Assembly (NCBI GenBank): GCA_964291625.2 | Contig: OZ220090.1 | Coordinates: 160,001-224,000 of the forward strand | Reading direction: 5' to 3' | DNA length: 64,000 bases | Origin: Candidatus Latescibacterota bacterium | Lineage (GTDB): Bacteria; Latescibacterota; UBA2968; UBA8231 | In this document: positions 1-64,000 of the stretch, piece after piece | How the letters are laid out: each line of letters starts with the position of its first letter | Position numbering within the stretch: the first letter of the stretch is position 1 | Program-made: the position numbers and the translations under genes | Notes under the pieces: model-generated | What the model saw: only the letters and a program-made list of their open reading frames with translations | What the model was told of the DNA's origin: nothing | Databases searched by the model: none

Positions 1-54
1 GGGCTCGGCGTCGAACCACTCGGCGCTGCGCAGCCTGCTCCGGGGGCCGGTCAC
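1..54 (-). CDS. 5' end of a possible IlvD/Edd-family (sugar-acid) dehydratase, runs off the window
   Basis: GTG at 54 just after the SDR stop reads MTGPRSRLRSAEWFDAEP. LRSxxWF is typical of IlvD/Edd dehydratase N-termini. Only 18 codons visible. Confidence 0.4.
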   Translation of the reverse strand, partial: MTGPRSRLRSAEWFDAEP

Positions 55-59
55 CGGTC

Positions 60-818
60 TCAGCGCGGCAGCCAGAAGCCGCCGTCGACGCGCAGGGCGG
101 CGCCGGTGACGTAGTCGGCGGCGTCGGAGGAGAGGAAGGCGGCGGCCTTGCCGATCTCGTCGGGCCGGCCCAGGCGCTTCCACGGCAGGGCCTCGCCCCC
201 GGCCCGCAGCTCCTCCTCGGTCGTGAACTGGCGTTCCCCGGGGGTGTCGGTCCAGCCCGGCTCGATGACGTTGACGCGGATGCGGTGGCCGGCCAGCTCG
301 CCGGCGATGGTGGAGGCGAGGTGGTTCATGCCGGCCTTGGCGGTGTTGTAGGGCGCCGAGGTGGGGAAGGGGATGAAGCCGAGGACGGAGCTGATGAAGA
401 GGATGTGGCCGCCGTGGCCCTCGGCGACCATCTGGCGGGCCCCGGCCTGGGCCGCGTGGAAGGCGCCCCACAAGGTGACGTCCAGGGTCCGGCGGGCCTC
501 GTCGACGTCGAGCTCGAGGAAGGGCTGGCGCTTCGAGTAGTAGGCGTTGGCCACGACGATGTCGAGGCGGCCGAGGGCGTCCACCGTGCCGGCGACCATG
601 GCGTCCACCGCATCGCGGTCGGAGACGTCGGCGCCGAAGGTCTCGGCCCGGCGACCGAGGGCGCGGACCTCGGCGGCCACCTCCTCGGCCTCGTCGGGGT
701 GGGAGCGGTAGTTGACGGCCACGTCGGCGCCGCAGCGGGCCATCTCCACGGCGCAGCCCCGGCCGATGCCCCGCGAAGCGCCGGTGACGAGGGCCACCTT
801 TCCGGACAGGTCGATCAC
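60..818 (-). CDS. Short-chain dehydrogenase/reductase (FabG/glucose-1-dehydrogenase-like)
   Basis: TGASRGIG Rossmann motif, YNTAK catalytic YxxxK, VNVIEPG, VDGG C-terminus. Start re-called to GTG 818 inside ORF 60..1817. Confidence 0.92.
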   Translation of the reverse strand: MIDLSGKVALVTGASRGIGRGCAVEMARCGADVAVNYRSHPDEAEEVAAEVRALGRRAETFGADVSDRDAVDAMVAGTVDALGRLDIVVANAYYSKRQPFLELDVDEARRTLDVTLWGAFHAAQAGARQMVAEGHGGHILFISSVLGFIPFPTSAPYNTAKAGMNHLASTIAGELAGHRIRVNVIEPGWTDTPGERQFTTEEELRAGGEALPWKRLGRPDEIGKAAAFLSSDAADYVTGAALRVDGGFWLPR

Positions 819-874
819 GGCGGGTAGACTACGGAAGGCCGCCCCCGTGGGCCAGTCCGGCGGCGGGCGTGGAC

Positions 875-2023
875 TCACCCGGCCACGGACATGCGGTGGC
901 GCTGCAGCAGCTCGTGGAAGTCGCGCCGGTCGAGGGGGTCGCCGCCAGCGGCGAAGAGGTGGCTGCCGCAGCCGCAGTCGGAGCACCCGAAGCCGGCCGC
1001 GGCCTCGGGGAAGAGGGCACCCACGCCGGCGGCCAGCTCGCACTCCAGGCGGCGCGACGACCGCACCGGCAGGGGCACGACCTCGGCGGCGGCGTCGCGG
1101 AGGTAGTCCACGTGCCAGTGGAACCGCTTCCTCTTCCGCCGGTGGCGCTCCAGGCGCGCCGTCAGGTTGGCCATGGCCGACCCCACGTAGACGTGCCAAC
1201 CCGCCGCGAAGGTGATCTCGCCCAGGCCGCCGACCCGCAGCCGGCGCCGCCGCGCCAGCCGCAGCAGCAGCAGGTAGGCGCCGCGGTCCTCGGCCTCGCG
1301 CCGCAGGTGGCCCCAGGGGATGTGGAGGAGGCGGGTCTCCTCGCGCAGGGTGAGGTCGCGGTTCCAGCCGACGGCCACGGGCAGGATCCGCACCCGCCGG
1401 CGCACCTCCAGCAGGGTCCGGCTGAAGGCCAGGTCGGTGTGGTAGTCGGGCAGGAACCAGCGCGCCGAGGGCGTGTGCACCACGAACAACACCGCTGGCC
1501 GCTCCCCGGGCCGGCGCGGCATCTCCGCCAGCTCCAGCAGGTGCCGCCGGCCGCGCTCGGTGACGGCGTCGGGGAACATGGCCCCGCCGTTGCCGTAGAG
1601 GGTGCAGGACTTGACCTCCAGCCACAGCCGGCGGCTGCCCCGCCGCAGCACGAAGTCGAAGCGGCTGCGCCCGGCGGTCACCTCCGCGCCGGCGATGCGC
1701 CAGCCGCCCAGCCCGGGGACGCGGCCGCTCTCCAGCAGGTGGCGGGCCACGGCGTTGGTGCGGTGGGTGTGGAGGAAGAGGGTCTCGCCGCCGCGCTCGA
1801 CGGCGACGCAGGTCCACCTCGTGCGGCGGGCTCCGCCGGCCGGCGCCGGCACCAGGGTCAGCTCGACCCCGGGGAAGAGCAGCTCGTCCATGCGGCCGGG
1901 GTTGGGAAGGAAGGCCTGGAGGCGCCTCCCGTCGTGCAGGCGGCAGCGCACGAGGAAGCGGTTCGGGCGGTCGACGAAGGCGGCCCGCACCAGGGGCCCG
2001 TCCACGAAGGGGCCGGCGGTCAC
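875..2023 (-). CDS. sfsA: SfsA DNA/RNA nuclease fused to a C-terminal DUF123 (GIY-YIG-like) domain
   Basis: SfsA motifs RPNRF, LPNPGRM, SRFDF, EVKSCTL, FPDAVTERGRRHL. C-terminal YVGSA..RLERH..HWHVDYL..EC..FGCSDCGCGSHL. GTG start 2023 overlaps the NUDIX stop. Confidence 0.88.
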   Translation of the reverse strand: MTAGPFVDGPLVRAAFVDRPNRFLVRCRLHDGRRLQAFLPNPGRMDELLFPGVELTLVPAPAGGARRTRWTCVAVERGGETLFLHTHRTNAVARHLLESGRVPGLGGWRIAGAEVTAGRSRFDFVLRRGSRRLWLEVKSCTLYGNGGAMFPDAVTERGRRHLLELAEMPRRPGERPAVLFVVHTPSARWFLPDYHTDLAFSRTLLEVRRRVRILPVAVGWNRDLTLREETRLLHIPWGHLRREAEDRGAYLLLLRLARRRRLRVGGLGEITFAAGWHVYVGSAMANLTARLERHRRKRKRFHWHVDYLRDAAAEVVPLPVRSSRRLECELAAGVGALFPEAAAGFGCSDCGCGSHLFAAGGDPLDRRDFHELLQRHRMSVAG

Positions 2024-2622
2024 TGACGATCCAGGGCCGCCAGCTCGCCCAGGGAGAGGGTGAACCGGTAGGTGAGCCCCCACAGGAGCGGGCGGCCGGG
2101 GCCGAGCAGGTCGAGGGCGGGGAAGCGGTGCTCGGCCGACCCCCGCCGCAGCCGGTGCTCGCGGAGCCGGCGGCGGTCGAAGAACTCGGGCAGGGGAACC
2201 CAGAAGGCCTCGGTGACCTCGTGGGAGAGGGACAGGGCGGGGACGGCCGCCGACTCGATGGAGTAGACGAAGGCGGCCACGGTCATGGGCAGCAGGGTGG
2301 CGGAGATGTCGTCGAGGCGGCCGAGGAAGCGGGCGCCGGCCAGATCGACGGCGGTCTCCTCGGCGGTCTCGCGTTCGGCGGCGGCGCGCTCGTCGGCGTC
2401 TCCGGGCTCCACCCGGCCCCCGGGGAAGGCCAGATCGCCGGACCACGGATCTCCCTCCCGCCGGGCGCGCTCGATCACCAGCAGCCGGGGCGCCATCTCG
2501 CCGGCCGACTCGTGGAGGAGCAGGACCACCGCGGCGCGGTCACCGGCCCCGGGGCGCAGCACGGGCTCGCGGCTGGCGAGCGCCTCGGCGATGCGGGGGA
2601 CGGTCAGAGTGAACCCGCTCAC
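2020..2622 (-). CDS. NUDIX hydrolase, CoA pyrophosphatase (NudL-like)
   Basis: AAVVLLL, RA..GDPWSGDLAFPGGRVEPGD..AAERETAEE Nudix box, LWGLT motif. Confidence 0.9.
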   Translation of the reverse strand: MSGFTLTVPRIAEALASREPVLRPGAGDRAAVVLLLHESAGEMAPRLLVIERARREGDPWSGDLAFPGGRVEPGDADERAAAERETAEETAVDLAGARFLGRLDDISATLLPMTVAAFVYSIESAAVPALSLSHEVTEAFWVPLPEFFDRRRLREHRLRRGSAEHRFPALDLLGPGRPLLWGLTYRFTLSLGELAALDRQ

Positions 2623-3098
2623 GGCTTACCGCCCGGGGCCCCACCCACGGGCTCGCAGCTGGAGGGCTCGCCGGTCCGGCGCACGGTCAGGGTGAGCCAG
2701 CTCACGTTTCACCGCCCCCGCGGCGCAACACGGGTGGCACCGCCGGCAGGGTCGGGATGAGCCCGCTCACGGCTCGCCGCCCCGGGAGCGACCCAGGGCT
2801 CGCGGCCAGCGAGAGCCTCGGCCATGTGCGGGACGGTCACGGTGAGCCGCACCGCCCCCGCGGCCAACCCACGGACTCGCAAGCGGGAGGGCTCGCCGAT
2901 GCGGCGGCCGGCCAGGGTGGGCCCGCTCACGGCCCACTGCCCCGGGGCCGATCCACGGACTCGCGGCTGGCGAGTGTTTCGGCTGCGCGGCACGGTCACG
3001 GTGAGCCCCGGCGGATCACCGCCCCGATGGTGACCCACGGGCTTGCAGCCGGCGGGTGCCGCGGCGATGCAGGGGAGGGTCAGGACGGGGTCGGCCAC
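2541..3098. repeat. Degenerate tandem array of about 7 units (about 65-86 bp) copying the first ~27 codons of the NUDIX gene
   Basis: Recurring + strand unit: cc(c)ggggc..acgg(g/a)ctcgc..cggtca(g/c)ggtgagcc(c)gctcac. Approximate units at 2541-2622, 2623-2705, 2706-2770, 2771-2852, 2851-2930, 2931-3012, 3013-3098. Confidence 0.8.
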
Positions 3099-3101
3099 AC
3101 C

Positions 3102-6100
3102 TCACTCGCCCTTCAGGGCCGGCAGCAGGTCACGGCGCAGGGCCAGGCGCACGGCGGCGGCGTTGGCCGCCCATCCAGCCGCCAGGACCAGCCCCAGGGT
3201 CGACCCGAGGGAGGCCCACGGCAGGCTCGGGCCCAGGTGCGGCAGGCTGGCCACGGCCGCGGCCAGGGCCCCCAGGCCGATGCCGCCCAGCAGCAGCAGA
3301 CCGGTTTCCCAGAACAGCAGCCGCGCCAGCCGGCGGCGGCGGAAGCCGAAGGCCTGCAGCGCCGCCAGCTCGCGGCGCCGCTCGAAGGCGTTGCGCAGCA
3401 GCAGCAGGCCGAGGCCGACGGTGCCCAGCAGCAGGCCCAGTCCGCCGAGGCTCTGGAAGGTGGACAGGTAGGTCGTCTCGATCTCGAGGAAGCGGGCCAG
3501 CCGGTCGGCGGCGGGGGCGGCGTCGAAGCCGAAGTCGCGCAGGCCGCGCTCGAGGCCGGCGATCAGCGCCGGGGCTCGGGACTCGTCCGGCGTCTCCACG
3601 AGGAAGAAGCCGTACCCGGTCCGCTCCGGGAAGAGCCGTTCGAAGGCGGCTTCCGAGATCACCACCTCGCTCTGGAGGATCGACCTCTGCAGCAGGGCCA
3701 CCAGGCGCAGCCGCACGGGCCGGCCCGCGGCGTCCTCGATGGCAATCTCCTCCCCCAGGCCCCGGTGCAGGATCCACTGGGCCGAGTTGGCGTCGGCCAC
3801 CGCGGCCACCACCCCCGGGCCGAGGTCCTCCTCCAGCAGCCGCCAGGGATTGCCGTCCATGTGCGGGGCCAGGGGCCGATGGGAGGCGAAGGGGAAGCGG
3901 CCGGCCTCGATCAGGTCCGGCGGCGCTCCCAGCAGCCGCGGCCGCCCGGGCCGGTAGAGGTTCAGGCAGCTCACGTCCTCGCCGGGCAGGGACCGCAGCT
4001 GCACGATCCGGGCGCCTTCCAGGCTCTCGTCCAGGGAGGCGGGCAGTCCCAGCCCCCGGCGGACCCCGGCGTCGTTGAGGTCGCCGTGCACGGGCAGGTC
4101 CGACTCGGCGGCGATCGAGTAACCCCCGGCCCCCGGCGGCAGTCGGCTGTCCGATGCAACTGTCGGCCGGTGGGCGCCGACAGCGGCGATGACGAAGACG
4201 GCGCACGCCACCAGGCTGACGGCGGTGAGGCTGCGGCCGGGGTGGCGGCGGATGTTGCGGGCCCCGGCGGCGGCCAGCGATCCGGAACGCCCCGGGCGGG
4301 AAGAGGGTGCAGGCGCCTGCCGCAGCCACCGGGAGAGCCGGGCCAGCCCGGCCAGCAGCAGCAGGGCCCCGGCGGCGAAGAACAGGCCGGCGCGGATGCC
4401 CGGGGAGGCGGTGCTGCTGACGGCGGCGCCGGCGACCAGGGCGAGGGCGGCCAGGGCCGCCGCCGGCGCCAGCACGCGGGCGGCGCGGCCCCTCCCCCGG
4501 GCAGGCGACTCCACCTCCCCGGCGAGCAGGGCGCGCGCCGGCGTGCGCCCGAGGCGCCGCAGGGTGAGCACCATGGCCGCCAGGACCGCCGTCAGGGACA
4601 GCAGGGCGCCGGAGGCCAGGGTCCCGGCCGCCAGGTGCAGATGCAGGGCGGAGGTCCCCACGGCGGCCTGCCACCAGGTGCGCAGGCCCGCCATCATCAG
4701 CCAGCCGTACCCGGCGGCGCCGGCCAGGCCGAGGACGCAGCCGCCGCCGGCGACGACCAGGGCCTCGGCCATCAGCCGCCGGCGCACCGCCCCCGGAGGG
4801 AACCCGGCCGCCAGGAGCAGGCCGGCCTCGCCGGCCCTCTGCTCCACCCCCAGACGGAAGAGGAGCCCCGTGAGCAGGGCGGCCGCCGCGATCAGGAACA
4901 GGCTGAAGCCGAGGAAGAGTCCCCCGAAGTCGGTGGCCCCTTCGGCCGCGGCCAGCCCCTCGGCGCGCAGGGGACGCACCTCGTACCCGGCGGCCGCGGA
5001 CCCCGCCTCCTCGAGCAGGGCCTCCTCGAAACGCCGGGCCGCGCTCTCCAGGCTCTCGCCCTCCGGCGCCCGCAGCCGCACCGAGGTCAGCTCCCCGAAG
5101 CGGCTGGAGAACAGCGCCCGGCCTGCCTCGCGGGAGAGGAACGCCTTGGGGGCGGCCCGGTAGTGGTCCCAGTAGTCCTCGTCCCGCGGCCGGATGCGGT
5201 CCATGTCGACGGGGAAGGGCGCCGACCAGTCCGAGATGTCGTCGGTCCCTCCGATCCCCGGGTACTCCGGGGTCAGGGCCGGGTCCGCCCCCAGGCCGGC
5301 CATCTCCACGCCCCCGGAAATCCCGAGGACCGCCCGGCGCTCGATCAGCTCCTCCCGGGGGCCGAAGCCGTAGTAGTGGAGGACCGCCTCGTCGCCGGCC
5401 CCGGCCTGCAGGTCCCGCGCCGCCCAGTCGTTGAGGACGAGTCCCGCCCCGGCGGGCGGCACGGGCCCCCAGCTCCCGGGTGGATCAGCCTCCAGGGCGG
5501 CGATCGTCGAGTACGGCAGCGAGCGCTCCCCGACGTCGATGGCGTTGGCGAGGTAGGTGGAGACGGCGAGGCTTGGCAGTCCCAGGCGGCGGGCGGCGCC
5601 CAGGACGCTCTCCCCGAGAGAGTGGTCGAGGACGAACCGCCGGCTCTCCAGGGCCAGGTGGTCCCCCCGGCGGTGCAGGACCAGGTCGAGGTCGGAGAGC
5701 CCCAGGGCTTCGTCGAGGCGCCGGCGCAGAGCTGCCGGGCCGGAGGGCTCCTCCTCGGCGGATGGGGGCACCAGCAGGAGATCGGCGCGCCCCTGCAGAC
5801 CCAGGACTCGCTGCAGCTCCCCGAGGCGGGCGAAGAGGGTGCGCGGCGCCCGCTGGTGCGTCTCCAGGGCGAAGCGGCCGGGCCCGCGGTCGGGGATCAC
5901 CCCGGCCACCTCGCAGCGCAGGCGGCGCAGCAGCTCCTCCGGCCGGCGGCGCCCGAAGAGGGCCTCCGGGTTCACCTCGGCGGGACGCTGCAGGCTCAGC
6001 AGCAGGACGTCGCCCGGGGACGCGCCGAGTTCCCGCGCCAGGCTCGCGGTGAGCAGCACCGCGGGAGAGCCCGCGCTCCTGGCCGGAGTCTCCTCCAGGA

Positions 6101-6455
6101 AGGCGCGAAGGGCGTCGGCGGCCTCCCCCGGGAAGAGTTCGGCGAAGCGGCCGTCCACGCCGAGGACCTGGACCCTGCCCGCCCGGGCGCCGGAGCCGGT
6201 GTGGGCGGCGGAACCGGGCCGGAGCAGGACCGGCGCCGTGCCCGCGGGCAGTTCCGAGGCCAGGCCGGCGCGAAGGGAGCGGTCCCTGACGACGGCATGC
6301 TCGATGCGGCCCAGACGCTCCAGGGTCAGGCCCCGCAGGCTGGCCCGCACCGAGTCGCCCACGACCAGGGCCCCCGCGAGCACGGCCGTGCAGACCGCCG
6401 CGGCCAGGGCGGTGGCGGCGTGGACGCGCCGGTAGTGGATCAGGCTTCGGAGCAC
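3102..6455 (-). CDS. Large ABC transporter permease with duplicated FtsX/MacB-type halves
   Basis: About 1117 aa from GTG 6455 (MLRSLIHYRR). Two TM bundles with EQRAGEAGLLLAAGF and ERRRELAALQAFGF motifs, and two large periplasmic domains. Confidence 0.9.
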   Translation of the reverse strand: MLRSLIHYRRVHAATALAAAVCTAVLAGALVVGDSVRASLRGLTLERLGRIEHAVVRDRSLRAGLASELPAGTAPVLLRPGSAAHTGSGARAGRVQVLGVDGRFAELFPGEAADALRAFLEETPARSAGSPAVLLTASLARELGASPGDVLLLSLQRPAEVNPEALFGRRRPEELLRRLRCEVAGVIPDRGPGRFALETHQRAPRTLFARLGELQRVLGLQGRADLLLVPPSAEEEPSGPAALRRRLDEALGLSDLDLVLHRRGDHLALESRRFVLDHSLGESVLGAARRLGLPSLAVSTYLANAIDVGERSLPYSTIAALEADPPGSWGPVPPAGAGLVLNDWAARDLQAGAGDEAVLHYYGFGPREELIERRAVLGISGGVEMAGLGADPALTPEYPGIGGTDDISDWSAPFPVDMDRIRPRDEDYWDHYRAAPKAFLSREAGRALFSSRFGELTSVRLRAPEGESLESAARRFEEALLEEAGSAAAGYEVRPLRAEGLAAAEGATDFGGLFLGFSLFLIAAAALLTGLLFRLGVEQRAGEAGLLLAAGFPPGAVRRRLMAEALVVAGGGCVLGLAGAAGYGWLMMAGLRTWWQAAVGTSALHLHLAAGTLASGALLSLTAVLAAMVLTLRRLGRTPARALLAGEVESPARGRGRAARVLAPAAALAALALVAGAAVSSTASPGIRAGLFFAAGALLLLAGLARLSRWLRQAPAPSSRPGRSGSLAAAGARNIRRHPGRSLTAVSLVACAVFVIAAVGAHRPTVASDSRLPPGAGGYSIAAESDLPVHGDLNDAGVRRGLGLPASLDESLEGARIVQLRSLPGEDVSCLNLYRPGRPRLLGAPPDLIEAGRFPFASHRPLAPHMDGNPWRLLEEDLGPGVVAAVADANSAQWILHRGLGEEIAIEDAAGRPVRLRLVALLQRSILQSEVVISEAAFERLFPERTGYGFFLVETPDESRAPALIAGLERGLRDFGFDAAPAADRLARFLEIETTYLSTFQSLGGLGLLLGTVGLGLLLLRNAFERRRELAALQAFGFRRRRLARLLFWETGLLLLGGIGLGALAAAVASLPHLGPSLPWASLGSTLGLVLAAGWAANAAAVRLALRRDLLPALKGE

Positions 6456-7138
6456 CGTCCGTCGCGCAGCTCGAGGACGCGGTCGCAGCGCCGGGCCAGC
6501 CCCTCGTGGTGGGTGGCCAGCAGGAGGAGGGCGCCCTCCTGCCCGTGGAGCTCGAAGATCAGGTCGGCCACGGACCCGGCCGTGGTCCGGTCGAGGCTGC
6601 CCGTGGGCTCGTCGCACAGCAGCAGCCGCGGCCGCCGGACCAGGGCCCGGGCCACGGCCGCCCGTTGGCGCTCGCCGCCGGAGAGCTGTCCCGGCCGGTG
6701 TCCGAGGCGGTGGGAGAGGCCGACGCGCTCGATCAGCTCCCGGGCGCGCTCCTCGTCCTCCTCGCCGGGCTCTCCGAAGGCGAGGGTGGGGATCAGCACG
6801 TTCTCGAGCACGTCGAGCTGCGGCAGCAGGTGGTGCTCCTGGAAGACGAAGCCGACCGCGTCGTTGCGGAAGCGGGCCAGCTCCCTCTCGCCGAGGGCGA
6901 AGGGGTCGACACCATCGACTTCGAGGCCGCCGGCGCTCGGTTCGTCGAGGGTCCCGACCAGGTGCAGGAGGGTGCTCTTGCCCGACCCGGAGGGGCCGGT
7001 GACCGCCACCGAGGCGCCGGCCTCCACCGCCAGGTCGATCTCGACGAGGACGGGCACCTCGCCGTCGGCGCCCTCGAAGGACTTGCTCAGCCGGCGCAGG
7101 AGAAGGGCCGGCGGGCGGGGTTCCTCCGGGCCGGGCAC
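6440..7138 (-). CDS. ABC transporter ATP-binding protein (LolD/MacB-like)
   Basis: GPSGSGKST, GFVFQ, LSGGERQR, LLCDEPTG, ATH. Confidence 0.95.
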   Translation of the reverse strand: MPGPEEPRPPALLLRRLSKSFEGADGEVPVLVEIDLAVEAGASVAVTGPSGSGKSTLLHLVGTLDEPSAGGLEVDGVDPFALGERELARFRNDAVGFVFQEHHLLPQLDVLENVLIPTLAFGEPGEEDEERARELIERVGLSHRLGHRPGQLSGGERQRAAVARALVRRPRLLLCDEPTGSLDRTTAGSVADLIFELHGQEGALLLLATHHEGLARRCDRVLELRDGRCSEA

Positions 7139-7299
7139 CTAATGCCTGGGCGCGCCGGCCCGCGAACGAAGGGGGGCGCCGAGGCGCCCGGCTCGCAGGA
7201 CGCGCCGCGGAGACGGGCAGGGGACCCGCCGACAGGGCCCTGCGCCGCGCCCGGGGAGGCACCGGCCGACGAACTCACCCGGGACCGAGGGGGCAGGCA

Positions 7300-7722
7300 T
7301 CAGGAGGGCCTGTGCTCCCTGATCCGGGAGGTGAAGGCCTTGGGGATCGGAACCGCCTTGAAGGATCCGTCCTCCCCGCACAGACAGCAGACCGAGGCGA
7401 TCTCGCCGCGGGCCACGGGCCGGCCGCCGCGGGTGAACTCGACAGCATAGGTCACCACTTTCTCGCCCTTGCGCTTCACCGTGAGATGGACCTCGACCTC
7501 CTCCTCGAAACGCACCGGCTCGAGGAACTCGCACGACGCCGACAGCCGCGGCCAGCCGAGACGGCGGCCCTCCAGCTGCATGTGCACCGACAGGCCCAGG
7601 GAGCGCAGGAAGGCGTGCTCGGCCTGCTCCATGAAGACGTAGAACCGCGAGAAGTGGGCGATGCCGGCCGCGTCGGTGTCCTCGAACTCGATGCGGCGGG
7701 TGGTGCGGAACTCGGAGGCCAC
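7300..7722 (-). CDS. Acyl-CoA thioesterase (YbgC/4HBT hot-dog fold)
   Basis: RIEFEDTDAAGIAHFSRF motif, 140 aa. Confidence 0.9.
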   Translation of the reverse strand: MASEFRTTRRIEFEDTDAAGIAHFSRFYVFMEQAEHAFLRSLGLSVHMQLEGRRLGWPRLSASCEFLEPVRFEEEVEVHLTVKRKGEKVVTYAVEFTRGGRPVARGEIASVCCLCGEDGSFKAVPIPKAFTSRIREHRPS

Positions 7723-7726
7723 GGGG

Positions 7727-8191
7727 TCAGGTGGGACGGAAGAGGGTGACCAGGCAGCCGCCCGCGGCGGCCATCAGGATGCCGAGGACGAAGGGCCAGT
7801 TGAGGGCGCCGCCGGCCGGCGGGTGCACGGCCATGGCCAGGACTGCGTTGACCACGGGCGCCCCGGCGAAGACGAGGGACATGACCACCGCGGGCGAGCC
7901 CTTGGCCCCGAAGGCCAGCAGGATGCCGAGGGCGCCCACGGCGCCCGCGATCCCGGCCAGGGTCGACCAGGTGACGCCAGCCGCGGGCATGCCCTGCAAC
8001 TGGGCGCCGTTGATCTTCAGCACGATCAGCGAGCCGAGGACGGCCACCACCAAGTAGGCGGCGCCGACGAAGAGGAAGGCCTGGAAGCGGCCGTTCACCG
8101 GATCGCCCATGGCGGTCACCCCGGTGTGGAGCAGAACGCCGTAGGTCCCCCAGAAGAGCACGGTCATCAGCGCGAAGAGCAGCCACGTCAT
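7727..8191 (-). CDS. Small integral membrane protein (DMT/EamA-like, about 5 TM)
   Basis: Hydrophobic helices, WLLFAL..FWG..G N-terminus, LVFAGAPVVN. Confidence 0.75.
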   Translation of the reverse strand: MTWLLFALMTVLFWGTYGVLLHTGVTAMGDPVNGRFQAFLFVGAAYLVVAVLGSLIVLKINGAQLQGMPAAGVTWSTLAGIAGAVGALGILLAFGAKGSPAVVMSLVFAGAPVVNAVLAMAVHPPAGGALNWPFVLGILMAAAGGCLVTLFRPT

Positions 8192-8210
8192 GGTGCGTTC
8201 CTCCCTCGGG

Positions 8211-9503
8211 TCACCCGGTCACGAAGCGTTCGTAGACCTCGCGGGTCCTCGCCGCCATCAGCTCGTCGCCGCGGCTCTCGTGCACGGCGGCCCGGCCCCG
8301 GCGCCCGAGCCGCAGGCGCCGCTCCTCGTCGTCGTAGAGCGTCTGCAGGCCCGCGGCCACCGCCTCCGGCTCGGCCGCGTCCACCAGCAGCCCGCCGCCG
8401 GTGCCCTCCACCAGTTCCGGGTAGGCCCCGTGCCGGGGCTGCACCACGGGGACGCCGTTGGCCAGCGCCTCGAGCACGTACAGCCCCTTGGGCTCGTGGT
8501 AGGGGGCCGGCACGGTCAGGGCGTGCAGGCCCCGAAGGAACTCGATCTTGCCGGCGCGGTCCACGCTGCCTCGGTACTCGAAGCCGAGGCCGTCGCGTTC
8601 CAGCCCGCCCTTCACCTCCTCGAAGTACTCCCGGTCCGCCGGCCCCAGCCAGCCGGCCGCCTCGAGTCGCACGGCCTCCGGCCCCAGGCGCTCGGCCAGC
8701 AGGCGCAGGGCCCCGGCGGCCACGTGCAGGCCCTTCTCCGGGCAGATGCGGGCCAGGAAGCCGATTCGGAACGGTCCGGGCTCCCGGGCTTCCTCCGGCG
8801 GCGGGCCGTGCCCCTCCAGCCGCAGGCCGAGGGGCACCACGTGGAAGCGGTCCCGCCGCACCTCCAGGTATCCGGCCATGAAGTCGGCGTACGCGGCGCT
8901 CGGCGACAGGAACCCGTCCACCTCGGCGGCGCGCCTTCGCAGCTCCTCCCGGGCCTGCGCCCGGTACGGCTCCACCAGCCGGTCGAGGAAGATCTCCTCC
9001 CCCTGAACGCCGCACAGGACCGGCCGGCCGAGGGCCCGCTTCAGGGGTCCCGCCAGGCCGGCGAGCATGCTGTTGGTGAGCTGCACCAGGTCGGGGCGCA
9101 GCTCCCTCGCCAGCCACCGGCACAGCTCCTCCAGCTGCCGGCGCTGGCGCCCCTCCTCGCCCCGCAGGACCGAGAGGGTGAGGGCCCCCAGGTCGCGGGC
9201 CTCGGTGGCGCCGCCGAAGCGGTCGGCGGCCCAGCGCAGCAGGCCCGGCCGGTCGAGGGGGCGCGTCACCCAGGAGGGCAGGCGCCGCACGAGGGCGGAC
9301 TTCTGCGCCAGGTAGACGCCGATGCCGCCGTAGAACACCCGCTCCAGGCTGACATCCTCCTCGTCGGTGCGCAGCGGCGTGTAGGTCGGGACGAGGGCGA
9401 CATCGACGCCGAGGCCGGTGAGGGCCGCCGCCAGGGTGTTGTCGTGGATGCAGCTGCCGCAGTACATGCCGCCGGCGCCGGCGGTGATGTAGGCGACGCG
9501 CAC
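8211..9503 (-). CDS. Glycosyltransferase family 4
   Basis: ARICPEKG, EPKGLYVLEALANGVPVV GT-B motif. Unusual N-terminal GMYCGSC. Confidence 0.9.
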   Translation of the reverse strand: MRVAYITAGAGGMYCGSCIHDNTLAAALTGLGVDVALVPTYTPLRTDEEDVSLERVFYGGIGVYLAQKSALVRRLPSWVTRPLDRPGLLRWAADRFGGATEARDLGALTLSVLRGEEGRQRRQLEELCRWLARELRPDLVQLTNSMLAGLAGPLKRALGRPVLCGVQGEEIFLDRLVEPYRAQAREELRRRAAEVDGFLSPSAAYADFMAGYLEVRRDRFHVVPLGLRLEGHGPPPEEAREPGPFRIGFLARICPEKGLHVAAGALRLLAERLGPEAVRLEAAGWLGPADREYFEEVKGGLERDGLGFEYRGSVDRAGKIEFLRGLHALTVPAPYHEPKGLYVLEALANGVPVVQPRHGAYPELVEGTGGGLLVDAAEPEAVAAGLQTLYDDEERRLRLGRRGRAAVHESRGDELMAARTREVYERFVTG

Positions 9504-9509
9504 CGCGGC

Positions 9510-10970
9510 TCAGGCCCGGGGGAAGAAGCGGTCGACGACGGCCCGGTCCGGCGGCCTCGTGGCTAGCGACACGAGGATCATGGCCGCCGCCGAGACCGCG
9601 AGGATCACGGCCACGGGCATGACGCCGCCGGCCAGGGCATGGTCCGGGCTCTGCCAGCCGCGGACGAAGAACCAGGTCCACAGCACCACGACGCTGGCGA
9701 TGGAGGCGAAGGCCCCCCAGCGGGTGCTGCGCCGCCAGAACACGGCCGCCGCCACCACCGGGAAGAGGGAGGCGAAGCCGGTGAAGGACCAGACCCCGAG
9801 CTGGAAGATCGAGCGGTTCGAGACCTGGGCCAGGACGTAGGCGACGATGAGGACGAGTGCCACGAAGAGGCGGCCGTAGAGGACCTGCTGGCGCTCGGAC
9901 ATGCGGTCGTGGAAGCCGTAGTGGCGGACCACGTCCTGGGTGAACATGGTGCCCACCGACAGGGACTGGGAGTCGAGGGAGGACATGACGGCGGCGAAGA
10001 CCCCGGCCGCAAGCAGGCCGGCCATCACCTCCGGGGCGTGGAGATCTATCAGGCGCACGAGGATCGAGTTGGCTGCCGGGCCTTGGAGGGCCGGGAAGTC
10101 GAGGCGGCCGGCGACGCCGAGGACGACGCTGGGCACCCACACGGCGGCGATGCACAGCGGGTAGAGGACCAGGGGGGTGCGGAAGGTGCCGGCGCTGCGC
10201 GCCGTGAGCCAGTGCATGAACATGTGCGGGAACATGCCCACAGACAGGGGGATGCAGGTGTAGGTGAGCAGCTTCAGGGGCTTGATGTGGTCGCCGCGCA
10301 CCAGCAGGTCGGGATGGGACTCGCCCAGGGCCGTCATCACCGCCCGCAGCCCCCCCAGCTGGCTGATGATGACGTAGAAGGCGACTCCGCCGAGGATGGT
10401 GAAGACCAGGGTCTGGAAGGCGTTGGCCCAGGCGGTGCCGCGCAGGCCGCCGTAGCAGACGTAGGTCATGACCACGGCGCAGACCAGCAGGCCGCCGGCC
10501 CACTCGGGCACCTGGCCGCCGGTGATCTGCTGCAGCGTCAGGCCGCCGGCCATGATGCCGATCAGCAGGTAGGGCACCAGCAGGGCCACGAGAACGACGA
10601 AGAGCGCCAGGCCGAGACCGTCCGACTGCCAGCGCTGGCGGAAGAACTGGGCCTGGGTCAGGAAGCCGTGGCGCTTGCCGAGGGCCCAGACGCGGGTGCC
10701 GACGAAGAAGAACACGCACGGGATGACCAGGGCCGAGGAGGAAGCCATGAGGGAGAACACGCCGATGCCCTCGTGGTAGGCCTCGCCCGAGGCCCCGAGG
10801 ATGGCGAAGGCCGTCATGTTGGTCCCGAAGAGGGACATGAGCAGCAGGAAGGGGCCGATGGAGCGGCTGGCCACGAAGTAGTCCTCGCCCGTGCCCCGGA
10901 AGAGCCGGTGGCTCAGGGAGCCGACGAGGATCACCAGGCCGAGGTAGACGGCGATGACGGCGAGGGTCAT
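9510..10970 (-). CDS. Sodium:solute symporter family protein
   Basis: EDYFVASRS, YGGLRGTAW, FAAVMSSLDS, many TM helices. Start re-called to ATG 10970. Confidence 0.92.
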   Translation of the reverse strand: MTLAVIAVYLGLVILVGSLSHRLFRGTGEDYFVASRSIGPFLLLMSLFGTNMTAFAILGASGEAYHEGIGVFSLMASSSALVIPCVFFFVGTRVWALGKRHGFLTQAQFFRQRWQSDGLGLALFVVLVALLVPYLLIGIMAGGLTLQQITGGQVPEWAGGLLVCAVVMTYVCYGGLRGTAWANAFQTLVFTILGGVAFYVIISQLGGLRAVMTALGESHPDLLVRGDHIKPLKLLTYTCIPLSVGMFPHMFMHWLTARSAGTFRTPLVLYPLCIAAVWVPSVVLGVAGRLDFPALQGPAANSILVRLIDLHAPEVMAGLLAAGVFAAVMSSLDSQSLSVGTMFTQDVVRHYGFHDRMSERQQVLYGRLFVALVLIVAYVLAQVSNRSIFQLGVWSFTGFASLFPVVAAAVFWRRSTRWGAFASIASVVVLWTWFFVRGWQSPDHALAGGVMPVAVILAVSAAAMILVSLATRPPDRAVVDRFFPRA

Positions 10971-11194
10971 GGCCGCTCCTCCCCCTGCCGGTCGAGGTGC
11001 GCCGGCCAGGCGTGGGTCACCAGCAGGTAGAGCATCCCCGCGGCGGCGGCGCAGAAGGCGACATGGTAGACCAGCCCCGCCGGCAGCCCCGCCACCAGGC
11101 GGCCATCGTCCCACAGCCACAGGTCGTTGTGCAGCAGGTAGAGGATCCCCAGCAGGACGTAGACCATCCCGCGGGCGCGGGTCATACTAGGCAT
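10967..11194 (-). CDS. DUF3311-like small membrane partner of SSS transporters (intact copy)
   Basis: LHNDLWLWDDGRLVAGLP two-helix protein, ATGA-coupled to the SSS gene. Confidence 0.8.
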   Translation of the reverse strand: MPSMTRARGMVYVLLGILYLLHNDLWLWDDGRLVAGLPAGLVYHVAFCAAAAGMLYLLVTHAWPAHLDRQGEERP

Positions 11195-11387
11195 GCGCTC
11201 TCCCCGGTTTCGCTGGCGGGCGGCAGAATCCGCCGGAAGCTCCTCCATCGAAGGTCGTTCACTCTCACCCCCGGCGCCAACGACACGCCCCGCCGGTCTC
11301 GATGGGAGCCAGGGTCAATAGTAGATCGTAGCGCCGAGCCCTCCGAGTACCGCGGAGTGGGCCGAGGGGGCTTGAAGTCAGAAGAAT

Positions 11388-11423
11388 CGGGCAGAAAAAC
11401 CCGGAAGCGGGCGGATCTGCCCG
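11388..11423 (+). promoter_or_regulatory. Two 16-bp imperfect palindromes, candidate upstream activator sequences for a sigma-54 enhancer-binding protein
   Basis: CGGGCAGAAAAACCCG (11388-11403) and CGGGCGGATCTGCCCG (11408-11423), 20 bp apart, about 70-100 bp upstream of the -24 element. Confidence 0.65.
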
Positions 11424-11488
11424 GAACAGGGTACCTGTTCAGCAGTCACTATGACCGCCATTCGGTGGGAATCCCTCCGCCGAGGTAT

Positions 11489-11505
11489 CTGGCACGGGAC
11501 TCGCT
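11489..11505 (+). promoter_or_regulatory. Sigma-54 (-24/-12) promoter of the helicase operon
   Basis: CTGGCACGGGACTCGCT versus consensus YTGGCACGNNNNTTGCW. GG at 11491-92 and GC at 11503-04 have exact spacing. About 60 bp before the helicase ATG, and the operon encodes a GAFTGA activator. Confidence 0.78.
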
Positions 11506-11565
11506 TGTCTGTCGGCCGTGCCGCCATTGGGCGGCTCAGGCAACCAACGACAAGGAGAAAGGACC

Positions 11566-14178
11566 ATGAGGAGGATGGCGCCGCTACACTATCTGAACTT
11601 GGGAGTCCCCAGCCCCGATGACCTCAGGCGTCGAGCGGTCGGGGAGCTCAGGATGTTCCACGAATTCCTCAAGCGGACACGCGACTACCTGACGAGTGAG
11701 GGTGGGAAGCGGGTCACTTGGTGCCGTGGTGACTCGCCGGCCAACGGCAACGGCGATGGGCCAGCTGAGACCGATGGAGAATGGATCCAGTTGACCGAGC
11801 CGCCGGGCCGGCGCAATGAGCCGGAGGCCACTCTTCGGGCATTCCTCGACGAGAACGTGAATGAGGTCTACGAGGCCGAGCCATCCGCCGAACGCCGGGA
11901 ACCGGGTGGGCGTCCTGGCGACTGGCCCTTCAATCGACAGCACAAGATCGACGTGATCGACCGGGACCCCGAGAAGCACCAATTGCTGCTTGAGCGAGTT
12001 CCGGATCTGCCCGAGCTCCTGCTCCAGCCCAACACCTGGCAAATCAAGTGCCAGATCCACGCGCTGCGGGCGCTTCAGTATTCGCCTGCGCCCGCTCACC
12101 GCCCTTTGTTGCGTCTCTTCGAACGTCTCGACCCGGCTCACTGGCCGCTCTTCGAACCGGAGCCCATCGGGGAACCGGACTGGATGGTGCTGACAGACCA
12201 GGACCCCCCCGGGACCGACGAACAACGTCGATTCGTCCAGCGGGCCCTCGGGACGCCGGACTTCGCCTTTCTCGAAGGACCGCCCGGCTCGGGAAAGACC
12301 ACGGCGATCTGCGAGCTGGTGCTCCAACTCGCGAAACGCGGGAAGCGGGTGCTGCTCTGCGCCTCGACGCATGTCGCGGTCGACAATGTGCTCGAGCGTC
12401 TGATGGAAGAGAAAGAGTCCAACTGCCACCGCGATCTGGTGATCCCGGTCCGCATCGGAGACCGCCGGAAGGTCTCCGAGAAGGCGCTCCCGTGGCAGCT
12501 CGAGTGCTTCGTCCGAACCGAGAGGGCGCGTCTGCTCAGGGAGCTCGGGAAGCTTGGGCGACTTGGCTCTCTCACGCCGTCGCAGGAAGCACTGCTGGAC
12601 GCGCTGCGCCCGGACACCTCGGCCATCGAGCGCTTGGTTCTTGATGCCGCAAACCTCGTTTGCGGGACCACCATCGGGATCCTCCAGCATCCGGACATCA
12701 AGTCGGGCGGCCACGCCAGCCCCGACTTCGACGTGCTCATCGTCGATGAAGCCTCCAAGACGTCGTTCCAGGAGTTCCTGGTCCCCGCGTTGCTGGCCAA
12801 GCGGTGGGTCCTCGTCGGCGACCCGAAGCAACTCTCTCCGTACGTCGATGATGAGGAGATGGCGGTGAACATCGAGGCGTGCCTTCCGGATGCGGCGACC
12901 CGGAACGCCTGCATTGACGCCTTCATGGCCGGGCATCACGATCGCCGGAAACGACGCACCGCAGTCGTCGTCGCAGAGGACGAACGAACCCGCCAAGTGT
13001 ACCTCGAGCAGTGCGCTGCCCAGGGCGTAGAGCTCGCCGAAGCGGACCACGATGACGACGTACTCACGGACGCGGGCGTCGTTATCGGAACAGTCACCGC
13101 GCTGGAGCGGAGGGCGGATGAGCTGCCGCTCGACCAGGCGACGGTTCGTTGCCCGGAGAACACGCTGCATGTCGTGCATCGGCGGAATCGCCTTGCCGGA
13201 CGGCACCGCGAAGAACTGCCGGCGTGGGCGTCGGAAGTAGGTTGGCGCCTCGCGAGGTCATACGAGCAGCGTTTCGCAGAGAAACCGGACAATTCGATCG
13301 GCAACCGGCGAACCACCGCGGAACGCCTGGTCCAGGACGTGGAGAAGCTGCTCCCTGTATCTGAAACTGGGACAGATTCCGAACTCGTACGTCAAGAGAT
13401 CGATCGTGTCCGCCGCGTCGCCCTTCCGTCCGTTCTCGAATCGCTGCGTCACGGGTTTGAGCGAACTCCGCGTCAACGGACCGGCTCCGCACTCTCGGAT
13501 GGCCTTCCGTCGTCCGTGCGCGATCCTCGGCACGTCCTTCTGAGCTGGCAGCACCGCATGCATCCCGAGATCGCGGCGTTCTCCCATGAACACGTCTACG
13601 ACCGAGAGGCGCTCGAGACTCCGGAATCCATGGAGGGCGAGCGCAGGTGGAGCTACCCGCGCTACGCTCACCATGCCGTCTGGCGCGACGCTCCTGGCCG
13701 CTTCGACGGGCGCCTCAACTGCAACAAGGACGAAGCCCGATCGGTTGTGTGCGAGCTGCGTCACTTCGATGAGTGGGCGCGCGTGAACCCGCCGCCGAAC
13801 GGCTACCTGTGGGAGGCCGCGGTCCTGACGTTCTACCGGGGACAGGAGCGGGAGACACGTCGCTGTCTCCAAGAATGGACCGGACAGAGAGACTTCAAGC
13901 GAGGGCAGAAGGAGCGGCCATACCTCCACATCAAGCTGTGCACCATCGACCGTTTCCAGGGGCACGAGGCCGACATCGTGCTGATCAGCATCGCCCGGCC
14001 CCACGCAACGAGCTTCTTGGAGAGCCCGAATCGCCTGAACGTCGCCCTGACGAGAGCGCGCTACCAGCGCGTCGTCATCGGCAACCGGCAGGGGATGCTC
14101 CAGGCCCGGGGAACCTTGCTGGAAACGTTGGCCAAGAGTGAGCCGTGGGATACGGACATCCACAGGAGGCAGCAATGA
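11566..14178 (+). CDS. Superfamily 1 (Upf1/DNA2/IGHMBP2-like) helicase
   Basis: GPPGSGKTT, ASTHVAVDN, IVDEAS, LVGDPKQL, QHRMHPEI, TIDRFQGHEAD, RLNVALTRAR. RBS AGGAGAAAGGA before ATG 11566. Long insertion between motifs III and IV. Confidence 0.93.
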   Translation: MRRMAPLHYLNLGVPSPDDLRRRAVGELRMFHEFLKRTRDYLTSEGGKRVTWCRGDSPANGNGDGPAETDGEWIQLTEPPGRRNEPEATLRAFLDENVNEVYEAEPSAERREPGGRPGDWPFNRQHKIDVIDRDPEKHQLLLERVPDLPELLLQPNTWQIKCQIHALRALQYSPAPAHRPLLRLFERLDPAHWPLFEPEPIGEPDWMVLTDQDPPGTDEQRRFVQRALGTPDFAFLEGPPGSGKTTAICELVLQLAKRGKRVLLCASTHVAVDNVLERLMEEKESNCHRDLVIPVRIGDRRKVSEKALPWQLECFVRTERARLLRELGKLGRLGSLTPSQEALLDALRPDTSAIERLVLDAANLVCGTTIGILQHPDIKSGGHASPDFDVLIVDEASKTSFQEFLVPALLAKRWVLVGDPKQLSPYVDDEEMAVNIEACLPDAATRNACIDAFMAGHHDRRKRRTAVVVAEDERTRQVYLEQCAAQGVELAEADHDDDVLTDAGVVIGTVTALERRADELPLDQATVRCPENTLHVVHRRNRLAGRHREELPAWASEVGWRLARSYEQRFAEKPDNSIGNRRTTAERLVQDVEKLLPVSETGTDSELVRQEIDRVRRVALPSVLESLRHGFERTPRQRTGSALSDGLPSSVRDPRHVLLSWQHRMHPEIAAFSHEHVYDREALETPESMEGERRWSYPRYAHHAVWRDAPGRFDGRLNCNKDEARSVVCELRHFDEWARVNPPPNGYLWEAAVLTFYRGQERETRRCLQEWTGQRDFKRGQKERPYLHIKLCTIDRFQGHEADIVLISIARPHATSFLESPNRLNVALTRARYQRVVIGNRQGMLQARGTLLETLAKSEPWDTDIHRRQQ

Positions 14179-15404
14179 ACAGCAACATCATTCTGGAACG
14201 ATCCGTGCCGGTCAAGTGCTGGCATGTCCTCGGTAAGATCGCCAAGGCCAGGGAGCGGCCCGAGCTCATGCCCGTCCTCCTCCGGGCGCGCGAAACCGGC
14301 GGGTCGCAGGCGTGCGACTTGGCAAGGCACTTGCTCTTTGAGCCCCGGGCACGACGTGTTGTCGGGGAGCGGCTCCTGCACATCGCACACGCCTATGGTC
14401 TCGTCAAGAAGAAGGAGCCGGAGCAAGGAGCGTCGAGCATCCGGGCGAGCGGCGTTCCCCTCCTCTCCTTCAGCATCCCTCGGATAGACCCTTGGAAGGA
14501 GCCCAGCGCGTCCGAGGGGATCCGTGGGGAGGAGGAGCGTGATGGCGTCTTCGCTCTCACCGAGGACGGGGAGACGGCCATCGACACCGGGGAGGTGCTG
14601 GTGCCCGAGTACGGAACCTGGAGCATCTGGGAGAGTGAGGATGCCCTTCTCCCCTCTCGGATCCTTCGGATCGCCCCGTGGGAGGAGCCCAGCGCGTACA
14701 ACGAGGTTCGCGGTAAGGAACAGGAAAGGGCACGGCGGCCGGTGCCTCTGCCGGACTGGCTTCGCAAGGTCGCCGGAAAACCCTTTAAGCCTGCTGCCGG
14801 GGATGCCGCGGTAGTCCGTATCGATGAACTCAAGGAAAGAGCAGAGGTCGTCGATGGATCTCTCCGGCTGAGTTGGAACGTCGGCGACGGAAGATTGCAG
14901 CTCACCGGAACTCTGGAAGGGCAGCCGGTGTCATCCGATCTGGAAGCGCCGTCCATGTCGCGAGATCAGATCTGGTCTCACCTCCTTGAAGGGGAAGATC
15001 TCCTATGGCGGTGGGACATTGATGGCAGCAAACTCCGTGTCAGCTTCGAGGAGACCAACGACACCGAACGCGAGGCCATGTCCAGGGATTTTGAGTTCGA
15101 TTCCCCCACCATTCCCGGTTACGGGAAGTTCGATTCCGTCACCGTTCCCGGGGTTTCGACCATGGCCGAATCGGAGGCCGACGCGCAATCGTGGGCGGAG
15201 TGGCGCCTGCAAGCACGGATCCGCGACTACGCCACGTCCGAGCGCTATGCGACTTGGCGCAAAGAGGCGGCTGATCCCTTCGACCAGTACGAGGTGGAAC
15301 TCCCAACCCGAACGGAACTTCACAACGAGTTCTGGAACCGGACGACCAACGTTCCCGAGTTGCGAGCTTGGCGCCTCGCTGCCGCCGAAGATTGGAGATT
15401 GTAG
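14175..15404 (+). CDS. Hypothetical protein, possible N-terminal winged helix, with an internal 40-codon duplication
   Basis: ATGA-coupled to the helicase, AGGAGG RBS. AYGLV...FALTEDG resembles a wHTH wing. Confidence 0.8.
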   Translation: MNSNIILERSVPVKCWHVLGKIAKARERPELMPVLLRARETGGSQACDLARHLLFEPRARRVVGERLLHIAHAYGLVKKKEPEQGASSIRASGVPLLSFSIPRIDPWKEPSASEGIRGEEERDGVFALTEDGETAIDTGEVLVPEYGTWSIWESEDALLPSRILRIAPWEEPSAYNEVRGKEQERARRPVPLPDWLRKVAGKPFKPAAGDAAVVRIDELKERAEVVDGSLRLSWNVGDGRLQLTGTLEGQPVSSDLEAPSMSRDQIWSHLLEGEDLLWRWDIDGSKLRVSFEETNDTEREAMSRDFEFDSPTIPGYGKFDSVTVPGVSTMAESEADAQSWAEWRLQARIRDYATSERYATWRKEAADPFDQYEVELPTRTELHNEFWNRTTNVPELRAWRLAAAEDWRL

Positions 15405-15415
15405 TGGAGATCCCC

Positions 15416-16918
15416 ATGGAGCACTGGACAGAAGAGGTCACTTCTACTGTTGATCAGCGTCACTATCGCCTGCCACCCACGTGGGTACTGCGCAAACCTG
15501 GGCCCCCCGACCAGCTCGAACTGGGGAATGCAGTCCACATCTCAGGAAAGGGCGGGAAGCTGAGAGGGAGAGTCACCGCTCTCCTCGCCTCCGCAAGACA
15601 GAAGGCCGTGGTCTCGAGCTTCCTGATTGCCGACCGCGAGGTCGAAGACGCGATCCTCCAAGCCGCGAAGCGAGGCGTGCGGGTGTATGTGATGCTCGCC
15701 TCGGAGAAGCGTCTCGAAGGCGAGCCCCGCGACGGGGAGTTTCAACGGCGTGTGCTTGACGAGCACAAGGACATGTTGGGCCGCCTTGGTGGCTACGTCC
15801 TGATTCGTTCGGCTCCGCATTTTCATGCCAAGTTGGTACTGGTCGATCCCGAAGCAAGCCCGACGGGGATGTTACTCACAGCGAACCTCACGACCGAAGC
15901 CCTTCGTCGAAACGAGGAGTTGGCCGTCGATTTGAGGCCGGAGGAAGTGAGAGAAGCTGCCGAACTCCTTCGATGGGCAATGTGGGAAGACGCCGAGCAC
16001 GAGTTGGTGGAACCGGGGAACTTTCGCGCAGTGAAGCCTCTCGGCAGCGTCGGCCACCCGGCCCCGTTGCCGCATGTCCTGGCAACCACGTCCTCCGCCG
16101 CTCAACTTCGGGAGGAGGCCGTCGATCTCATCGACAGCGCCGCCCGGGAACTCATCGTCGCGAGCTACGGATGGGCCGCCGACCATCCGGTTGTTGAGCG
16201 TCTCTGCGCACGTGCTCGCGAGGGACTGACAATCACCGTGCTGGCGCGCATTCGTCTCCGCTCCATGCCGGCTCTCCTCGCGCTCTCGGAGACGGGTGCC
16301 AGGGTCCTCGGATTCAAGTGGCTGCACGCCAAAGCGCTGTGGGCCGATTCGGGCAGGGGGCTGGTCATGTCCGCGAACTTGGAGAAGCACGGGCTCGACG
16401 GCGGCTTCGAGCTGGGCCTGCGGTTGGAAGGCGAGCGGGCCAAGGAGCTTCGGACGCGCCTCCGGGGATGGTCCAGTCAGGCGGCGTGGGAGCTCCGACT
16501 CGCGCCTGCATTGGGCGAAGTGGCCGGAGAAGTGCGCGTCTGGCACCAGAACCAATTGCTTGACCGGGACGTGAAACCATCCCTCCAGGTCGATCTCGGC
16601 TCGGTGACGGCCGCATCGGCGCTCGATCTGAAGGCGCCGGATCTACAACCCCCGAGTATCAATGGGCTGCCACAACCCGCACACGAGCTTGAGTGCCGAT
16701 GGCTGGTTCGAGCACCGGAACTGCACCCGGAGGCAAGGGAAGTCACACAGCCTGCCAGCGACAGGAAGGGGGAGCCGACTCCGTACAAGCCCCCCGTGTT
16801 CAAGGAGCCGGGCGGGAAGGTTGTCGTGGCGGTCCAATCCCCGAAAGAGATCCCGAGGGCCCGCCAAGTCGCGGCAGAGGTCGGGGCGGCGGCGGTCGTC
16901 GTTCGAGCGAAGGCCTGA
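15416..16918 (+). CDS. Phospholipase D-family nuclease with two HKD motifs
   Basis: HAKLVLVD..TANLT..NEELAV and HAKALWAD..SANL..FELG. No signal peptide or TM anchor. Confidence 0.88.
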   Translation: MEHWTEEVTSTVDQRHYRLPPTWVLRKPGPPDQLELGNAVHISGKGGKLRGRVTALLASARQKAVVSSFLIADREVEDAILQAAKRGVRVYVMLASEKRLEGEPRDGEFQRRVLDEHKDMLGRLGGYVLIRSAPHFHAKLVLVDPEASPTGMLLTANLTTEALRRNEELAVDLRPEEVREAAELLRWAMWEDAEHELVEPGNFRAVKPLGSVGHPAPLPHVLATTSSAAQLREEAVDLIDSAARELIVASYGWAADHPVVERLCARAREGLTITVLARIRLRSMPALLALSETGARVLGFKWLHAKALWADSGRGLVMSANLEKHGLDGGFELGLRLEGERAKELRTRLRGWSSQAAWELRLAPALGEVAGEVRVWHQNQLLDRDVKPSLQVDLGSVTAASALDLKAPDLQPPSINGLPQPAHELECRWLVRAPELHPEAREVTQPASDRKGEPTPYKPPVFKEPGGKVVVAVQSPKEIPRARQVAAEVGAAAVVVRAKA

Positions 16919-16923
16919 TTCCA

Positions 16924-18420
16924 ATGGAGCGCACGGATCCTACACTGGTTTGCTGGCACTCCGAGCGGGGGGGATTCGAGGTACTGGAACGCACGATCGC
17001 AACGCTTCGAAACCGTCGGGTCAGAATTGCGCACGTGATCTACCTGATACAGAGAGGGCGCAAGCTCGAAGTGCCGGCCAAGTTGCGGTTGCCGACCATC
17101 GAGGTGCTGGAGCTGCCGGTGGAGGATCCGACCAGGCATTCCGAAGTCTACAGGGCCGTGCGCGACCGCGTGCTGCCCAGATTGCGCGAATGTGGGGGGA
17201 TCCACGTCAACGTCTCTCCCGGCACCCCGGCCATGCACGCGGTGTGGATCATCCTTCACGCAGGGGGTGCGTTTCCTCCGGACACGAAGCTCTGGTCGTC
17301 GCAGTACAACCCGGAAACGAGACGGACGCGCATTGATCCCGTCGAGTTCCCGGTCACGACCTACCTGTCCGAGGTGCATGAAGTCGAACACGTCAAACCC
17401 GATCTCGCCGTGTACGAGCCCCAGGCGCTGTCTTCGGCCCGGCTTGCCGCGTTCGAGCGGCTAGCCCGCTACGCCAGGGTGGCGGGCGCCCCCCTCCTCG
17501 TCCTGGGCGAGCGCGGCACTGGAAAGACCCGGATCGTCGAAACACTCGTCGCGACCTTGAAGAGGCGGCCGGAGGTCGTCAGCGTTCCATGTGGAGGTCT
17601 CGATTCCTCGCTGGTCGACGGCATGCTCTTCGGACACCGAAAGGGCGCCTTCACCGGCGCCGAGAGCGACCGCCCCGGACTGCTGAAAGAGGCGGACGGC
17701 GGGATCCTGTTCCTCGATGAGGTTCAGGATCTTCCGAGACCCGCGCAGCGCAAGCTCGTGCGGGTGTTCCAGGATCGCCTGCGGCGTTTCCGGCCCCTCG
17801 GCAGCGACCAGGAGAAGACGGTCGATATCGAGCTGGTTTGCGCATCGAATCTCGATGTGGTCGATCTACGGGAGCGCCTCGATCCGGACCTCTACGATCG
17901 GCTCAGCCACTTCGCGGTGGAGATTCCCCCGTTGCGCGAGTGCCGTGACGATGTCGCGGAGGACTGGGGCAGGGTGTGGCGAGAGCTGCGCCAGCAGGAG
18001 GGTTTCCCCCTCGATGCGCCTTGGAACTCCGAACTGGAGCTTGCCCTTGCACGGAGCGAGTTGCCGGGGAATCTACGTGACCTGCAGCGGTTGGCGGTTC
18101 TGCTGATGGCTTGGTGGTCCGACAACGATACCGACAGAGCAATTGCTGACGCTCTCAAGGACTGGACGGACTGGACGATCGCGACGCGGTCGGACGATGA
18201 CATCCTTGGCTCCGGTACGCGCCGCGACCGTATCCGATGGTTTCAGGGGCGCTTGGCCAGATGGGCGAAACGAGAGTACGGGACATGGACAGCGGCAGGG
18301 CAAGCGCTGGGCTGCGATGAGAAAACGCTCCGACAGGATGTCTTCCCGAGCGACGATCAGGCATCCGCCCAGGCGATAGCCGCGCCGCCGGCCGCCCACG
18401 CCCTCGACAAGCCGCTGTAG
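16924..18420 (+). CDS. Sigma-54-dependent activator (bEBP) with N-terminal CARF/RtcR-like sensor domain
   Basis: GERGTGKT, intact GAFTGA, FLDEV, PPLRE, PGNLRDL, C-terminal HTH (TAAGQALGCDEKTL). N-terminal DPTRHSEVY..IHVNVSPGTPAMHAVW resembles RtcR-type CARF. No receiver domain. Confidence 0.85.
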   Translation: MERTDPTLVCWHSERGGFEVLERTIATLRNRRVRIAHVIYLIQRGRKLEVPAKLRLPTIEVLELPVEDPTRHSEVYRAVRDRVLPRLRECGGIHVNVSPGTPAMHAVWIILHAGGAFPPDTKLWSSQYNPETRRTRIDPVEFPVTTYLSEVHEVEHVKPDLAVYEPQALSSARLAAFERLARYARVAGAPLLVLGERGTGKTRIVETLVATLKRRPEVVSVPCGGLDSSLVDGMLFGHRKGAFTGAESDRPGLLKEADGGILFLDEVQDLPRPAQRKLVRVFQDRLRRFRPLGSDQEKTVDIELVCASNLDVVDLRERLDPDLYDRLSHFAVEIPPLRECRDDVAEDWGRVWRELRQQEGFPLDAPWNSELELALARSELPGNLRDLQRLAVLLMAWWSDNDTDRAIADALKDWTDWTIATRSDDDILGSGTRRDRIRWFQGRLARWAKREYGTWTAAGQALGCDEKTLRQDVFPSDDQASAQAIAAPPAAHALDKPL

Positions 18421-18559
18421 ATGGGGCCGGTGCCAGACTCGGCGGGGGTGGATCGCTGTAGTCGGACGCCCCTCGCTGGCAGGTCGCTGCAGGCAGCTGC
18501 TATGCCCTCCGAGACCTCGTCCATTCTGCCGGGGCGTCTTCAGGGAGCAACCTCTTCAG

Positions 18560-18738
18560 CTCTGGCGGCGTAGAGGCCGCGTGGTAGACAAGCCCCACCG
18601 CCAGGCGGCCCGTCGTCCCACAGCCACAGGTCGTTGTGCAGCAGGTAGAGGATCCCCCGACAGGACGTAGACGGCGTTTCGCGCACGCTTCCCGGCCAGC
18701 GAAGGGACTCCCGTCTCAGGCTCTCGGTTCGGGGTCAT
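18560..18738 (-). pseudogene. Frameshifted second copy of the DUF3311 gene
   Basis: 18613-18657 is identical over 45 bp to 11106-11150, with degenerate similarity on both sides. Its ATG overlaps the HAD stop (ATGA). Confidence 0.85.
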
Positions 18739-19487
18739 TCAGTCTCGTTCATCACCTCCGAAATGACACCCGGCAGCTCGGCGAGAGATCCCACCGTCAG
18801 GTCGCACTCGGCCGAGGCAGCGCCTCCCACCTTGACCGTCCTCAGGCCGGCGCCGCGGGCGGAGGCGAGGGGCTCGACGCCGTCATCCACCACGATCGTC
18901 CGAGAAGGTACGGCCCCAACGGCCTCGAGGATGGCCGGGTAGAACCGCGAGTCCCCCTTCTGAAAGCCGACCAGATCGGAGCCGAAAGGTTTCCCGACCC
19001 GGTCGCTCACGCCCAGCCTGCGCAGCACCGTCTCGACGACGAAGGAGGGGTTCCCCGACGCCATGTGGATCTCGATGCGGCCGGAGAGTTCCTCGATCGC
19101 CTTGGCAGCCCCGGGGAAGACGCCCTGCGTGTTCTCGAGGATGTGGATCGTCGCCCGCTCCGCAACATCGACCCGCTCCTCGAACGTCTCCGGAGCCTCG
19201 ACGCCGACGACCGCGCACACCTCCGCGATCCACTCGGCCTCGACCCGGTCCCACCAGCGCGAGAGGTTGAGCCCCCGGCGCCCCGGGTCGCGGCGGAACT
19301 CGCTGCTGCCGCGCCTCCAGACCTCCTGCCAAACCCTCTCCTGGTGGGCCGCCCACACCGCGGGATCGCCGCCCAGCAGAGAAGCGAGGGCCGGTCCGCC
19401 GAGCCGGGCGGACTCCTTCTCCCAGCGCTCGTTGTCGAGGATGACCCCGTCGACGTCGAGGAGCAGGGTAGGGCGGTCGGGGTCCAT
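18735..19487 (-). CDS. HAD-superfamily hydrolase
   Basis: LLLDVDGVI motif I, ASGN motif II, K and VVDDG motifs III/IV. Confidence 0.9.
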   Translation of the reverse strand: MDPDRPTLLLDVDGVILDNERWEKESARLGGPALASLLGGDPAVWAAHQERVWQEVWRRGSSEFRRDPGRRGLNLSRWWDRVEAEWIAEVCAVVGVEAPETFEERVDVAERATIHILENTQGVFPGAAKAIEELSGRIEIHMASGNPSFVVETVLRRLGVSDRVGKPFGSDLVGFQKGDSRFYPAILEAVGAVPSRTIVVDDGVEPLASARGAGLRTVKVGGAASAECDLTVGSLAELPGVISEVMNETE

Positions 19488-19506
19488 TCAGGGGATAGCC
19501 GGCGGT

Positions 19507-19685
19507 TGGTCAGCACGGGGAGCACCGACCCAAGGTCGTCGAGGACAGGCGTTGTCGCCCGGCTCTCCGGGACCTTCCCGGAGCCTCTCCCCGGTCTCAG
19601 CGTCCAGGGCAGAAAAACCGGCCCCGGTATCTCCTGGTCAACTCGAAGAGGTGGCCGCTTCGCAGGCGAGGAGGCGGCGCAGAGA
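19507..19685 (-). pseudogene. Decayed partial copy of the 3' part of the PQQ-propeller gene at 22178-23467
   Basis: Aligns by eye to about 22366-22545 (shared gcgttgtcgccc, gggaccttccc, accggccccggtat). Remnant reads GHLFELTRRYRGRF and DDLGSVLPVLT versus GRLFGLTRKYRGRL and VDLGSALLVLT, with frameshifts. Confidence 0.8.
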
Positions 19686-19838
19686 CTCGCGGCGGTCAGG
19701 CCGGCGTCCAGAACCTCGGGTGCCTGGAACGTCAGCTCCGCTGACAGGGCCTTTGCCTGGGTGCCGGTCCGGCGTTGATTCAGGCGATCCGTCCGTGAAG
19801 GCCCACTCGACAAACCCTCTCCACAGGGCAGGCGAAGA

Positions 19839-22139
19839 ATGAGGCGTGAACTGACTGATCTCCTGGCGAAGATCTCCCCGCCCGGCGCCTTCGCCGCCCG
19901 CACCACGGCCGCGCCTGACGCTCTCCGCCTCGAAGTGCGGGGTGTGGGCCGCGTGGCCCTCCCGGTCACCCGCGCCAGGGCGCGCCGGTTGTGCGGCGTC
20001 GCCCGTCCAGCCCGCTACGGCCTCCAAGACCAGACCCTTTTGGACCCCGGGGTCCGCGACACCTGGGAGATCGCCCGCAGCCGCATCAGGATCGACCAGC
20101 GCAGATGGAAGCAGACGCTTCTCCCGGAGTTGGAGCGGATACGCCGCGGTCTCGGGCTTCCCGAGGATTGTCGCCTGTCCGCGGCACTGCACAACATGCT
20201 GGTCTACGAGCCGGGCCAGTTCTTCCTCCCCCATCAGGACACGGAGAAGCAGGACGGCATGATCGGCAGCCTCGTCGTGCTCCTGCCTTCGGATCACAAG
20301 GGGGGCTCGATCCAGGTGGAGCACCACGACGAGAAGGTGAGCTTCAGGGGCTCGCGCGAGAAGCTGACCCTCATCGCCTTCTATGCCGATTGCCGCCACG
20401 AGGTCCGTCCGGTGAAGGAAGGCTACCGGGTGGCCCTGACCTACAACCTGCGGGCCACAGGGGGCGGCGCCGGGGTCCCCTCTCCGCCAGCCGAGGACGC
20501 GACCAGGGGGCTGGCCCGGGCGCTCGGCAAGTACCTCGAGACACCCCCTCCCGACTCCTGGAGGGACGACCCGTGCCGCCTGTTCGTCTACCTCCTCGAC
20601 CATCAGTACACCCAGCGGGGTCTCGCCTGGCAGCGGCTCAAGAACGCCGACGCCGCCCGCGCCGCGGCCTTGCGGGAGGCCGCCCGGCAGCTCGACTGCG
20701 AGGTCTTCCTGGCCTTGGCGCAGGTTCGGGAAACCCGGGAGCCCGAGGAAACGCGGGGCATGCGGGGCGGCTACGAGGACTATGACGACTACGACGTCTA
20801 CGACGACGAGGAGCCTTCCGCCGACGCCGGCCTGGGAGACTTGATCGACACCGAGATCGAACTGCGTCACTGGGTGGGGAAGGGCAGGCCGCGGGGGAGC
20901 CGCTACGTCCACGAGCACGATCTCTTCTACACGAAGCCCTCGGCCGAGTTGACGCCCTTCCACTCTGAGCACGAGCCCTACATGGGCAACTGGGGCAATA
21001 CGGTCGACCGCTGGTACCGCCGCGCCGCGGTCGTCCTCTGGCCGCGGCAACACGGCTTCGCGCTCCGGGCGCAAGCATCGGGACGCTGGGCCTTCGCCGA
21101 GATCGCCAGGAAGCTGAAGTCGGGAGACCTCGCCGAGGCCCGCTCCCTGACCGGCGAGATGCTGCCTTTCTGGAAGGGCTCTCCGCAAGACCAGGAACGC
21201 CCGGGCCTCTTCATCGACGTGTTGAAGGTTGGCCGGCAACTCGGTGAACCGGATCTGGCCTTGTCGCTGCTGCAGCCCTTCGAGCTGGAACAACTGACCC
21301 CCGAAACAGCTGACGAGCTTGGGGCCCTGATCGACGCCTACGGAGTGCCGTGGTGCCAAGGCCTGCTCGACCGCTGGGCCTCGGAAGCCAGGCGGGGCAT
21401 ATCCCTCGAGCGGCCGGACTGGCTCGCCGCCCTGCCGGGCCTCTGCCGGGCCCTGTGCGAACAGGACTCCGCAGCGGGCGGGAAACTGGCGGCCTGGCTG
21501 GTGGGCGGGCAGTGGCGCTGGTGGAAGGCCCGATGGGAAGAAGGCTGCGACGCCCCCGATCCCGGGGAATCACTCGAGGTGCTGAAAGCGGCCTGCGGCC
21601 CCTTTCTCGGGCTGCTGGAGAGCAGCGTCGTCACCGGCAGCCGCGAGCTGCAGGACACGATGCTGCGCTTCGCAGCCGGCGCGGCCGGCGGGCCCGTGCT
21701 CGCCCTGACCCACCTTCTACGGGCTGCGCTGCGGGTCCGGCCGCGTGCGACCCTGGCGGGACTGAGACTGGGAGATCTGGGCGCCCGATGCATGAAGGAG
21801 CTGCAGTCACGCCTCGACCAACCGCCCCGCGGTCCGCAGGACTGGTCCATCCGGGGGCCCGTCCGTTGCGGGTGCGACTTGTGTGCCCAGCTGTCCCGGT
21901 TTCTCGCCGATCCGGAACGCACCCTGTTCGAGTGGCCCATCGCCAAGCAGAAGCGCCGTCACGTCCACGGAATCATCGAGGTACACGCTTTCCCGGTAAC
22001 CCACCGGACCCGCCGGACCGGCAGTCCGTACACCCTCGTGCTGGAGAAGACCCGGGCCCTGTTCGAGACGGAAGCGGCCGAGCGCAAAGCATGGCAGCGC
22101 GAGCTGTCCTGGCTGAAGAAGAACCAGCGGCTCTTCTGA
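19839..22139 (+). CDS. Large 2OG-Fe(II) oxygenase-domain protein
   Basis: VYEPGQFFLPHQDTEK (HxD), CRHEVRPV..GYRVALTYNL, then LDHQYT motif, an acidic stretch and a C-terminal CGCDLC. Confidence 0.88.
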   Translation: MRRELTDLLAKISPPGAFAARTTAAPDALRLEVRGVGRVALPVTRARARRLCGVARPARYGLQDQTLLDPGVRDTWEIARSRIRIDQRRWKQTLLPELERIRRGLGLPEDCRLSAALHNMLVYEPGQFFLPHQDTEKQDGMIGSLVVLLPSDHKGGSIQVEHHDEKVSFRGSREKLTLIAFYADCRHEVRPVKEGYRVALTYNLRATGGGAGVPSPPAEDATRGLARALGKYLETPPPDSWRDDPCRLFVYLLDHQYTQRGLAWQRLKNADAARAAALREAARQLDCEVFLALAQVRETREPEETRGMRGGYEDYDDYDVYDDEEPSADAGLGDLIDTEIELRHWVGKGRPRGSRYVHEHDLFYTKPSAELTPFHSEHEPYMGNWGNTVDRWYRRAAVVLWPRQHGFALRAQASGRWAFAEIARKLKSGDLAEARSLTGEMLPFWKGSPQDQERPGLFIDVLKVGRQLGEPDLALSLLQPFELEQLTPETADELGALIDAYGVPWCQGLLDRWASEARRGISLERPDWLAALPGLCRALCEQDSAAGGKLAAWLVGGQWRWWKARWEEGCDAPDPGESLEVLKAACGPFLGLLESSVVTGSRELQDTMLRFAAGAAGGPVLALTHLLRAALRVRPRATLAGLRLGDLGARCMKELQSRLDQPPRGPQDWSIRGPVRCGCDLCAQLSRFLADPERTLFEWPIAKQKRRHVHGIIEVHAFPVTHRTRRTGSPYTLVLEKTRALFETEAAERKAWQRELSWLKKNQRLF

Positions 22140-22177
22140 CCTCTTGGAGACTCTCGCGGGGGGAAAGCGGGCACATC

Positions 22178-23467
22178 TCAGGGCGCGGCCTCTCCCGGTT
22201 CGGCGGACGGCAGCCGCCAGCAGGCGAGGTGGGTCTTGTCCTTCACGAGAAGCCGGTCGCCGGCCACGGCCGGGTGGGCCCAAGTGGGACTCTCGGCCAG
22301 GCGATACTCCGCAAGCAGGCGGAACTCCGGCGCCGTCGTGGAGACCACGGCCAAGCGGGCCTCGGTGGTCAGCACCAGCAGGGCGGATCCCAGGTCGACG
22401 AGGACGGCGTTGTCGCCCAGCTCCCCGGGACCTTCCCAGAGCCTGTCGCCCGTGCCCGCGTCCAGGCTGAACAACCGGCCCCGGTATTTCCTCGTCAGTC
22501 CGAAGAGACGGCCCCCGGAGACCACCGGCGAGGCCATGTAGAGCCAGTCCTGGTGGTTGTGCCACAGCCCCTGCACCTGGAGGCCCTTCTCGCCGCGGTC
22601 GAAGTGCAGAGCCAGGGTGCCCTGCTCCAGTCCCGAGAGGGCCACGGTCCCCGGCCCGAGGAGGACGGGCGTGACGATGTTCTGGTCGTACGGAGTGGTG
22701 AAGGGGAGGCGCCACAGCTCCTTGCCGACGGCCGCGTCCAGGGCCAGGCAGAACCGCTCCGACTGGGTCACGAGCACCGGCCCGCCGGCATCCACCACCA
22801 CGGGGGAGGCGTATCCCGGTCCGTCCCCCTCCCAGCGCCAGCGCTCGGCGCCGCTGTCGGCGGCCAGTGCCAACAGGGCCCCGCGGCCGGGACCGCCCAG
22901 GTGAGCGACCACGAGATCTCCGAGGACCAAGGGAGAGGTGGCCGTCCCGAAGAGCGGCGCCGTGGCGGGGAACCGGCCCTCGGATTCCCAGCGCCACAGC
23001 AGCTCTCCGCTGGCCGCGTCGTGGGAGGACAGGATGCCGGTGATCCCCAGGGTGAAGATGCGGCCCCCTGCGGCGGCCGGGGTCGACTTGGGGCCCTTGC
23101 CGTGCCCCCGCGCCGCCGGGTGCATCTCGTAGGGCGCCCGGTTCGTCTGCCGCCACAGCACCTCGCCCGAGGCCAGGGACAGGCAGGAGAGGGTTTCGAG
23201 GTCGCCGAGCCGGGCGTGCAGGTACACGCGGTCCCCCACGACGACCGGACCGGCATGTCCTTCGCCGACCTCGGTGCGCCACTCCCGCAGCAGGCTGTCC
23301 GGCCAGGCGGCGGGCGCCTGGAAGCCGGGGGCGCGGCCGTCACGTTCCGGACCGCGCCACTGGGGCCAGTCCCCGCCCGGCACGGGGGAGGCGGCGAGGA
23401 GGCACGCGGCGATCAGAAGGGCGGCGAAGCCGCGGGTGCCGGGAAAGGTCGATGGACCCTTGTCCAC
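22178..23467 (-). CDS. Secreted PQQ-like (BamB-type) beta-propeller protein
   Basis: Signal-like segment, DWPQWRGPERDG, repeated A.SGE.LW blades, SPVV motifs. Confidence 0.88.
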   Translation of the reverse strand: MDKGPSTFPGTRGFAALLIAACLLAASPVPGGDWPQWRGPERDGRAPGFQAPAAWPDSLLREWRTEVGEGHAGPVVVGDRVYLHARLGDLETLSCLSLASGEVLWRQTNRAPYEMHPAARGHGKGPKSTPAAAGGRIFTLGITGILSSHDAASGELLWRWESEGRFPATAPLFGTATSPLVLGDLVVAHLGGPGRGALLALAADSGAERWRWEGDGPGYASPVVVDAGGPVLVTQSERFCLALDAAVGKELWRLPFTTPYDQNIVTPVLLGPGTVALSGLEQGTLALHFDRGEKGLQVQGLWHNHQDWLYMASPVVSGGRLFGLTRKYRGRLFSLDAGTGDRLWEGPGELGDNAVLVDLGSALLVLTTEARLAVVSTTAPEFRLLAEYRLAESPTWAHPAVAGDRLLVKDKTHLACWRLPSAEPGEAAP

Positions 23468-23480
23468 GCTGCTCTTCAAC

Positions 23481-23777
23481 TCACTGCGTGGACGTGGCAT
23501 GTTCCTCCAAGACCTCGACACAGAGCTTCTGGCAATGGCTGCAGATCGCGGCGTCAGCTCCCTTCCTGGAGAACATGTGGGACGCTTCGTCCGGACCTCG
23601 CTTGCAGAAGTGGCAGGGGCCTTCTGCATTGGTCAGCCAGTCAGAGGCCGTCGTCCCTTCAAGCACCCTGCCGCACGTGGCCACGCAGTCGCTGCAGATG
23701 TGCACGGATGGGCCTGTAACAACCTGGACAGAGTCGCTGACCGACTGTCCGCAGAAAGAGCAGCTTGGACTCGGCAT
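23481..23777 (-). CDS. Small protein of two tandem ClpX C4-type zinc fingers
   Basis: CSFCG..ICSDC and CHFCK..ICSHC. GGAGG upstream. Confidence 0.8.
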   Translation of the reverse strand: MPSPSCSFCGQSVSDSVQVVTGPSVHICSDCVATCGRVLEGTTASDWLTNAEGPCHFCKRGPDEASHMFSRKGADAAICSHCQKLCVEVLEEHATSTQ

Positions 23778-23946
23778 GTCATGCCCTCCAGGAAGATGTC
23801 CAGAGTCAAGAGCCGGATGGTCTCAGACTGCACCCCGCCGCACGGCGAGGCGATGACTATCAGAATCTGCGCATGCCCGTGCCGAACCGGATGGAGGCCA
23901 TGGCAGAGAGGATCGAAGGCTGTCGTCTGAGAAGGAGAACCGAGGG

Positions 23947-24138
23947 CTACGAGACTTCGCGCCCTTCACGGATAGACCGACACTGCCGCTTCCTGGAGGG
24001 TGCCCAGTCTACAACTCTGTGGGCATGTCCATGCTCTCTCTCGCGGATCATGGCGCCCAGGCGCGCCACGTCATAGTCGTGCTCGCGAGCGATGTCCTCC
24101 TTGATCTTCCACAAGGGGGCGATGATTTCATCCTTCAT
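23947..24138 (-). CDS. Small putative antitoxin partner of the PIN gene
   Basis: MKDEIIAPLWKIKEDIAREHDYDV resembles small partners found downstream of this PIN subtype. Overlaps the PIN stop. Confidence 0.6.
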   Translation of the reverse strand: MKDEIIAPLWKIKEDIAREHDYDVARLGAMIREREHGHAHRVVDWAPSRKRQCRSIREGREVS

Positions 24139-24613
24139 CAGGCTGACCTCCTACCATCTCCTGGGGAGTGCAGATCTCTGGACAGGGATACGCATGCCCG
24201 ACACAGAGTTCGCGGATTCGTGGTTTGGTCAGAGCGTTGTCTATATGCCTGAAGTTCCAAGTGAGAAGGTAGTCGACGGCGTGCACCGCGGATAGAGCGA
24301 TATGAAGCGCGTCATCCGCGGCGACAATGGGCAAGGGACCAGGACTTACGAGCCTCTCGGCGAACTGCACGACCTGGTCCGACGCAGTCAACAATGGGAT
24401 ACCCTCCAGCTGCGCCATTCGGCGGCTTGCCGCCTCCTCATCGCCACGGCTGGCTTCCTCAAGGACCAAGGCCGAAGTGCACAGATCGAAGTCCTGGCGT
24501 TGGCGGTTCCACCACCACGCCGTGATCTCCTGCCATGCCGCAACCAACGGGTTCGGCGATGGGCGCGCGGTCAGGTAACTGACGATCGATGTCTCGATGT
24601 AGAGCGAAGCCAT
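24128..24613 (-). CDS. PIN-domain (VapC-like) ribonuclease toxin
   Basis: YIETSIVSYL, VLEEA, DALHIA, LLTWNFRHI, ICTP. Confidence 0.88.
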   Translation of the reverse strand: MASLYIETSIVSYLTARPSPNPLVAAWQEITAWWWNRQRQDFDLCTSALVLEEASRGDEEAASRRMAQLEGIPLLTASDQVVQFAERLVSPGPLPIVAADDALHIALSAVHAVDYLLTWNFRHIDNALTKPRIRELCVGHAYPCPEICTPQEMVGGQPDEG

Positions 24614-24622
24614 GACGAAGGA

Positions 24623-25867
24623 TCACCTCAGCGACATCTCCTCCGGCAGGGGGCAGACCCCGGCCATGGGCTCGAAGATCTCGTGGACCCGCTCGTCGTA
24701 GAGGTTGCCGCTGAGGATGTCCACCAGGCCGCGCTTGCAGTGAGGGTGGGCCTGGAGGAACTCGGCGAAGCTGAACTCCTTGGTGTAGAAGGCGTAGACC
24801 AGCTTGCGCACGGCCTCCATGCCGCGGGTGAAGTCGGGTCCGAAGGCGCCCAGGCGCTCGGCCGTGGGCTCGCCGTCGGCCAGGGCTGCGACGATGGCGT
24901 CGGCGGCCATCTCGCCGGACTTGAGGGCCAGGAGCACGCCGGAGGAGTAGATGGGGTCGAGGAAGCCGAAGGCGTCGCCCACCAGCACCCAGCCGTCGCC
25001 GGCGATGCGGCGGGCGCGGTAGGAGAAGTCGCGGGTGACCTTCATGGGCAGGACCTGGCGCGCCGGGGCGAGGCGTTCCCCGAGGGCCGGGCAGGCGGTC
25101 AGCTCCTCGTCGAAGACGCGCTGCGGCGAGGGTTTCCCGGGGCGGCGCAGCAGGTAGTCGCGGTCGCCCACGACGCCGACGCTGACGCGGTCGTCGGGCA
25201 GGGGGATGTACCAGAACCACGAGTCCTTCTCGCGGGTGTGCAGGATGAGGGTGGCGCCTTCGTCAATGCCCGCGTCGCGCAGGGCCCCGGAGAAGTGGGT
25301 GAAGAGGGAGGCTTTTCTGAGATTCGGCTCGGTCTCGGCCAGCTTCAGCCGGCGCGCCAGCAGGGCGCTCTGGCCGGTGGCGTCGACGGTGACGGCGGCC
25401 TCGACCTCGCGGACGGACCCGCCGGGCTCGCGGAAGCGCACGCCCCTTGCCTTTTCGCCATCGAGGAGCACGTCGAGGACCATGGCGCCCTGAACGACCT
25501 CCGCCCCCCTGGCGCGGGCGTTGTCCAGCATCATGGCGTCGAAGTCGCTGCGCAGGACCTGCCAGGTCACGGCGCTCTCGCCGGGGTCGAACTCGGAGAA
25601 GTAGAACGGCGCCGAGGCGCGCCCCGAGCCGCCGAAGAACTGGACGCTGTGCTTCCTCGGGAAGGCGCTGGCCTGGAGCTGTTCCAGCAGACCCAGGCGC
25701 CGGAAGGTCCACCAGGTCGCCGGCATGAGGGACTCGCCGACCTTGAAGGGGGGCGTGGGCTCCCGCTCCAGGAGCAGGACCCGGTACCCGCCCTCGGCGA
25801 CCAGGGCGGCCACCGTGGCCCCCGCCGGACCGCCGCCGGCGACGACGACGTCGCAGCGCTCCTTCAC
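24623..25867 (-). CDS. Flavin-dependent halogenase-like oxidoreductase
   Basis: GGGPAG, VGESL, FPRK (position of the halogenase Lys), DATG, WFWYIP (WxWxIP), GDAFGFLDPIYSSG. GTG start 25867. Confidence 0.85.
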   Translation of the reverse strand: MKERCDVVVAGGGPAGATVAALVAEGGYRVLLLEREPTPPFKVGESLMPATWWTFRRLGLLEQLQASAFPRKHSVQFFGGSGRASAPFYFSEFDPGESAVTWQVLRSDFDAMMLDNARARGAEVVQGAMVLDVLLDGEKARGVRFREPGGSVREVEAAVTVDATGQSALLARRLKLAETEPNLRKASLFTHFSGALRDAGIDEGATLILHTREKDSWFWYIPLPDDRVSVGVVGDRDYLLRRPGKPSPQRVFDEELTACPALGERLAPARQVLPMKVTRDFSYRARRIAGDGWVLVGDAFGFLDPIYSSGVLLALKSGEMAADAIVAALADGEPTAERLGAFGPDFTRGMEAVRKLVYAFYTKEFSFAEFLQAHPHCKRGLVDILSGNLYDERVHEIFEPMAGVCPLPEEMSLR

Positions 25868-27120
25868 GAGTCCGCCTTTCGATGGTCGGTGACGCGCCGC
25901 GCCTTCAGCTCGAAGCGGGGCAGGCTGCCCGGGCCCACGGCGCGCACCCGCGGGCGCACGGCCAGCTCCTGGTGGGCCGCCGCCGTCAGTCCCTCCGTCA
26001 CCTCGGCCGCTCCCCGGCCGCCGGCGTTCACCTCGATCTCGATCTCCAGCTCGTCCATGGCCTCGGGACGGCGGACGTGGACGGCGAACTCGTCCACCTC
26101 GGGGAAGCGGCGCACCACGTTCTCGATGGCCCCGGGGTAGAGGTTGACGCCGCGCACGAGGAGGGCGTCGTCGAGGCGGCCGATGACGCCGCCGGCGAGG
26201 CGCCGCCAGCTCCGCCCGCAGGGGCAGGTGCCGGACGGGTGCCAGCGCACGCGGTCGCCGGTGCGGTAGCGGATCACGGGAGAGCCGGTGCGGCCGAGGT
26301 TGGTGATCACCAGCTCGCCCTCGTCGGCGGGCCGGTCCGTGCCCGGCTCGAGGATCTCGCAGACGAACTCGTCCTCGTTCAGATGCAGGCCGTCCTGTTG
26401 CCCGCACTCGAAGCCCCAGGCGCCGACCTCGGTGGCGCCGGCGTGGTCGAAGCAGCGCGCCCCCCAGGACTGCTCGATGCGCGCCCGGGTCGCCGGCAGC
26501 GAGGCCCCCGGCTCGCCGGCGTGGATGGTGGTGCGCACCGCCGTGGCCGCCGGGTCCAGCCCCTGGCCGCGGGCGACGCCGGCCAGGTGCAGGGCGTAGG
26601 TGGGGGTGCACACGAGGACGGTGGCGTCGTTGGCGGCCAGGGCCTCCAGGCGCTGCACCGAGGACATGCCGCCGCCGGGGATGGCCAGGGCGCCCATGCG
26701 GACGGCGGCGTCGAAGGCGCTCCAGAAGCCGATGAAGGGGGCGAAGGAGAAGGCGAAGAACAGGCGGTCCGAGGCCCGCACGCCGGCCCCGCGGTAGACC
26801 TCCATCCAGCAGCCGGTGAACCAGTCCCAGTCGGCCTGGGTGTCGAGCCAGCGCAGCCGCTGGCCGGTGGTGCCGGAAGTCTGGTGGAGGCGCACGTAGC
26901 GCTCCCGGGGCCGGGTGAGGTTGGTGCCGTACGGCGGGTGCCGGGCCTGGTCGAGGGAGAGCTCCTCCTTGGTGGTGAAGGGCAGGCGCCGGTAGTCGGC
27001 CATGCGCGACATGTCGCCGGGGGAGCGCACGCCGGCGGCGCGCAGCCGCGGGCCGTAGAAGGGATTGCTTTGAAGCACCTCGGCGAGCAGGCGCCGCAGC
27101 CGCGGCAGGGGGTCGTTCAA
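25864..27120 (-). CDS. Phenylacetate-CoA ligase (PaaK)-family adenylate-forming enzyme
   Basis: LPFTTKEEL, HQTSGTTG, AGEPG, GATE, RYRTGD, GRLDD..VRGVNLYP. Confidence 0.9.
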   Translation of the reverse strand: MNDPLPRLRRLLAEVLQSNPFYGPRLRAAGVRSPGDMSRMADYRRLPFTTKEELSLDQARHPPYGTNLTRPRERYVRLHQTSGTTGQRLRWLDTQADWDWFTGCWMEVYRGAGVRASDRLFFAFSFAPFIGFWSAFDAAVRMGALAIPGGGMSSVQRLEALAANDATVLVCTPTYALHLAGVARGQGLDPAATAVRTTIHAGEPGASLPATRARIEQSWGARCFDHAGATEVGAWGFECGQQDGLHLNEDEFVCEILEPGTDRPADEGELVITNLGRTGSPVIRYRTGDRVRWHPSGTCPCGRSWRRLAGGVIGRLDDALLVRGVNLYPGAIENVVRRFPEVDEFAVHVRRPEAMDELEIEIEVNAGGRGAAEVTEGLTAAAHQELAVRPRVRAVGPGSLPRFELKARRVTDHRKADS

Positions 27121-27123
27121 GGC

Positions 27124-28457
27124 TCAGCCCGGAGTCAGGTCGACGCAGACGATCTCGCGGTCGTCGCGCACGAACAGGCGTCCCGCGCCAGGGTCGGCGC
27201 GGTCCAGCAACGCTTGCCCTCGAGGACCTGGGTCCGGGCCAGCTCCTGGTGGGCCTTCGGGTCGGCCCGCACCAGGGCCAGGGCGCCCTTGTCGGAGAGC
27301 ACCACGAGCATGTCCCCGGCGCGGATCAGCGTGCCCTCGCCGTACCCCCGGGCCTTCCACGCCTCGGCGCCGGTGGCCGCGGCGATGCACTTGAGGATGG
27401 TGCCGTCGAAGCCGTAGAGATGGCCGCCTGCGTAGACGCTGGTGGCCATGCGGTTGCACATGAAGCGGGAGGTCCAGGCGGTCTCGGCCTTCAGCGCCTC
27501 GCCGTCGCGGGTGACCCGCACCAGGGCGGCTCCCTTGTCGTAGCCGCTGGAGATGAACACCCCGTCGGGGGGGATCACCAGGGGGGTCGTGGCGTGGACA
27601 TCGTACGGCGTCTCCCACTCGCGGCGCCACAGCAGGCGGCCGTCGGCCGGAGCCACCGCCACCAGCCCGGTGCGCATGAAGAACACGGCCTGGCGCACGC
27701 CGGCCAGGTCGGCGGCCACGGGGGAGCTGTAGCTGCCCGGGTCGTCATGCGCGCTCCAGACGACCTCGCCGGTGAAGCGGTTCAGGGCGCCCAGGGCCTG
27801 CCCGCGACCCCCCGCCGTCTCCACCAGCAGCAGGTCCCCCTCCACCAGGGGCGATCCGGAGAACCCCCAGCGCGGCATCTGCCCGCCGAAGGTCGACGGC
27901 AGGTCGGCGCTCCACAGCACCTCCCCCGTGGCGGCGTGCACCGCCACCAGCCGGCCGGTGGCCCCGAGGGCGTAGACGTGGTCGCCGGCCACGGCGGGGG
28001 TGCTGCGCGGGCCGTTGCCGCCCTGGGGCTCGAAGTACTTGCCCCCCGTGTCCAGGCGCCACAACTCGCTGCCGTCGTCGGCGTCCAGGCAGAACAGGTA
28101 CTCGCGCCGGCCTTCGGTCCACAGGGTGTAGGCGCGGCCGCCGGCCACGGCGATGCCGGAGAACCCGTCGCCGGCCGGCCGCCGCCAGAGGATTTCGGGC
28201 CCCCCGGACGGCCACACGGCGACGCTGTCCTCGACGGACCCGCTGCGATTGGGGCCGAGGAACTGGGGCCAGTCCGCGGCCGGGGCCGGACCCTCGGCGT
28301 GGGAGGGAGTGGCCGTTGCGAGCCCCGCCGGGGCGGCGGCCGGGGCGGGGTCTTCGGCCGGGGCGGGGGCCGCGGCGGCGAGGCCGATCAGGGCGGCCGC
28401 CCGGTGGATGTGTCCGCGCAGGGCGGCAGGTCGGTTCACGGTGAGCGACTCCTTCAT
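27124..28457 (-). CDS. Secreted PQQ-like beta-propeller protein, apparent 1-nt frameshift near 27185
   Basis: DWPQFLGPNRSG, GPRSTP, YSSP blades. The expected end GRLFVRDDREIVCVDL lies in the adjacent frame, which stops at 27124. Confidence 0.85.
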
Positions 28458-29827
28458 CACGTGTAGCGGGCGTTGCGGAACTCGGGTGCGTAGAACAGGG
28501 GCAGGAGCTGGTCGACGCGCAACAGCCCCTCCGGCGTGAGCCGCACCTCCCCGGGGCCGGCGGTGAGCATGCCCTCGGCCTGCAGGGTCTCCCAGGCGGG
28601 GGCGAACTCGGCGAGCACGTCGACGCCGAACTTCTCCCGGAACGTGGCCGGACGGATGCGGCCGAGCTTGAGCTGCAGGATCATCTCCCGCACCAGCCGC
28701 TGGCCGGCGGTGGTGGGCAGGGCGCGGCCCATGGGCAGCCGGTCCTCGTCGAGGGCGCCCAGGTACTCCTCCCACGAGTCCGCGTTCTGGAAGTGGACGC
28801 CGGCCACGTGGGAGATCGAGGAGACGCCGGCGCCGATCATGTCGCTGCCCCGCCACAGGGCGTCGCGGTAGACGAAATCCGAGGGCCTTCCCTTGCGTAC
28901 CAGGGTGTAGGCGCTGGTCTGCTCGTACCCGGCCGCGGCCAGGGTTTCGATGGCGTGGGCGTGCCACTCCCGCTTGGTGCGCCAGTCGGCCAGGATCAGC
29001 TCCCGCCGCCGCCCCTCGGAGATCGCCTTCGAGTAGACGGTGTTGTACGGCAGCTCCATCTGGTAGATGGTGACGCTGTCGGCGTCGAGGTCGACGGTGC
29101 GCTCCACGGTGTCGCGCCAGCTCTCCCAGTCGTCGGAGACGAGGCCGGCCATGAGGTCGACGTTGACCTGGCGGAAGCCGGCGGCGCGGATCCACGGCAT
29201 CGACCGGTAGACCTCGCGGCTCACGTGGGCGCGGCCGTTCTCGCGCAGGACGTCGTCGTTCAGATGCTCCACCCCGAGGCTCAGGCGCGTGACCCCGATC
29301 TCGGCGATGGCCGCCACCTTGGCCTCGGTCAGGGTGCCCGGCTCGCACTCGAAGGCGATCTCGTCGGCCTCGTCCCAGGCCATGGCGGCCCGGGCGCGGG
29401 CGGCCAGGGAGCGCAGGTCCCGGGCGCTGATGTAGGAGGGGGTGCCGCCGCCGAAGTAGACGAACCTCAGGGATCGGCCGGCGATCCGGGGGAGGCCGGC
29501 GTAGATCTCGATCTCGCGGCCCAGGGCGTCGAGGTAGCGGCGGATCTCGCCGGCGTTGCGGTCCACGTAGACGCGGAAGTAGCAGAACTTGCAGCGCTTG
29601 CGGCAGAAGGGGATGTGCAGGTAGAGGCCGAGGTCGGGAGGACTGCTGTCGGCAGGGGAGTCGAGCATCGCCCGGGCGGCGGGGGCATGTTCGGCGCGCC
29701 AGAACGAGTAGGGCGGGTAGTTGGAGACGAAGACGCTGCCCACGCCGGTCTCGGTCAGCATCCGGTCCAGGCGCGTGGTGGCCGGCTCTGGGCGGATCGA
29801 GGCTGCGGGAGGTGGGGTAGCGGTCAT
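28457..29827 (-). CDS. HemN-like radical SAM enzyme (class C methyltransferase/HemW clan)
   Basis: LYLHIPFCRKRCKFC, YFGGGTPS, RLSLGV, NVDLMAGL, HemN C-terminal domain. Confidence 0.9.
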   Translation of the reverse strand: MTATPPPAASIRPEPATTRLDRMLTETGVGSVFVSNYPPYSFWRAEHAPAARAMLDSPADSSPPDLGLYLHIPFCRKRCKFCYFRVYVDRNAGEIRRYLDALGREIEIYAGLPRIAGRSLRFVYFGGGTPSYISARDLRSLAARARAAMAWDEADEIAFECEPGTLTEAKVAAIAEIGVTRLSLGVEHLNDDVLRENGRAHVSREVYRSMPWIRAAGFRQVNVDLMAGLVSDDWESWRDTVERTVDLDADSVTIYQMELPYNTVYSKAISEGRRRELILADWRTKREWHAHAIETLAAAGYEQTSAYTLVRKGRPSDFVYRDALWRGSDMIGAGVSSISHVAGVHFQNADSWEEYLGALDEDRLPMGRALPTTAGQRLVREMILQLKLGRIRPATFREKFGVDVLAEFAPAWETLQAEGMLTAGPGEVRLTPEGLLRVDQLLPLFYAPEFRNARYT

Positions 29828-30990
29828 TCGGTCTCCACGGAAGGAGCGGCGAAGCAGTAGAGGACGCCGTCGGCATCGCCGATCACCAGCCGGCCGGAGG
29901 CCGCGGCGGGCGAGGCGGCGAAGGCGGAGGCCCCTTCGAAGGTCCACATCTCGGCTCCGGTGGCAAGGTCCAGGCCGAAGAGGCGGCCCCCCATGGAGGC
30001 CGCGTAGACGCGGTCGCCGGCGATGGCGGGGGAGGCGTCGACGCGGGCCCCGGCGGCGAAGACCCACAAGGGCTCCCCGGTACCCGCGTCGAGGGCGTGG
30101 ACCATGCTGTCGCGGCCCCCGGCGATCACACGTCCTCCGGCCACGGCGGCCGAGGAATAGAAGGGAAAGCTGCTCCCGGCGGGGCGGTAGCGCCAGACCA
30201 CCCGGGCGTCCCCCAGGTCGACGGCGAGGACCTCGTCGCCGAAGGTGCCCAGGTAGGCGCGCCCCCCGGCCACGGCGGCGCTGGCGGCCGCGTAGGTGCC
30301 CAGATCGACGGAGGCCAGCTCCTGCCCGGTGTCGAGGTCCAGGCGCCGCAGGACTCCGTCGCAGCCGGCGATGACCGCGGTCTGCCCGGTCACGGCCGCG
30401 GCGCCGTGCACGTATCCGCCGGTGGCCGCGCTCCACAGCTTGAGGCCATCGGAGGTGGAGAGGCAGTAGAGGGAGTTGTCGTAGCTGCCGGCCAGCACCC
30501 GGCCCGCGGCCACGGTGGGGGAGGCGGTGACCGCGCCCCCGGCGGTGAACCGCCAGCGCCCGGCGCCCGAGGCCGCGTCCACGGCATGCAGGAGGCCGTC
30601 CTCGTCGCCCACGTAGACCACCCCGCCGGCGACCGCGGGGGAGGACTTGATCTCGGCCGCCGTGTCGTAGCTCCAGAGGATGTCGCCATTCGCCAGGCCC
30701 ACGGCCAGCAGCCGCCCGTCGAGGGTGCCCACGTAGACCGTGTCGCCGGAGACGGCCGCCGTGGACTCGATGCCGGCGTAGCGGCCGGAGTCGGCGGTGG
30801 CCGAGGTGTCGAGGGACCAGGCCAGGCGCAGGGGCTCGCGCAGGGGCGCGCCGGCCTCGCCCGTCAGCTGGAGGTTGCCCCGGAAGGAGGGCCAGTCCGC
30901 GGCGTCGGCGCCGGGCGACGCGGTGATGGCCAGCGCCAGGAGGAGGGCCGGCAGCAGGGGGAGGTGACGTGGGTTCGGGATGCCTGCCAT
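29824..30990 (-). CDS. Secreted PQQ-like beta-propeller protein
   Basis: Signal peptide, DWPSFRGN, regular SSPAVAGG.VY.G..DG.L.A.D..TG..W blades. Confidence 0.9.
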   Translation of the reverse strand: MAGIPNPRHLPLLPALLLALAITASPGADAADWPSFRGNLQLTGEAGAPLREPLRLAWSLDTSATADSGRYAGIESTAAVSGDTVYVGTLDGRLLAVGLANGDILWSYDTAAEIKSSPAVAGGVVYVGDEDGLLHAVDAASGAGRWRFTAGGAVTASPTVAAGRVLAGSYDNSLYCLSTSDGLKLWSAATGGYVHGAAAVTGQTAVIAGCDGVLRRLDLDTGQELASVDLGTYAAASAAVAGGRAYLGTFGDEVLAVDLGDARVVWRYRPAGSSFPFYSSAAVAGGRVIAGGRDSMVHALDAGTGEPLWVFAAGARVDASPAIAGDRVYAASMGGRLFGLDLATGAEMWTFEGASAFAASPAAASGRLVIGDADGVLYCFAAPSVETE

Positions 30991-31040
30991 TCGGGGAGCA
31001 TGGCCGCCGGCGGGACCGGGCGTCGGCACGTGCCCGGCCT

Positions 31041-32177
31041 TCAATACGCCTCCCGGTAGAGCCCCGCGCACTCCGCCGGCCCCAGGGTCCGCGGGTTGAA
31101 CCGCGCCGTCTTCTGCCCCGCCGCTTCGGCGCCCAGCGCCTCCAGGCCGTCCTCCGGAATCCCCAGTTCCCGCAGCCGCCGCGGCAGCCGGGCCGTCTCC
31201 AGCAGCTCCTCCACGCGGGCGGCCAGGGCCCCGGCCGTGTCGGAGCCCGTCCCCGAAGCGTGCGGCAGCCCGGCGTACAGCCCCTCCGCGGCCCCGCCGT
31301 TGAAGCGGATCACGTGGGGCAGCATGAGGCCCACGGCCAGTCCGTGGGTGACGCCGTAGGCCCTTGTCAGCGGGTTGGCGCAGGCGTGGGCGGCGCCGAG
31401 CATGGAGTGCTCGATGGAGGCGCCGGCCCAGTGGGCGCCGAGGAGCATCTCGCCGGCGGCGGAACCGGCCGCGGGATCGGCGGACCAGCCCTCGAAGGCG
31501 CCGAAGAGGAGGCGGGCGGCCTGGCGGGCGTACAGGCGGGAGACGGGGTTGGCGTTGGTCGCCGTGAAGCTCTCCACGGCGTGGGCCACGGCGTCGATGG
31601 CGGCCGCCGCGGCGGTCCGGGGAGGCGCCGACAGGGGCAGCTCCGGGTCGAGGATCACGGTGCGGAAGCGGGCCCCGGGGTCGCCGCAGGCCATCTTGCG
31701 GCGGTCGGACTCGCGCGAGATCAGGGCGAAGCGCTGGGCCTCGCTGCCGCTCCCGGCCGTGGTCGGCACGCCGATGGAAGGCAGCATGGGCCCGCCGGCG
31801 CGGCCGTCGCCTTCGTAGTCCTCCATGCGGCCGCCGTTGCTCAGGAGGAAGTTGATCCCCTTGGAGCAGTCCATGGCGCTGCCTCCGCCGACGGCGATGA
31901 CGGCCGCCACGGGTCCCTGGCGGCGGGCGGTCTCGGCGCCGGCTTCCACCTGCCCGGTGGTGGGGTTCTCGCCGGCGCCGTCGAAGCGGATCACCTCGAG
32001 ACCGGCCGCGGCCAGGGAATCGGCGGCCCGGCCGGTGTGTCCGGCCGCCGCCACCCCGGGGTCCGAGACCAGCAGGACCGGTCCCGCCGTCAGCCGCGCG
32101 GCCTCGGCGCCCAGCTCGGCGAGGCGGCCGGCCCCGAAGAGGACCCGGGGCCCGCCGTGGAGTTCGAAGGGCCGCAC
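31041..32177 (-). CDS. Iron-containing alcohol dehydrogenase
   Basis: VLFGAG, GGGSAMD, PTTAGSGSE, DAVAHAVE, AHACA, HGLAV. Confidence 0.92.
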   Translation of the reverse strand: MRPFELHGGPRVLFGAGRLAELGAEAARLTAGPVLLVSDPGVAAAGHTGRAADSLAAAGLEVIRFDGAGENPTTGQVEAGAETARRQGPVAAVIAVGGGSAMDCSKGINFLLSNGGRMEDYEGDGRAGGPMLPSIGVPTTAGSGSEAQRFALISRESDRRKMACGDPGARFRTVILDPELPLSAPPRTAAAAAIDAVAHAVESFTATNANPVSRLYARQAARLLFGAFEGWSADPAAGSAAGEMLLGAHWAGASIEHSMLGAAHACANPLTRAYGVTHGLAVGLMLPHVIRFNGGAAEGLYAGLPHASGTGSDTAGALAARVEELLETARLPRRLRELGIPEDGLEALGAEAAGQKTARFNPRTLGPAECAGLYREAY

Positions 32178-32182
32178 GGAGG

Positions 32183-33626
32183 TCAGGCCCGCCGCCGGGC
32201 GCGCCCCAGGGCCCGCCGCCGGTAGAGGTGCTCGAAGAGGTTCCCCTCGTGGGGCTGTTCCCAGGAGATCGCCGTCGTCGGCACCGGCCCGAGGTTCAGC
32301 CGGTCGATGCCGGGGTGGTCCATGAGCCGGTCCTGCAGGGCGGCGTCCTCGGTCAGGGCGGTGGCCACGAGGGTGGGGCCGATCGCCCCGAGCATGGTCT
32401 CCGCGGAGGTCTCCACGACGGCGGCGAAGGGGAAGAGGTACTCGGTGTTGGCCAGGGGGTGGGAGGGCTCCTCGCAGAGCACCACCGTGGGCCGCAGGAA
32501 GGTGCAGCCGTCGACTTCGGCGAGGCGCTTGCCGCCGCGGACCTCGGCCGTCAGGTCACGGGCGCCGCCGCCGGCCAGGAGCCGGTCGATGAGGGCGGAG
32601 ATCGCCCGGGCCGTCCGGGGTCTCGGGGAAGGCGGCCAGGGCGGCCTCGGGATCGTGCAGCGGCCGCGGCTCGACGCGCGCCAGGCGCTCGGCCAGGGCC
32701 TGGCCGAGGTCGAGGCCGCCGGCGGTGGTCCAGACGCCCGAGGCGTTGAGGCAGGAACGGCCGCCGTTGTCGGCCACGGAGGCGGCCATCAGGTCGAGAT
32801 GACCCCGCCAGTCGGTGACGTCCGGCCCGAGGAGGATCTTGCTGCGGCCGGCACCGTGGATCTCGACGCGGGGATCGCCGCGCCAGGGGTCGACGGTGTC
32901 GTCGCCGCCGAAGAGCAGGGAGCGGCCGCACCTCACCAGGATCTCCACGGCGCCGTCGTGGTCCCCGGGGTAGAAGCCGAAGGCCTCGGGCGGACAGCCG
33001 GAGGCGGTGAAGGCGCGGGCCAGGCGCAGGGGCGTCCACGGCTCGCGGGCGCCGGGGCGCAGGGCCAAGGGGGTCTTCAGGGGGACGGCGGGCAGCCACA
33101 GGGTGTGGACCCCCGGCGAGTTGTTGGGCAGCACGGCGCCGAGGACGTCGGTCTGGCGCCGGTAGCTGATCGTGCGGCCCTTCTCCTCGCCCCAGCCGGC
33201 GTCGACGACGGCCAGGTCCAGGCCCCGGGTCAGGCCGTCGAGCACCTGTTCCATCGACTCCAGGACGCCGCAGATCTTGCCGGCGTTGCGGCGCCCGAGG
33301 CTCAGGGGCATGCCCGCCGTGGCCGCCAGGTGCGACAGGTAGTCCTCGAAGGACTGGTCCGTCCCGCCGTCCACCGGCAGCCGGTCCTGGCGGAAGCGCC
33401 GGGCCGCCTCCGCGCAGAGGGCCGCCAGCTCCCCGGCCGGCATCCGTTCCAGGGCCTCGCGGTGGGCCGCGGCCCCCGCCAGGTCGCGGGCGATGAGGCC
33501 GCCGTTGGCGAGGCTCACCTCGGCCACGGGATCGCCGGTCCGCACGTCGGTCAGGCGGCGCCGCCGGCGGCTGGCGTACTCCCGGCCGGCGCGCAGGACG
33601 GGGACGTGCACGAGGCCGCCGGCCAA
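32183..33626 (-). CDS. Aldehyde dehydrogenase-fold acyl reductase (GriD/EhpG/LuxC-like), apparent frameshift near 32620
   Basis: VLPNNSPG, LFGG, HGAGRSK, NGGRSCLNAS. The C-terminal part (FLRPTV..EYLFPF..PHEGNL) continues in another frame after G runs at 32617-32628. Confidence 0.8.
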
Positions 33627-33629
33627 GGG

Positions 33630-34715
33630 CTAGTAGACCCCCACGGTGACGCTCTCCTCCAGGGAGGCCAGCAGGCGCAGGTCCCGCACCCCGTCCCAGG
33701 GACAGCTCCCGGTCGGCGGGGCCCGCTCGGCCTCGTCCCGCTCGAGGAAGCGGGGCATGAAGAACTCGCGGGTCAGGGTGGTCAGCAGCACGCGCCCGGT
33801 CTCGCCGTAGTCGACGGGGCGCCCCGGGTCGGCGGGATCGACCAGCTCGATCACGGCCCGCGGCTGCGGCGCGTAGTAGGTGATGGCGTAGTCGTCGGCC
33901 GGGTCGAAGGGCTTGCACAGGGCCAGGCCCATCAGGGTGTTGCCGTAGGTCGGCACGAAGGCCGCCCCCGGCACCAGCTCCTCGCGGGCGAAGCGGTGGA
34001 ACTGGGCGTCCATCTCGGTGCCGCCGCAGAACACGCCCCGGATGCCCGCCTTCACCAGGTCGATCTTCTCGCACAGGGCCTCCAGCAGGCGCGGCGTGGC
34101 GAAGAGGCAGCGGATGGTGTCGTGGGCCCGCAGGATCTTCAGGGCCTGGTCGACGACATGGGCCTTGTACGCGGCCAGCTCCTGGTGGGCCTGCCGGCGG
34201 ATCAGGACGTTCACCCAGCGCGGGTCGAGGTCGACGAGGAAGCAGAGGCCGCCGCGCATCTGGGCCAGGTGCTCCACGGCCAGGCGCAGGCGCCGCGGCC
34301 CCGAGGGGCCCAGCATCAGCCAGTCCCCGCCCCGGGGGAATCCCTCCTCGGGCAGGCTCTCGGAGAAGGCGGCGTAGTCGACCTGGAAGTCGCGGATGTT
34401 GATGCGGCTCTTGGGCACGCCCGTGGAGCCGCCGGTCTCGAAGACGAAGACGGGCTCCTCGGCGAACGCCCGGGGGACCCAGCGGCGCACGGGGCCGCCG
34501 CGCAGCCACTCGTCCCGGAAGAGACCGAGGACCTCCAGGTCGCCGTAGCCGCCGATGCGGTCGCGGGGGTCGAAGCCCAGCTCCGCGGCGCGCTCGAGCC
34601 AGAAGGGGCAGCCCGTGGCCGGGTCGAAGTGCCAGGCCACGATCTCGCGCACGTGGGCGTCGAGGGCCTCGCGGGCGGCGCCCACGCGATCCGCCAGACC
34701 GCCGGACCAGGTCAC
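33630..34715 (-). CDS. EhpF/GriC-like atypical adenylating enzyme (arylcarboxylate reductase subunit)
   Basis: WHFDPATGCPFW, FETGGSTGVPK, DLDPRWV, GGTEMD, YGNT, ERD and terminal GVY match the motif order I recall for phenazine-modifying EhpF. Confidence 0.78.
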   Translation of the reverse strand: MTWSGGLADRVGAAREALDAHVREIVAWHFDPATGCPFWLERAAELGFDPRDRIGGYGDLEVLGLFRDEWLRGGPVRRWVPRAFAEEPVFVFETGGSTGVPKSRINIRDFQVDYAAFSESLPEEGFPRGGDWLMLGPSGPRRLRLAVEHLAQMRGGLCFLVDLDPRWVNVLIRRQAHQELAAYKAHVVDQALKILRAHDTIRCLFATPRLLEALCEKIDLVKAGIRGVFCGGTEMDAQFHRFAREELVPGAAFVPTYGNTLMGLALCKPFDPADDYAITYYAPQPRAVIELVDPADPGRPVDYGETGRVLLTTLTREFFMPRFLERDEAERAPPTGSCPWDGVRDLRLLASLEESVTVGVY

Positions 34716-36145
34716 GGCCGGGGCGAGCCCAGGGCGAAGAGGGTGTTGCGGGAGGCCACGTAGAGGATGCCGTCCTCGGCGGCCGGCGTGGTGTACACGG
34801 CGCTGCCCATGTTGATCTCGGCGAGCACCTCCAGCTCGGGACCGGCCCGGAAGATGGTCACGTCGCCGTCCTCGTCGCCGATATGGACCTTGCCGTCGGC
34901 CACGAAGGGGGAGCCCCAGATGGCGGCGAAGGTGTCGTAGGTCCACTTCTTCTCGCCGGTGCCGGCGTCGAGGCAGTAGACGAAGCCGCTGAGGTCGGCG
35001 ATGTAGAGCAGGCCGTCGTGGACGGCGGCGGTGGACATGGTGCGGTTGTACTCCTCGCCGCCCAGGTGCCAGACCGCGTGGGAGCCGGTCACGTCGCCGG
35101 TGCCGGTGCCGTCGATGCACCACAGGTTGCCCCGGCCCTCGCCGTGCTCCGGGTCCTGGCCGACGCCGAGGTAGACGCGGTCGCCGATGATGACCGGCGT
35201 CGAGATCAGGTTGTTGCGCGTGCCCCGGCCTCCCAGCTCCCAGACCGAGTCCTCGGGGTTGCAGTCGAACTTCCAGATCAACTCGCCGGTCTCCGGCTCG
35301 AAGGAGTAGAGCCAGCCGTCGCCGCCGGGAAACAGGACCTGCGGCCGGCCCCCCATGACGCCGATGGCCGGGTTCGACCACTGGCCGTGGAGGATCCCCA
35401 TGCCGGGGGAGGCGTCCTCCCAGACCAGCTCGCCGGTGGACTTGCGCAGGGCGATGAAGGAGGGGGCGAAGGGCGAGGGGATGTGCACGTGTCCCTCGTC
35501 GACGCCGTTGGAGGTGACCACGAAGAGCAGGTCGTCGAGGCCGACGGGGGAGCAGGTGGCCAGGTTGTGGGGGAAGACGTCGAGCTCCTCGATCATGTCG
35601 AAGGACCAGACGAGGTCGGCGTCGGCCAGGCCGGTGGAGGCCTCGCCGGTGAGGGGGCCGTCGTTCTCGCCGTCGGCGAAGCCCTCGGTGTCGACGCAGA
35701 CCACCTGGGCCTGGTTGGAGATGTAGTAGAGGCGGTCGCCGTCGACGTAGGGGGTGGAGCAGATGCCCTGCTGGGGCCAGTCGTTGACGCGGCCGGCGGG
35801 CAGCTTGGTGTGGGTCGACTGCCACAGGAAGGCGCCCCCGGGCCGGGCGAAGGCCATGAGCACGCCGCGGTCGCCGGTGAGCCGGGGGTCGCGCAGGCCC
35901 TGGTTGTTGGTGCCCACGAAGAGCTTGTCGCCCGCCAGCAGGGGCCCGGCGTAGGTCTGGGAGCCGAGGGGGGCGGACCAGAGCACGCCCTCGCCGGTGG
36001 CCACGTCCCACTCGACCGGCAGGTCGACCGCCTCGGAGACCATGTTGCGGGCCCGGGTGTGCCCCCACATCGCCTCCTGGGCGCCGGCGGGAAGGGCGGC
36101 GGCGAGGGCCGCCGCCAGAAGCAGGAGGAATTCTGGTCTATTCAT
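34712..36145 (-). CDS. Secreted PQQ-like beta-propeller protein, acidic and Cys-containing
   Basis: Signal peptide, LGSQTYAGP, GICSTP, HGQWSNP, DPEHGEG, WGSP blades. Confidence 0.88.
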   Translation of the reverse strand: MNRPEFLLLLAAALAAALPAGAQEAMWGHTRARNMVSEAVDLPVEWDVATGEGVLWSAPLGSQTYAGPLLAGDKLFVGTNNQGLRDPRLTGDRGVLMAFARPGGAFLWQSTHTKLPAGRVNDWPQQGICSTPYVDGDRLYYISNQAQVVCVDTEGFADGENDGPLTGEASTGLADADLVWSFDMIEELDVFPHNLATCSPVGLDDLLFVVTSNGVDEGHVHIPSPFAPSFIALRKSTGELVWEDASPGMGILHGQWSNPAIGVMGGRPQVLFPGGDGWLYSFEPETGELIWKFDCNPEDSVWELGGRGTRNNLISTPVIIGDRVYLGVGQDPEHGEGRGNLWCIDGTGTGDVTGSHAVWHLGGEEYNRTMSTAAVHDGLLYIADLSGFVYCLDAGTGEKKWTYDTFAAIWGSPFVADGKVHIGDEDGDVTIFRAGPELEVLAEINMGSAVYTTPAAEDGILYVASRNTLFALGSPRP

Positions 36146-38342
36146 CGATCCTCAGCACCACGTCGTCGTAGTAGATCTCGGCGGCCGAGTGCCCGTAGAG
36201 CCCCGGGGCGCCCTGGCGGTTCGGCAGCGGGTCGGGGGCCTCGATCGTCCAGGCGGAGGGCTCCGGGTCCCCCCGGCGCCAGACCTTGCCCCGCACCACG
36301 GCCCCCTCCGGCTCCAGGTCGACCCGCATCTTCATGGTGTACCAGACGCCGCTCTCCCACTCGAAGGGGACGCTGGCGGCCATGCGCAGATCCGAGGCCC
36401 AGGAGCGGACCTGGAGCTGCTGGTGGTTGCCCATCAGGTCGAGGGTGTAGCGCTGGGCGATGAGGCCCATGTCCGGGAGGTTGCGCCGGTGCCGGTCGCC
36501 CATCATCGACGCCTGGATGGTGTAGCCGCTCAGGTCCGCCGGCCCGAGGTAGACGTTGGAGCGCTGCAGGCCGCGGCGGGCGAACGGCTTGTGGAGCAGG
36601 TCCTCGCCCTTCACCCGGCGCAGGAGGAACTTGCCGCCCGCCGAGCCGATCCAGTGCCCGGGGACCGGCCGGTCGTCCTCCTCGACGGCGCCGGCGGCCC
36701 CGAAGTCGAGGCTCCACGAGCCCCGCGTCAGCACGCGCACCCGGGCGCCGGCCGTGAAGCCGCCGGCGCGGAGGGTGACCGCGCCCCCGTGGTCGGGACC
36801 GGGATCCGCCGTGAACACGCCGTCCCGGAGGCGGCCGGCCAGACCCTCCGTCGACCAGTCTCCCGCCTCGACGGCGCCGGTGACCCGCCCCATGGCGTCG
36901 ACGAGGCGCGCCTCGAAGCGCACGGAGCCGCCCGGCTCGACGGTGGTCTCGGCGGGAACCAGCTGCAGGCCCACGGCCTCGCCGGGGGGGCCTTCCGCCG
37001 CCGGTGGCGCCGGCCGCGCCTTCTCCTCCCCGGCCGCGGGTCCGCCGCCGAGGCAGTACAGGCCCTCGTCGGTGGTGAAGTAGACGCGGCCGCCGGCCAC
37101 GGCGGGGGAGCCGAAGATCTCCGCCGGACCGCCGTCGGGCGCCAGGACCTGGTCGCTGTCGAGCAGCTCGCCGTCGGTCTGCCCCGGGCGAAGGATGTGG
37201 AAGCGCCCGTTGACGGTAGTTGCGTAGAGCTTGCCGTCGGCAACCACCGGGGAGCCCCGGCCCACGGTGCCGAGATTGCGGTGCCAGAGCCGCCGCCCGC
37301 TGCCGGCGTCGAGGGCGTGCAGGTTCCCGGAGTTGTCGATCGCGTAGAGGACGCCGCCGGACAGGGCCGGCGAGGCGTACCCGCACAGGGCGTCGTGGCG
37401 CCACAGCTCGTGGGTGGCGGTCACGTCCCCCCGGCCGCGCCCGTCGATGCAGACGACGCGCCCCATGGTGTTGCCGTCGACGTTCTCCTCGCCGTGGCTG
37501 GCGTAGACGCGGTCGCCGCCGACCACCACGGCGGCGTTGAGGCCGCGGCGGCTCAGCCGGAACCCCCAGAGCTTCTCGCCCGTGGCCAGGCGCATGGCGT
37601 AGACCGAGCCGTCGGCGTTGCCGGCGACGACCAGCCGCTCGCCGCCGATCTCGGCGACCACGGGGGTCGAGTAGGTCGTGTCGAGGGGCCGCCCGCCCGG
37701 GGCCGAGACCCACACGACCTCGCCCGTCTCCCCGTCGAAGGCGAAGTAGCGGTCGCGGGGCACGCCGTGGGCGCCCCAGCCGCTGCTGAGGAAGTTGACG
37801 ATCACCAGGCCGCCGGCGACGACGGGGGTCTGCACGCGGCCGCCGTACCCCGAGATGCGGCCGAACTCCTCGGTGAGGGAGCGCTCCCACAGCAGCTCGC
37901 CGCCGCGGCTGTAGCAGCGCAGCAGCCCCTGGACCCCGTGGACGTAGATGCGCCCCGTCCGCGGATCGGCCGCCGGGCTGGCCCAGCCGACGCGGTTGAA
38001 GGGGATCGTCGTGTGGAAGACGTTGAAGCGGTCCTCCCAGAGCAGCTCGCCGGTGGCCGCGTCGAAGGCGGCGACCCGCTCCTGCTCGGTGACGTCGAGG
38101 CCGGCGCGGCCCGTGACGAAGACGCGGCCGTCGAGCACGACGGGGGTGGAGCGGCCGGTGAAGTCCGCCTTCCAGGCCTGGCCGGGGCCGCCCGGCGTCC
38201 AGGACTCGACGAGGCCGGTCTCCGGGGCGCTGCCGTTCTGGAAGGGTCCCCGCCAGGCGGGCCAGTCGCTCCACCCGGGGGCGGCCGGCAGGAGGGGGCC
38301 GAGGGCGGCGAGGAGCAGGATATGCAGGAGGGCGGGTCTCAC
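36138..38342 (-). CDS. Secreted PQQ-like beta-propeller protein with C-terminal Ig-like and beta-sandwich domains
   Basis: Signal peptide, DWPAWRGPFQNG, multiple blades, about 270-aa beta-rich C-terminal extension. Confidence 0.88.
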   Translation of the reverse strand: MRPALLHILLLAALGPLLPAAPGWSDWPAWRGPFQNGSAPETGLVESWTPGGPGQAWKADFTGRSTPVVLDGRVFVTGRAGLDVTEQERVAAFDAATGELLWEDRFNVFHTTIPFNRVGWASPAADPRTGRIYVHGVQGLLRCYSRGGELLWERSLTEEFGRISGYGGRVQTPVVAGGLVIVNFLSSGWGAHGVPRDRYFAFDGETGEVVWVSAPGGRPLDTTYSTPVVAEIGGERLVVAGNADGSVYAMRLATGEKLWGFRLSRRGLNAAVVVGGDRVYASHGEENVDGNTMGRVVCIDGRGRGDVTATHELWRHDALCGYASPALSGGVLYAIDNSGNLHALDAGSGRRLWHRNLGTVGRGSPVVADGKLYATTVNGRFHILRPGQTDGELLDSDQVLAPDGGPAEIFGSPAVAGGRVYFTTDEGLYCLGGGPAAGEEKARPAPPAAEGPPGEAVGLQLVPAETTVEPGGSVRFEARLVDAMGRVTGAVEAGDWSTEGLAGRLRDGVFTADPGPDHGGAVTLRAGGFTAGARVRVLTRGSWSLDFGAAGAVEEDDRPVPGHWIGSAGGKFLLRRVKGEDLLHKPFARRGLQRSNVYLGPADLSGYTIQASMMGDRHRRNLPDMGLIAQRYTLDLMGNHQQLQVRSWASDLRMAASVPFEWESGVWYTMKMRVDLEPEGAVVRGKVWRRGDPEPSAWTIEAPDPLPNRQGAPGLYGHSAAEIYYDDVVLRIDE

Positions 38343-38494
38343 GGGGCGGGAAGGTACTCGTGGCGGCGGGTGATGTCAGGTTGCGGGGGTGGCGGTTCGC
38401 GGTGTCTCATGCCGCCAAAGCGTCATCCTGATCGCTCGATGGCACCACACGTTCGTTCGCCGACTCGGCAGCGTAGAGCAGGGCCGCCTGCACC

Positions 38495-38744
38495 GCCCCT
38501 CTCCACCTACCAGACCCGGGAGCAGCGCCATCCCGCTGGGCGGCAAGTGCGCGGGATTGGTGGATCGCTGCAAAGATTCTGCGAACCCATGGCTGAACCA
38601 GGAGAGTGTAGGCACCCGCCAATTCTCGACTGGGCAGGGGAATCTCGTATGAAGCCATATCCGCCCAATTGGTGCGCGGCATTTTCGTCCCGTAGATGCA
38701 GAGTCCGAGCAATCGACGAATTCTGAGCTGGAGAAATAGCCCAT
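38495..38744 (-). pseudogene. hsdS: 3' fragment of type I restriction-modification specificity subunit
   Basis: Across frameshifts: SEFVD..STGTKMPRTNW..EIPLP..LAAQRD/ALLPGLVGGE, matching the HsdS C-terminal LRDxLLPKLxSGE repeat. Confidence 0.75.
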
Positions 38745-38747
38745 GGG

Positions 38748-39097
38748 CTACACACCCTCGGGGGAGTTCTCAGTTTCCTCCGCGTCCTCAAAGGGATTGA
38801 GGACACGGACCCCCGTCGGCTCGAAGTGGCGCACGTTGCGTGTGACCACGCAAAGGCCGTGGACAAGGGCCGTGGCTGCGATGAGCAGGTCAACCCGGTC
38901 CGCGAAAGAGGCGGTCGTCTGTTCCATCCAGGCGGCGAGATGGCGCGCAAACTCAGGGTCATGCCGTCTCTGCTGCGACACACGACGCTGATGAAGACGT
39001 CGGCAGGCCGCTGAGTTTGAAGCCACTTGGTCGGAGCCGGATGGCGGTCGGGTCTGCGCAAGACAGACACCACATCGGTGTCGAGGAGGTACATCAC
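38748..39097 (-). pseudogene. vapC: Decayed VapC (PIN) toxin
   Basis: YLLDTDVVS..FISVV, then a frameshift near 38980 with loss of the usual E-containing helix, then DLLIAATALVHGL.VVTRNVRHF..VLNPF. Confidence 0.8.
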
Positions 39098-39354
39098 GAC
39101 TCCAGCGAACGCGGAGACAGCGGGATCCGCTCAAACTCGAAGTCATCGCCGCCGTCTGGGATGGCCAGCAGGTGTTCGATGAAGGACGGGACGTTCTCCG
39201 GCGGCTGTTTGCGCAGCCTCTCGTACTCCTTCACCGACAGCACAACGACGGCGGGTTTGCCGCGCCGGGTCACCTGTTGCGGTTCCCCCGCAAGGGCGGC
39301 GTCCACCACGGCGCTGAAGCGGTTCTTGGCGTCTTGGAGAGCCCATTGGGTCAT
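39094..39354 (-). CDS. Phd/YefM-family antitoxin
   Basis: WALQDAKNRFSAVVDAA..GEPQQVTRRGKPAVVVLS. GGAG RBS before ATG 39354. Confidence 0.9.
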   Translation of the reverse strand: MTQWALQDAKNRFSAVVDAALAGEPQQVTRRGKPAVVVLSVKEYERLRKQPPENVPSFIEHLLAIPDGGDDFEFERIPLSPRSLES

Positions 39355-39455
39355 TGATTCCACTCCTGGCTTGGATTGGCTGAATGTATTATCGATGCCA
39401 ACTGCCCGGCATGGAGCACTGGTTGGCCTCCACAAAGAGTACACCCGGTGCTTGG

Positions 39456-39749
39456 CTACACATCCGTGCCGGGGGCCCTGGCCTGGATCAGATTCATGCG
39501 GCACTGTTCCCAACGAGCCAATCCCCGTCCCCAGTACCGCCCGAGCTGGAGAAGTCGCTCGGCTTCCAGCTGCGCGTAGGCCTCCTTGAAGGCGTCGGAG
39601 ATGATCAGGCCGAGGACGACATGCTTGTACTCGGCTGCGTCCATGCTGCCCCGCAGGGCGTCGGCCATCCGCCACAGGTCGGACCTGTAGCCCGTGATGA
39701 CGTCCGAATCGGGCCCCTTGCCGGCCCTTCGCCGTCCTGCCGTCGTCAT
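39456..39749 (-). pseudogene. hsdM: 5' fragment of type I R-M methyltransferase
   Basis: LWRMADALRGSMDAAEYKHVVLGLI-ISDAF, with the usual FLKY missing. Truncated. Confidence 0.82.
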
Positions 39750-39878
39750 CGGGTTGTTGGAGAATACATGGGTTCAGGATGCTATGGTGCTATCTTTATG
39801 CAGGAATATGCTGCTGGAGATATGCCGACACCAACAGGGAATTCCGTGCCGCGCCGCGGAAAACCGGGAGAGTGACCC

Positions 39879-41201
39879 ATGCGAATCCTGATCCCCTCCA
39901 TCCTGCTGGCCGCCGCCGCCGCCGCGGACAACTGGCCCCAGTGGCGCGGCCCCCACCAGAACGGGGTCAGCGCCGCCACCGGTCTGCCCTCGCAGTGGAG
40001 CGCCTCCGAGGGCGTCCTGTGGAAGGCCCCGCTGCCCTCCTGGAGCGGCGGCACCCCCATCGTCTGGGGCGACCGCGTCTTCGTCACCTCGCCTTCGGCG
40101 CCGGAGGCCGGGGCCGCCGAAGGCCAGGGGGAGGGCCGCCGGCGCAAGCGCGATCCGGGCGGCGACGACCTGCTGCTGCTGTGCCTGTCGCGCACCGACG
40201 GCAAGGAGCTGTGGCGCGCCGTCCTCGCCGAGGGCAACCGGACCTGGAACAAGCACAACAACACCTCGCCGTCGCCGGTCACCGACGGGAATCACGTCTG
40301 GGCGGTGACCGGCACCGGCGTGGTCGCCGCCTTCACCATGGAGGGCGAGCCGGTCTGGCGGCGGGACCTGCAGGCGGAGTTCGGGGCGTTCGGCCTCATG
40401 TGGGGCTACGCCTCGTCGCCGGCCCTGCACGGCGGCCGCCTGATCGTGGAGGTCCTGCACGGGATGCACACCGACGATCCGTCGTACCTCGCCGCCTTCG
40501 ACGCCGCCTCCGGCGAGCTGGCCTGGCGGGTCGAGCGGCCCACGGACGCGCCTGACGAGTCGCCGGACGCGTACACGACCCCGGCCGTGCTGAGCACGGG
40601 GGCCGGCGAGCAGATCGTCGTCTCCGGGGGCGACTACCTCACCGGCCACGACCCGGCCTCGGGCCGGGAGCTGTGGCGCGTCGGCGGCCTCAACCCGGGC
40701 CGGGAGGGCAACTACCGCATCGTCGGGTCGCCGATCGCCGTGGGCGGCATGGTCTACGCCCAGAGCCGCCGCAAGCCGCTGCTCGCCTTCCGGATCGGCG
40801 AGGGGGGCCGCGTCGGCCAGGACGACCTGGCCTGGCGCTGGGAGGGGGCCGGAGCCCCCGACGTGCCCACCGCCGCCTGCGACGGCACCCATTTCTACAT
40901 GGTCGACGACCGCGGCCTGGCGACCGCCCTCGACGCGCGCACCGGCCGGGTCGTGTGGGGGCCGGAGCGCACCGCCCAGGGCCGCGTCAGCGCTTCGCCG
41001 GTGGTGGCCGACGGCAAGCTCTACGTGCTCAACGAGGACGGCGTCACCACGGTGCTGGCCGCCGGCGCCGAGTACGGACACCTGGCCACCAACCCCCTCG
41101 ACGGGTCCTTCACCCTGTCCTCGCCGGCGGTGGCGGGCTCGCAGCTGTTCATCCGCACCGCCGCGCACCTGTACTGTATCGACGGGTCCGGAGGGGGCTG
41201 A
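39879..41201 (+). CDS. Secreted PQQ-like beta-propeller protein, divergent from the main operon
   Basis: Signal peptide, DNWPQWRGPHQNG, SPSPVTDG, ASSP, YTTP, ASPV blades. Confidence 0.9.
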   Translation: MRILIPSILLAAAAAADNWPQWRGPHQNGVSAATGLPSQWSASEGVLWKAPLPSWSGGTPIVWGDRVFVTSPSAPEAGAAEGQGEGRRRKRDPGGDDLLLLCLSRTDGKELWRAVLAEGNRTWNKHNNTSPSPVTDGNHVWAVTGTGVVAAFTMEGEPVWRRDLQAEFGAFGLMWGYASSPALHGGRLIVEVLHGMHTDDPSYLAAFDAASGELAWRVERPTDAPDESPDAYTTPAVLSTGAGEQIVVSGGDYLTGHDPASGRELWRVGGLNPGREGNYRIVGSPIAVGGMVYAQSRRKPLLAFRIGEGGRVGQDDLAWRWEGAGAPDVPTAACDGTHFYMVDDRGLATALDARTGRVVWGPERTAQGRVSASPVVADGKLYVLNEDGVTTVLAAGAEYGHLATNPLDGSFTLSSPAVAGSQLFIRTAAHLYCIDGSGGG

Positions 41202-41343
41202 GGCGCCTCGGCACCTTGGTGAGACCGGCGCCGGCCCCTATATTCGAAGGCTCCGCGAGCCGCCGCGCTTCCAGGCGGCCGCCAGCCGCCGCCCTGCTTT
41301 TTCTGCCGTCCCGTCGGCTCCGCCGGGCGGCGGAAAGGACTCC

Positions 41344-41607
41344 ATGAGACTCGCCGTCGACAACCTGGCCAGCAACGCCACCGAGGACGACCTGCGCACG
41401 CTCTTCGAGATCTTCGGCAAGGTCTCCGCCGTGGAGATCCAGAGGGACCGGGGCCGGGGCCTCGTGGACATGCCGAGCAAGTCGGCCGCCAAGGAGGCGA
41501 TCACGAACCTCGACGGCCAGGAGCTTCTGGGGCATTCGCTCGGCATCAGCGAGTTTCAGCCGGGGAAGCGTCCCTTCCGTCCCAAGCGCCGTCGGCGGCG
41601 GCGCTAA
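41344..41607 (+). CDS. RRM (RNP-1) RNA-binding protein
   Basis: LAVDNL (RNP2), LFEIFGKV, GRGLVDM (RNP1), AITNLDG, Arg-rich tail. Confidence 0.85.
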   Translation: MRLAVDNLASNATEDDLRTLFEIFGKVSAVEIQRDRGRGLVDMPSKSAAKEAITNLDGQELLGHSLGISEFQPGKRPFRPKRRRRRR

Positions 41608-41694
41608 GACCGCCTCGACCCTCCCGCGCGGGCCTTCTCCCGGTCCGGCGCCGGGGCCGCCTTCCGGTCCGATCTTCCACCTCGAGGAGAGGGA

Positions 41695-42738
41695 ATGCCG
41701 TACTACGTATACGTATCGCTCAGCACCGAGGACCGCATCAACGTCTACGCCATGGACCCCGAGACCGGGGCCCTCGACTCGTACGCCATCGTCGCCGCCG
41801 GCGCCGGTCCCGGCCCCCTGTGCGTCGACCCGCAGCAGCGGTTCCTGTACGCCGGCCTGCGCGGCGGCCGCCAGGCGGCGGCCTTTCGCCTGGACAAGGG
41901 CAGCGGACGGCTCGCGCCCCTCGGCACGGCGCCGCTGGAGTCGGACCCGTGCTACCTCTCCACCGACGCCAGCGGCCGCTTCCTGTTCACCTCCTACTAC
42001 CGCGCCGGCATGGCCGCGGTGCATCCGATCCGCCGCGACGGCTCCGTCGGCACGCCGGCGGTGATGAACATCAAGACCGCCGAGCGCGCCCACTCGATCC
42101 AGATCGACGCCGGCAACCGCTTCGCCTTCGTGCCCCACACGGCCGGGCCGAACCTGATCTACCAGTTGCGCTTCGACGACAAGACCGGCCGCCTCTCCTC
42201 GAACCCGGCGGGCCAGCGGCTCGAGCCGCCCCCGGGAGAGGGGCCGCGTCACTTCTGCTTCCACCCGGCCATGGACGTGGTCTACTTCGTCAACGAGCAG
42301 AGCTCCTCGGTCTCGGCGTATGAGCTCGATACCCGCGAGGGGACGCTGACGCGGTTCCAGAACGTGCCGACCCTGCCCACGGGCTTCGAGGGCGAGAACA
42401 CCGGTGCGGAGATCCGCATCACTCCCACGGGGGAGTACCTCTACGCCTCCAACCGCGGGCACGATTCGATCGCCGCCTTCTCCGTCGACGGGTCGACGGG
42501 GGCGCTGGAGCCGATCAGCCACACGCCCACCGAGCCGACGCCGCGCTCCTTCACCCTCGATCCCGACGGCGCCTACCTGCTGGCTCTCGGCGAGGGCTCC
42601 GGCAAGCTGGCCACCTACCGCATCGACGACGAGACCGGACATCTCTCTCCGCTCGAGGTCCTCCAGGTGGGCAACAGTCCCATCGGGATCCTGGCCCTCG
42701 ACCTCGGGACAGCCGAGCCTGCCTCGCGGCTGAGCTAG
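41695..42738 (+). CDS. pgl: 6-phosphogluconolactonase-like 7-bladed lactonase
   Basis: PCYLSTD, AHSI, GPRHFCFHP, LYASNRGHDSI, PRSF. Confidence 0.88.
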   Translation: MPYYVYVSLSTEDRINVYAMDPETGALDSYAIVAAGAGPGPLCVDPQQRFLYAGLRGGRQAAAFRLDKGSGRLAPLGTAPLESDPCYLSTDASGRFLFTSYYRAGMAAVHPIRRDGSVGTPAVMNIKTAERAHSIQIDAGNRFAFVPHTAGPNLIYQLRFDDKTGRLSSNPAGQRLEPPPGEGPRHFCFHPAMDVVYFVNEQSSSVSAYELDTREGTLTRFQNVPTLPTGFEGENTGAEIRITPTGEYLYASNRGHDSIAAFSVDGSTGALEPISHTPTEPTPRSFTLDPDGAYLLALGEGSGKLATYRIDDETGHLSPLEVLQVGNSPIGILALDLGTAEPASRLS

Positions 42739-42823
42739 CGGCCCGGCCCCGCCGGGCATCTCCGTTTCACCCTGCAGGATCTTTCTCCGCGGGCCGGTCC
42801 CCTCGAGGACCGCCGTTTTGCCC

Positions 42824-42860
42824 TTGACCCGGTTCCGCACGGCCGGTATACGTATGTGCA
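42824..42860 (+). promoter_or_regulatory. Possible sigma-70 promoter with overlapping palindrome upstream of dnaE2
   Basis: TTGACC-17 bp-TATACG (imperfect -10), overlapped by TATACGTATGTGCA, which contains the palindrome ATACGTAT. Confidence 0.35.
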
Positions 42861-42872
42861 GCTATCCGGGAG

Positions 42873-45800
42873 ATGGGGTTGAGCTTCGTCCACCTGCACT
42901 GCCACTCGTCGTTTTCGTTCCACGCCGGCGTCCCCGGTATTCCCGAAATCGTGGGGAGAGCGAGGGAGCTGGGGATGCCGGCCGTGGGACTCACCGACAC
43001 CGACCGCATGTCGGGGCTCGTCCTCCACTACGAGGAGTGCCGCCGTCAGGGCCTGCGGCCCGTCCTCGGGGTCGAGCTGACCGAGCCGCGGCGCGGAGAG
43101 GTCCTGGCCGCCCGCGCCCGGCGGGGCCTCCCGGCGGACGGGGACCTCCGCTCCGGTTCCGCCGCCGAGGGGATGTCGCCGCGGGCCGACGGCGCCGGCT
43201 CCCACGGGCGCGAGCGCCTCGTCGTGCTGGCCCGCAACGCCCGTGGCTACGCCGACCTGTGCGAGGTGGTCACCCGCCGCCACCTCGAGGCCGACCGCTT
43301 CCGCTTCGACGAGGTCTTCGCCCGCGAGTGGCCCGACTTCGTGCTCCTCACCCCCTCGCCCGGGCTCCTCGGCGCCCTGGCCGCCACCCCCAACCGGGAC
43401 CGCCTCTACGGCGAGCTGATCGCCAACTCGGCCGCCACCCGCCGCCGCAGCCGCGAGCTCGAGGCCGTCGCCGGGGCCCTGCGCCTGCCCCTGGTCGCCC
43501 AGAACGACTGCTACTTCCTCGACCCGGGGCAGTGGCCCACGCACCAGCTGCTCACGGCGATCGGCCTCAACTCCACCCTGTCGCGCCTGCGGCCCGGGGA
43601 GTGCGCCTCGCCCCAGGCCTGCCTGCACAACGCCAGGTGGATGGCGTCGGCCTTTCCGTCGCACCCCCGGGCCCTGGACAACGCCGGGCGCCTCGCCGAG
43701 GAGTGCGGCTCCATCGAGCTGCCCCTGGGCGAGTGGATCCTGCCGCGCGTCGACGTGCCCCGGGGTGAGACGCCGGCCAGCCACCTGGCGCGGCTGGCCT
43801 GGGCGGGGCTCGAGCGCAACTACGGCGGCCTCCGCACCTGCGACCGGGCCCGCCGCATCCAGCGCATGGAGCTGGAGACGATCGAGAAGCTCGGCTACCC
43901 GTCGTACTTCCTGATCGTCAAGGAGATCCGCGACTGGGCCAACAAGCGCTTCGCCTCCGGCTACCGGCGGCCGGCGGACTGCACGATCCTGCGCGGCAGC
44001 GCCGCCAACAGCATCACGTTCTACAACATCGGCGTCTCCGACCTCGATCCGATCCGCCACGACCTCTACTTCCAGCGCTTCCTCAACGAGGACCGCGCCT
44101 CGCCGCCCGACGCCGATCTCGACTTCGGCTGGGACGAGCGCGACGAGGTGCAGAAGTTCATCAGCCGGCGCTGGGGCGAGGAGCACGTGGCGGTCACCTG
44201 CACCACCCTCCACTTCCGCGAGCGCGCCGCCTTCCGCGAGACGGCCAAGGTCCACGGCTACACCGACGACGAGGTCACCCGCATCATCCGCGGCCGCGGG
44301 TCCCGCTCGGCGCGCATCGACGACGCCGGGATCCGCCGCCTGTGGCGGCTCGCCGCCACCATCCGGGGCAAGCCGCGGTTCCTGGGCCAGCACCCGGGGG
44401 GCGTGCTGATCACCGACCAGCCCATGCGCCGCCACGTCGCCTGCGAGCGCTCCGGCGGCGACAAGGACCGCGTCATCACCCAGATCGACATGCACAACGG
44501 CATCGACGAGCTCGGGCTGATCAAGTTCGACATCCTCGGCAACGGCTCGCTCTCGGTCCTGCGCGACGCCCTGGGGCAGCTGGCCGAGCAGGGCGAGGAG
44601 GACCCGGGGGTCTTCGACGTGGACAAGTGCTGCGACGACCCCGCCGTGCGGGACGTCATCCGCAAGGGCCGGACGAGGGGGATCTTCTACATCGAGAGTC
44701 CGGCCCAGACGCGGCTGAACAAGAAGGCCCGGGCCGGGACCTTCGAGGAGATCGCCATCACCTCCAGCCTCGTGCGCCCCGCCGGCTCCCGGTACGCCGC
44801 CACCTACGTCGAGCGCGAGCGCAAGTCCAAGGCCGGCATCCGGGACTGGGAGTTCGTGCACCCCGCCCTCGAGCCGATCCTGGGCCGGACCCACGACGTC
44901 TGCGTCTTCCAGGAGGACGTGACCAAGATCTGCCACCAGGTGGCGGGCCTGAGCTTCGCCCAGGCCGACCGCATCCGCAAGATGATGAACTCCCTCCACG
45001 AGGGCGCCCCGGCCGAGGAGCAGTGGCGGCGCACGGAGCGCGACTTCCTCGCCGGCTGCATGGGCCACAGCGGGCTCGACGCCGACCAGGCGCGGGAGCT
45101 CTGGGAGCGCGTCAGCTCCTTCACCGGCTTCAGCTTCTGCAAGAGCCACTCGGCCACCTATGCCCAGCTCTCCTTCCAGTGCACCTGGCTCAAGGCCCAC
45201 TACCCGGCCCAGTTCCTCGCCGCCGTGATCAGCAACGGCCACGGGTTCTACCGCCGCGACGTCTACCTCGACGAGGCCCGGCGCTGGGGCTGCCGCATCC
45301 TGCCCATGGACATCGGCGACTCGCGCCTGAAATACGTCGGCCGCGACGGCCGCATCCGCCCCGGGCTGATGCACGTGCGCGGCGTCCGCCGCGCCGCCCT
45401 CGAGGCGGTCGAGGCCGAGCGCCGCGATCACGGCGTCTTCCGCGACCTGGTCGACTTCGTCGAGCGCATGGCCGGCACCGGCGCGCCCGTCCGCCTCCAC
45501 AAGGGCGAGATCGAGCGGCTGATCCTCGTGGGCGCCTTCGACCGTTTCGGGCTCACCCAGCCCGAGAGCCTGTGGCTCCTCGACGACGCCTTCCACGCCG
45601 TCCGGGGGGCGCGGGAGGAGAGCGGCGGCCTGTTCGCGGCCACGGGTGCCGTGGAGCCCCTGGCGCGGCGGGTCCCGGCGGGCGTCCTCGGCGACTACAA
45701 CCTGGCCCAGCGGTGCCTGAACGAGCACGAGCTCCTCGGCTACATGCTCTCCGGCGACCTGCTCGAGATCCTCGACCTGCACCCGGCCTCGCGGGGCACC

Positions 45801-46178
45801 GTGCCCATGGGGGACCTGGAGCGCTGCGCGGGGCGGCGCGTCAAGGTCTTCGGCCGCCAGGTCACCGAGCGCATCCACGGCGTCGAGGGCACGAGCGAGC
45901 CGATGATGTTCCTCACCCTCGAGGACAGGAGCGGGACGGCCGACGTGATCCTGTGGCCGGACGTGTTCCAGCGCTGCGCCGACGCCGTCCTCGGCGGCGG
46001 GCCCTTCGAAGTCCGCGGCCGGGTCGAGGAGGACTGGGGCGCGATCTCCCTGGTGGCCGAGCGGGTGCGGGCGGTGGAGTGGTCGCCGGGGCTGGTGGAT
46101 TTGGAGCTCGCTTCCCGGAAGCTGGCCGACAGCTTCGGCCAGGAGTACCGGTACGCCGACGTGGGCGTGGCGGCGTGA
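42873..46178 (+). CDS. dnaE2: DNA polymerase III alpha-family polymerase, error-prone DnaE2-like
   Basis: PHP HLHCHS, RGSAANS, FQRFLN..PDADLD, HPGG, KFDILG, FCKSHS, C-terminal OB fold. Short C-terminus, adjacent to an ImuB-like gene. Confidence 0.88.
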   Translation: MGLSFVHLHCHSSFSFHAGVPGIPEIVGRARELGMPAVGLTDTDRMSGLVLHYEECRRQGLRPVLGVELTEPRRGEVLAARARRGLPADGDLRSGSAAEGMSPRADGAGSHGRERLVVLARNARGYADLCEVVTRRHLEADRFRFDEVFAREWPDFVLLTPSPGLLGALAATPNRDRLYGELIANSAATRRRSRELEAVAGALRLPLVAQNDCYFLDPGQWPTHQLLTAIGLNSTLSRLRPGECASPQACLHNARWMASAFPSHPRALDNAGRLAEECGSIELPLGEWILPRVDVPRGETPASHLARLAWAGLERNYGGLRTCDRARRIQRMELETIEKLGYPSYFLIVKEIRDWANKRFASGYRRPADCTILRGSAANSITFYNIGVSDLDPIRHDLYFQRFLNEDRASPPDADLDFGWDERDEVQKFISRRWGEEHVAVTCTTLHFRERAAFRETAKVHGYTDDEVTRIIRGRGSRSARIDDAGIRRLWRLAATIRGKPRFLGQHPGGVLITDQPMRRHVACERSGGDKDRVITQIDMHNGIDELGLIKFDILGNGSLSVLRDALGQLAEQGEEDPGVFDVDKCCDDPAVRDVIRKGRTRGIFYIESPAQTRLNKKARAGTFEEIAITSSLVRPAGSRYAATYVERERKSKAGIRDWEFVHPALEPILGRTHDVCVFQEDVTKICHQVAGLSFAQADRIRKMMNSLHEGAPAEEQWRRTERDFLAGCMGHSGLDADQARELWERVSSFTGFSFCKSHSATYAQLSFQCTWLKAHYPAQFLAAVISNGHGFYRRDVYLDEARRWGCRILPMDIGDSRLKYVGRDGRIRPGLMHVRGVRRAALEAVEAERRDHGVFRDLVDFVERMAGTGAPVRLHKGEIERLILVGAFDRFGLTQPESLWLLDDAFHAVRGAREESGGLFAATGAVEPLARRVPAGVLGDYNLAQRCLNEHELLGYMLSGDLLEILDLHPASRGTVPMGDLERCAGRRVKVFGRQVTERIHGVEGTSEPMMFLTLEDRSGTADVILWPDVFQRCADAVLGGGPFEVRGRVEEDWGAISLVAERVRAVEWSPGLVDLELASRKLADSFGQEYRYADVGVAA

Positions 46179-47419
46179 GCGCCCGCCGGGGGGGGCGCAG
46201 GCCGCGGCCGCGGCCGCAACCGCTGTGGCTGTCCGTCGAGGTGGGGCAGTTCGCCGCCCAGGCCCTCGAGCGCGCCCGCCCCGGCCTGCGGGGCCGGGCC
46301 TTCGTCGTTCTCCGGCAGAGCCGGGACAGCCACCGGGCGGCGGTGCAGGCGGTCTCCGCGCGGGCCCGTGATCTCGGAGTCGAGCCGGGTACGCTCCTCT
46401 TCGCCATGCGCCGCGCCCACCGGGGCCGGGTCGCCGTCATCGACCGGGACGAGTCCGCCGAGGTCACCGCCGCGGAGTCCGTGACGGCCGTTCTCGAACG
46501 GTGGACCCCGTCGTTCCGGGTGCGCCGCGGGTGGGCCCGGCTGTCGGCGATCCTCGACCTCGGCGGCACGCCCGCGGCCCGGGCCGGCGGCTGGCGCGCG
46601 GCGGGGGCCGAGCTCCAGAGTCAGCTCGCCGGCGCCAGCGGCCTGGGCGAGATCGCCGTCGGCGTCTCCACGGCCCGCCTGGTGGCGCGCGTCCTGGGGC
46701 GCGAGGCCCTGCCCGGCGGCGTCGTCCTGTGCGCACCGGGCGACGAGGACCGCGTCCTGGCGCGCACCGAGCTGGCCGCTCTGCCCGGCCTCGGCCCGGT
46801 CTGCCGCGAGCGGGCCGCCCGTTACGGCATCCACACGGTGGGCCAGGTGCTGCCCCTCGACCGGCGGGCCCTGCGGCGGCGCTTCGGCCGCCGGACGGGG
46901 GAGCGGCTCTACGGGGTGGTCCGCGGCCTGGAGGTCGAGGCGCGTCCGGGCGCGCCCGGGGCGGTCGAGGCCGAGACCGTGCTCCGCGAGGACGCCAACG
47001 ACGACAGCCTGCTGCGCGCGGCCGTGGCCCTCACCGTCGACCGCGCCTGCCACGAGCTGCGGCTGCGCGGCCTGGCCGCAAAGGCCCTGACCCTGCGCAT
47101 CGCCTACACCGACGACCGCCGGGCTCAGAAAACGACGCGGCTTCCCGCCGCCACCGACGAATTTCCGGTCCTGGGCGCCGCTGCCGAAGAGCTGTTCCGG
47201 CAGATCCACGTGCGCCGCGCCGCGGTCCGGACGATCGCGGCCGTGCCGTCGCGCACCAGTCCGGCCAGCGGCCAGCAGGACCTGTTCGACGGCGAGGCCG
47301 GCCGCCGGCGCCGGTGTCTGGGAGCGGCGATCACCGACATCCGGTCGCGCATGGGGTTCGGCGCCGTCGTCGGCGCCGACGCGCTGGAGGTGGCGGCCTC
47401 GGGCCAAGACTTTCCTTGA
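46175..47419 (+). CDS. Catalytically inactive Y-family polymerase homolog (ImuB/DinB-like)
   Basis: Y-family layout (VQAVSARARDLGV, LPGLG HhH, RFG, little finger LRIAYTD). The DxD and SxDE acids are absent. Beta-clamp motif QQDLF. GTG overlaps the dnaE2 stop. Confidence 0.8.
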   Translation: MSARRGGRRPRPRPQPLWLSVEVGQFAAQALERARPGLRGRAFVVLRQSRDSHRAAVQAVSARARDLGVEPGTLLFAMRRAHRGRVAVIDRDESAEVTAAESVTAVLERWTPSFRVRRGWARLSAILDLGGTPAARAGGWRAAGAELQSQLAGASGLGEIAVGVSTARLVARVLGREALPGGVVLCAPGDEDRVLARTELAALPGLGPVCRERAARYGIHTVGQVLPLDRRALRRRFGRRTGERLYGVVRGLEVEARPGAPGAVEAETVLREDANDDSLLRAAVALTVDRACHELRLRGLAAKALTLRIAYTDDRRAQKTTRLPAATDEFPVLGAAAEELFRQIHVRRAAVRTIAAVPSRTSPASGQQDLFDGEAGRRRRCLGAAITDIRSRMGFGAVVGADALEVAASGQDFP

Positions 47420-47462
47420 CGGAAGCTGATTCAACTTGGTAATTTGAAAGGCTTCGGCGCCT

Positions 47463-48749
47463 ATGGGCGTTGGCGCCCTGCGATCCGCCGCCGGGCGGTT
47501 TCCCCCCGCCTGCGGCCATCCCCTGGATATCGCGCCCCGGACCGACGTGGCACGACTCCCCCTCTCCAATTCCGGTACCCGCGTTCTTCGCTTCGCAGCG
47601 ATCGTCGCCATGCTGTGCCTCCCGGGCGCATACGGCGGCTCCACGGCTCCGGCCGACACCGAGACACTGGCACCCGGCGTCTGGCACCACTCCATCGACC
47701 TGGTCGACGGCCCGTGGGCCATCCACGTCGTCGAGATCGACCTGCTGGAGGCGCGCAAGGCCGGCATCCGGCTGCGCACCGTGGGATCGCCGGCCGAGGG
47801 CCTCGGGCTGGTGAAGACGAGCGATCTCGCCGCCGACGCCCTGGCCGCCATCAACGGCGACTTCTTCCAGGCCGGCACCCCCGGCCGCGCCCTCGGGGTG
47901 CAGATCTCCGAAGGCGAGCTGATCGGCGAGCCCCGCTCGCGCTCCGCCTTCGCCCTGGCCGCCGACGGCCGCCCGCAGACGGCGGTCTTCGAGCTCGACG
48001 CCGGCCTCATCACCCGGTCGGGCCAGGTGCTGCCCCTCTCCCGTCTCAACCGGGCGCCGCGCTCCGACGCCGAGCTCACCCTCTACAACCGCCACGCCGC
48101 GAGCCGCGAGGACTCGGTGCGGGCGCCGGTGGGATTCTTCCTGCAGAGCCTCGACGGCACGACCTCCCTGGTCAACGACACGGCCGCGGTGCGGGTCGTG
48201 CAGATGCGCCGCCAGGCGTGGCCCCTGCTCCTGCAGCGGGGCCAGTGGCTGGTGGCCGGCGGCGCCGATTTCGCCCGCCAGGCGGCGATCAGCCCCGGGG
48301 ATACGGTCCATCTCTACTGCGCCCTGCCCCCCTCCAAGGGGAGCCTCGACGTGGCCATCGGCGGTGGACCGCGCATCATCCGGGACGGCCGCGTCTCCAT
48401 CGAGCACGAGCGCGAGCATCTGGGCGAGTCCTTTGCCAACGACCGGCATCCGCGCTCGGCCATCGGACTGTCCCGGGGCGGGCGCCACGTGTTCCTGGTC
48501 ACCGTCGACGGCCGGCAGCCCGGCCACAGCGTCGGCATGACCTTGCCCGAACTGGCCGAGTTGATGTCCGCCGACCTGGCCGGCTTCACGAAGAGCCGCC
48601 GCAACGCCTGGCAGGCGATCAACCTCGACGGAGGCGGATCGACGACCATGGTGGTGCGCGAGCACGTCGTGAACCGGCCGTCCGATCAGACCGGCGAACG
48701 GCCGGTGGCCAACGCGCTGGTGGTCATGCCGCCGGCGGCCGCCGGCTGA
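47463..48749 (+). CDS. Phosphodiester glycosidase (NAGPA/DUF2233) family exported protein
   Basis: AAINGDFF, HPRSAIG, VDGRQ, AINLDGGGST, ERPVANAL. True start probably downstream (about 47548-47610). Confidence 0.88.
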   Translation: MGVGALRSAAGRFPPACGHPLDIAPRTDVARLPLSNSGTRVLRFAAIVAMLCLPGAYGGSTAPADTETLAPGVWHHSIDLVDGPWAIHVVEIDLLEARKAGIRLRTVGSPAEGLGLVKTSDLAADALAAINGDFFQAGTPGRALGVQISEGELIGEPRSRSAFALAADGRPQTAVFELDAGLITRSGQVLPLSRLNRAPRSDAELTLYNRHAASREDSVRAPVGFFLQSLDGTTSLVNDTAAVRVVQMRRQAWPLLLQRGQWLVAGGADFARQAAISPGDTVHLYCALPPSKGSLDVAIGGGPRIIRDGRVSIEHEREHLGESFANDRHPRSAIGLSRGGRHVFLVTVDGRQPGHSVGMTLPELAELMSADLAGFTKSRRNAWQAINLDGGGSTTMVVREHVVNRPSDQTGERPVANALVVMPPAAAG

Positions 48750-48802
48750 CGGCTCTTCCCAACCGCCTTTCACAAAGGTTCCACCAGGAAACAGGAGGGA
48801 GT

Positions 48803-49873
48803 GTGCCCCGGTTCCGCGCCCAGGATCTCGAGCGACTCGGCCGCGACCTGTTCGCCACGGTCGGTGTGCCCCCTTCGGAGGCCGACCTGGTCTCCGGCCA
48901 CATGGTCGACTCCGGCCTGCTGGGCCACGACTCCCACTCGGTGCTGCGTTTCCCCCAGTACACGGAGATGGTCCGCAAGGGGCAGGTGAAGCCCGGGGCC
49001 GAGCTCGAGATCCTGCACGACCGGGGCGGCGTGGTGCAGGTCAGCGGCGGCTGGAACTTCGGCCCCGTCACCGCCACCCGCGCTGCCGAGCTGGCCATCG
49101 AGCGCGCCCGGTCCCACGCCATCGTGGCGGTGACCGTCAAGGACTGCAACCACGTGGCGCGGCTGGGGCGTTTCGTCGACCTCATCGCGCGCCAGGGGAA
49201 CCTGATCGGCGTGCTGTGCGCCAACGGCCACGGCTCCGACCTGGCCGTGGCCCCGTACGGGGGCCGCGAGCGGCGCCTGCCGACGAACCCCCTGGCCGTG
49301 GGCATCCCGACGCGCAGGAGCTGGCCCATCGTCCTCGACATGACGACGAGCATGACCTCCGGCGGCGCCCTGCGCGACTACCGCAACCGCGGCAGCGCCG
49401 TCCCCGAGGGCTGCATCATCGACGGGCACGGCCGGTTGACGACGGACGTGGAGGACTACTACGGAGAGCCGCCGGGGGCCATGCTTCCCCTGGGCTTTCC
49501 CACGGTGGGCCACAAGGGGTTCGGCCTCGCCCTGGTCGTCGACATCCTGGCGGGGGCCCTGTCGGGCGGCGGCTGCAGCCAGGCGGACCCGCCGCAGACG
49601 GGGAACGCCCTGTTCTTCACGGTCTACGACATCGCCGCCTTCCGCGGCCTGGACGGGTTCCTCGACGAGGTCGACGACTTCATCGACTGGCTCAAGTCCT
49701 GCCCGCCCATGGAGGGCTTCGCAGAGGTCATGCTCCCGGGCGAGAACTCGCACCGCATCCACGAGGCCAGACGGAGGGAGGGGATGGAGGTGGACGACAC
49801 CGCCTGGGGCCAGATCGCGGCCCTGGCCGGGGAGCTGGGGGTGAACCTCCCCGACCCCGTCGAGAGTTCCTGA
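48803..49873 (+). CDS. Ldh_2 family (malate/L-lactate/ureidoglycolate-type) dehydrogenase
   Basis: GHDSH, NHVARLG, TNPLAVG, LDMTTS, GHKGFGL, LPGE. AGGAGG RBS. Confidence 0.9.
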   Translation: MPRFRAQDLERLGRDLFATVGVPPSEADLVSGHMVDSGLLGHDSHSVLRFPQYTEMVRKGQVKPGAELEILHDRGGVVQVSGGWNFGPVTATRAAELAIERARSHAIVAVTVKDCNHVARLGRFVDLIARQGNLIGVLCANGHGSDLAVAPYGGRERRLPTNPLAVGIPTRRSWPIVLDMTTSMTSGGALRDYRNRGSAVPEGCIIDGHGRLTTDVEDYYGEPPGAMLPLGFPTVGHKGFGLALVVDILAGALSGGGCSQADPPQTGNALFFTVYDIAAFRGLDGFLDEVDDFIDWLKSCPPMEGFAEVMLPGENSHRIHEARRREGMEVDDTAWGQIAALAGELGVNLPDPVESS

Positions 49874-49902
49874 CCCGCGGTCCCGGCAAGAGGAGGAAGA
49901 GG

Positions 49903-50907
49903 ATGGGCAAGCAGCTTCGGATCGCCGTCGTGGGGATGGGCGGCATCGGCAACAACCACGCCAGGTGCTACCAGGCCAGCCCCCACGCCGAGGTGGTGGC
50001 CGTGTGCGATGTCAGCCGGGAGCGGGCCGACGCTGCGGCCACGGCCCACGGGGCGCAGGCCTTCTACAGCGTCCGCCGAATGCTCAACAGCGGCGTCGCC
50101 ATCGACGCCGCCAGCGTCGCCACGGCGGGCGTGGAGAACGGCGGCGACCACTACACCCCGACGATGCAGCTGTTGAAGGCGGGGATCCCGGTGCTGGGGG
50201 AGAAGCCGATCTCCAACGAGATCCCCAAGGCCCGCCGCCTGGTGCGGCTGGCCCGCGAGATGGGCCTGCCCTACGGCATCAACCTCAACCACCGGTTCAC
50301 GCCGGCGGCGGTGAAGGCCCGGGACTGGCTCGAGCAGGGCCGGCTGGGGGAGCTGCACATGGTCAACATGACGATGTGGATCAACAACCCCAACGAGTCC
50401 TCGCCGTGGTTCCACATCCGCGCCCTGCACCCCCATTCCCTCGACGTGATGCGCTACTTCGCCGGCGACCTGGAGCGGGTGCAGGCGTTCTTCAAGAAAG
50501 GGAAAGGCCGCCGGATCTGGTCCAACGTGCAGGCCAACCTGCTCTTCGCCAACGGCGTCATCGGCCATCTCACGGGATCGTACGACGCCGGCGGCAGCTA
50601 CGGTCTGGAGACCCTCGAGCTGGTCGGCTCCGAGGGCCGCGTGGTCATAAACGAGGCCTGCGAGCGGCTGACCTTCTACCCCCGGTTCTCGAAGGAGGTG
50701 GAGAGCTACGACCACCCCGGCGGGATGATGGGCTTCGGCGATACCTTCCCGTCGCGCATCGGCGCCTGGATCGACGATCTGCGCAAGGGCACGCCTCCGG
50801 ACCAGGTCGACGCCAAGGCCGAGGACGCCCTCAAGGTGCAGCTCGCCATCGAGAGCATCATCCAGAGCTGGCAGAAGGGGCGCGTCGTCAAGGTGCCGCA
50901 GCGGTGA
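49903..50907 (+). CDS. Gfo/Idh/MocA family oxidoreductase
   Basis: VVGMGGIG, VLGEKP, NHRFTP, HSLD. Confidence 0.9.
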   Translation: MGKQLRIAVVGMGGIGNNHARCYQASPHAEVVAVCDVSRERADAAATAHGAQAFYSVRRMLNSGVAIDAASVATAGVENGGDHYTPTMQLLKAGIPVLGEKPISNEIPKARRLVRLAREMGLPYGINLNHRFTPAAVKARDWLEQGRLGELHMVNMTMWINNPNESSPWFHIRALHPHSLDVMRYFAGDLERVQAFFKKGKGRRIWSNVQANLLFANGVIGHLTGSYDAGGSYGLETLELVGSEGRVVINEACERLTFYPRFSKEVESYDHPGGMMGFGDTFPSRIGAWIDDLRKGTPPDQVDAKAEDALKVQLAIESIIQSWQKGRVVKVPQR

Positions 50908-50923
50908 GCGGAGCCCCGCCAGC

Positions 50924-52664
50924 TCAGCCGGGGGCCAGCGGCCCCTTCGGCGTCTCGGCGTTGTAGAGACCGCCTCTGCGCTCGTAGTCGACACCGACGC
51001 ACCCGTCCTCCACCACCAGCCGCGGCACGTTGCCGTTGTGGTTGTCCCGGTCGGGGCCGCGCATGACGGCCAGCTGGGCGTCGGTCATCCCCTCCACAAG
51101 ATCACCCCAGCGCGCTGACGGGTGCACCATCTCTCCCCCGGAGCGGTTGAAGTTCCGGGAGGAGTACTTCACGAGGATCCCCCGGCGAGGGACCTCGCTC
51201 CGCCAGGCCAGGGTGCCGTGGGTCTGGGCGCCGTCCATGAACAGCAGCACGTCCCCTGCCCGGAAGGTCGGGTGGGCCACCAGTCCCATGTGGTCGTCGC
51301 AGGTGCGCACCCCGTCCGGCATGGGGTACTGCGCCTTGTGGCTGCCGGGCACGCAGGCGAAGCCGCCGTCCTCCTCGCCCAGGTCGCGCAGCTGCCAGGT
51401 GACGGTGACCGCCTCGCAGTAGCTGCGCCCGTTCCTGAAGACGTACGAGCGGCTGGGGTTCAGGGGCTCGTTGGCGTCGTGCAGGGCGTGGCCGGAGGTG
51501 CCCTTGACGGCGCAGAAGGCCGTGGGCTGGTCGCAGCGGAAGCCGCTGCCGCCCATCCAGGTGAGGCGGTGGACGACGGCGGGATGGGCGACCATGCGGC
51601 GGAAGGGGCCGCACCAGGGCTCCGGCAGCTGCAGCAGGCCGCCCAGGGTGGGACGGCCGGTGCCGGCCAGGGACCTGGAGCCGCGGGCCAGCTCCTGCCC
51701 GACGACGATGCGGTCCTCGAAGCGGTCGATCGCCTCGTTGGCCAGGGCCAGGTCGTCCGCGTCCATCACCTGGCGCAGGACGAGGTGGCCGCACAGGTCC
51801 CAGAAGAACAGCTCCTCGTGGTCGATGCCGCTGGCCGGATCGGGGGCGAGGAAGGACGGGTGCACCGGTTCCGGCGACTCCGAGACCGTGCTGCGGCCAC
51901 CGTCGGCGGCCAGGACCGGCGGCGGCGTGTCGGCGCGGCGGCCGGGCCGGTAGAGCACGGCCCGCTGCTCCGGGGTCAGCTCGTCGTGCCACTCCGGGCG
52001 GCCCGGCTCCCCGGCCTGCGGTCCGGTGCCGGTCTCGAGGCAGACGCCGCGGGCGGCAAAGCCGTAGTCGAGCAGGCGAAGGGGGCCGCGTCCCTTCCAC
52101 GGGCGCAGGCCGTGCATGACCGTGTCGGCCAAGCAGCAGCAGATCTCCGGCCCGCAGCCGGACCCCGCGCACCAGGCCCAGGTCGCGCTCGCCCTCCAGG
52201 AAGCCGGGGGGCGGAGGCACGTTGGTCTTGTGGCTGGCCTGCACGAAGACCAGGCCGCCGTCGCCCTCCTCGACGTCGGAGAGGGCCCAGACGGCGCGCA
52301 CCAGTTGGCACTGGCGGCGGTGGTTCTGGTGGTAGTAGGCCCGCGCCGGATGGCGGGGCTCGTCGCCGCCGTCGAGGGTGCCGTCGAGGGCGGCGCCGCC
52401 CGCCGGGTCGTCGGAGATCAGCCGCGGCAGCTGCTCCAGGCGGAAGCCGGTGCCGCAGATCTCGTTCAGGTAATCCACCAGGACCGGGTGCACGAGCAGG
52501 TCGCGGAAGGGCTCGCGCTCCTTCCCCGGCCAGCCGAGCATCCCTTCCGGCCGGCCGGCGCGATCGAGAGCGGCGTTGAGGGCCAGGACCTCACCCGGCT
52601 GCAGGGCCTCCCGCACGACCAGGTAGCCGCCCACGTCGAAGCAGTAACTCTCCTCGCTGGTCAT
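50924..52664 (-). CDS. Tandem two-domain phytanoyl-CoA dioxygenase (PhyH)-family protein, apparent frameshift near 52130
   Basis: Two repeats of FD..GYLV.R...F+..PGSHK...GDxLL...HG. The first half (ORF 51102..53018 frame) switches to the 50924 frame at GDLLLL/ADTVMHG. Confidence 0.8.
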
Positions 52665-53512
52665 CGGGTCGCCGCCATCGCTCGGGTGATCACATCGATG
52701 GCCGTCCTCGCGTCGCCCACGCGGTTGTCGCCCCACTCGCGCTCCACGTGCAGGTCGCCGGCGTAGCCGCCTTCGGCCAGGATGCCCATGAAGGCGGTCC
52801 AGTCCACCCGGCCCTCGCCGACGACGGCCTCGGCGCCCCACTCTCCCGGCGTCGTGGTGCCGACGGCGTCCTTGATGTGGATCGAGCGGACCCTGGGCAG
52901 GAGCCTGCGCAGCGCCTCCAGGGGGTCGCCCTTGTCGTAGAGGATCATGTTGGCGGGGTCGAAGTTGACGCCCACGTTGGTCACGCCTCGAGCCTCCAGG
53001 TGGTCGAAGAAGGCCCACAGGTCGTCGGCCGTCTCCTGGCCCGTCTCGAAGAGCAGGTCGATGCCCTGGTCGGCGAAGATCCCGGCCACGACCTCGATGC
53101 GGTCGGCGAGCTTGCGGAACCCGGCGCTCTCCATGTCGTGGGGCAGGAAGCCGGCGTGGAACATCACCATGGGCAGGCCGAGTTGGCGGGCCCTGGCCGC
53201 GGCCCTGCGGGCCACCTGCTGGTTCGCCTCCCAGTGCTCGTCGGGGACGATGCCCCCCGTGCGCTGGATCGTCTCCAGCGTCGTGTAGTCCTCGCCCACG
53301 GTGCCGAACATGCCCGAGACCACGCGGGCGCCGATGCGGGCCAGGGCCTCGGGGACGCCGTCGACGAGGCCGGCGTCGTCGCGGTGGGGGACCAGGCCGA
53401 GCTGCAGCTTGTCCACGCCCAGCTCCTCCATGATGGCGGCCATGTGGCCGGCGTCGCGGGGGAGCATCGACCAGCTGCAGAGGCCGATCTGCTCCGGGGT
53501 CTGCGGTCTCAT
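52661..53512 (-). CDS. Sugar phosphate isomerase/epimerase (xylose isomerase-like TIM barrel)
   Basis: FETGQE, NFDPANM, IHIKD, GEGRVDW, VERE. Confidence 0.88.
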   Translation of the reverse strand: MRPQTPEQIGLCSWSMLPRDAGHMAAIMEELGVDKLQLGLVPHRDDAGLVDGVPEALARIGARVVSGMFGTVGEDYTTLETIQRTGGIVPDEHWEANQQVARRAAARARQLGLPMVMFHAGFLPHDMESAGFRKLADRIEVVAGIFADQGIDLLFETGQETADDLWAFFDHLEARGVTNVGVNFDPANMILYDKGDPLEALRRLLPRVRSIHIKDAVGTTTPGEWGAEAVVGEGRVDWTAFMGILAEGGYAGDLHVEREWGDNRVGDARTAIDVITRAMAATR

Positions 53513-54276
53513 GGCTGCCTCGTCGGTTGTGGTTCCAGCTGTCCGGAGAGGATGTCGTCGACGATGCCGCAGAGGCTGTCGACGATCGCCGCGAGCATGC
53601 GCTCGCCCTTCTCGGCGCTGGCCGCCGTGGGGTCTCCGAAGTGGCCCCGGGGGCTGACCTCCTCGAGCATGTGGAAGCGCTGCACCCGGCTCTCGTGGGC
53701 CGAGGCGGCCCTGACGCCGCCGCGGGCCGGACGGGCGGGGCGCACCAGGTCCGGATGAAGGTGCAGCATCAGCGAGGTCTCGGTCTCGCCGGCGTGACCG
53801 GAGCCGTCGGGTCCGGCGGTGCGTACCTCGTCGAGCCCGGGCTGCGCCACCTCCCACCAGGAGGCGCCGTAGACGCGGGCCTCCAGGTGGCGCTCGCGCA
53901 GGTCCTGCAGGGCGACCCGCATGTCGGCCTGGTTGCCGCCGTGGCCGTTGAGGATCAGGACCTTGTCGAAGCCGGCCCTCACCAGGCCGTCCACCGTCTC
54001 CACGATCATGCTCACGTGGGTCCCGGAGGTGGCCGTCAGGCTGCCGCCGAAGTGGATGTGGTGGAAGGAGTAGCCCAGCCACTGGGTGGGCAGGACGACG
54101 ATGCGGTCGCCGGCGCGCTCCTCCATGGCGGCGGTGATGCCTTCGCACTCCAGGGTGTCGGTGAGCAGGGGCAGGTGGTCGCCGTGCTGCTCGAAGGATG
54201 CGATGGGGTAGACGGCGACGAAGCGCTCGCGGTCGAGGTCGCCGATCTCGGGCCAGGTCATCTCGCCAAGCTTCAT
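53509..54276 (-). CDS. Creatininase-family amidohydrolase
   Basis: EQHGDHLPLLTD, NGHGGN, HAGETETS, GDPTAASAEKG. Confidence 0.92.
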   Translation of the reverse strand: MKLGEMTWPEIGDLDRERFVAVYPIASFEQHGDHLPLLTDTLECEGITAAMEERAGDRIVVLPTQWLGYSFHHIHFGGSLTATSGTHVSMIVETVDGLVRAGFDKVLILNGHGGNQADMRVALQDLRERHLEARVYGASWWEVAQPGLDEVRTAGPDGSGHAGETETSLMLHLHPDLVRPARPARGGVRAASAHESRVQRFHMLEEVSPRGHFGDPTAASAEKGERMLAAIVDSLCGIVDDILSGQLEPQPTRQP

Positions 54277-54425
54277 CTTCCTCGTCCTTCGGCTGAGTCG
54301 TGATGGAGGGGCGGCAAGGATATGGAATCAAGGATTGCGGAGCACGCCGCGGCCCGGCCGGGTTGACGGCACGTCGATGGCGGCTAGACTCGCTCGCTTC
54401 CTCACGACGAGCAGGGAGGCGGACG

Positions 54426-56060
54426 ATGACGGACCACGCGCAGTTGGATCCCCGGCCGGGGCCGGATGGCGAGATCGCGGTGGAGGCCTGGGTGCGGACC
54501 TCGGCCGACCGGACCGAGGCGATGCAGCCCCTGGTCTCGCAGTGGAGGCCCGCGGAGACCCCCGTGTTCTCGGCGTACGACGCGACCCACACCGGCGGCC
54601 TCCTGTGCGCCGGCCACTACGGGGCCGTCTTCGACGGCCGCCACGTCTACTACTGTCCGATCCGCCCCTTCCGGCGCCGCGACAGCGTTCACGGCCACGT
54701 GCTCCGCTGCGACACCCACGCCGACTTCCACGATCCGGCGGCCTGGGAGGCCTTCGACGCGGGAAACACGGACGGCCTGACGACCGTGAGCTACTACGGG
54801 GCCTCCTTCGACGGGCGCCACGTGATCTTCACCCCGCGCGAGGATCTGCAGGGCTACCACAGCCGCGTCCTGCGCTTCGAGGTGGGCCGCCCCTTCGGCG
54901 AGCCCGCCTCGTGGAGCGCCCACGACGCCGGCCTGCCCGTCTCGGGGCAGGGGGCGGCCACCGACGGCCGCTACGTCTACTTCCCGCCGGGGTACGAGAG
55001 CGTCCCCGGCCGGCCCTTCGACGAGAGCGTGCTCAGCGGCCGGGTGCTGCGCATGGACACGCAGGGCGGCTTCCGCGATCCCGGGAGCTACCAGGTCTTC
55101 GACACCTCCCGCCTGTCGCCGGAGGCGGTCTGCTTCGACGGCGGCGCCTTCGACGGGCGCTACATCTACCTCGTTCCCCTCATCCACGGAGTCGTCGCCC
55201 GCCACGACACCCGGGGCCCCTTCGACGACCCCGCCTCCTGGGAGGTCCACGACGCCCGCCCCCACGGCCTGGGGATGAACGTGGGCGCCGTCTTCGACGG
55301 CCGCTGGCTCTACTTCTGCGCCTACGGCCACAGCCGCATGGTGCGCTACGACACGACCCGTCCCTTCGCCGACGCCGACGCCTGGGAGAGCCGGGATGCC
55401 GGCGGCACCGACGGCCTCGACACGGGCGGCTTCGACGGCGGCTTCTTCGACGGCCGCTACGTCTACTACTGCCCCTGGACGCGGCAGGCCGCCGCCGGCG
55501 AGATCCCCTTCCACTGCAACTTCCTGCGCTACGACACGACCCGTCCCTTCGCCGAGGCCGGCAGCTGGTCGGCGTACGACGCGTCGCGCACGGACGGCCT
55601 CCATACCCTCGGCTACAACGCCGGCGCCTTCGACGGCCGCTACTTCTACGGAGCCCCGCTCTTCGACGGGCGGGGGGAGGCCTACCACGGCCGGGTGCTG
55701 CGCTGCGACACCCTCGGCGGCGGCGGCGCCTTCAGCCTGCGCTACGGGGACTACGGGCACAACGGCGGACTGTGCGCCGCCGTCCCGGGGCCGAGCTTCC
55801 TGATCAACACCGAGAAAGGCGTGCGCAGTGTCGCCGCGTACCGCAGGCTGGAGCCGGGGGAGCACCACCTCGCCGGGGTCTACGACGGCCGCAGCCTGAG
55901 CCTGTATGTCGACGGCGAGCTGGCCGCCCGGCGCCCGGCCACGGGCCGGCTGGTCGAGTGCGACGCCGAGGTGACCGTGGGGGAGCTGAGCGGCGGCTCG
56001 GCCCGTTTCGAGGGCACGGTGGAACGGGCGCGCATCACCCCGGCGGCGGTGGCCCCGTGA
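54426..56060 (+). CDS. FDGRY-repeat beta-propeller protein with LamG/ConA-like domain
   Basis: Seven G(A/G)xFDGR(Y/H/W) repeats. LamG-like AVEAWVR at the N-terminus and HHLAGVYDG..LYVDG..FEGTVERARI at the C-terminus. Confidence 0.8.
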   Translation: MTDHAQLDPRPGPDGEIAVEAWVRTSADRTEAMQPLVSQWRPAETPVFSAYDATHTGGLLCAGHYGAVFDGRHVYYCPIRPFRRRDSVHGHVLRCDTHADFHDPAAWEAFDAGNTDGLTTVSYYGASFDGRHVIFTPREDLQGYHSRVLRFEVGRPFGEPASWSAHDAGLPVSGQGAATDGRYVYFPPGYESVPGRPFDESVLSGRVLRMDTQGGFRDPGSYQVFDTSRLSPEAVCFDGGAFDGRYIYLVPLIHGVVARHDTRGPFDDPASWEVHDARPHGLGMNVGAVFDGRWLYFCAYGHSRMVRYDTTRPFADADAWESRDAGGTDGLDTGGFDGGFFDGRYVYYCPWTRQAAAGEIPFHCNFLRYDTTRPFAEAGSWSAYDASRTDGLHTLGYNAGAFDGRYFYGAPLFDGRGEAYHGRVLRCDTLGGGGAFSLRYGDYGHNGGLCAAVPGPSFLINTEKGVRSVAAYRRLEPGEHHLAGVYDGRSLSLYVDGELAARRPATGRLVECDAEVTVGELSGGSARFEGTVERARITPAAVAP

Positions 56061-57181
56061 GGATCACCTCCCTGGAGCCGATCCCGGTCCTGGTGCCCCT
56101 GAAGAAGGGGATGACGACGAAGACCGCCCACGGCGAGCACATCGACTCGCCGTACGTGCTGGTGAAGGTCCACACCGACGAGGGCCTCGTCGGGCTGGGG
56201 GAGGCGACTCTGTCGCCGCGGTGGAGCGGCGAGACCAGCCCCGGGTGCGCCGCCGCCGTCTCGCAGGTCCTCGAACCGGCCGTGAAGGGCGCCGACCCCC
56301 GGGACGTGCGCGCCGTCGCGCGGCGGATGGAGCAGGCCCTCAGCCTCAACCCCTTCACCCGGGCGGCGGTGGAGATGGCCTGCTGGGACATCGCCGGCAA
56401 GGCCGCGGGTCTCCCGGTCTACCGCCTGCTGGGCGGCAAGGTGCGGGACTCGGCGCCGATGAAGATGGTGGTGGGCGCCTTCGAGCCGCCGAGGGCCGCC
56501 GCCCTGGCGCAGCGCTTTCTCGACCGGGGGGTGCGTCACCTCAAGGTGAAGGTCGGCCTCGACGCGGCGCAGGACATCGAGCGCGTGCGCGTCGTGCGCG
56601 AGCTGGCCGGGGCGGACGTCTCCATCGGCGTCGACGCCAACTGCGGCTGGGACCTGGGCACGGCGCGCCGGACCCTGGCGGCCCTGGAGGCCTTCGACGT
56701 CACCTTCGCCGAGCAGCCCGTGGGCACCGACGACCCGCGGGCCCTGGCCGCGGTGCGCCGCTCGACGTCGATCCCGGTGATGGCCGACGAGAGCGTCTTC
56801 ACCCCGCGGGATGCGCTCGACCTGGTGCACGCCGACGCCGCCGACATCCTCGCCGTCTATCCCGGCAAGAACGCGGGCCTCCTCGGCTCCCTGGCCGTGG
56901 CCGGGATCGCCGCCGCCGCCGGGCTGGTCTGCAGCATGGGCAGCAACCTCGAGCTGGGGGTGGCCACGGCGGCCATGCTGCACCTGGCCGTGGCCGGTCC
57001 CGCCATCGACAGCGAGCGCTACCCGGGGGACCTGCTCGGCCCCCTGTACCACGACGCCGACATGATCACCGAGCCCCTGGAGCTGGGGCCCGTGGTGGCC
57101 GCGGTGCCGGAGGGCCCCGGCCTCGGGGTGGAGCTCGACGAGGAGCAGGTCGCCCGCTACCGCGACCCCGCCGCAACGTGA
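56057..57181 (+). CDS. Enolase superfamily, muconate cycloisomerase/mandelate racemase subgroup
   Basis: GLGE, AAVEMACWD, KVKVG, DAN, EQP, DES, PGLGVELD. Confidence 0.9.
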   Translation: MRITSLEPIPVLVPLKKGMTTKTAHGEHIDSPYVLVKVHTDEGLVGLGEATLSPRWSGETSPGCAAAVSQVLEPAVKGADPRDVRAVARRMEQALSLNPFTRAAVEMACWDIAGKAAGLPVYRLLGGKVRDSAPMKMVVGAFEPPRAAALAQRFLDRGVRHLKVKVGLDAAQDIERVRVVRELAGADVSIGVDANCGWDLGTARRTLAALEAFDVTFAEQPVGTDDPRALAAVRRSTSIPVMADESVFTPRDALDLVHADAADILAVYPGKNAGLLGSLAVAGIAAAAGLVCSMGSNLELGVATAAMLHLAVAGPAIDSERYPGDLLGPLYHDADMITEPLELGPVVAAVPEGPGLGVELDEEQVARYRDPAAT

Positions 57182-58422
57182 GCCGCCTCTACCACACGGA
57201 GGAGGGCCGCGTGATCCCCTCCCTCTGCGAGGAGCTGACGCGGTTCCGGTGGGCCCGAAAGGCCCTCGACCTGCCGGCGACCTCCGCGCCGGCCGAGGTC
57301 TTCGTGCTGGCGCGGGCCTATCCCGGCCACACCGGGCCCCTGCGGCTGGCCGTGAACGGCGGGGAAGCGCTGGCCGTGCAGCCGTCGGGGCCGGGCGTCT
57401 ACCAGTGGTACCGGGTGCAGGTGGAGGCGGGGGCCCTGCGCGAGGGACCCAACCACTTCGAGCTGTGGACCGATACCAGGGCCATGGACGGCTGGTCCCT
57501 GGCCCTGGAGGCCGGTCACCCTTCACCGGGATCGGAGCTCAGCGACGACGGCGGCATCACCTGGCGCCGGGAGCGCATGGGCTACCTGAACGCGGTGCTT
57601 GCCGAGTACGTCGTCCGCGTGCGCCTGGAAGAGGGCGAGGATCCGCCGCCGCCGGCGATGGTCTGGGAGGATCCCGGGTCGCAGCGGGTGCAGTCGCTTC
57701 GCGAGCGCCTGCCCGCGGGGGCGCGGGAGGGGGGCGATACCCTGGCCCGGGCGCGGGTCCTGTCCTCGTGGCTGGCGGCTGGTTGGGAGCACACCAGTTC
57801 CGCCAGGGGTCACCTCTACGGCCCCTGGGACGCCGAGACCGCCCTCTCCTGGGGGCCGGCGCGACAGGGGCACAACGGCCAGCGGCCGATCCTGATGTGC
57901 GTGCACTATGCCGCCAGCCTGGCCAGCGCCTGCCAGAGCGTGGGCATCCCGTCCCGCTGCGCCGCCCTGACCGAGGCGGTGAACGGATCCAACGGCCACT
58001 TCGTCGCCGAGGTCTGGGCCCCCGAGTGGGAGAAGTGGGTCGTCGTCGATCCCAACCTCGACGCCCTCTTCGTCGAGGACGGAGCCCCCATGTCGATGGC
58101 CGAGATCCAGTCCGCGGGCCCGGCCATCGGAACCCGCATCGAATTCGGCGCCGGCACCTCCTTCCAGCGCGCCTTCCCGCACATGATCGAGTTCCTGGAG
58201 CAGAACCTCTCGAGGGGGTTGTGCTTCCGCCACCGCAGTCTCTGGCACCGCGCCGACCTGCTCTCCCGCCCCAGGTTCTCACCCCCCGGACACGGGTCGC
58301 TGAGCTACTGCGAGACCGGCCTGGTATGGGAACGGCGGGACCTGGAGAGGGGCTTCGGCATGTTCCCGAGCTTCGCAGACTCCGGCTGGTTCGACGCTCC
58401 TCCAGCCGGGTTCCCGGACTGA
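57178..58422 (+). CDS. Transglutaminase-like (Cys-His-Asp) domain protein with N-terminal beta-sandwich
   Basis: MCVHYA..GIPSR..GHFVAEVW..KWVVVDP. Asp-box-like SDDGGITW. Confidence 0.78.
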   Translation: MSRLYHTEEGRVIPSLCEELTRFRWARKALDLPATSAPAEVFVLARAYPGHTGPLRLAVNGGEALAVQPSGPGVYQWYRVQVEAGALREGPNHFELWTDTRAMDGWSLALEAGHPSPGSELSDDGGITWRRERMGYLNAVLAEYVVRVRLEEGEDPPPPAMVWEDPGSQRVQSLRERLPAGAREGGDTLARARVLSSWLAAGWEHTSSARGHLYGPWDAETALSWGPARQGHNGQRPILMCVHYAASLASACQSVGIPSRCAALTEAVNGSNGHFVAEVWAPEWEKWVVVDPNLDALFVEDGAPMSMAEIQSAGPAIGTRIEFGAGTSFQRAFPHMIEFLEQNLSRGLCFRHRSLWHRADLLSRPRFSPPGHGSLSYCETGLVWERRDLERGFGMFPSFADSGWFDAPPAGFPD

Positions 58423-58443
58423 TGGAGCGGGGCCGGACCCGCG

Positions 58444-58472
58444 TTTACAGGGAGAAGGCCCTTTGCTATACT
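58444..58472 (+). promoter_or_regulatory. Sigma-70 promoter of lepB (likely leaderless)
   Basis: TTTACA-17 bp-TATACT with extended TGn. ATG 58480 follows the -10 box by 7 nt. Confidence 0.7.
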
Positions 58473-58479
58473 CCGAAAC

Positions 58480-59202
58480 ATGCCGAGCATGACCTCTTCG
58501 CGCCCCCGGGGCGGCGGCGCCCGCCAGTACGGATCCTCCATCATCGTCGCCGTCGGTCTCGCCCTGCTCATCCGCAGCTCGGTGGTGCAGGCCTTCTACA
58601 TCCCCTCCGCCTCCATGGAGGACACCCTCCTCAAGGGCGACTACCTGCTGGCCAACAAGTTCATCTACGGCGCCCCCCTCGAGCTGCCGGGCATGGACGG
58701 ACCCCTCTTCCGGCTCCCCGCCCTGCGCGATCCGCAGCCGGGGGACATCGTCATCTTCCGCTCCCTCACCGAGCCGGGGCGCGATCTCATCAAGCGCTGC
58801 GTCGCCGTGGGGGGGCAGGTGGTGGAGATCCGTGACAAGGCGCTCATCGTCGACGGGAAGCCCTCCCGGATGCCGACTCTGGGGAAGTACACGGAGACGG
58901 CCTTCATACCGGGGTCGATGAGCTCGCGAGACAACCTGGGACCCCTGCGCGTCCCCGGCGGCCATTTCTTCATGATGGGAGACAACCGCGACAACAGCAA
59001 GGACAGCCGCATCTTCGGGCCCGTCCCCAAGGAGCGCATCAAGGGGAAGGCGATGATCATCTACTGGTCCTCGACCCTGGTCCACGGCCCCCTGATTCAC
59101 GGCCTGCCGCAGATGGTGCTCGACGCGGGGAACTTCCTCCTGAACCTCCCGACCCTGCCCTTCCGGTCCCGCTACACCCGACTGGGCACGGTCATCCACT
59201 AG
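58480..59202 (+). CDS. lepB: Signal peptidase I
   Basis: IPSASMEDTL..GD, DLIKR, MGDNRDNSKDSR.FG. Confidence 0.95.
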   Translation: MPSMTSSRPRGGGARQYGSSIIVAVGLALLIRSSVVQAFYIPSASMEDTLLKGDYLLANKFIYGAPLELPGMDGPLFRLPALRDPQPGDIVIFRSLTEPGRDLIKRCVAVGGQVVEIRDKALIVDGKPSRMPTLGKYTETAFIPGSMSSRDNLGPLRVPGGHFFMMGDNRDNSKDSRIFGPVPKERIKGKAMIIYWSSTLVHGPLIHGLPQMVLDAGNFLLNLPTLPFRSRYTRLGTVIH

Positions 59203-59214
59203 GAGCCCCTTCCC

Positions 59215-60963
59215 ATCGCCGAGGACGGAGAACGCCCCGGCCGCCGCCCCCGCGGCGACGAGGTCGACCCCTTCGAAGACGAGCGCTTCCGAGGCGGCGA
59301 GCCGGAGGAGGAGCACGACGACGAGCCGCTGCGGCTCGTCGACCAGGTTCTGCTGAGCCTGTCCGAGCGCGACCCGGCGCGGCCGCTGCTCTACCACCTG
59401 CGGCGGCAGCTGATGGAGCGCGAGATCACCTTCCAGGAGGCGCGGCGGACCCTCGTCGAGCTGGAGACGGCGCTGGAGAAGGTCACGGCCCCCGCCAACC
59501 GCGTGGGCATCTTCCTCGGGTCGCCGAAGGAAGGGGTGGCCACCGTCTTCGTCAGCGGTTCCGAGTACTACGCCAACATCGACCCGCGCGTGAATCCCGC
59601 CGATCTCACCGTGGGCGCCCGGGTGCTGATCAACGAGGCCTACGCCATCGTCGGGCTCCTGGGTTCCGCCCCGGCGGGCCCCGTGGCCCGCATATCCGAC
59701 CTGCTGGAGGACGGCCGGCTGCGCCTCGGCAACGAGCACGGCACCACCGACCTGGTCATCGAGCGCTCCGAGGCTCTCGCCGGCGTCGACCTGAAGGTGG
59801 GCGACGAGGTGCGCACCGACCCGTCGATGAAGGTCGCCCTGGAACGGCTGGCCTCGAAGGAGAGCCGCGAGTACTTCCTCGAGGACATCCCGCACGTGCC
59901 GTGGAGCCGCATCGGCGGCCAGGAGGAGGCGATCCGGGCGATCCGGGACACGATCGAGCTGCCCGCCCTGCACCCGGAGCTGTTCGAGAGGTTCGAGTAC
60001 TCCACGCCCAAGGGATTCCTGCTCTACGGCCCCCCGGGGTGCGGCAAGACCCTGATCGGCAAGGCCACCGCCTACAGCCTCGTGCAGCACCTGCGCGAGG
60101 AGGAGGGCCTGCAGGTGGAGGAGTACTTCATGCACATCAAGGGGCCGGAGATCCTCAACATGTGGCTCGGGGAGACCGAGCGCATGGTGCGCGAGGTCTT
60201 CGCCCAGGCCCGGCAGAAGCGCAAGGAGGGCTTCCTGCCCTTCATCTTCATCGACGAGGCCGAGTCGATCCTGGGAACGCGCCGGTCGATGCGCAGCCAC
60301 CACATCGCCAACACCGTGGTCCCCATGTTCTGCACCGAGATGGACGGCATCGAGTCGCTGCAGGAGGTGGTCATCATCCTCGCCTCCAACCGCCACGACC
60401 TGATCGACCCGGCGATCCTGCGCCCGGGGCGGATCGACCGCAAGATCAAGGTCGACCGGCCCGGCCGCGAGGCGGCGGAGGAGATCTTCGGCCTCTACCT
60501 CGGGCCGGGGCTGCCCCTCGACCCGGCCGCGGTGAGCGGGCACGGCAGCGCCGAGGCGGCGCGCCAGGGCCTGATCGCGGCGGCGGCGGCGGCCCTCTTC
60601 GCGCGCACCGAGGAGACCCGGGTCCTGGAGGTGGCGCTGCGCAGCGGCCGCACCGAGAGCCTCCACTTCGGAGACCTGGCCTCGGGGGCTCTCATCGACA
60701 ACATCGTGCAGCGCGCCAAGGAGACGGCGATCAAGCGGGCCATCGCCGCCGAGGACGGGGAGGCCGCCGGCGTGAGCGAGCAGGACCTGCTCGGGGCGGT
60801 GCGCGCCGAGTTCCGCGAGAGCGAGGTCTTCCCGCCCACCGACAGCGTCGAGGACTGGCTCAAGCTCCTCGACTACGACCCCGACAACGTGGTGCGCGTC
60901 AACCCCCGCTCCGCCGCCGCCGACCGCCCCGCCCCCGCGGGCGCCTCCGGAAGCGTCATCTGA
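59215..60963 (+). CDS. arc: Proteasome-associated AAA ATPase ARC/Mpa
   Basis: Coiled coil plus OB domains, YGPPGCGKT, IKGPEIL, FIDEAES, DPAILRPGRID. First ATG is 59413, but the frame is open and coding-like from ATC 59215 behind AGGAG. Confidence 0.9.
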   Translation: MAEDGERPGRRPRGDEVDPFEDERFRGGEPEEEHDDEPLRLVDQVLLSLSERDPARPLLYHLRRQLMEREITFQEARRTLVELETALEKVTAPANRVGIFLGSPKEGVATVFVSGSEYYANIDPRVNPADLTVGARVLINEAYAIVGLLGSAPAGPVARISDLLEDGRLRLGNEHGTTDLVIERSEALAGVDLKVGDEVRTDPSMKVALERLASKESREYFLEDIPHVPWSRIGGQEEAIRAIRDTIELPALHPELFERFEYSTPKGFLLYGPPGCGKTLIGKATAYSLVQHLREEEGLQVEEYFMHIKGPEILNMWLGETERMVREVFAQARQKRKEGFLPFIFIDEAESILGTRRSMRSHHIANTVVPMFCTEMDGIESLQEVVIILASNRHDLIDPAILRPGRIDRKIKVDRPGREAAEEIFGLYLGPGLPLDPAAVSGHGSAEAARQGLIAAAAAALFARTEETRVLEVALRSGRTESLHFGDLASGALIDNIVQRAKETAIKRAIAAEDGEAAGVSEQDLLGAVRAEFRESEVFPPTDSVEDWLKLLDYDPDNVVRVNPRSAAADRPAPAGASGSVI

Positions 60964-60967
60964 ACGG

Positions 60968-62500
60968 ATGTTCGGCCTGGAGACCGAGTACGGGATCCAG
61001 GTCGACGGCGTCGACGATCTCGACGTCGTCGTCGAGTCGATGGAGCTGATCCGCTGCTACCTGCGGGAGGACTTCGTCGCCCGCTGGGACTACGGCCTCG
61101 AGAACCCGCGCCGCGACATGCGCGGCTTCGAGGTCGACGGGCTGCTGAACGACCGCGACGAGACCGAGCACCTGCAGAAGGACCGGGCCCGCAAGATCCC
61201 CCTGAAGGACCTCAAGTCCGACCTCATCCTCGGCAACGGCGCCCGCCTCTACAACGACCACACCCACCCCGAGTACAGCACCGCCGAGTGCCTGACCCTG
61301 GCCGACCTGGTGGCCCAGGACCGCGCCGGCGAGGCCATCCTCCGGCACTGCGCCCGCCGGCGCAGCGCCCTCCGCGGCCGGGGGGTGGTGCGCCTCTACA
61401 AGAACAACACCGACTTCGACGGCCACAGCTACGGCTGCCACGAGAACTACCTGCTGCCCCGGGCGATCCCCTTCGACGACGTCATCGCCGCCCTGCTGCC
61501 CTTCCTGGTGACGCGCCAGATCTACGCCGGCGCCGGCAAGGTCGGGGTGGAGACCGGCTCGCGGACCGACCCCGGCCTCTACCAGCTGGCCCAGAGGTCC
61601 GACTTCTTCGAGGTCATCGCCAGCGTCGACACCATGACCCGCCGGCCCCTGGTCAACACCCGCGACGAGCCCCACGCCGACGCCGACCGCTACCGGCGCC
61701 TGCACATCATCATCGGCGACGCCAACCTCTGCGAGTGGGCCACGGCGCTGAAGGTGGGGGCCCTGCGCCTCGTTCTGGACCTGCTGATGGCCGGGAAGGC
61801 CCCGCGGCTGGTCCTCGCCGACCCGGTGGGTGCCGTGAAGGCGATCAGCCGCGACCCCCGCCGCCGCTGGGAGGTGGAGCTGGAGGACCGCCGCCCGACC
61901 ACGGCGATCGAGATCCAGCGCGCCTACCTCGAGGGCGCCCGGGAGCTGGCCGCCGGCCGCGACGCCGAGACCGACTGGGTCCTGGGGGAGTGGGGGTTCG
62001 CCCTCGACGCCCTCGGGGGCGACCCGGCGCAACTGACCGGCCGCTGCGACTGGGTGACCAAGAAGTGGCTCCTCGACGCCTTCGCCGAGGCCGAGGGGCT
62101 CGACTGGGGCGACCCCGGCCACCGCGCCTGGCTGCAGAGCCAGGATCTGGAGTACCACAACGTCGATCCCGGGGAGGGGCTGTACCTGCTCCTGGAGCGC
62201 TCGGAAGGGGGCCCCGTCTTCCGCTTGAGCGACGCCGCCGCCATCGACCGCGCCCTCGTGGAGCCGCCGGAGCGCACGCGGGCGCGCTTCCGGGGCCGGG
62301 CGGTGGAGAAGTTCGGCGCCGCCGTGCGTTCGCTGAACTGGGACAGCATCGAATTCCAGGTCGACGGGAGGCTCGCCACGGTCGATCTGAAGTGTTGTGT
62401 CGACGCCGATTCGGCGGCTATCTTCAACGACAAGCTCGACCGGGCGGGGTCGGTGGCCGAGTTGCTGGAGGCCCTGTCCGAAGCGGTGCCGGAGCGGTGA
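60968..62500 (+). CDS. dop: Dop-like deamidase/depupylase (PafA/Dop family)
   Basis: FGLETEYG, Dop loop WDY..ENPRRDMRGF, NGARLYNDHTHPEY, SYGCHENY, NTRDEPHAD, RLHIIIGDAN, DLEYH. Confidence 0.88.
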   Translation: MFGLETEYGIQVDGVDDLDVVVESMELIRCYLREDFVARWDYGLENPRRDMRGFEVDGLLNDRDETEHLQKDRARKIPLKDLKSDLILGNGARLYNDHTHPEYSTAECLTLADLVAQDRAGEAILRHCARRRSALRGRGVVRLYKNNTDFDGHSYGCHENYLLPRAIPFDDVIAALLPFLVTRQIYAGAGKVGVETGSRTDPGLYQLAQRSDFFEVIASVDTMTRRPLVNTRDEPHADADRYRRLHIIIGDANLCEWATALKVGALRLVLDLLMAGKAPRLVLADPVGAVKAISRDPRRRWEVELEDRRPTTAIEIQRAYLEGARELAAGRDAETDWVLGEWGFALDALGGDPAQLTGRCDWVTKKWLLDAFAEAEGLDWGDPGHRAWLQSQDLEYHNVDPGEGLYLLLERSEGGPVFRLSDAAAIDRALVEPPERTRARFRGRAVEKFGAAVRSLNWDSIEFQVDGRLATVDLKCCVDADSAAIFNDKLDRAGSVAELLEALSEAVPER

Positions 62501-62516
62501 GACGAGGGAGCTTCCG

Positions 62517-62708
62517 ATGACCCGAGGATTCGAACTGGGCGAGCGAACCACCCGTCCGAGGCCGATGGACGGCGGCGACGAAGGCGGCGACGACCAGGGA
62601 CCGCGGCGCCCCAAGGTGGAGCGCCCCGACACCGACGACCTGCTGCGCCGCATGCGCCGGGTCGATCCGAACCAGGCGCGCCGATACCGCCAGCGCACGG
62701 GCCAGTAG
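62517..62708 (+). CDS. ubact: UBact, Pup-analogous bacterial protein modifier
   Basis: 63-aa low-complexity protein between dop and prcB, with LLRRMRRVDPNQARRYRQRTGQ. The R(T/S)G(E/Q) C-terminus defines UBact. Confidence 0.9.
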   Translation: MTRGFELGERTTRPRPMDGGDEGGDDQGPRRPKVERPDTDDLLRRMRRVDPNQARRYRQRTGQ

Positions 62709-62736
62709 CGCCGGCCGACGGTGCATCCGCGGCGCC

Positions 62737-63528
62737 ATGGAGAGCGCCGACTTCCTCAACATCCTCAAGGAGCGCGGGCAGTTGCCGCCCGCGCCCGACG
62801 TCCCGGCTCCCGCGGCCTCCGCAGCCTCTGCGGCCTCCGCAGGAGAGGTGGCGGAGGGCACGACGATCCTCGCGGTGCGCTGTGCCGAGGGGGTCCTGGT
62901 CGCCGGCGACCGCCGCGCCACGGCGGGCCACACCGTCATCCACGACCGCGCCGACAAGGTGCTCTCCGTGGACGACCGCTCGGTGCTCGCCCTCTCCGGA
63001 TCCCCGGCGAGCGCCTACGAGATCGCCCGCATGCTGGAGATCTCCTTCCAGCACTACCGCCGCACCCAGCTGCAGGAGCTGAGCCTCGACGGACGGTTGC
63101 GCACCCTGTCGCGGCTGCTGCGCGAGAACCTGCCCCTGGCGCTGCAGGGGATCGGCGCCGTGGTCCCCATCTACGCCACCTGCGAGGACGCCGGCTCCGG
63201 CCCCGAGGGCAAGATCTTCTTCTACGACGTCCTCGGCGCCACCTTCGAGTCCGTCGACTTCTGCACCACCGGCTCCGGATCGCCGATCATCCGCGGCGCC
63301 CTCTACTACCTCAACCGCTGGGAGCGGCCCTTCGCCGAGCGCAGCGGCGGCGAGGCCCTGGAGCTGGTGGTGAAGATGCTGGAGACGGCGGCCGAGTACG
63401 ACACCGCCACGGGCGGCTTCAAGGCGACGGCCGCCATCTATCCCCAGGTGATGCGGGTCACCGGCGAGGGCATCTTCACGGTCCCCGAAGGGGAGCTGGC
63501 ACAGGTCTACGCCGGGTTGAGCGGCTGA
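62737..63528 (+). CDS. prcB: 20S proteasome beta subunit
   Basis: Propeptide then EG|TTILA, GDRRAT, KV, TGSGS, DTATGG. Confidence 0.93.
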   Translation: MESADFLNILKERGQLPPAPDVPAPAASAASAASAGEVAEGTTILAVRCAEGVLVAGDRRATAGHTVIHDRADKVLSVDDRSVLALSGSPASAYEIARMLEISFQHYRRTQLQELSLDGRLRTLSRLLRENLPLALQGIGAVVPIYATCEDAGSGPEGKIFFYDVLGATFESVDFCTTGSGSPIIRGALYYLNRWERPFAERSGGEALELVVKMLETAAEYDTATGGFKATAAIYPQVMRVTGEGIFTVPEGELAQVYAGLSG

Positions 63529-64000
63529 TGCTGGACGAGCCCTACCGCTGGGTCGAGGCGATCCGCAACCGGCGCGAGTACACCGAGGACCAGCTCGCGG
63601 GGGCCAGCCCCGTGGTCGCCCTGGCCTACGACGACGGCCTGCTGCTGCTCACCTCGACGCCGGGGCCGCGCAAGCTCTTCGAGGTCTACAACCAGGTGGG
63701 CTTCGCCGGCATCGGCCATCCCGCCGACATCGAGAAGCTGCGCAAGGCGGTCATCGACATCGCCCACGTGGAGGTCTTCAACCTGTCGGCCAGCGACGTC
63801 TCCCTGCAGCGGCTGGTCAACCTCGGCGTGGGGCCCCTGATGAAGTCCGCCTTCGACGAGATCTTCCGCTCGCCCTACATCGCCCGCGTCCTGGTGGCCG
63901 AGCTCGACCCGCCGGCGGCGGCGGAGACGTTCTACACCATCGATCCCGACGGCTCCTTCAACAGCGCCGCCGAGGCCGCCGCCATCGCCGGCTCCTCCGA
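63528..64000 (+). CDS. prcA: 20S proteasome alpha subunit (partial, runs off the window)
   Basis: TGATG coupling to prcB. MLDEPYRWVEAIRNRREY..SPVVALAYDDG..RKLFEVYNQVGFAGIG. Confidence 0.88.
   Translation, partial: MLDEPYRWVEAIRNRREYTEDQLAGASPVVALAYDDGLLLLTSTPGPRKLFEVYNQVGFAGIGHPADIEKLRKAVIDIAHVEVFNLSASDVSLQRLVNLGVGPLMKSAFDEIFRSPYIARVLVAELDPPAAAETFYTIDPDGSFNSAAEAAAIAGSS

Follow-up and report, generated by a model that had tools for sequence, protein, structure and literature searches.

The window, a stretch of 64,000 nt analysed as a whole, raises the question of what is made by a set of acid-activating, reducing and exporting genes that is interleaved with genes for PQQ_2-type propellers, and of what the propellers do with the product. 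The 17-gene system is real, and in the window it is broken up by a defence-type insert of 7.5 kb and by smaller ones. It is quite possible, if short of probable, that its core genes (EhpF-like, EhpG-like, GT4, EamA-like, ABC permease and propeller P34) reduce, glycosylate and export an acid for the propellers. The substrate would likely be an aromatic carboxylic acid, and the propellers would bind the product as a ligand or cofactor.

Organization of the locus

The features are as follows; fractions of 39 and 112 refer to EhpF-positive and EhpF-negative Acidobacteriota genomes, and fractions of 80 to EhpF loci.

36138..38342, minus: P36 (734 aa), PQQ_2-type propeller with extra C-terminal domains, probably secreted; conserved first gene, within 10 kb in 74/80
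34712..36145, minus: P34 (477 aa), 8-bladed propeller, probably secreted; core, 76/80
33630..34715, minus: EhpF/GriC-type adenylating enzyme (361 aa); core
32183..33626, minus: EhpG/GriD-type ALDH-fold reductase with conserved Cys; core, 71/80
31041..32177, minus: Fe-containing alcohol dehydrogenase; near-core, 36/39 and 0/112
29824..30990, minus: P29, propeller, probably secreted; position conserved
28457..29761, minus: HemN/class C-like radical SAM enzyme; optional module, 35/39 and 0/112
27135..28457, minus: P27, WPQWRG-clade propeller, probably secreted; position often conserved
25864..27120, minus: PaaK-like aryl/acyl-CoA ligase; optional, 14/39 and 1/112
24623..25867, minus: flavin-dependent halogenase-like enzyme (PltA/Bmp2/CndH type); optional module, 34/39 at E<1e-100
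22178..23467, minus: P22, WPQWRG-clade propeller; this position not kept beyond the genus
10967..11185, minus: DUF3311 small membrane protein, partner of the SSS symporter; optional
9510..10970, minus: sodium:solute symporter (SSS); optional importer
8211..9503, minus: GT4 glycosyltransferase with conserved N-terminal CxxC; core, 39/39 and 0/112
7727..8191, minus: EamA-like membrane protein (154 aa, 5-TM; no Pfam match, Atlas automatic name); core, 39/39 plus G135
7300..7722, minus: 4HBT/YbgC-type thioesterase, by family match
6440..7138, minus: LolD/YbbA-like ABC ATPase; best scores with LolD and YbbA models
3102..6455, minus: double-FtsX MacB/Lol-type ABC permease (1117 aa); core, 39/39 plus G135
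39879..41201, plus: P39, divergent WPQWRG-clade propeller; candidate client, adjoins the cluster mainly in close relatives
2020-2622: NUDIX; not conserved in place

Every gene named in the earlier note was found at or near its position. The note described a co-oriented operon; five propellers do lie on the minus strand with one divergent, but the run is interrupted by inserts and by gaps of 1155, 2690 and 7549 nt between the flavoenzyme gene, P22, HAD and DUF3311, respectively. Stop/start overlap, which the earlier note gave for most of the genes, is seen at 6 of the 15 junctions within the tight blocks (38342-24623 and 11185-3102), while another 6 are spaced by 20 nt or less and 3 by 50-161 nt. 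The region 11184-18753 is a plus-strand insert of lower GC (0.64) that encodes a MkoA-like helicase, a PLD protein and an RtcR-type CARF regulator. One contig of run X1 spans this insert without difference, and the empty site is present on contigs of runs X1, X2 and X6. A 2OG-Fe(II) gene (19839-22139) is missing from the same-genus genome G006. Parts of the cluster are covered by contigs from two RNA libraries of one study, coverage that is no evidence for or against transcription.

Comparison of 80 EhpF loci (flanks up to 10 kb) and of longer regions changed the membership. NUDIX, HAD and P22 occur in 0/80 loci, and outside the window HAD and P22 recur only in G006 among nine longer regions; the NUDIX gene also falls outside the 3102..41201 interval in which it had been included. 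HAD, NUDIX, SfsA, 2OG and lactonase genes were therefore dropped as members. The DUF3311 and EamA-like genes are conserved and had been overlooked. The six propellers do not form one conserved unit: P36, P34, P29 and P27 are conserved in position, and P22 and P39 belong to the wider clade as mobile members. As the earlier note held, PKS, NRPS, phz and pqq genes are absent from the 44 called window proteins that were scanned, and the cluster encodes neither a carrier protein nor a flavin reductase.

Conservation and co-inheritance

Loci assigned to Latescibacterota, Poribacteria and Acidobacteriota share the gene order, as expected of a conserved gene set, and in genome G011 the whole set of 17 genes fits into about 22 kb. 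The EhpF-like gene is present in 39/151 Acidobacteriota genomes and GT4 in exactly the same 39, in counts that ignore kinship and may include lineage effects. P34, the EamA-like protein and the ABC permease occur in all 39 carriers plus G135. This fragmented genome, in which the permease is truncated by the contig start and adjoins the EamA-like gene, is the only one of the 112 EhpF-negative genomes with any of GT4, permease, EamA-like protein or P34. EhpF and GT4 lie within 25 kb of each other in 17 of the carriers; another 15 have them on the same contig at a distance of more than 25 kb, and 7 have them on separate contigs. Therefore, the co-occurrence reflects more than linkage.

The predicted correlation with propeller content is also seen. 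PQQ_2 first-look candidates have a median of 56 in the 39 carriers and of 7 in the non-carriers, of which 109 out of 112 were listed; in G146, part of the excess consists of long dehydrogenase-like proteins. The WPQWRG clade profile (A2) matches the 39 carriers and G135, with 4 to at least 12 members each (12 candidates scored per genome), and 0/111 others, the positives being partly by construction since the profile was built from carriers. Clade members number 5 in the window's genome (4 in the window), 3 in G011 and at least 28 in G085. In the window's class, clade members are missing from 7 of the 10 EhpF-negative genomes that were tested, and three EhpF-negative genomes of the same genus have one match each (E 1e-66, 4e-68 and 5e-31). 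The split between propellers and EhpF is weaker in the window's own genus than in Acidobacteriota.

Shared ancestry of a few lineages could explain the co-occurrence, with the propellers functionally unrelated to the enzymes. This would agree with the uncorrected kinship of the 151 genomes and with the clade member retained in each of the three same-genus non-carriers. However, four propeller orthologues lie inside the operon in three phyla, and EhpF presence varies within the genus (5/9 other genomes) and the family (14/24, one a weak match). GT4 tracks EhpF where tested, being found in 0/4 EhpF-negative genomes of the window's class with the positive control detected. Such an explanation is very improbable.

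The EhpF/EhpG-type pair

The protein at 33630-34715, which the earlier note had called EhpF/GriC-like, matches EhpF in the PDB (E 3e-38, residues 11-350) with 31% identity over 369 aa, the full length. Its neighbour had been called GriD/LuxC-like. The EhpG/GriD part of that name stands, with 27% identity to EhpG over 481 aa (full length) and the reductase Cys retained, as judged from the intact orthologue in L013; LuxC-family matches are absent. A LuxE/LuxC identity was rejected in favour of EhpF/EhpG, as neither Pfam nor NCBIfam gives such a match. The reductase query found no match in five EhpF-negative genomes, in a search that had no positive control.

The reductase reading frame is broken by one extra base near 32622. 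Since this base is missing from 8/8 related loci (6 distinct sequences) and from an otherwise identical X1 contig, the frameshift is an assembly error and a true pseudogene is ruled out. The assembly has a second one-base error near 27181, where P27 ends. By the precedent of GriC/GriD, the pair would act as an ATP- and NAD(P)H-dependent aryl carboxylate reductase.

Tailoring and transport genes

The flavoenzyme belongs to the Trp_halogenase family (PF04820, 97.9 bits; WFWYIP motif). It has GxGxxG, a conserved Lys72 and WxWxIP, which are presumably the functional motifs of a flavin-dependent halogenase, and its best PDB matches are halogenases. It thus fits the flavin-dependent PltA/Bmp2 type, and its activity is predicted. 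Genes for halogenation, methylation and import are optional and do not belong to the core: the halogenase and radical SAM genes are jointly missing in 4/39 EhpF carriers, which retain the core. A TonB receptor was the only further recurring member detected in the neighbourhood survey and is also optional; its orthologue was not found in G000 (best match 29% over 131 aa). No chorismate-using gene recurs among the neighbours in 39 loci, and a chorismate-derived precursor was rejected as far as these neighbourhoods go.

These enzymes might instead produce a specialised metabolite, a halogenated aromatic secreted for signalling or defence, in which case the propellers would serve as its receptors or confer resistance. 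A PltA/Bmp2-type halogenase, a PaaK/BagE-like ligase and a radical SAM enzyme in one cluster would suit this, as would the origin of EhpF/EhpG and GriC/GriD in antibiotic and pigment pathways. The passages considered of a sponge survey count such halogenase/adenylation clusters, in which PQQ-like genes occur, among natural-product clusters (bioRxiv 10.64898/2026.08.03.742642). However, the persistence of the core without halogenase and radical SAM argues against it, and the genes are single-copy, 60-75% conserved and complete though scattered, which is housekeeping-like. A specialised metabolite is therefore distinctly unlikely.

Another possibility is scavenging or catabolism, in which propellers free an aromatic outside the cell, TonB and SSS import it, and the ADH, ALDH-fold and adenylating enzymes convert or detoxify it. 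Importer genes lie within the cluster, and ADH and ALDH folds are reversible. Further, a haloarchaeal plasmid carries a distant EhpF/EhpG couple beside an SSS gene with propellers absent. However, the importers are optional whereas GT4 and the exporter are core, the halogenase and methylase are biosynthetic, and no ring-cleavage genes recur among the neighbours. This makes catabolism quite improbable.

The propellers

All six propellers exceed the PQQ_2 cut-off, and N-terminal hydrophobic stretches (own hydropathy heuristic, not SignalP) indicate that they are probably secreted. They do not appear to be BamB itself, with TIGR03300 scores of 51-155 bits against a cut-off of 285, and their scores with NCBIfam dehydrogenase models are far under the cut-off. 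Propeller length is about 430 aa, and a peptide precursor was not observed. P34 is 60-96% identical across phyla and has invariant His, Asp, Glu and Cys in its loops. In a VIA-align wide search its 8-bladed fold is nearest to the compact propellers YxaL (Z 35.4, rmsd 2.3 A, 331 aligned) and BamB (Z 34.2), and PQQ dehydrogenases match more weakly (Z 27-28). In the wider WPQWRG clade only W, G and P are invariant and no shared polar cofactor site is visible. Both this and the likeness of P34 to YxaL/BamB count against a ligand or cofactor role. So do the small clade in the window's genome and G011, and the clade matches retained by same-genus non-carriers.

In one Atlas cluster of P34 look-alikes, Verrucomicrobiota are commonest, the single hint here of the Planctomycetota and Verrucomicrobiota neighbourhoods suggested in the earlier note. 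The passages considered of a lanthanide-PQQ preprint deal with six-bladed and dehydrogenase-type propellers, and those of a study of sponges count such repeats as 'eukaryote-like' (PMC3909097).

The product could also be a glycoconjugate of the envelope, either a glycolipid built on an aryl or acyl alcohol or a surface anchor, that the EamA-like protein flips and the Lol/MacB-type ABC complex moves, with the propellers as its carriers, as assembly factors or as tethered clients. Co-inheritance is strictest for GT4, the EamA-like protein and the ABC permease, the ATPase best matches LolD and YbbA, P34 resembles the scaffolds BamB and YxaL, and the clade invariants are purely structural. However, acyltransferase, ACP and ketosynthase genes are absent from the cluster and from its recurring neighbours, and the many invariant polar loop residues of P34 are enzyme-like. 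An envelope role is thus unlikely.

Proposed pathway

In the preferred reading, a reduced and glycosylated acid exported for the propellers, a precursor would be imported by SSS/DUF3311, plus the TonB receptor if present, as an optional step. Family membership suggests that optional CoA-ester tailoring (PaaK), halogenation, radical-SAM methylation and thioesterase release could follow. The EhpF/EhpG pair, whose family membership is clear, would on the GriC/GriD precedent adenylate the acid with ATP and reduce it with NAD(P)H to the aldehyde. The Fe-ADH may then give the alcohol and GT4 may transfer a sugar, after which the product would pass the EamA-like protein and be extracted by the ABC complex. 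Judging from co-occurrence, P34, P36, P29 and P27 would finish or load the product and scattered WPQWRG paralogs would use it.

More specifically, and as a doubtful proposal, the 17 genes may make and install a new periplasmic cofactor (aromatic, optionally halogenated or methylated, glycosylated) for the WPQWRG clade. If true, this would explain up to dozens of 'PQQ-like' proteins in Acidobacteriota, Poribacteria and Latescibacterota, some without pqqC, and the routine annotation of the clade as BamB or PQQ repeat would be a mislabelling.

About a quarter of the sampled Acidobacteriota (39/151) and many sponge symbionts have a complete, highly conserved pathway that is tied almost one-to-one to a large, probably secreted protein clade. 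Since co-inheritance defines the core (EhpF, EhpG, GT4, EamA-like, ABC and P34) and the optional modules, the question is directly testable. Success would reveal a new cofactor or envelope molecule, assign a function to a very large clade of proteins and add a new class to the two-protein carboxylate reductases.

Comparison with known systems

No already characterised pathway was found to match, and no published characterisation of the system was found in the open-access PMC and bioRxiv literature. The D-alanylgriseoluteic acid (phenazine) cluster of Pantoea agglomerans has the same adjacent adenylating enzyme and ALDH-fold reductase, EhpF/EhpG (PDB 3L2K, 3HGU). It differs in that the window is without phenazine core genes; the phzA/B-D-E-F-G core is absent from the 44 window proteins and the recurring neighbours, and PhzA/B (PF03284) was found genome-wide in 0/5 carriers, with no positive control. 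The partners here are GT4, ABC, EamA-like protein and propellers, and the EhpF-like clade is 60-97% conserved across phyla. In the grixazone pathway of Streptomyces griseus, the passages considered describe reduction of an arylcarboxylate to the aldehyde by GriC/GriD, the same two-protein design, likened by description and not by sequence (PMC10179220). Plasmid-encoded proteins that carry the annotation 'arylcarboxylate reductase' match at 33-37%. Phenoxazinone synthase is absent from the cluster here, and the GriH-type DHQS II family (PF01959) was found in 0/5 carriers and detected in three control genomes.

The planctomycete baaA/baaB locus makes a halogenated aromatic acid (3,5-dibromo-p-anisic acid) without PKS/NRPS; BaaB is about 44% similar to Bmp5 and lies beside a chorismate lyase (bioRxiv 10.1101/723874). 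Compared by description only, the halogenase here is of a different type (PltA/Bmp2/CndH) and no chorismate lyase recurs as a neighbour, so identity with baaAB is unsupported.

The system is probably among the Halo_AMP clusters of a 2026 preprint on sponge microbiomes, uncharacterised there (bioRxiv 10.64898/2026.08.03.742642). In the passages considered, this pseudoclass combines a halogenase and an adenylation enzyme with Bmp2 and BagE as best matches; PQQ-like, TonB, GT, TE, rSAM and TA genes are frequent, and the sources are Acidobacteriota, Latescibacterota and Poribacteria. The same passages leave the EhpF/EhpG pair, the halogenase-free core and propeller co-inheritance unnamed, and the cluster here lacks the P450s that are present in their focus cluster, CC A. 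Halo_AMP requires Trp_halogenase and AMP-binding genes within 5 kb; here the PaaK-like ligase next to the halogenase gives an AMP-binding_C_2 match only, and the PF00501-positive EhpF-like gene is 7.8 kb from the halogenase gene.

The PQQ/quinoprotein system differs in that pqq genes are absent from the cluster here, pqqC was found in only 2/5 carriers and the propellers are nearer to YxaL/BamB. TIGR02111 gave no pqqC match in G000 (95% complete), G011 or G032, so the system there is independent of home-made PQQ; G146 and G085 have pqqC outside the cluster. In PQQ and mycofactocin, one biosynthetic set is co-inherited with an expanded client family. The quinoprotein system shares this logic with the present one, as well as the fold class of 8-bladed PQQ/BamB propellers.

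Locus layout and inserts

Gene calling used a hexamer model fitted to the organism's own genome (G000; 5.9 Mb, 70% GC, two contigs), and the calls were scanned against Pfam and NCBIfam. All genes named in the earlier note are present in the window. The operon that it had placed at 3102..41201 is instead two separate tight blocks on the minus strand, and the tight junctions hold inside each block: 6/15 block-internal junctions overlap, 6/15 are at most 20 nt long and 3/15 span 50-161 nt. The propellers are PQQ_2-type proteins named by their lower coordinate in kb, with signal peptides predicted by hydropathy alone.

Features of the locus (window positions)
38342-24623, minus strand: block 1, with P36, P34, EhpF-like enzyme, reductase, Fe-ADH, P29, radical SAM, P27, PaaK-like and halogenase-like genes
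11185-3102, minus strand: block 2, with DUF3311, SSS, GT4, EamA-like, thioesterase, ABC ATPase and ABC permease genes
11184-18753, plus strand: strain-specific insert of four genes
11455-14178, plus strand, in the insert: MkoA-like SF1 helicase (PADLOC MkoA, E 7e-81)
middle gene of the 11184-18753 insert: 409-aa protein without assigned identity
15416-16918, plus strand, in the insert: PLD protein with DrmC and MkoB matches
16693-18420, plus strand, in the insert: RtcR/PspF CARF-AAA-HTH regulator

The stretch between the blocks contains P22, a 2OG gene, a HAD gene and the 7.5 kb plus-strand insert. With its Mokosh-like helicase and PLD genes, the insert resembles Mokosh type I defence cassettes, apart from one extra middle gene. 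The insert and the 2OG gene are both missing from a genome of the same genus (G006). The empty insert site is seen in three sequencing runs (X1, X2 and X6), and run X1 contains both filled and empty sites. The spacers 23468-24622 and 38343-39878 are low in GC (0.61-0.63) and hold small ORFs that by eye resemble toxin-antitoxin and type I restriction-modification fragments; two that were tested had no Pfam match. Poribacteria loci also have many such inserts between cluster genes, with the gene order retained.

The reductase frame is split in the assembly by one extra base near 32622. Since this base is absent from 8/8 aligned related loci (6 distinct sequences) and from an otherwise identical X1 contig, the reductase is intact in the organism itself.

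Elsewhere in the window are an SfsA nuclease-DUF123 fusion (875-2023), a DnaE2-like polymerase gene with an ImuB/IMS-family gene after it (42873-47419) and a 544-aa repeat protein (54426-56060) with a C-terminal LamG domain and no Pfam match over its N-terminal ~450 aa. A proteasome-type cassette at 59413-63528 comprises an ARC-like ATPase, a Pup-ligase-family protein, UBact (62565-62708, NF033388 over cut-off) and a proteasome subunit.

Adenylating enzyme and reductase

By sequence, the adenylating enzyme and the reductase together make up a new member of the EhpF/EhpG family. The EhpF-like protein (361 aa) matches EhpF in the PDB (E 3e-38) and is 31% identical to a gene of the Pantoea ehp cluster. 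An intact reductase orthologue (L013) aligns over 481 aa, at 27% identity and with a matching Cys, to the gene after Pantoea ehpF, which was taken as EhpG by position. Identity to plasmid homologues labelled 'arylcarboxylate reductase' or phenazine biosynthesis protein is 30-41% (29 records). The EhpF-like clade is far tighter than these; 8000/8000 scored candidates pass E 1e-10 and the best 120 are at least 72% identical. According to PMC10179220, GriC adenylates and GriD reduces 3,4-AHBA, and PMC3175449 describes conversion of phenazine dicarboxylate by EhpF-O. DHQS II was found in 0/5 carriers (genomes with an EhpF-like gene), as was PhzA/B (0/5) in a search without a positive control. On a Halalkalicoccus plasmid (L222:6559-10617), EhpF-like and EhpG-like genes stand with an SSS gene, and propeller, GT4 and ABC genes are absent; this is a small module of its own with the same family of enzymes.

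Conservation of the gene set

The nearest named loci of the EhpF-like protein are labelled Gemmatimonadaceae (96-97% identity) and Latescibacterota (79-81%); Poribacteria, in large numbers, and a few Acidobacteriota come next, and close relatives also occur in sponge metagenome runs. Among the best 80 of 502 GTDB loci, with flanks of at most 10 kb and many shorter, P34 (76/80), P36 (74/80) and the reductase (71/80) accompany the EhpF-like gene, as do Fe-ADH (35/80), P29 (32/80), radical SAM (25/80), PaaK (13/80) and the halogenase (12/80). Within the same flanks HAD, NUDIX and P22 were found at 0/80 each and P39 at 2/80. HAD and NUDIX can therefore no longer be counted as cluster members, and of the six propellers once tied to the operon, P34, P36, P29 and often P27 keep their place while P22 and P39 do not.

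Longer stretches from nine relatives bear out the expected conservation of the set. The order is kept, with all 17 genes within about 22 kb in G011 and some members absent in G017, G023, G040 and G032; NUDIX follows the permease in 0/5 of these. Twenty Acidobacteriota loci range from long versions through a short EhpF-reductase-GT4-ABC version to EhpF-reductase pairs standing alone. The tailoring and import genes are optional modules. Beyond these, a TonB receptor is the sole gene that recurs, and G000 has no counterpart of it; at 13 loci this siderophore-type receptor (TIGR01783 over cut-off) lies within the cluster, e.g. L144:11289-13469 and L013:7754-9712. A scavenging route built on the import genes is quite improbable.

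The best PDB matches of the flavoenzyme are halogenases (E 4e-66 to 1e-43). Lys72 and WxWxIP, motifs of flavin-dependent halogenases, are kept across 14 aligned sequences. The radical SAM protein matches HemN and the methyltransferase NocN. A secreted natural product bearing such modifications is unlikely; the halogenase and radical SAM genes are jointly missing in four carriers. The GT4 (8211-9503) has only distant PDB relatives, and its N-terminal CxxC is invariant in 16/16 aligned sequences. A 154-aa protein with five predicted helices has no match in Pfam, and its Atlas neighbours are named EamA-like. The best models for the ABC ATPase are LolD and YbbA. An envelope glycoconjugate, to which a glycosyltransferase and a Lol-type exporter could contribute, is a possible but rather doubtful product.

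Co-inheritance of the core and the propeller clade

The survey covered 151 genomes from the phylum of G041 (titled Acidobacteriota; completeness >=93% requested), with at most 4-17 candidates scored per genome, depending on the search. Thresholds were fixed per gene before each search, except for the halogenase (1e-100, set afterwards at a score gap), and the genome-wide profiles covered the EhpF-like, GT4, P34, EamA-like, permease, Fe-ADH, radical SAM, halogenase and PaaK genes. The EhpF-like gene is present in 39/151 genomes. GT4 occurs in 39/39 carriers and 0/112 non-carriers, and P34, the EamA-like gene and the permease each in 39/39 and 1/112. The one exception, G135, has a permease truncated by the contig start beside its EamA-like gene, in keeping with an assembly gap. 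Fe-ADH (36/39) and radical SAM (35/39) occur in 0/112 non-carriers, and PaaK in 14/39 carriers and 1/112 non-carriers. The halogenase is found in 34/39 carriers at E<1e-100, and five non-carriers have 35-40% relatives only. G067, a genome flagged unpublished, is counted among the negatives and also holds one of these five distant matches. EhpF and GT4 lie less than 25 kb apart in only 17/39 carriers. In the window's class EhpF was matched in 29/41 genomes, one weakly, and GT4 in 0/4 EhpF-negative genomes.

The predicted correlation with propeller number was also found. The median number of first-look PQQ_2 candidates is 56 (22-322) for carriers vs 7 (0-64) for the 109/112 non-carriers listed, a difference that the rank test overstates by ignoring kinship. 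The top 30 matches of four high-count non-carriers are unlike the window's propellers (best E 1e-22), and those of G146 are alike. In G146 (L160-L189), an Acidobacteriota genome, 125/150 scored candidates contain PQQ_2; they include both WPQWRG propellers of ~450 aa and dehydrogenase-like proteins of 600-900 aa. A 32-row profile of the WPQWRG clade, which includes P27, P22 and P39, matches the 39 carriers and G135 at a cut-off of E 1e-40 (4-12 each among the candidates scored) and 0/111 others. Ten EhpF-negative genomes of the window's class have no clade member (seven) or one each (three, same genus). G000 has five clade copies, G011 three, G032 seven, G043 eight and G085 at least 28. It is very improbable that the core genes and this clade coincide through lineage.

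P34 is predicted to be an 8-bladed propeller (pLDDT 84), with YxaL and BamB as the closest structures and PQQ dehydrogenases lower. Many loop His/Asp/Glu residues are conserved among the P34 orthologues, although at 60-90% identity the comparison has limited power; across the wider WPQWRG clade only W/G/P residues are invariant. No pqqC was found in G000, G011 or G032; it is present in G146 and G085.

The reading we lean towards, tentatively, is delivery of a ligand or cofactor to the propellers. An aromatic acid would be reduced to an alcohol and glycosylated, and the product may pass the EamA-like protein and then the Lol/YbbAP-like ABC system to be bound by the propellers. What is most surprising about the system, and also most open to testing, is how closely it is tied to a secreted, multi-copy clade of propellers.

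Comparison with known systems

The system is real, widespread and uncharacterised: searches of open-access PMC and bioRxiv full text, which largely exclude subscription journals, found no characterisation of it and no characterised counterpart of the whole. PQQ-repeat proteins are counted among the eukaryote-like proteins of Poribacteria in PMC3909097. The locus described in bioRxiv 10.1101/723874 is Bmp5-like and differs from the present system. The text of bioRxiv 10.64898/2026.08.03.742642 describes sponge halogenase/adenylation clusters from the same phyla with frequent PQQ-like, TonB, GT, TE and rSAM genes, and is probably an earlier sighting of this system.

Follow-up and report, generated by a model that had tools for sequence, protein, structure and literature searches.

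Mokosh has been described in a preprint as a system that protects E. coli, and both the ATP site of its helicase and the site of its PLD nuclease are reported there to be needed (Millman 2022 preprint). In Mokosh type I, a COG1112/Upf1-like SF1 helicase (MkoA) is encoded beside a PLD-family nuclease, the single-polypeptide MkoB. For the CoCoNuT systems, the account of Bell et al. 2024 (PMC11090510) describes a Upf1-like helicase gene (cnuH) followed by a gene that opens with an elongated winged helix and is coupled to a nuclease effector (cnuE); in type III-C, with its wHTH-2xPLD CnuE, two PLD domains serve as the effector. According to the same account, RtcR-like CARF activators accompany some CoCoNuT types, and its authors put forward the idea of induction and feedback. 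Such activators adjoining defence genes were published earlier still (Makarova 2014), so that neither this association nor the feedback idea is new. Outside bacteria, MOV10L1/Armitage and PLD6/Zucchini in animal piRNA biogenesis, as presented in a further preprint (Cury et al. 2022 preprint), also join a Upf1-like RNA helicase to a PLD-family nuclease on single-stranded RNA, an analogy limited to the shared domains.

In a 64-kb window of a Candidatus Latescibacterota genome (the whole stretch of DNA that was analysed), four closely packed genes on the plus strand (positions 11566-18420) are more aptly regarded as a variant, either of Mokosh type I or of a cnuH-cnuE-type helicase/wHTH-effector module, than as an entirely new system. 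Gene 1 (11566-14178) encodes an 870-residue Upf1-like SF1 helicase with an MkoA-like core devoid of the kinase; AAGGAG lies ahead of the ATG, at 11552-11557. The start of gene 2 (14175-15404) overlaps the helicase stop as ATGA; its 409-residue product, hereafter the adaptor, belongs to an unnamed family and combines an N-terminal winged helix with a C-terminal tail that docks on the PLD protein in our models. After a gap of 11 nt follows gene 3 (15416-16918), which codes for a predicted two-HKD PLD-family nuclease of 500 residues, and after a further 5 nt gene 4 (16924-18420), which codes for a 498-residue sigma-54 activator of the RtcR_PspF1 type with CARF-AAA+-HTH architecture. Gene order and junctions are thus as given in a first-pass annotation of this DNA, and the catalytic motifs that it listed as intact (helicase, PLD HKD and activator GAFTGA) are all present. 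Also in line with it, none of the four proteins contains a kinase domain (Pfam, E<=0.1), and neither rtcA nor rtcB lies within the window; RtcB is encoded on the other contig of the genome, and RtcA was not found in the genome (95% complete). The annotation had further regarded the architecture as unnamed. Indeed, none of the libraries used (Pfam, PADLOC v2.0.0, NCBIfam 2026) holds a name for the complete set, but the resemblance to Mokosh type I and cnuH-cnuE modules reduces the claim of novelty to that of a variant.

The helicase matches Pfam AAA_11 (9e-38) and AAA_12 (4e-27) as well as the PADLOC MkoA model PDLC03920 (6e-81), the latter only over model positions 618-1077 of 1112. In contrast to MkoA, it lacks the approximately 600 N-terminal positions that include the Ser/Thr kinase; the only leads for its residues 1-215 came from the Atlas and pointed to UPF1/SMUBP-2 1B-domain clusters. 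All 22 aligned helicases retain Walker A (GPPGSGKT), motif II (DEAS), motif III and motifs V/VI with little or no variation, and Walker A and B do not vary at all. The PLD protein contains Pfam PLDc_2 in two stretches (5e-20), and neither of its HxK...D...N motifs (H137/K139/D144/N157 and H304/K306/N321) shows any variation among the 19 sequences compared. As in Mokosh type I, an MkoA-type helicase with an intact ATP site is therefore combined with an MkoB-type PLD protein with intact HKD motifs. The match of the latter to the PADLOC MkoB model PDLC03922 (1.9e-13) spans model positions 309-591 of 610. Its strongest PADLOC and NCBIfam matches are to DrmC, with PADLOC models down to 5.5e-21 and the NCBIfam family at 9.4e-24, but at 84 bits compared with a cut-off of 133. 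DISARM was nevertheless rejected, as the DrmA/DrmB helicase-DUF1998 core and a methylase are missing among the cassette genes, and only the PLD protein matches Drm models.

The adaptor, which had been put down as an extra unknown subunit, has no match in Pfam, PADLOC v2.0.0 or NCBIfam 2026, and in this respect the description holds; its family comprises 807 representatives (50% identity) at E<=1e-3. In the AF2 model (pLDDT 82), however, the N-terminal ~110 residues resemble wHTH folds of the MarR type, whereas residues 141-409 gave no recognisable fold match. Alignment of the adaptor N-terminus with the N-terminus of MkoB by hhalign (probability 63.7%, E 6.7e-5, 89 aligned columns) weakly relates the two N-terminal segments. 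Modelling of the PLD-adaptor complex yielded an ipSAE of 0.78, compared with 0.00 for the best of three controls; 58 of 80 solved complexes attain this mark, as do 2 of 110 mismatched pairs, counts that hold only roughly for the present model because our own alignments were used for it. At least 93% of the contacts agree between runs, and the pLDDT of the partners is at least 75. In the predicted interface, the C-terminal residues 352-409 of the adaptor dock on the first PLD lobe and involve the invariant residues A403, D406, W407 and L409 of the adaptor and W187 and W190 of the PLD protein. The models support binding of the adaptor to the PLD protein through this conserved tail.

Compared with Mokosh type I, three core genes therefore take the place of two, and the functions united in MkoB are split between the adaptor and a two-HKD PLD protein, with adaptor residues 141-409 unrelated to MkoB in sequence. 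The likeness to cnuH-cnuE is one of architecture. Here, unlike in the published descriptions of CoCoNuT, the winged-helix protein and the PLD are encoded by separate genes, and the CnuB (McrB-like GTPase), CnuC (McrC) and Hsp70-like CnuD components of types II and III are absent beside the cassette. This comparison suggests that MkoB and CnuE proteins are modular, their winged-helix adaptor and nuclease parts being able to exist as separate polypeptides.

In 25 of 27 related loci, the triad of helicase, adaptor and PLD genes lies colinear on a single strand, the remaining two being cut by contig ends, and all three core genes occur in each of the 25 complete loci. Overlaps between genes in these loci are mostly 4 nt. 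The triad is thus shown by computation to be kept together and translationally coupled across phyla. An activator gene follows the PLD gene in 18 of the 27 loci; it is absent from six, in each of which the downstream sequence extends for 4.5 kb or more, and three could not be assessed. The four genes were expected to be conserved together and are found as a unit across phyla, with the activator as an optional add-on to the triad.

Most copies of the cassette are chromosomal; others reside on Vibrio and Pontibrevibacter plasmids, and a conjugative plasmid of Klebsiella carries a remnant. Disruption by IS elements is seen in one locus (L023) and in a plasmid remnant. In the window, the GC content is 0.61-0.67 over 11-19 kb versus 0.73-0.79 in the first 10 kb, and the flanking genes recur in none of the 27 related loci. 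The family is present in only 1 of 60 genomes of relatives and in 0 of 9 from the same genus. Taken together, the cassette is accessory, horizontally spread and patchily distributed among relatives. Apart from a 2OG oxygenase domain, no defence genes were recognised around the window's copy. Sampling of the flanks in 12 related loci revealed clear defence neighbours in two, namely an NgoMIV R-M system, methylases and STAND (L001) and the Wadjet protein JetA (L011), and suggestive ones in a further two (L019 and L008).

Upstream of the helicase gene, a match to the sigma-54 consensus TGGCAC-N5-TYGCW (TGGCACGGGACTCGCT, 11490-11505, plus strand) represents a -24/-12 promoter. It is the only match in the 64-kb window, for which 0.11 are expected by chance; 11 of 100 shuffled sequences contained one or more. 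Two perfect CGGG-N8-CCCG dyads, CGGGCAGAAAAACCCG (11388-11403) and CGGGCGGATCTGCCCG (11408-11423), are candidate upstream activator sites. They are exactly 20 nt apart, corresponding to two helical turns, and the centre of the pair lies ~86 nt upstream of the -24 GG. This perfect tandem dyad is unique in the window, and a perfect pair arose in 0 of 100 Markov simulations. The start coordinate of the first-pass annotation, 11388, coincides with the first base of the tandem dyad.

Both elements go along with the activator in related loci. Of 17 activator-bearing copies, 16 have the sigma-54 element 51-93 nt upstream of the helicase start, and the remaining one displays TGGCAC-N5-TTGA in place of the full element; the element is found in 0 of 6 activator-less loci. 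A tandem dyad at fixed offset (<=4/16 mismatches) is found in 14 of the 17, ~100 nt upstream of the -24 element, whereas the best dyad matches in the six activator-less loci have 5-8 mismatches at scattered positions. These promoter and dyad counts overstate the number of independent cases, because L008, L009 and L018 are near-identical, as are L020 and L022. The promoter noted ahead of the operon is hence real and co-occurs with the activator across loci. With -24 GG/-12 GC spacing upstream of gene 1, an activator that carries GAFTGA, and rpoN in the genome, the sequence features of a sigma-54 operon are present, and the operon is predicted on these grounds to be sigma-54-dependent. A simple scan of the plus strand inside the operon found no sigma-70-like promoter. 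As the activator is encoded within its own operon, some basal expression is needed. In most copies, the dedicated CARF-sigma-54 activator with its promoter and putative binding sites is a further difference from Mokosh type I. The effector module is widespread, and some of its copies have a dedicated sensor-activator, the matching promoter and putative binding sites, while others lack them. The two forms provide a natural comparison for the benefit of transcriptional gating in nuclease-based defence.

The activator aligns with the PADLOC profile PDLC01994 (RtcR_PspF1--CARF_AAA_HTH; 3.9e-155) almost end to end, residues 5-472 covering model positions 3-464 of 468, and with Sigma54_activat at 3.6e-38. 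The first 175 residues were modelled by AF2 (pLDDT 73), and a Foldseek search with this model returned 35 PDB matches at E<=1e-3; all listed, down to rank 35, are CARF proteins, and the structural matches listed (Csm6, Card1, Cam1, Can2, Cad1 and ring nucleases) have a probability of 1.00 and a TM score of ~0.5. A sequence-profile search of the PDB with the N-terminal domain found nothing. The fold check on the predicted structure thus confirms that the N-terminal domain of gene 4, annotated as CARF-like from the outset, has a CARF Rossmann-like fold.

RtcR, the regulator of rtcBA, shares the CARF-AAA+(sigma-54)-HTH architecture and a sigma-54 promoter with an upstream site. The cassette activator, in contrast, falls into the separate RtcR_PspF1 profile and is encoded downstream in the same operon rather than divergently; it also differs from the RtcR homologues of CoCoNuT, which are placed at the operon 5' end in the published account (PMC11090510). 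Identity with true RtcR was rejected, since the match to NCBIfam NF038308 (4.6e-51) reaches 174 bits compared with the equivalog cut-off of 650, and no rtcBA is adjacent. E. coli RtcR is reported to need contact of RtcA/RtcB with its CARF domain (PMC9650030). Neither gene is linked to the cassette, which weighs against the model proposed below. Above cut-off, neither Cas10 (Cmr2/Csm1) nor SMODS cyclases were detected in any of five cassette-bearing genomes, and nucleotide signals of type III CRISPR or CBASS are unlikely as the CARF cue because these genomes are without their synthases. PLD-family nucleases leave 5'-phosphate and 3'-OH ends, whereas the ends linked to RtcR are 2',3'-cyclic phosphates. 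For this reason, a loop in which the nuclease products feed back on the CARF sensor, as the first-pass annotation suggested, is unlikely. The layout of the locus itself reveals a simpler positive loop, in that the activator gene closes the very operon that its product switches on.

The prevailing view of anti-phage systems is that most of the known ones are produced constitutively and regulated post-translationally. On the basis of its genes, we predict that the cassette is probably a self-contained, mobile and inducible defence variant resembling Mokosh type I, with a split MkoB. In the resting cell, the sigma-54 promoter would be nearly silent and keep a potentially self-damaging nuclease off. 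The CARF domain would sense a cue of infection or RNA damage, likely the kind of signal suggested for RtcR, namely ends or fragments of RNA, which would free the AAA+ domain and enable the activator on the tandem dyads to open the promoter. The output would be helicase, adaptor, nuclease and, because its gene is the last of the operon, more activator, giving a positive, switch-like loop. The helicase may then load on phage RNA or single-stranded nucleic acid and present it for cleavage by the PLD nuclease through the adaptor, which would act as the detached equivalent of the N-terminal part of MkoB/CnuE. Of the inducible defence module envisaged at first pass, the sigma-54 wiring and the unit itself are real and the product-driven feedback is unlikely; the defence role is a prediction. 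The cassette also offers a compact handle on the signals perceived by RtcR-like CARF domains that lie outside the Rtc regulon.

More tentatively, the cassette may confer a second-line, alarm-induced immunity, in which the CARF-sigma-54 activator would read RNA-damage products of early infection, for example tRNA halves or other RNA ends made by the phage or by first-line host nucleases, and induce the effector complex together with itself. If this were true, it would represent a self-amplifying transcriptional immune induction in bacteria with a logic like that of interferon-stimulated genes, and it would give the RtcR_PspF1 branch of CARF sensors its first defined function and ligand class.

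Alternatively, the RtcR-like sensor might induce helicase and nuclease as an accessory RNA-damage or quality-control response that clears damaged or stalled transcripts, in parallel with RNA surveillance elsewhere. RtcR, the nearest characterised relative, is described as controlling RNA repair (PMC4012209), and functions of Upf1-family helicases in RNA surveillance are noted in the CoCoNuT account (PMC11090510); the window's neighbourhood is not a defence island, and the lack of cOA/CBASS synthases in the five genomes agrees with such a role. We nonetheless regard it as unlikely, since the patchy distribution (1 of 60 relatives), plasmid carriage, the low-GC island, IS disruption (L023 and the plasmid remnant) and R-M or Wadjet neighbours in some loci fit poorly with housekeeping, and the closest profile matches of the effectors belong to a system reported as tested against phage, Mokosh. 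Ordinary RNA housekeeping would be less striking, though even then the description of a sigma-54 regulon and its operator would be useful.

Less probable again is a module for competition, exclusion or addiction of mobile elements, whose nuclease would attack incoming DNA of rivals or cells from which the element has been lost. Carriage on the Vibrio and Pontibrevibacter plasmids, the remnant on the conjugative Klebsiella plasmid and the horizontal spread across phyla with no flanking genes conserved alongside would suit it, but the majority of copies are chromosomal, and neither an antitoxin-like small partner nor a link to replication or transfer genes was seen; it also overlaps with defence against mobile elements, from which it is hard to separate by sequence alone. 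Finally, a role of the PLD protein in lipid metabolism, as an enzyme of the cardiolipin/phosphatidylserine synthase type in an operon for membrane remodelling under sigma-54, as the label 'phosphatidylserine/phosphatidylglycerophosphate/cardiolipin synthase family protein' of a homologue in a plasmid record and weak NCBIfam cardiolipin synthase matches (E 1e-3, far below cut-off) might imply, is highly improbable given that its best profile matches are nuclease-type PLDs (DrmC, MkoB and NucT) and that its gene is obligately linked and translationally coupled to those of the SF1 helicase and the winged-helix protein in every locus. The same four genes are present on a plasmid of Vibrio rumoiensis, where they carry generic names.

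The four genes of the cassette are packed on the forward strand as the first-pass annotation correctly described them, in coordinates, order and spacing and in the sigma-54 element upstream. The gene for the Upf1-like SF1 helicase (11566-14178), with AAGGAG 8 nt ahead of its ATG, is followed by gene 2 (14175-15404, 409 codons), which encodes the protein termed here the adaptor and overlaps the helicase stop in an ATGA. The PLD nuclease gene (15416-16918) starts after a gap of 11 nt, and the gene for the CARF-sigma-54 activator (16924-18420) after a further 5 nt.

The cassette is real, conserved and mobile. A scan that took a single genome from each species returned 27 loci encoding a gene 2 relative, from Latescibacterota, Alpha-, Beta- and Gammaproteobacteria, Myxococcota, Bradymonadia, Trueperaceae and Acidimicrobiia, with Pseudomonas, Stutzerimonas, Rhodoferax, Aquabacterium and Aquitalea among the proteobacterial genera. 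Helicase, adaptor and PLD genes follow one another on the same strand in 25 of the 27 loci, contig ends cutting the other two, and neighbouring cassette genes mostly overlap by 4 nt. An activator gene follows the PLD gene in 18/27 loci and is absent from six whose sequence extends at least 4.5 kb further downstream (L001, L004, L006, L012, L023 and L027); the remaining three end too early to be scored. The four genes are thus a conserved unit in which the activator is optional. In a FastTree helicase tree, whose branch order is taken without support values, the activator-less loci comprise one clade of four, L001 as sister of the window's copy and the distant L027; as they are spread over the tree, the activator appears to have been gained or lost more than once. 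L027 is an actinobacterial copy from an Acidimicrobiia MAG, and its lack of an activator fits a phylum that is generally not known to carry sigma-54. The short activator-bearing contigs L003 and L025 are binned as Trueperaceae and Streptococcus, lineages in which sigma-54 is not known, and may be mis-binned.

The gene 2 family was found in 1 of 60 relatives of the window's genome and in 0 of 9 genomes of the same genus, and none of the 27 loci shares the genes that flank the cassette in the window. A Vibrio rumoiensis plasmid carries the same four genes, whose annotations go no further than helicase, hypothetical protein, PLD-domain protein and sigma-54-interacting regulator, and an IS-broken remnant is found on a Klebsiella plasmid. 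Because of this patchy spread, the plasmid copies and the lack of conserved flanks, we regard the cassette itself as the unit that moves horizontally. The Klebsiella plasmid, a conjugative one from K. pneumoniae (CP052287.1), has annotated genes for the PLD and the sigma-54 activator but none for the helicase; a fragment of the adaptor is left, and the remnant adjoins IS26 and IS21 copies. In the gammaproteobacterial locus L023, which also lacks the activator, an IS with a DDE_Tnp_1_4 transposase (8862-10474, 8e-161) interrupts the adaptor gene. L001, the chromosomal copy most closely related to that of the window, is without activator and promoter and lies in a clear defence island, with an NgoMIV-type restriction-modification pair on one side and large N6-methylase/AAA and STAND-NTPase genes on the other (1517-3804 and 10402-16424).

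The helicase matches Pfam AAA_11 and AAA_12, and its Walker A, motif II, motif III and motifs V/VI show little or no variation among 22 aligned homologues. Its best match in the defence library is MkoA of Mokosh type I (PADLOC PDLC03920, 6e-81), restricted to the helicase half of the model (positions 618-1077 of 1112); Pfam search detected no kinase in it, in agreement with the initial view that the operon has none. Residues 1-215 match no family, and their placement by the protein Atlas in UPF1/SMUBP-2 1B-domain clusters is a lead only. The NCBIfam helicase model 'PLuB' partially matches the cassette, and a literature search on that name returned no relevant paper. As anticipated, gene 3 encodes a separate PLD-family protein with two complete HxK-x4-D-x6-...N motifs, which are invariant in 19/19 homologues. 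It matches nuclease-type PLD models in PADLOC, with E values down to 5.5e-21 for DrmC and 1.9e-13 for MkoB. BLASTP against one canonical MkoB is not significant (E 0.69), and the apparent kinship with MkoB is visible at the profile level only.

Gene 2, initially listed as an unknown protein, indeed has no match in Pfam, PADLOC or NCBIfam. It represents a real and large family with 102 clusters at 90% identity; a profile search reached 807 representatives (50% identity) at E<=1e-3, 295 of them at <=1e-30, and the best 150 of the 807, which are 158-446 residues long, are all stand-alone proteins rather than fusions. In a confident structure model (pLDDT 82), solely the first ~110 residues resemble solved folds, namely MarR-type winged helices (probability 0.94-1.00). 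Foldseek returned no match to the whole model at E<=1e-3 in either the PDB or the viral library BFVD, and residues 141-409 matched no known fold in these two collections; the protein Atlas offers unnamed clusters, as a lead only. Profile-profile comparison with MkoB, based on a canonical MkoB from a relative's genome and an alignment of 23 MkoB homologues, aligned adaptor residues 3-140 with MkoB 21-112 (probability 63.7%, E 6.7e-5). This lends modest but specific support to the idea that the N-terminus of gene 2 may be the same winged-helix module that heads MkoB. An insert of ~40-60 residues (14420-14540, adaptor residues ~84-122), lacking in most family members, is present in the window's copy and in the three relatives that align closest to it; the insert has a pLDDT below 50 and resembles a partly decayed tandem duplication of the next segment, the motif ...PW(K/E)EPSA... 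occurring twice.

Modelling of the PLD-adaptor complex yielded an ipSAE score of 0.78, compared with 0.00 for the best of three controls. The score lies above the tool's mark, which 58 of 80 solved complexes attain, as do 2 of 110 mismatched pairs; these counts hold only roughly for this run on our own alignments. The runs agree in at least 93% of contacts, with a partner pLDDT of at least 75. In the modelled interface, the C-terminal tail of the adaptor (352-409, including the invariant A403, D406, W407 and L409) is placed on the first PLD lobe, which contributes the invariant W187 and W190. The model supports, rather than shows, binding of the adaptor to the nuclease.

Gene 4 matches the PADLOC model RtcR_PspF1--CARF_AAA_HTH over its full length (3.9e-155) and contains a Sigma54_activat domain with a GAFTGA loop; its score against the true RtcR model of NCBIfam (174 bits) is far below the cut-off of 650. 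A model of its first 175 residues, built from 14 homologues (pLDDT 73), gave 35 PDB fold matches at E<=1e-3, and all those listed are CARF proteins (Csm6, Card1, Cam1, Can2, Cad1 and ring nucleases). The N-terminal domain, named beforehand as one of the points at which the proposal could fail, is therefore CARF-like. A sequence-profile search of the PDB with the same alignment produced nothing meaningful (best E 0.1). The window's genome encodes rpoN. The AAA+ part of gene 4 has 19 matches in this genome, and among them the window's copy alone matches the CARF part as well. No rtcAB accompanies the operon, as had been stated: RtcA was not found in this 95%-complete genome, and the only RtcB homologue is located on another contig (C1, 1795713-1796777), ~6 kb from a sigma-54 activator without a CARF match.

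The -24/-12 element TGGCACGGGACTCGCT (11490-11505, + strand), 76 nt ahead of the first ATG, is the single match to TGGCAC-N5-TYGCW in 64 kb, with 0.11 expected by chance, and agrees with the predicted sigma-54 promoter. About 86 nt upstream of it lies a pair of perfect CGGG-N8-CCCG dyads, putative activator-binding sites, at 11388-11403 and 11408-11423, the second exactly 20 nt from the first; the tandem is unique in the window, and a perfect pair arose in 0/100 Markov simulations. Directly after the second dyad, an inverted repeat with perfect 7-nt arms set 3 nt apart (GAACAGG gta CCTGTTC, 11424-11440) displays no visible conservation in the related loci examined. By a single test used on every locus, 16 of the 17 copies with an activator have a -24/-12 element 51-93 nt ahead of the helicase start; the element is present in 0/6 activator-less loci and in 2/3 loci unassessable for the activator. 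The 17th activator-bearing copy, on the Vibrio plasmid, has TGGCAC-N5-TTGA instead. The tandem dyad, with at most 4/16 mismatches and always ~100 nt upstream of the promoter, is present in 14 of the 17, whereas activator-less loci have chance-level matches only (5-8 mismatches, scattered positions); L008, L009 and L018 are near-identical, as are L020 and L022, so independent cases are fewer than these counts. Given their co-occurrence across loci, activator, promoter and operator behave as one module that is either joined to the three-gene core or absent from it.

The cassette is thus a helicase-nuclease module resembling Mokosh type I or cnuHE; its adaptor is a detached protein, and the CARF-sigma-54 module for its induction is optional. 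Judged from sequence, its function is likely defence; the main rival is an accessory role in RNA surveillance. Mokosh type I, composed of MkoA (helicase and kinase) and MkoB (PLD), protects E. coli and needs its helicase and PLD sites to do so (Millman et al. 2022). The cassette has the same helicase and PLD families but departs from Mokosh type I in three defining features: the N-terminal half of MkoA with its kinase is lacking, MkoB is not one polypeptide, and the layout is not of two genes. In CoCoNuT systems, a winged-helix-effector gene typically comes after that for the Upf1-like helicase CnuH, type III-C contains two PLD domains, and RtcR-like CARF activators accompany some members, for which induction and feedback were proposed (Bell et al. 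2024, PMC11090510). As no McrBC-like genes occur with the cassette, it is not a CoCoNuT. RtcR-like CARF-NtrC-HTH proteins had already been seen beside restriction-modification genes (Makarova et al. 2014). Our literature search found no description of this four-gene set, relatives of which may be listed in the supplementary files of the CoCoNuT paper, and none of the matches listed combined sigma-54 with Mokosh or MkoA. In line with the first-pass annotation, the four-gene architecture has no name in the libraries and papers covered here; its helicase and PLD families are shared with Mokosh.

The computations provide the parts, their conservation, the co-occurrence of regulatory module and activator, the CARF fold and a modelled PLD-adaptor interface, around which a mechanism can be proposed. 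The sigma-54 promoter would hold the operon essentially off until the CARF domain binds a cue and thereby releases the AAA+ domain; the dyad-bound activator would then open the promoter, and the operon would make helicase, adaptor, nuclease and, because the activator gene is its last, more activator in a switch-like positive loop. One weak point of this loop is that the activator must exist before induction, and a simple scan of the + strand found neither a terminator-like nor a sigma-70-like site inside the operon. The helicase may engage foreign RNA or single-stranded nucleic acid, with the adaptor coupling it to the PLD nuclease, in parallel with the CnuH-CnuE proposal (PMC11090510) and with general findings on nuclease-NTPase systems (10.1101/2025.07.10.664194). 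A type III CRISPR or CBASS nucleotide cue is unlikely, since none of five cassette-bearing genomes has a Cas10 or SMODS cyclase above cut-off. Feedback of nuclease products on the CARF sensor, as first suggested, is likewise unlikely, because PLD nucleases leave 5'-phosphate and 3'-hydroxyl ends and not cyclic phosphates.

The cassette occupies part of a lower-GC stretch (10.5-25 kb) in a window of ~74% G+C, with values of 0.61-0.67 across 11-19 kb versus 0.73-0.79 in the first 10 kb; no tRNA gene marking an island was found. The remainder of this stretch (18636-24613) contains several genes. None of them recurs beside the cassette in other loci, and they may be cargo carried separately by the same island. 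Two are ORFs of 380 aa, without a family match, and of 161 aa. A - strand gene encodes a beta-propeller of the BamB/PQQ-like kind, and a 766-aa protein contains a 2OG-Fe(II) oxygenase domain and also matches the PADLOC 'CRISPR-associated 2OG' model.
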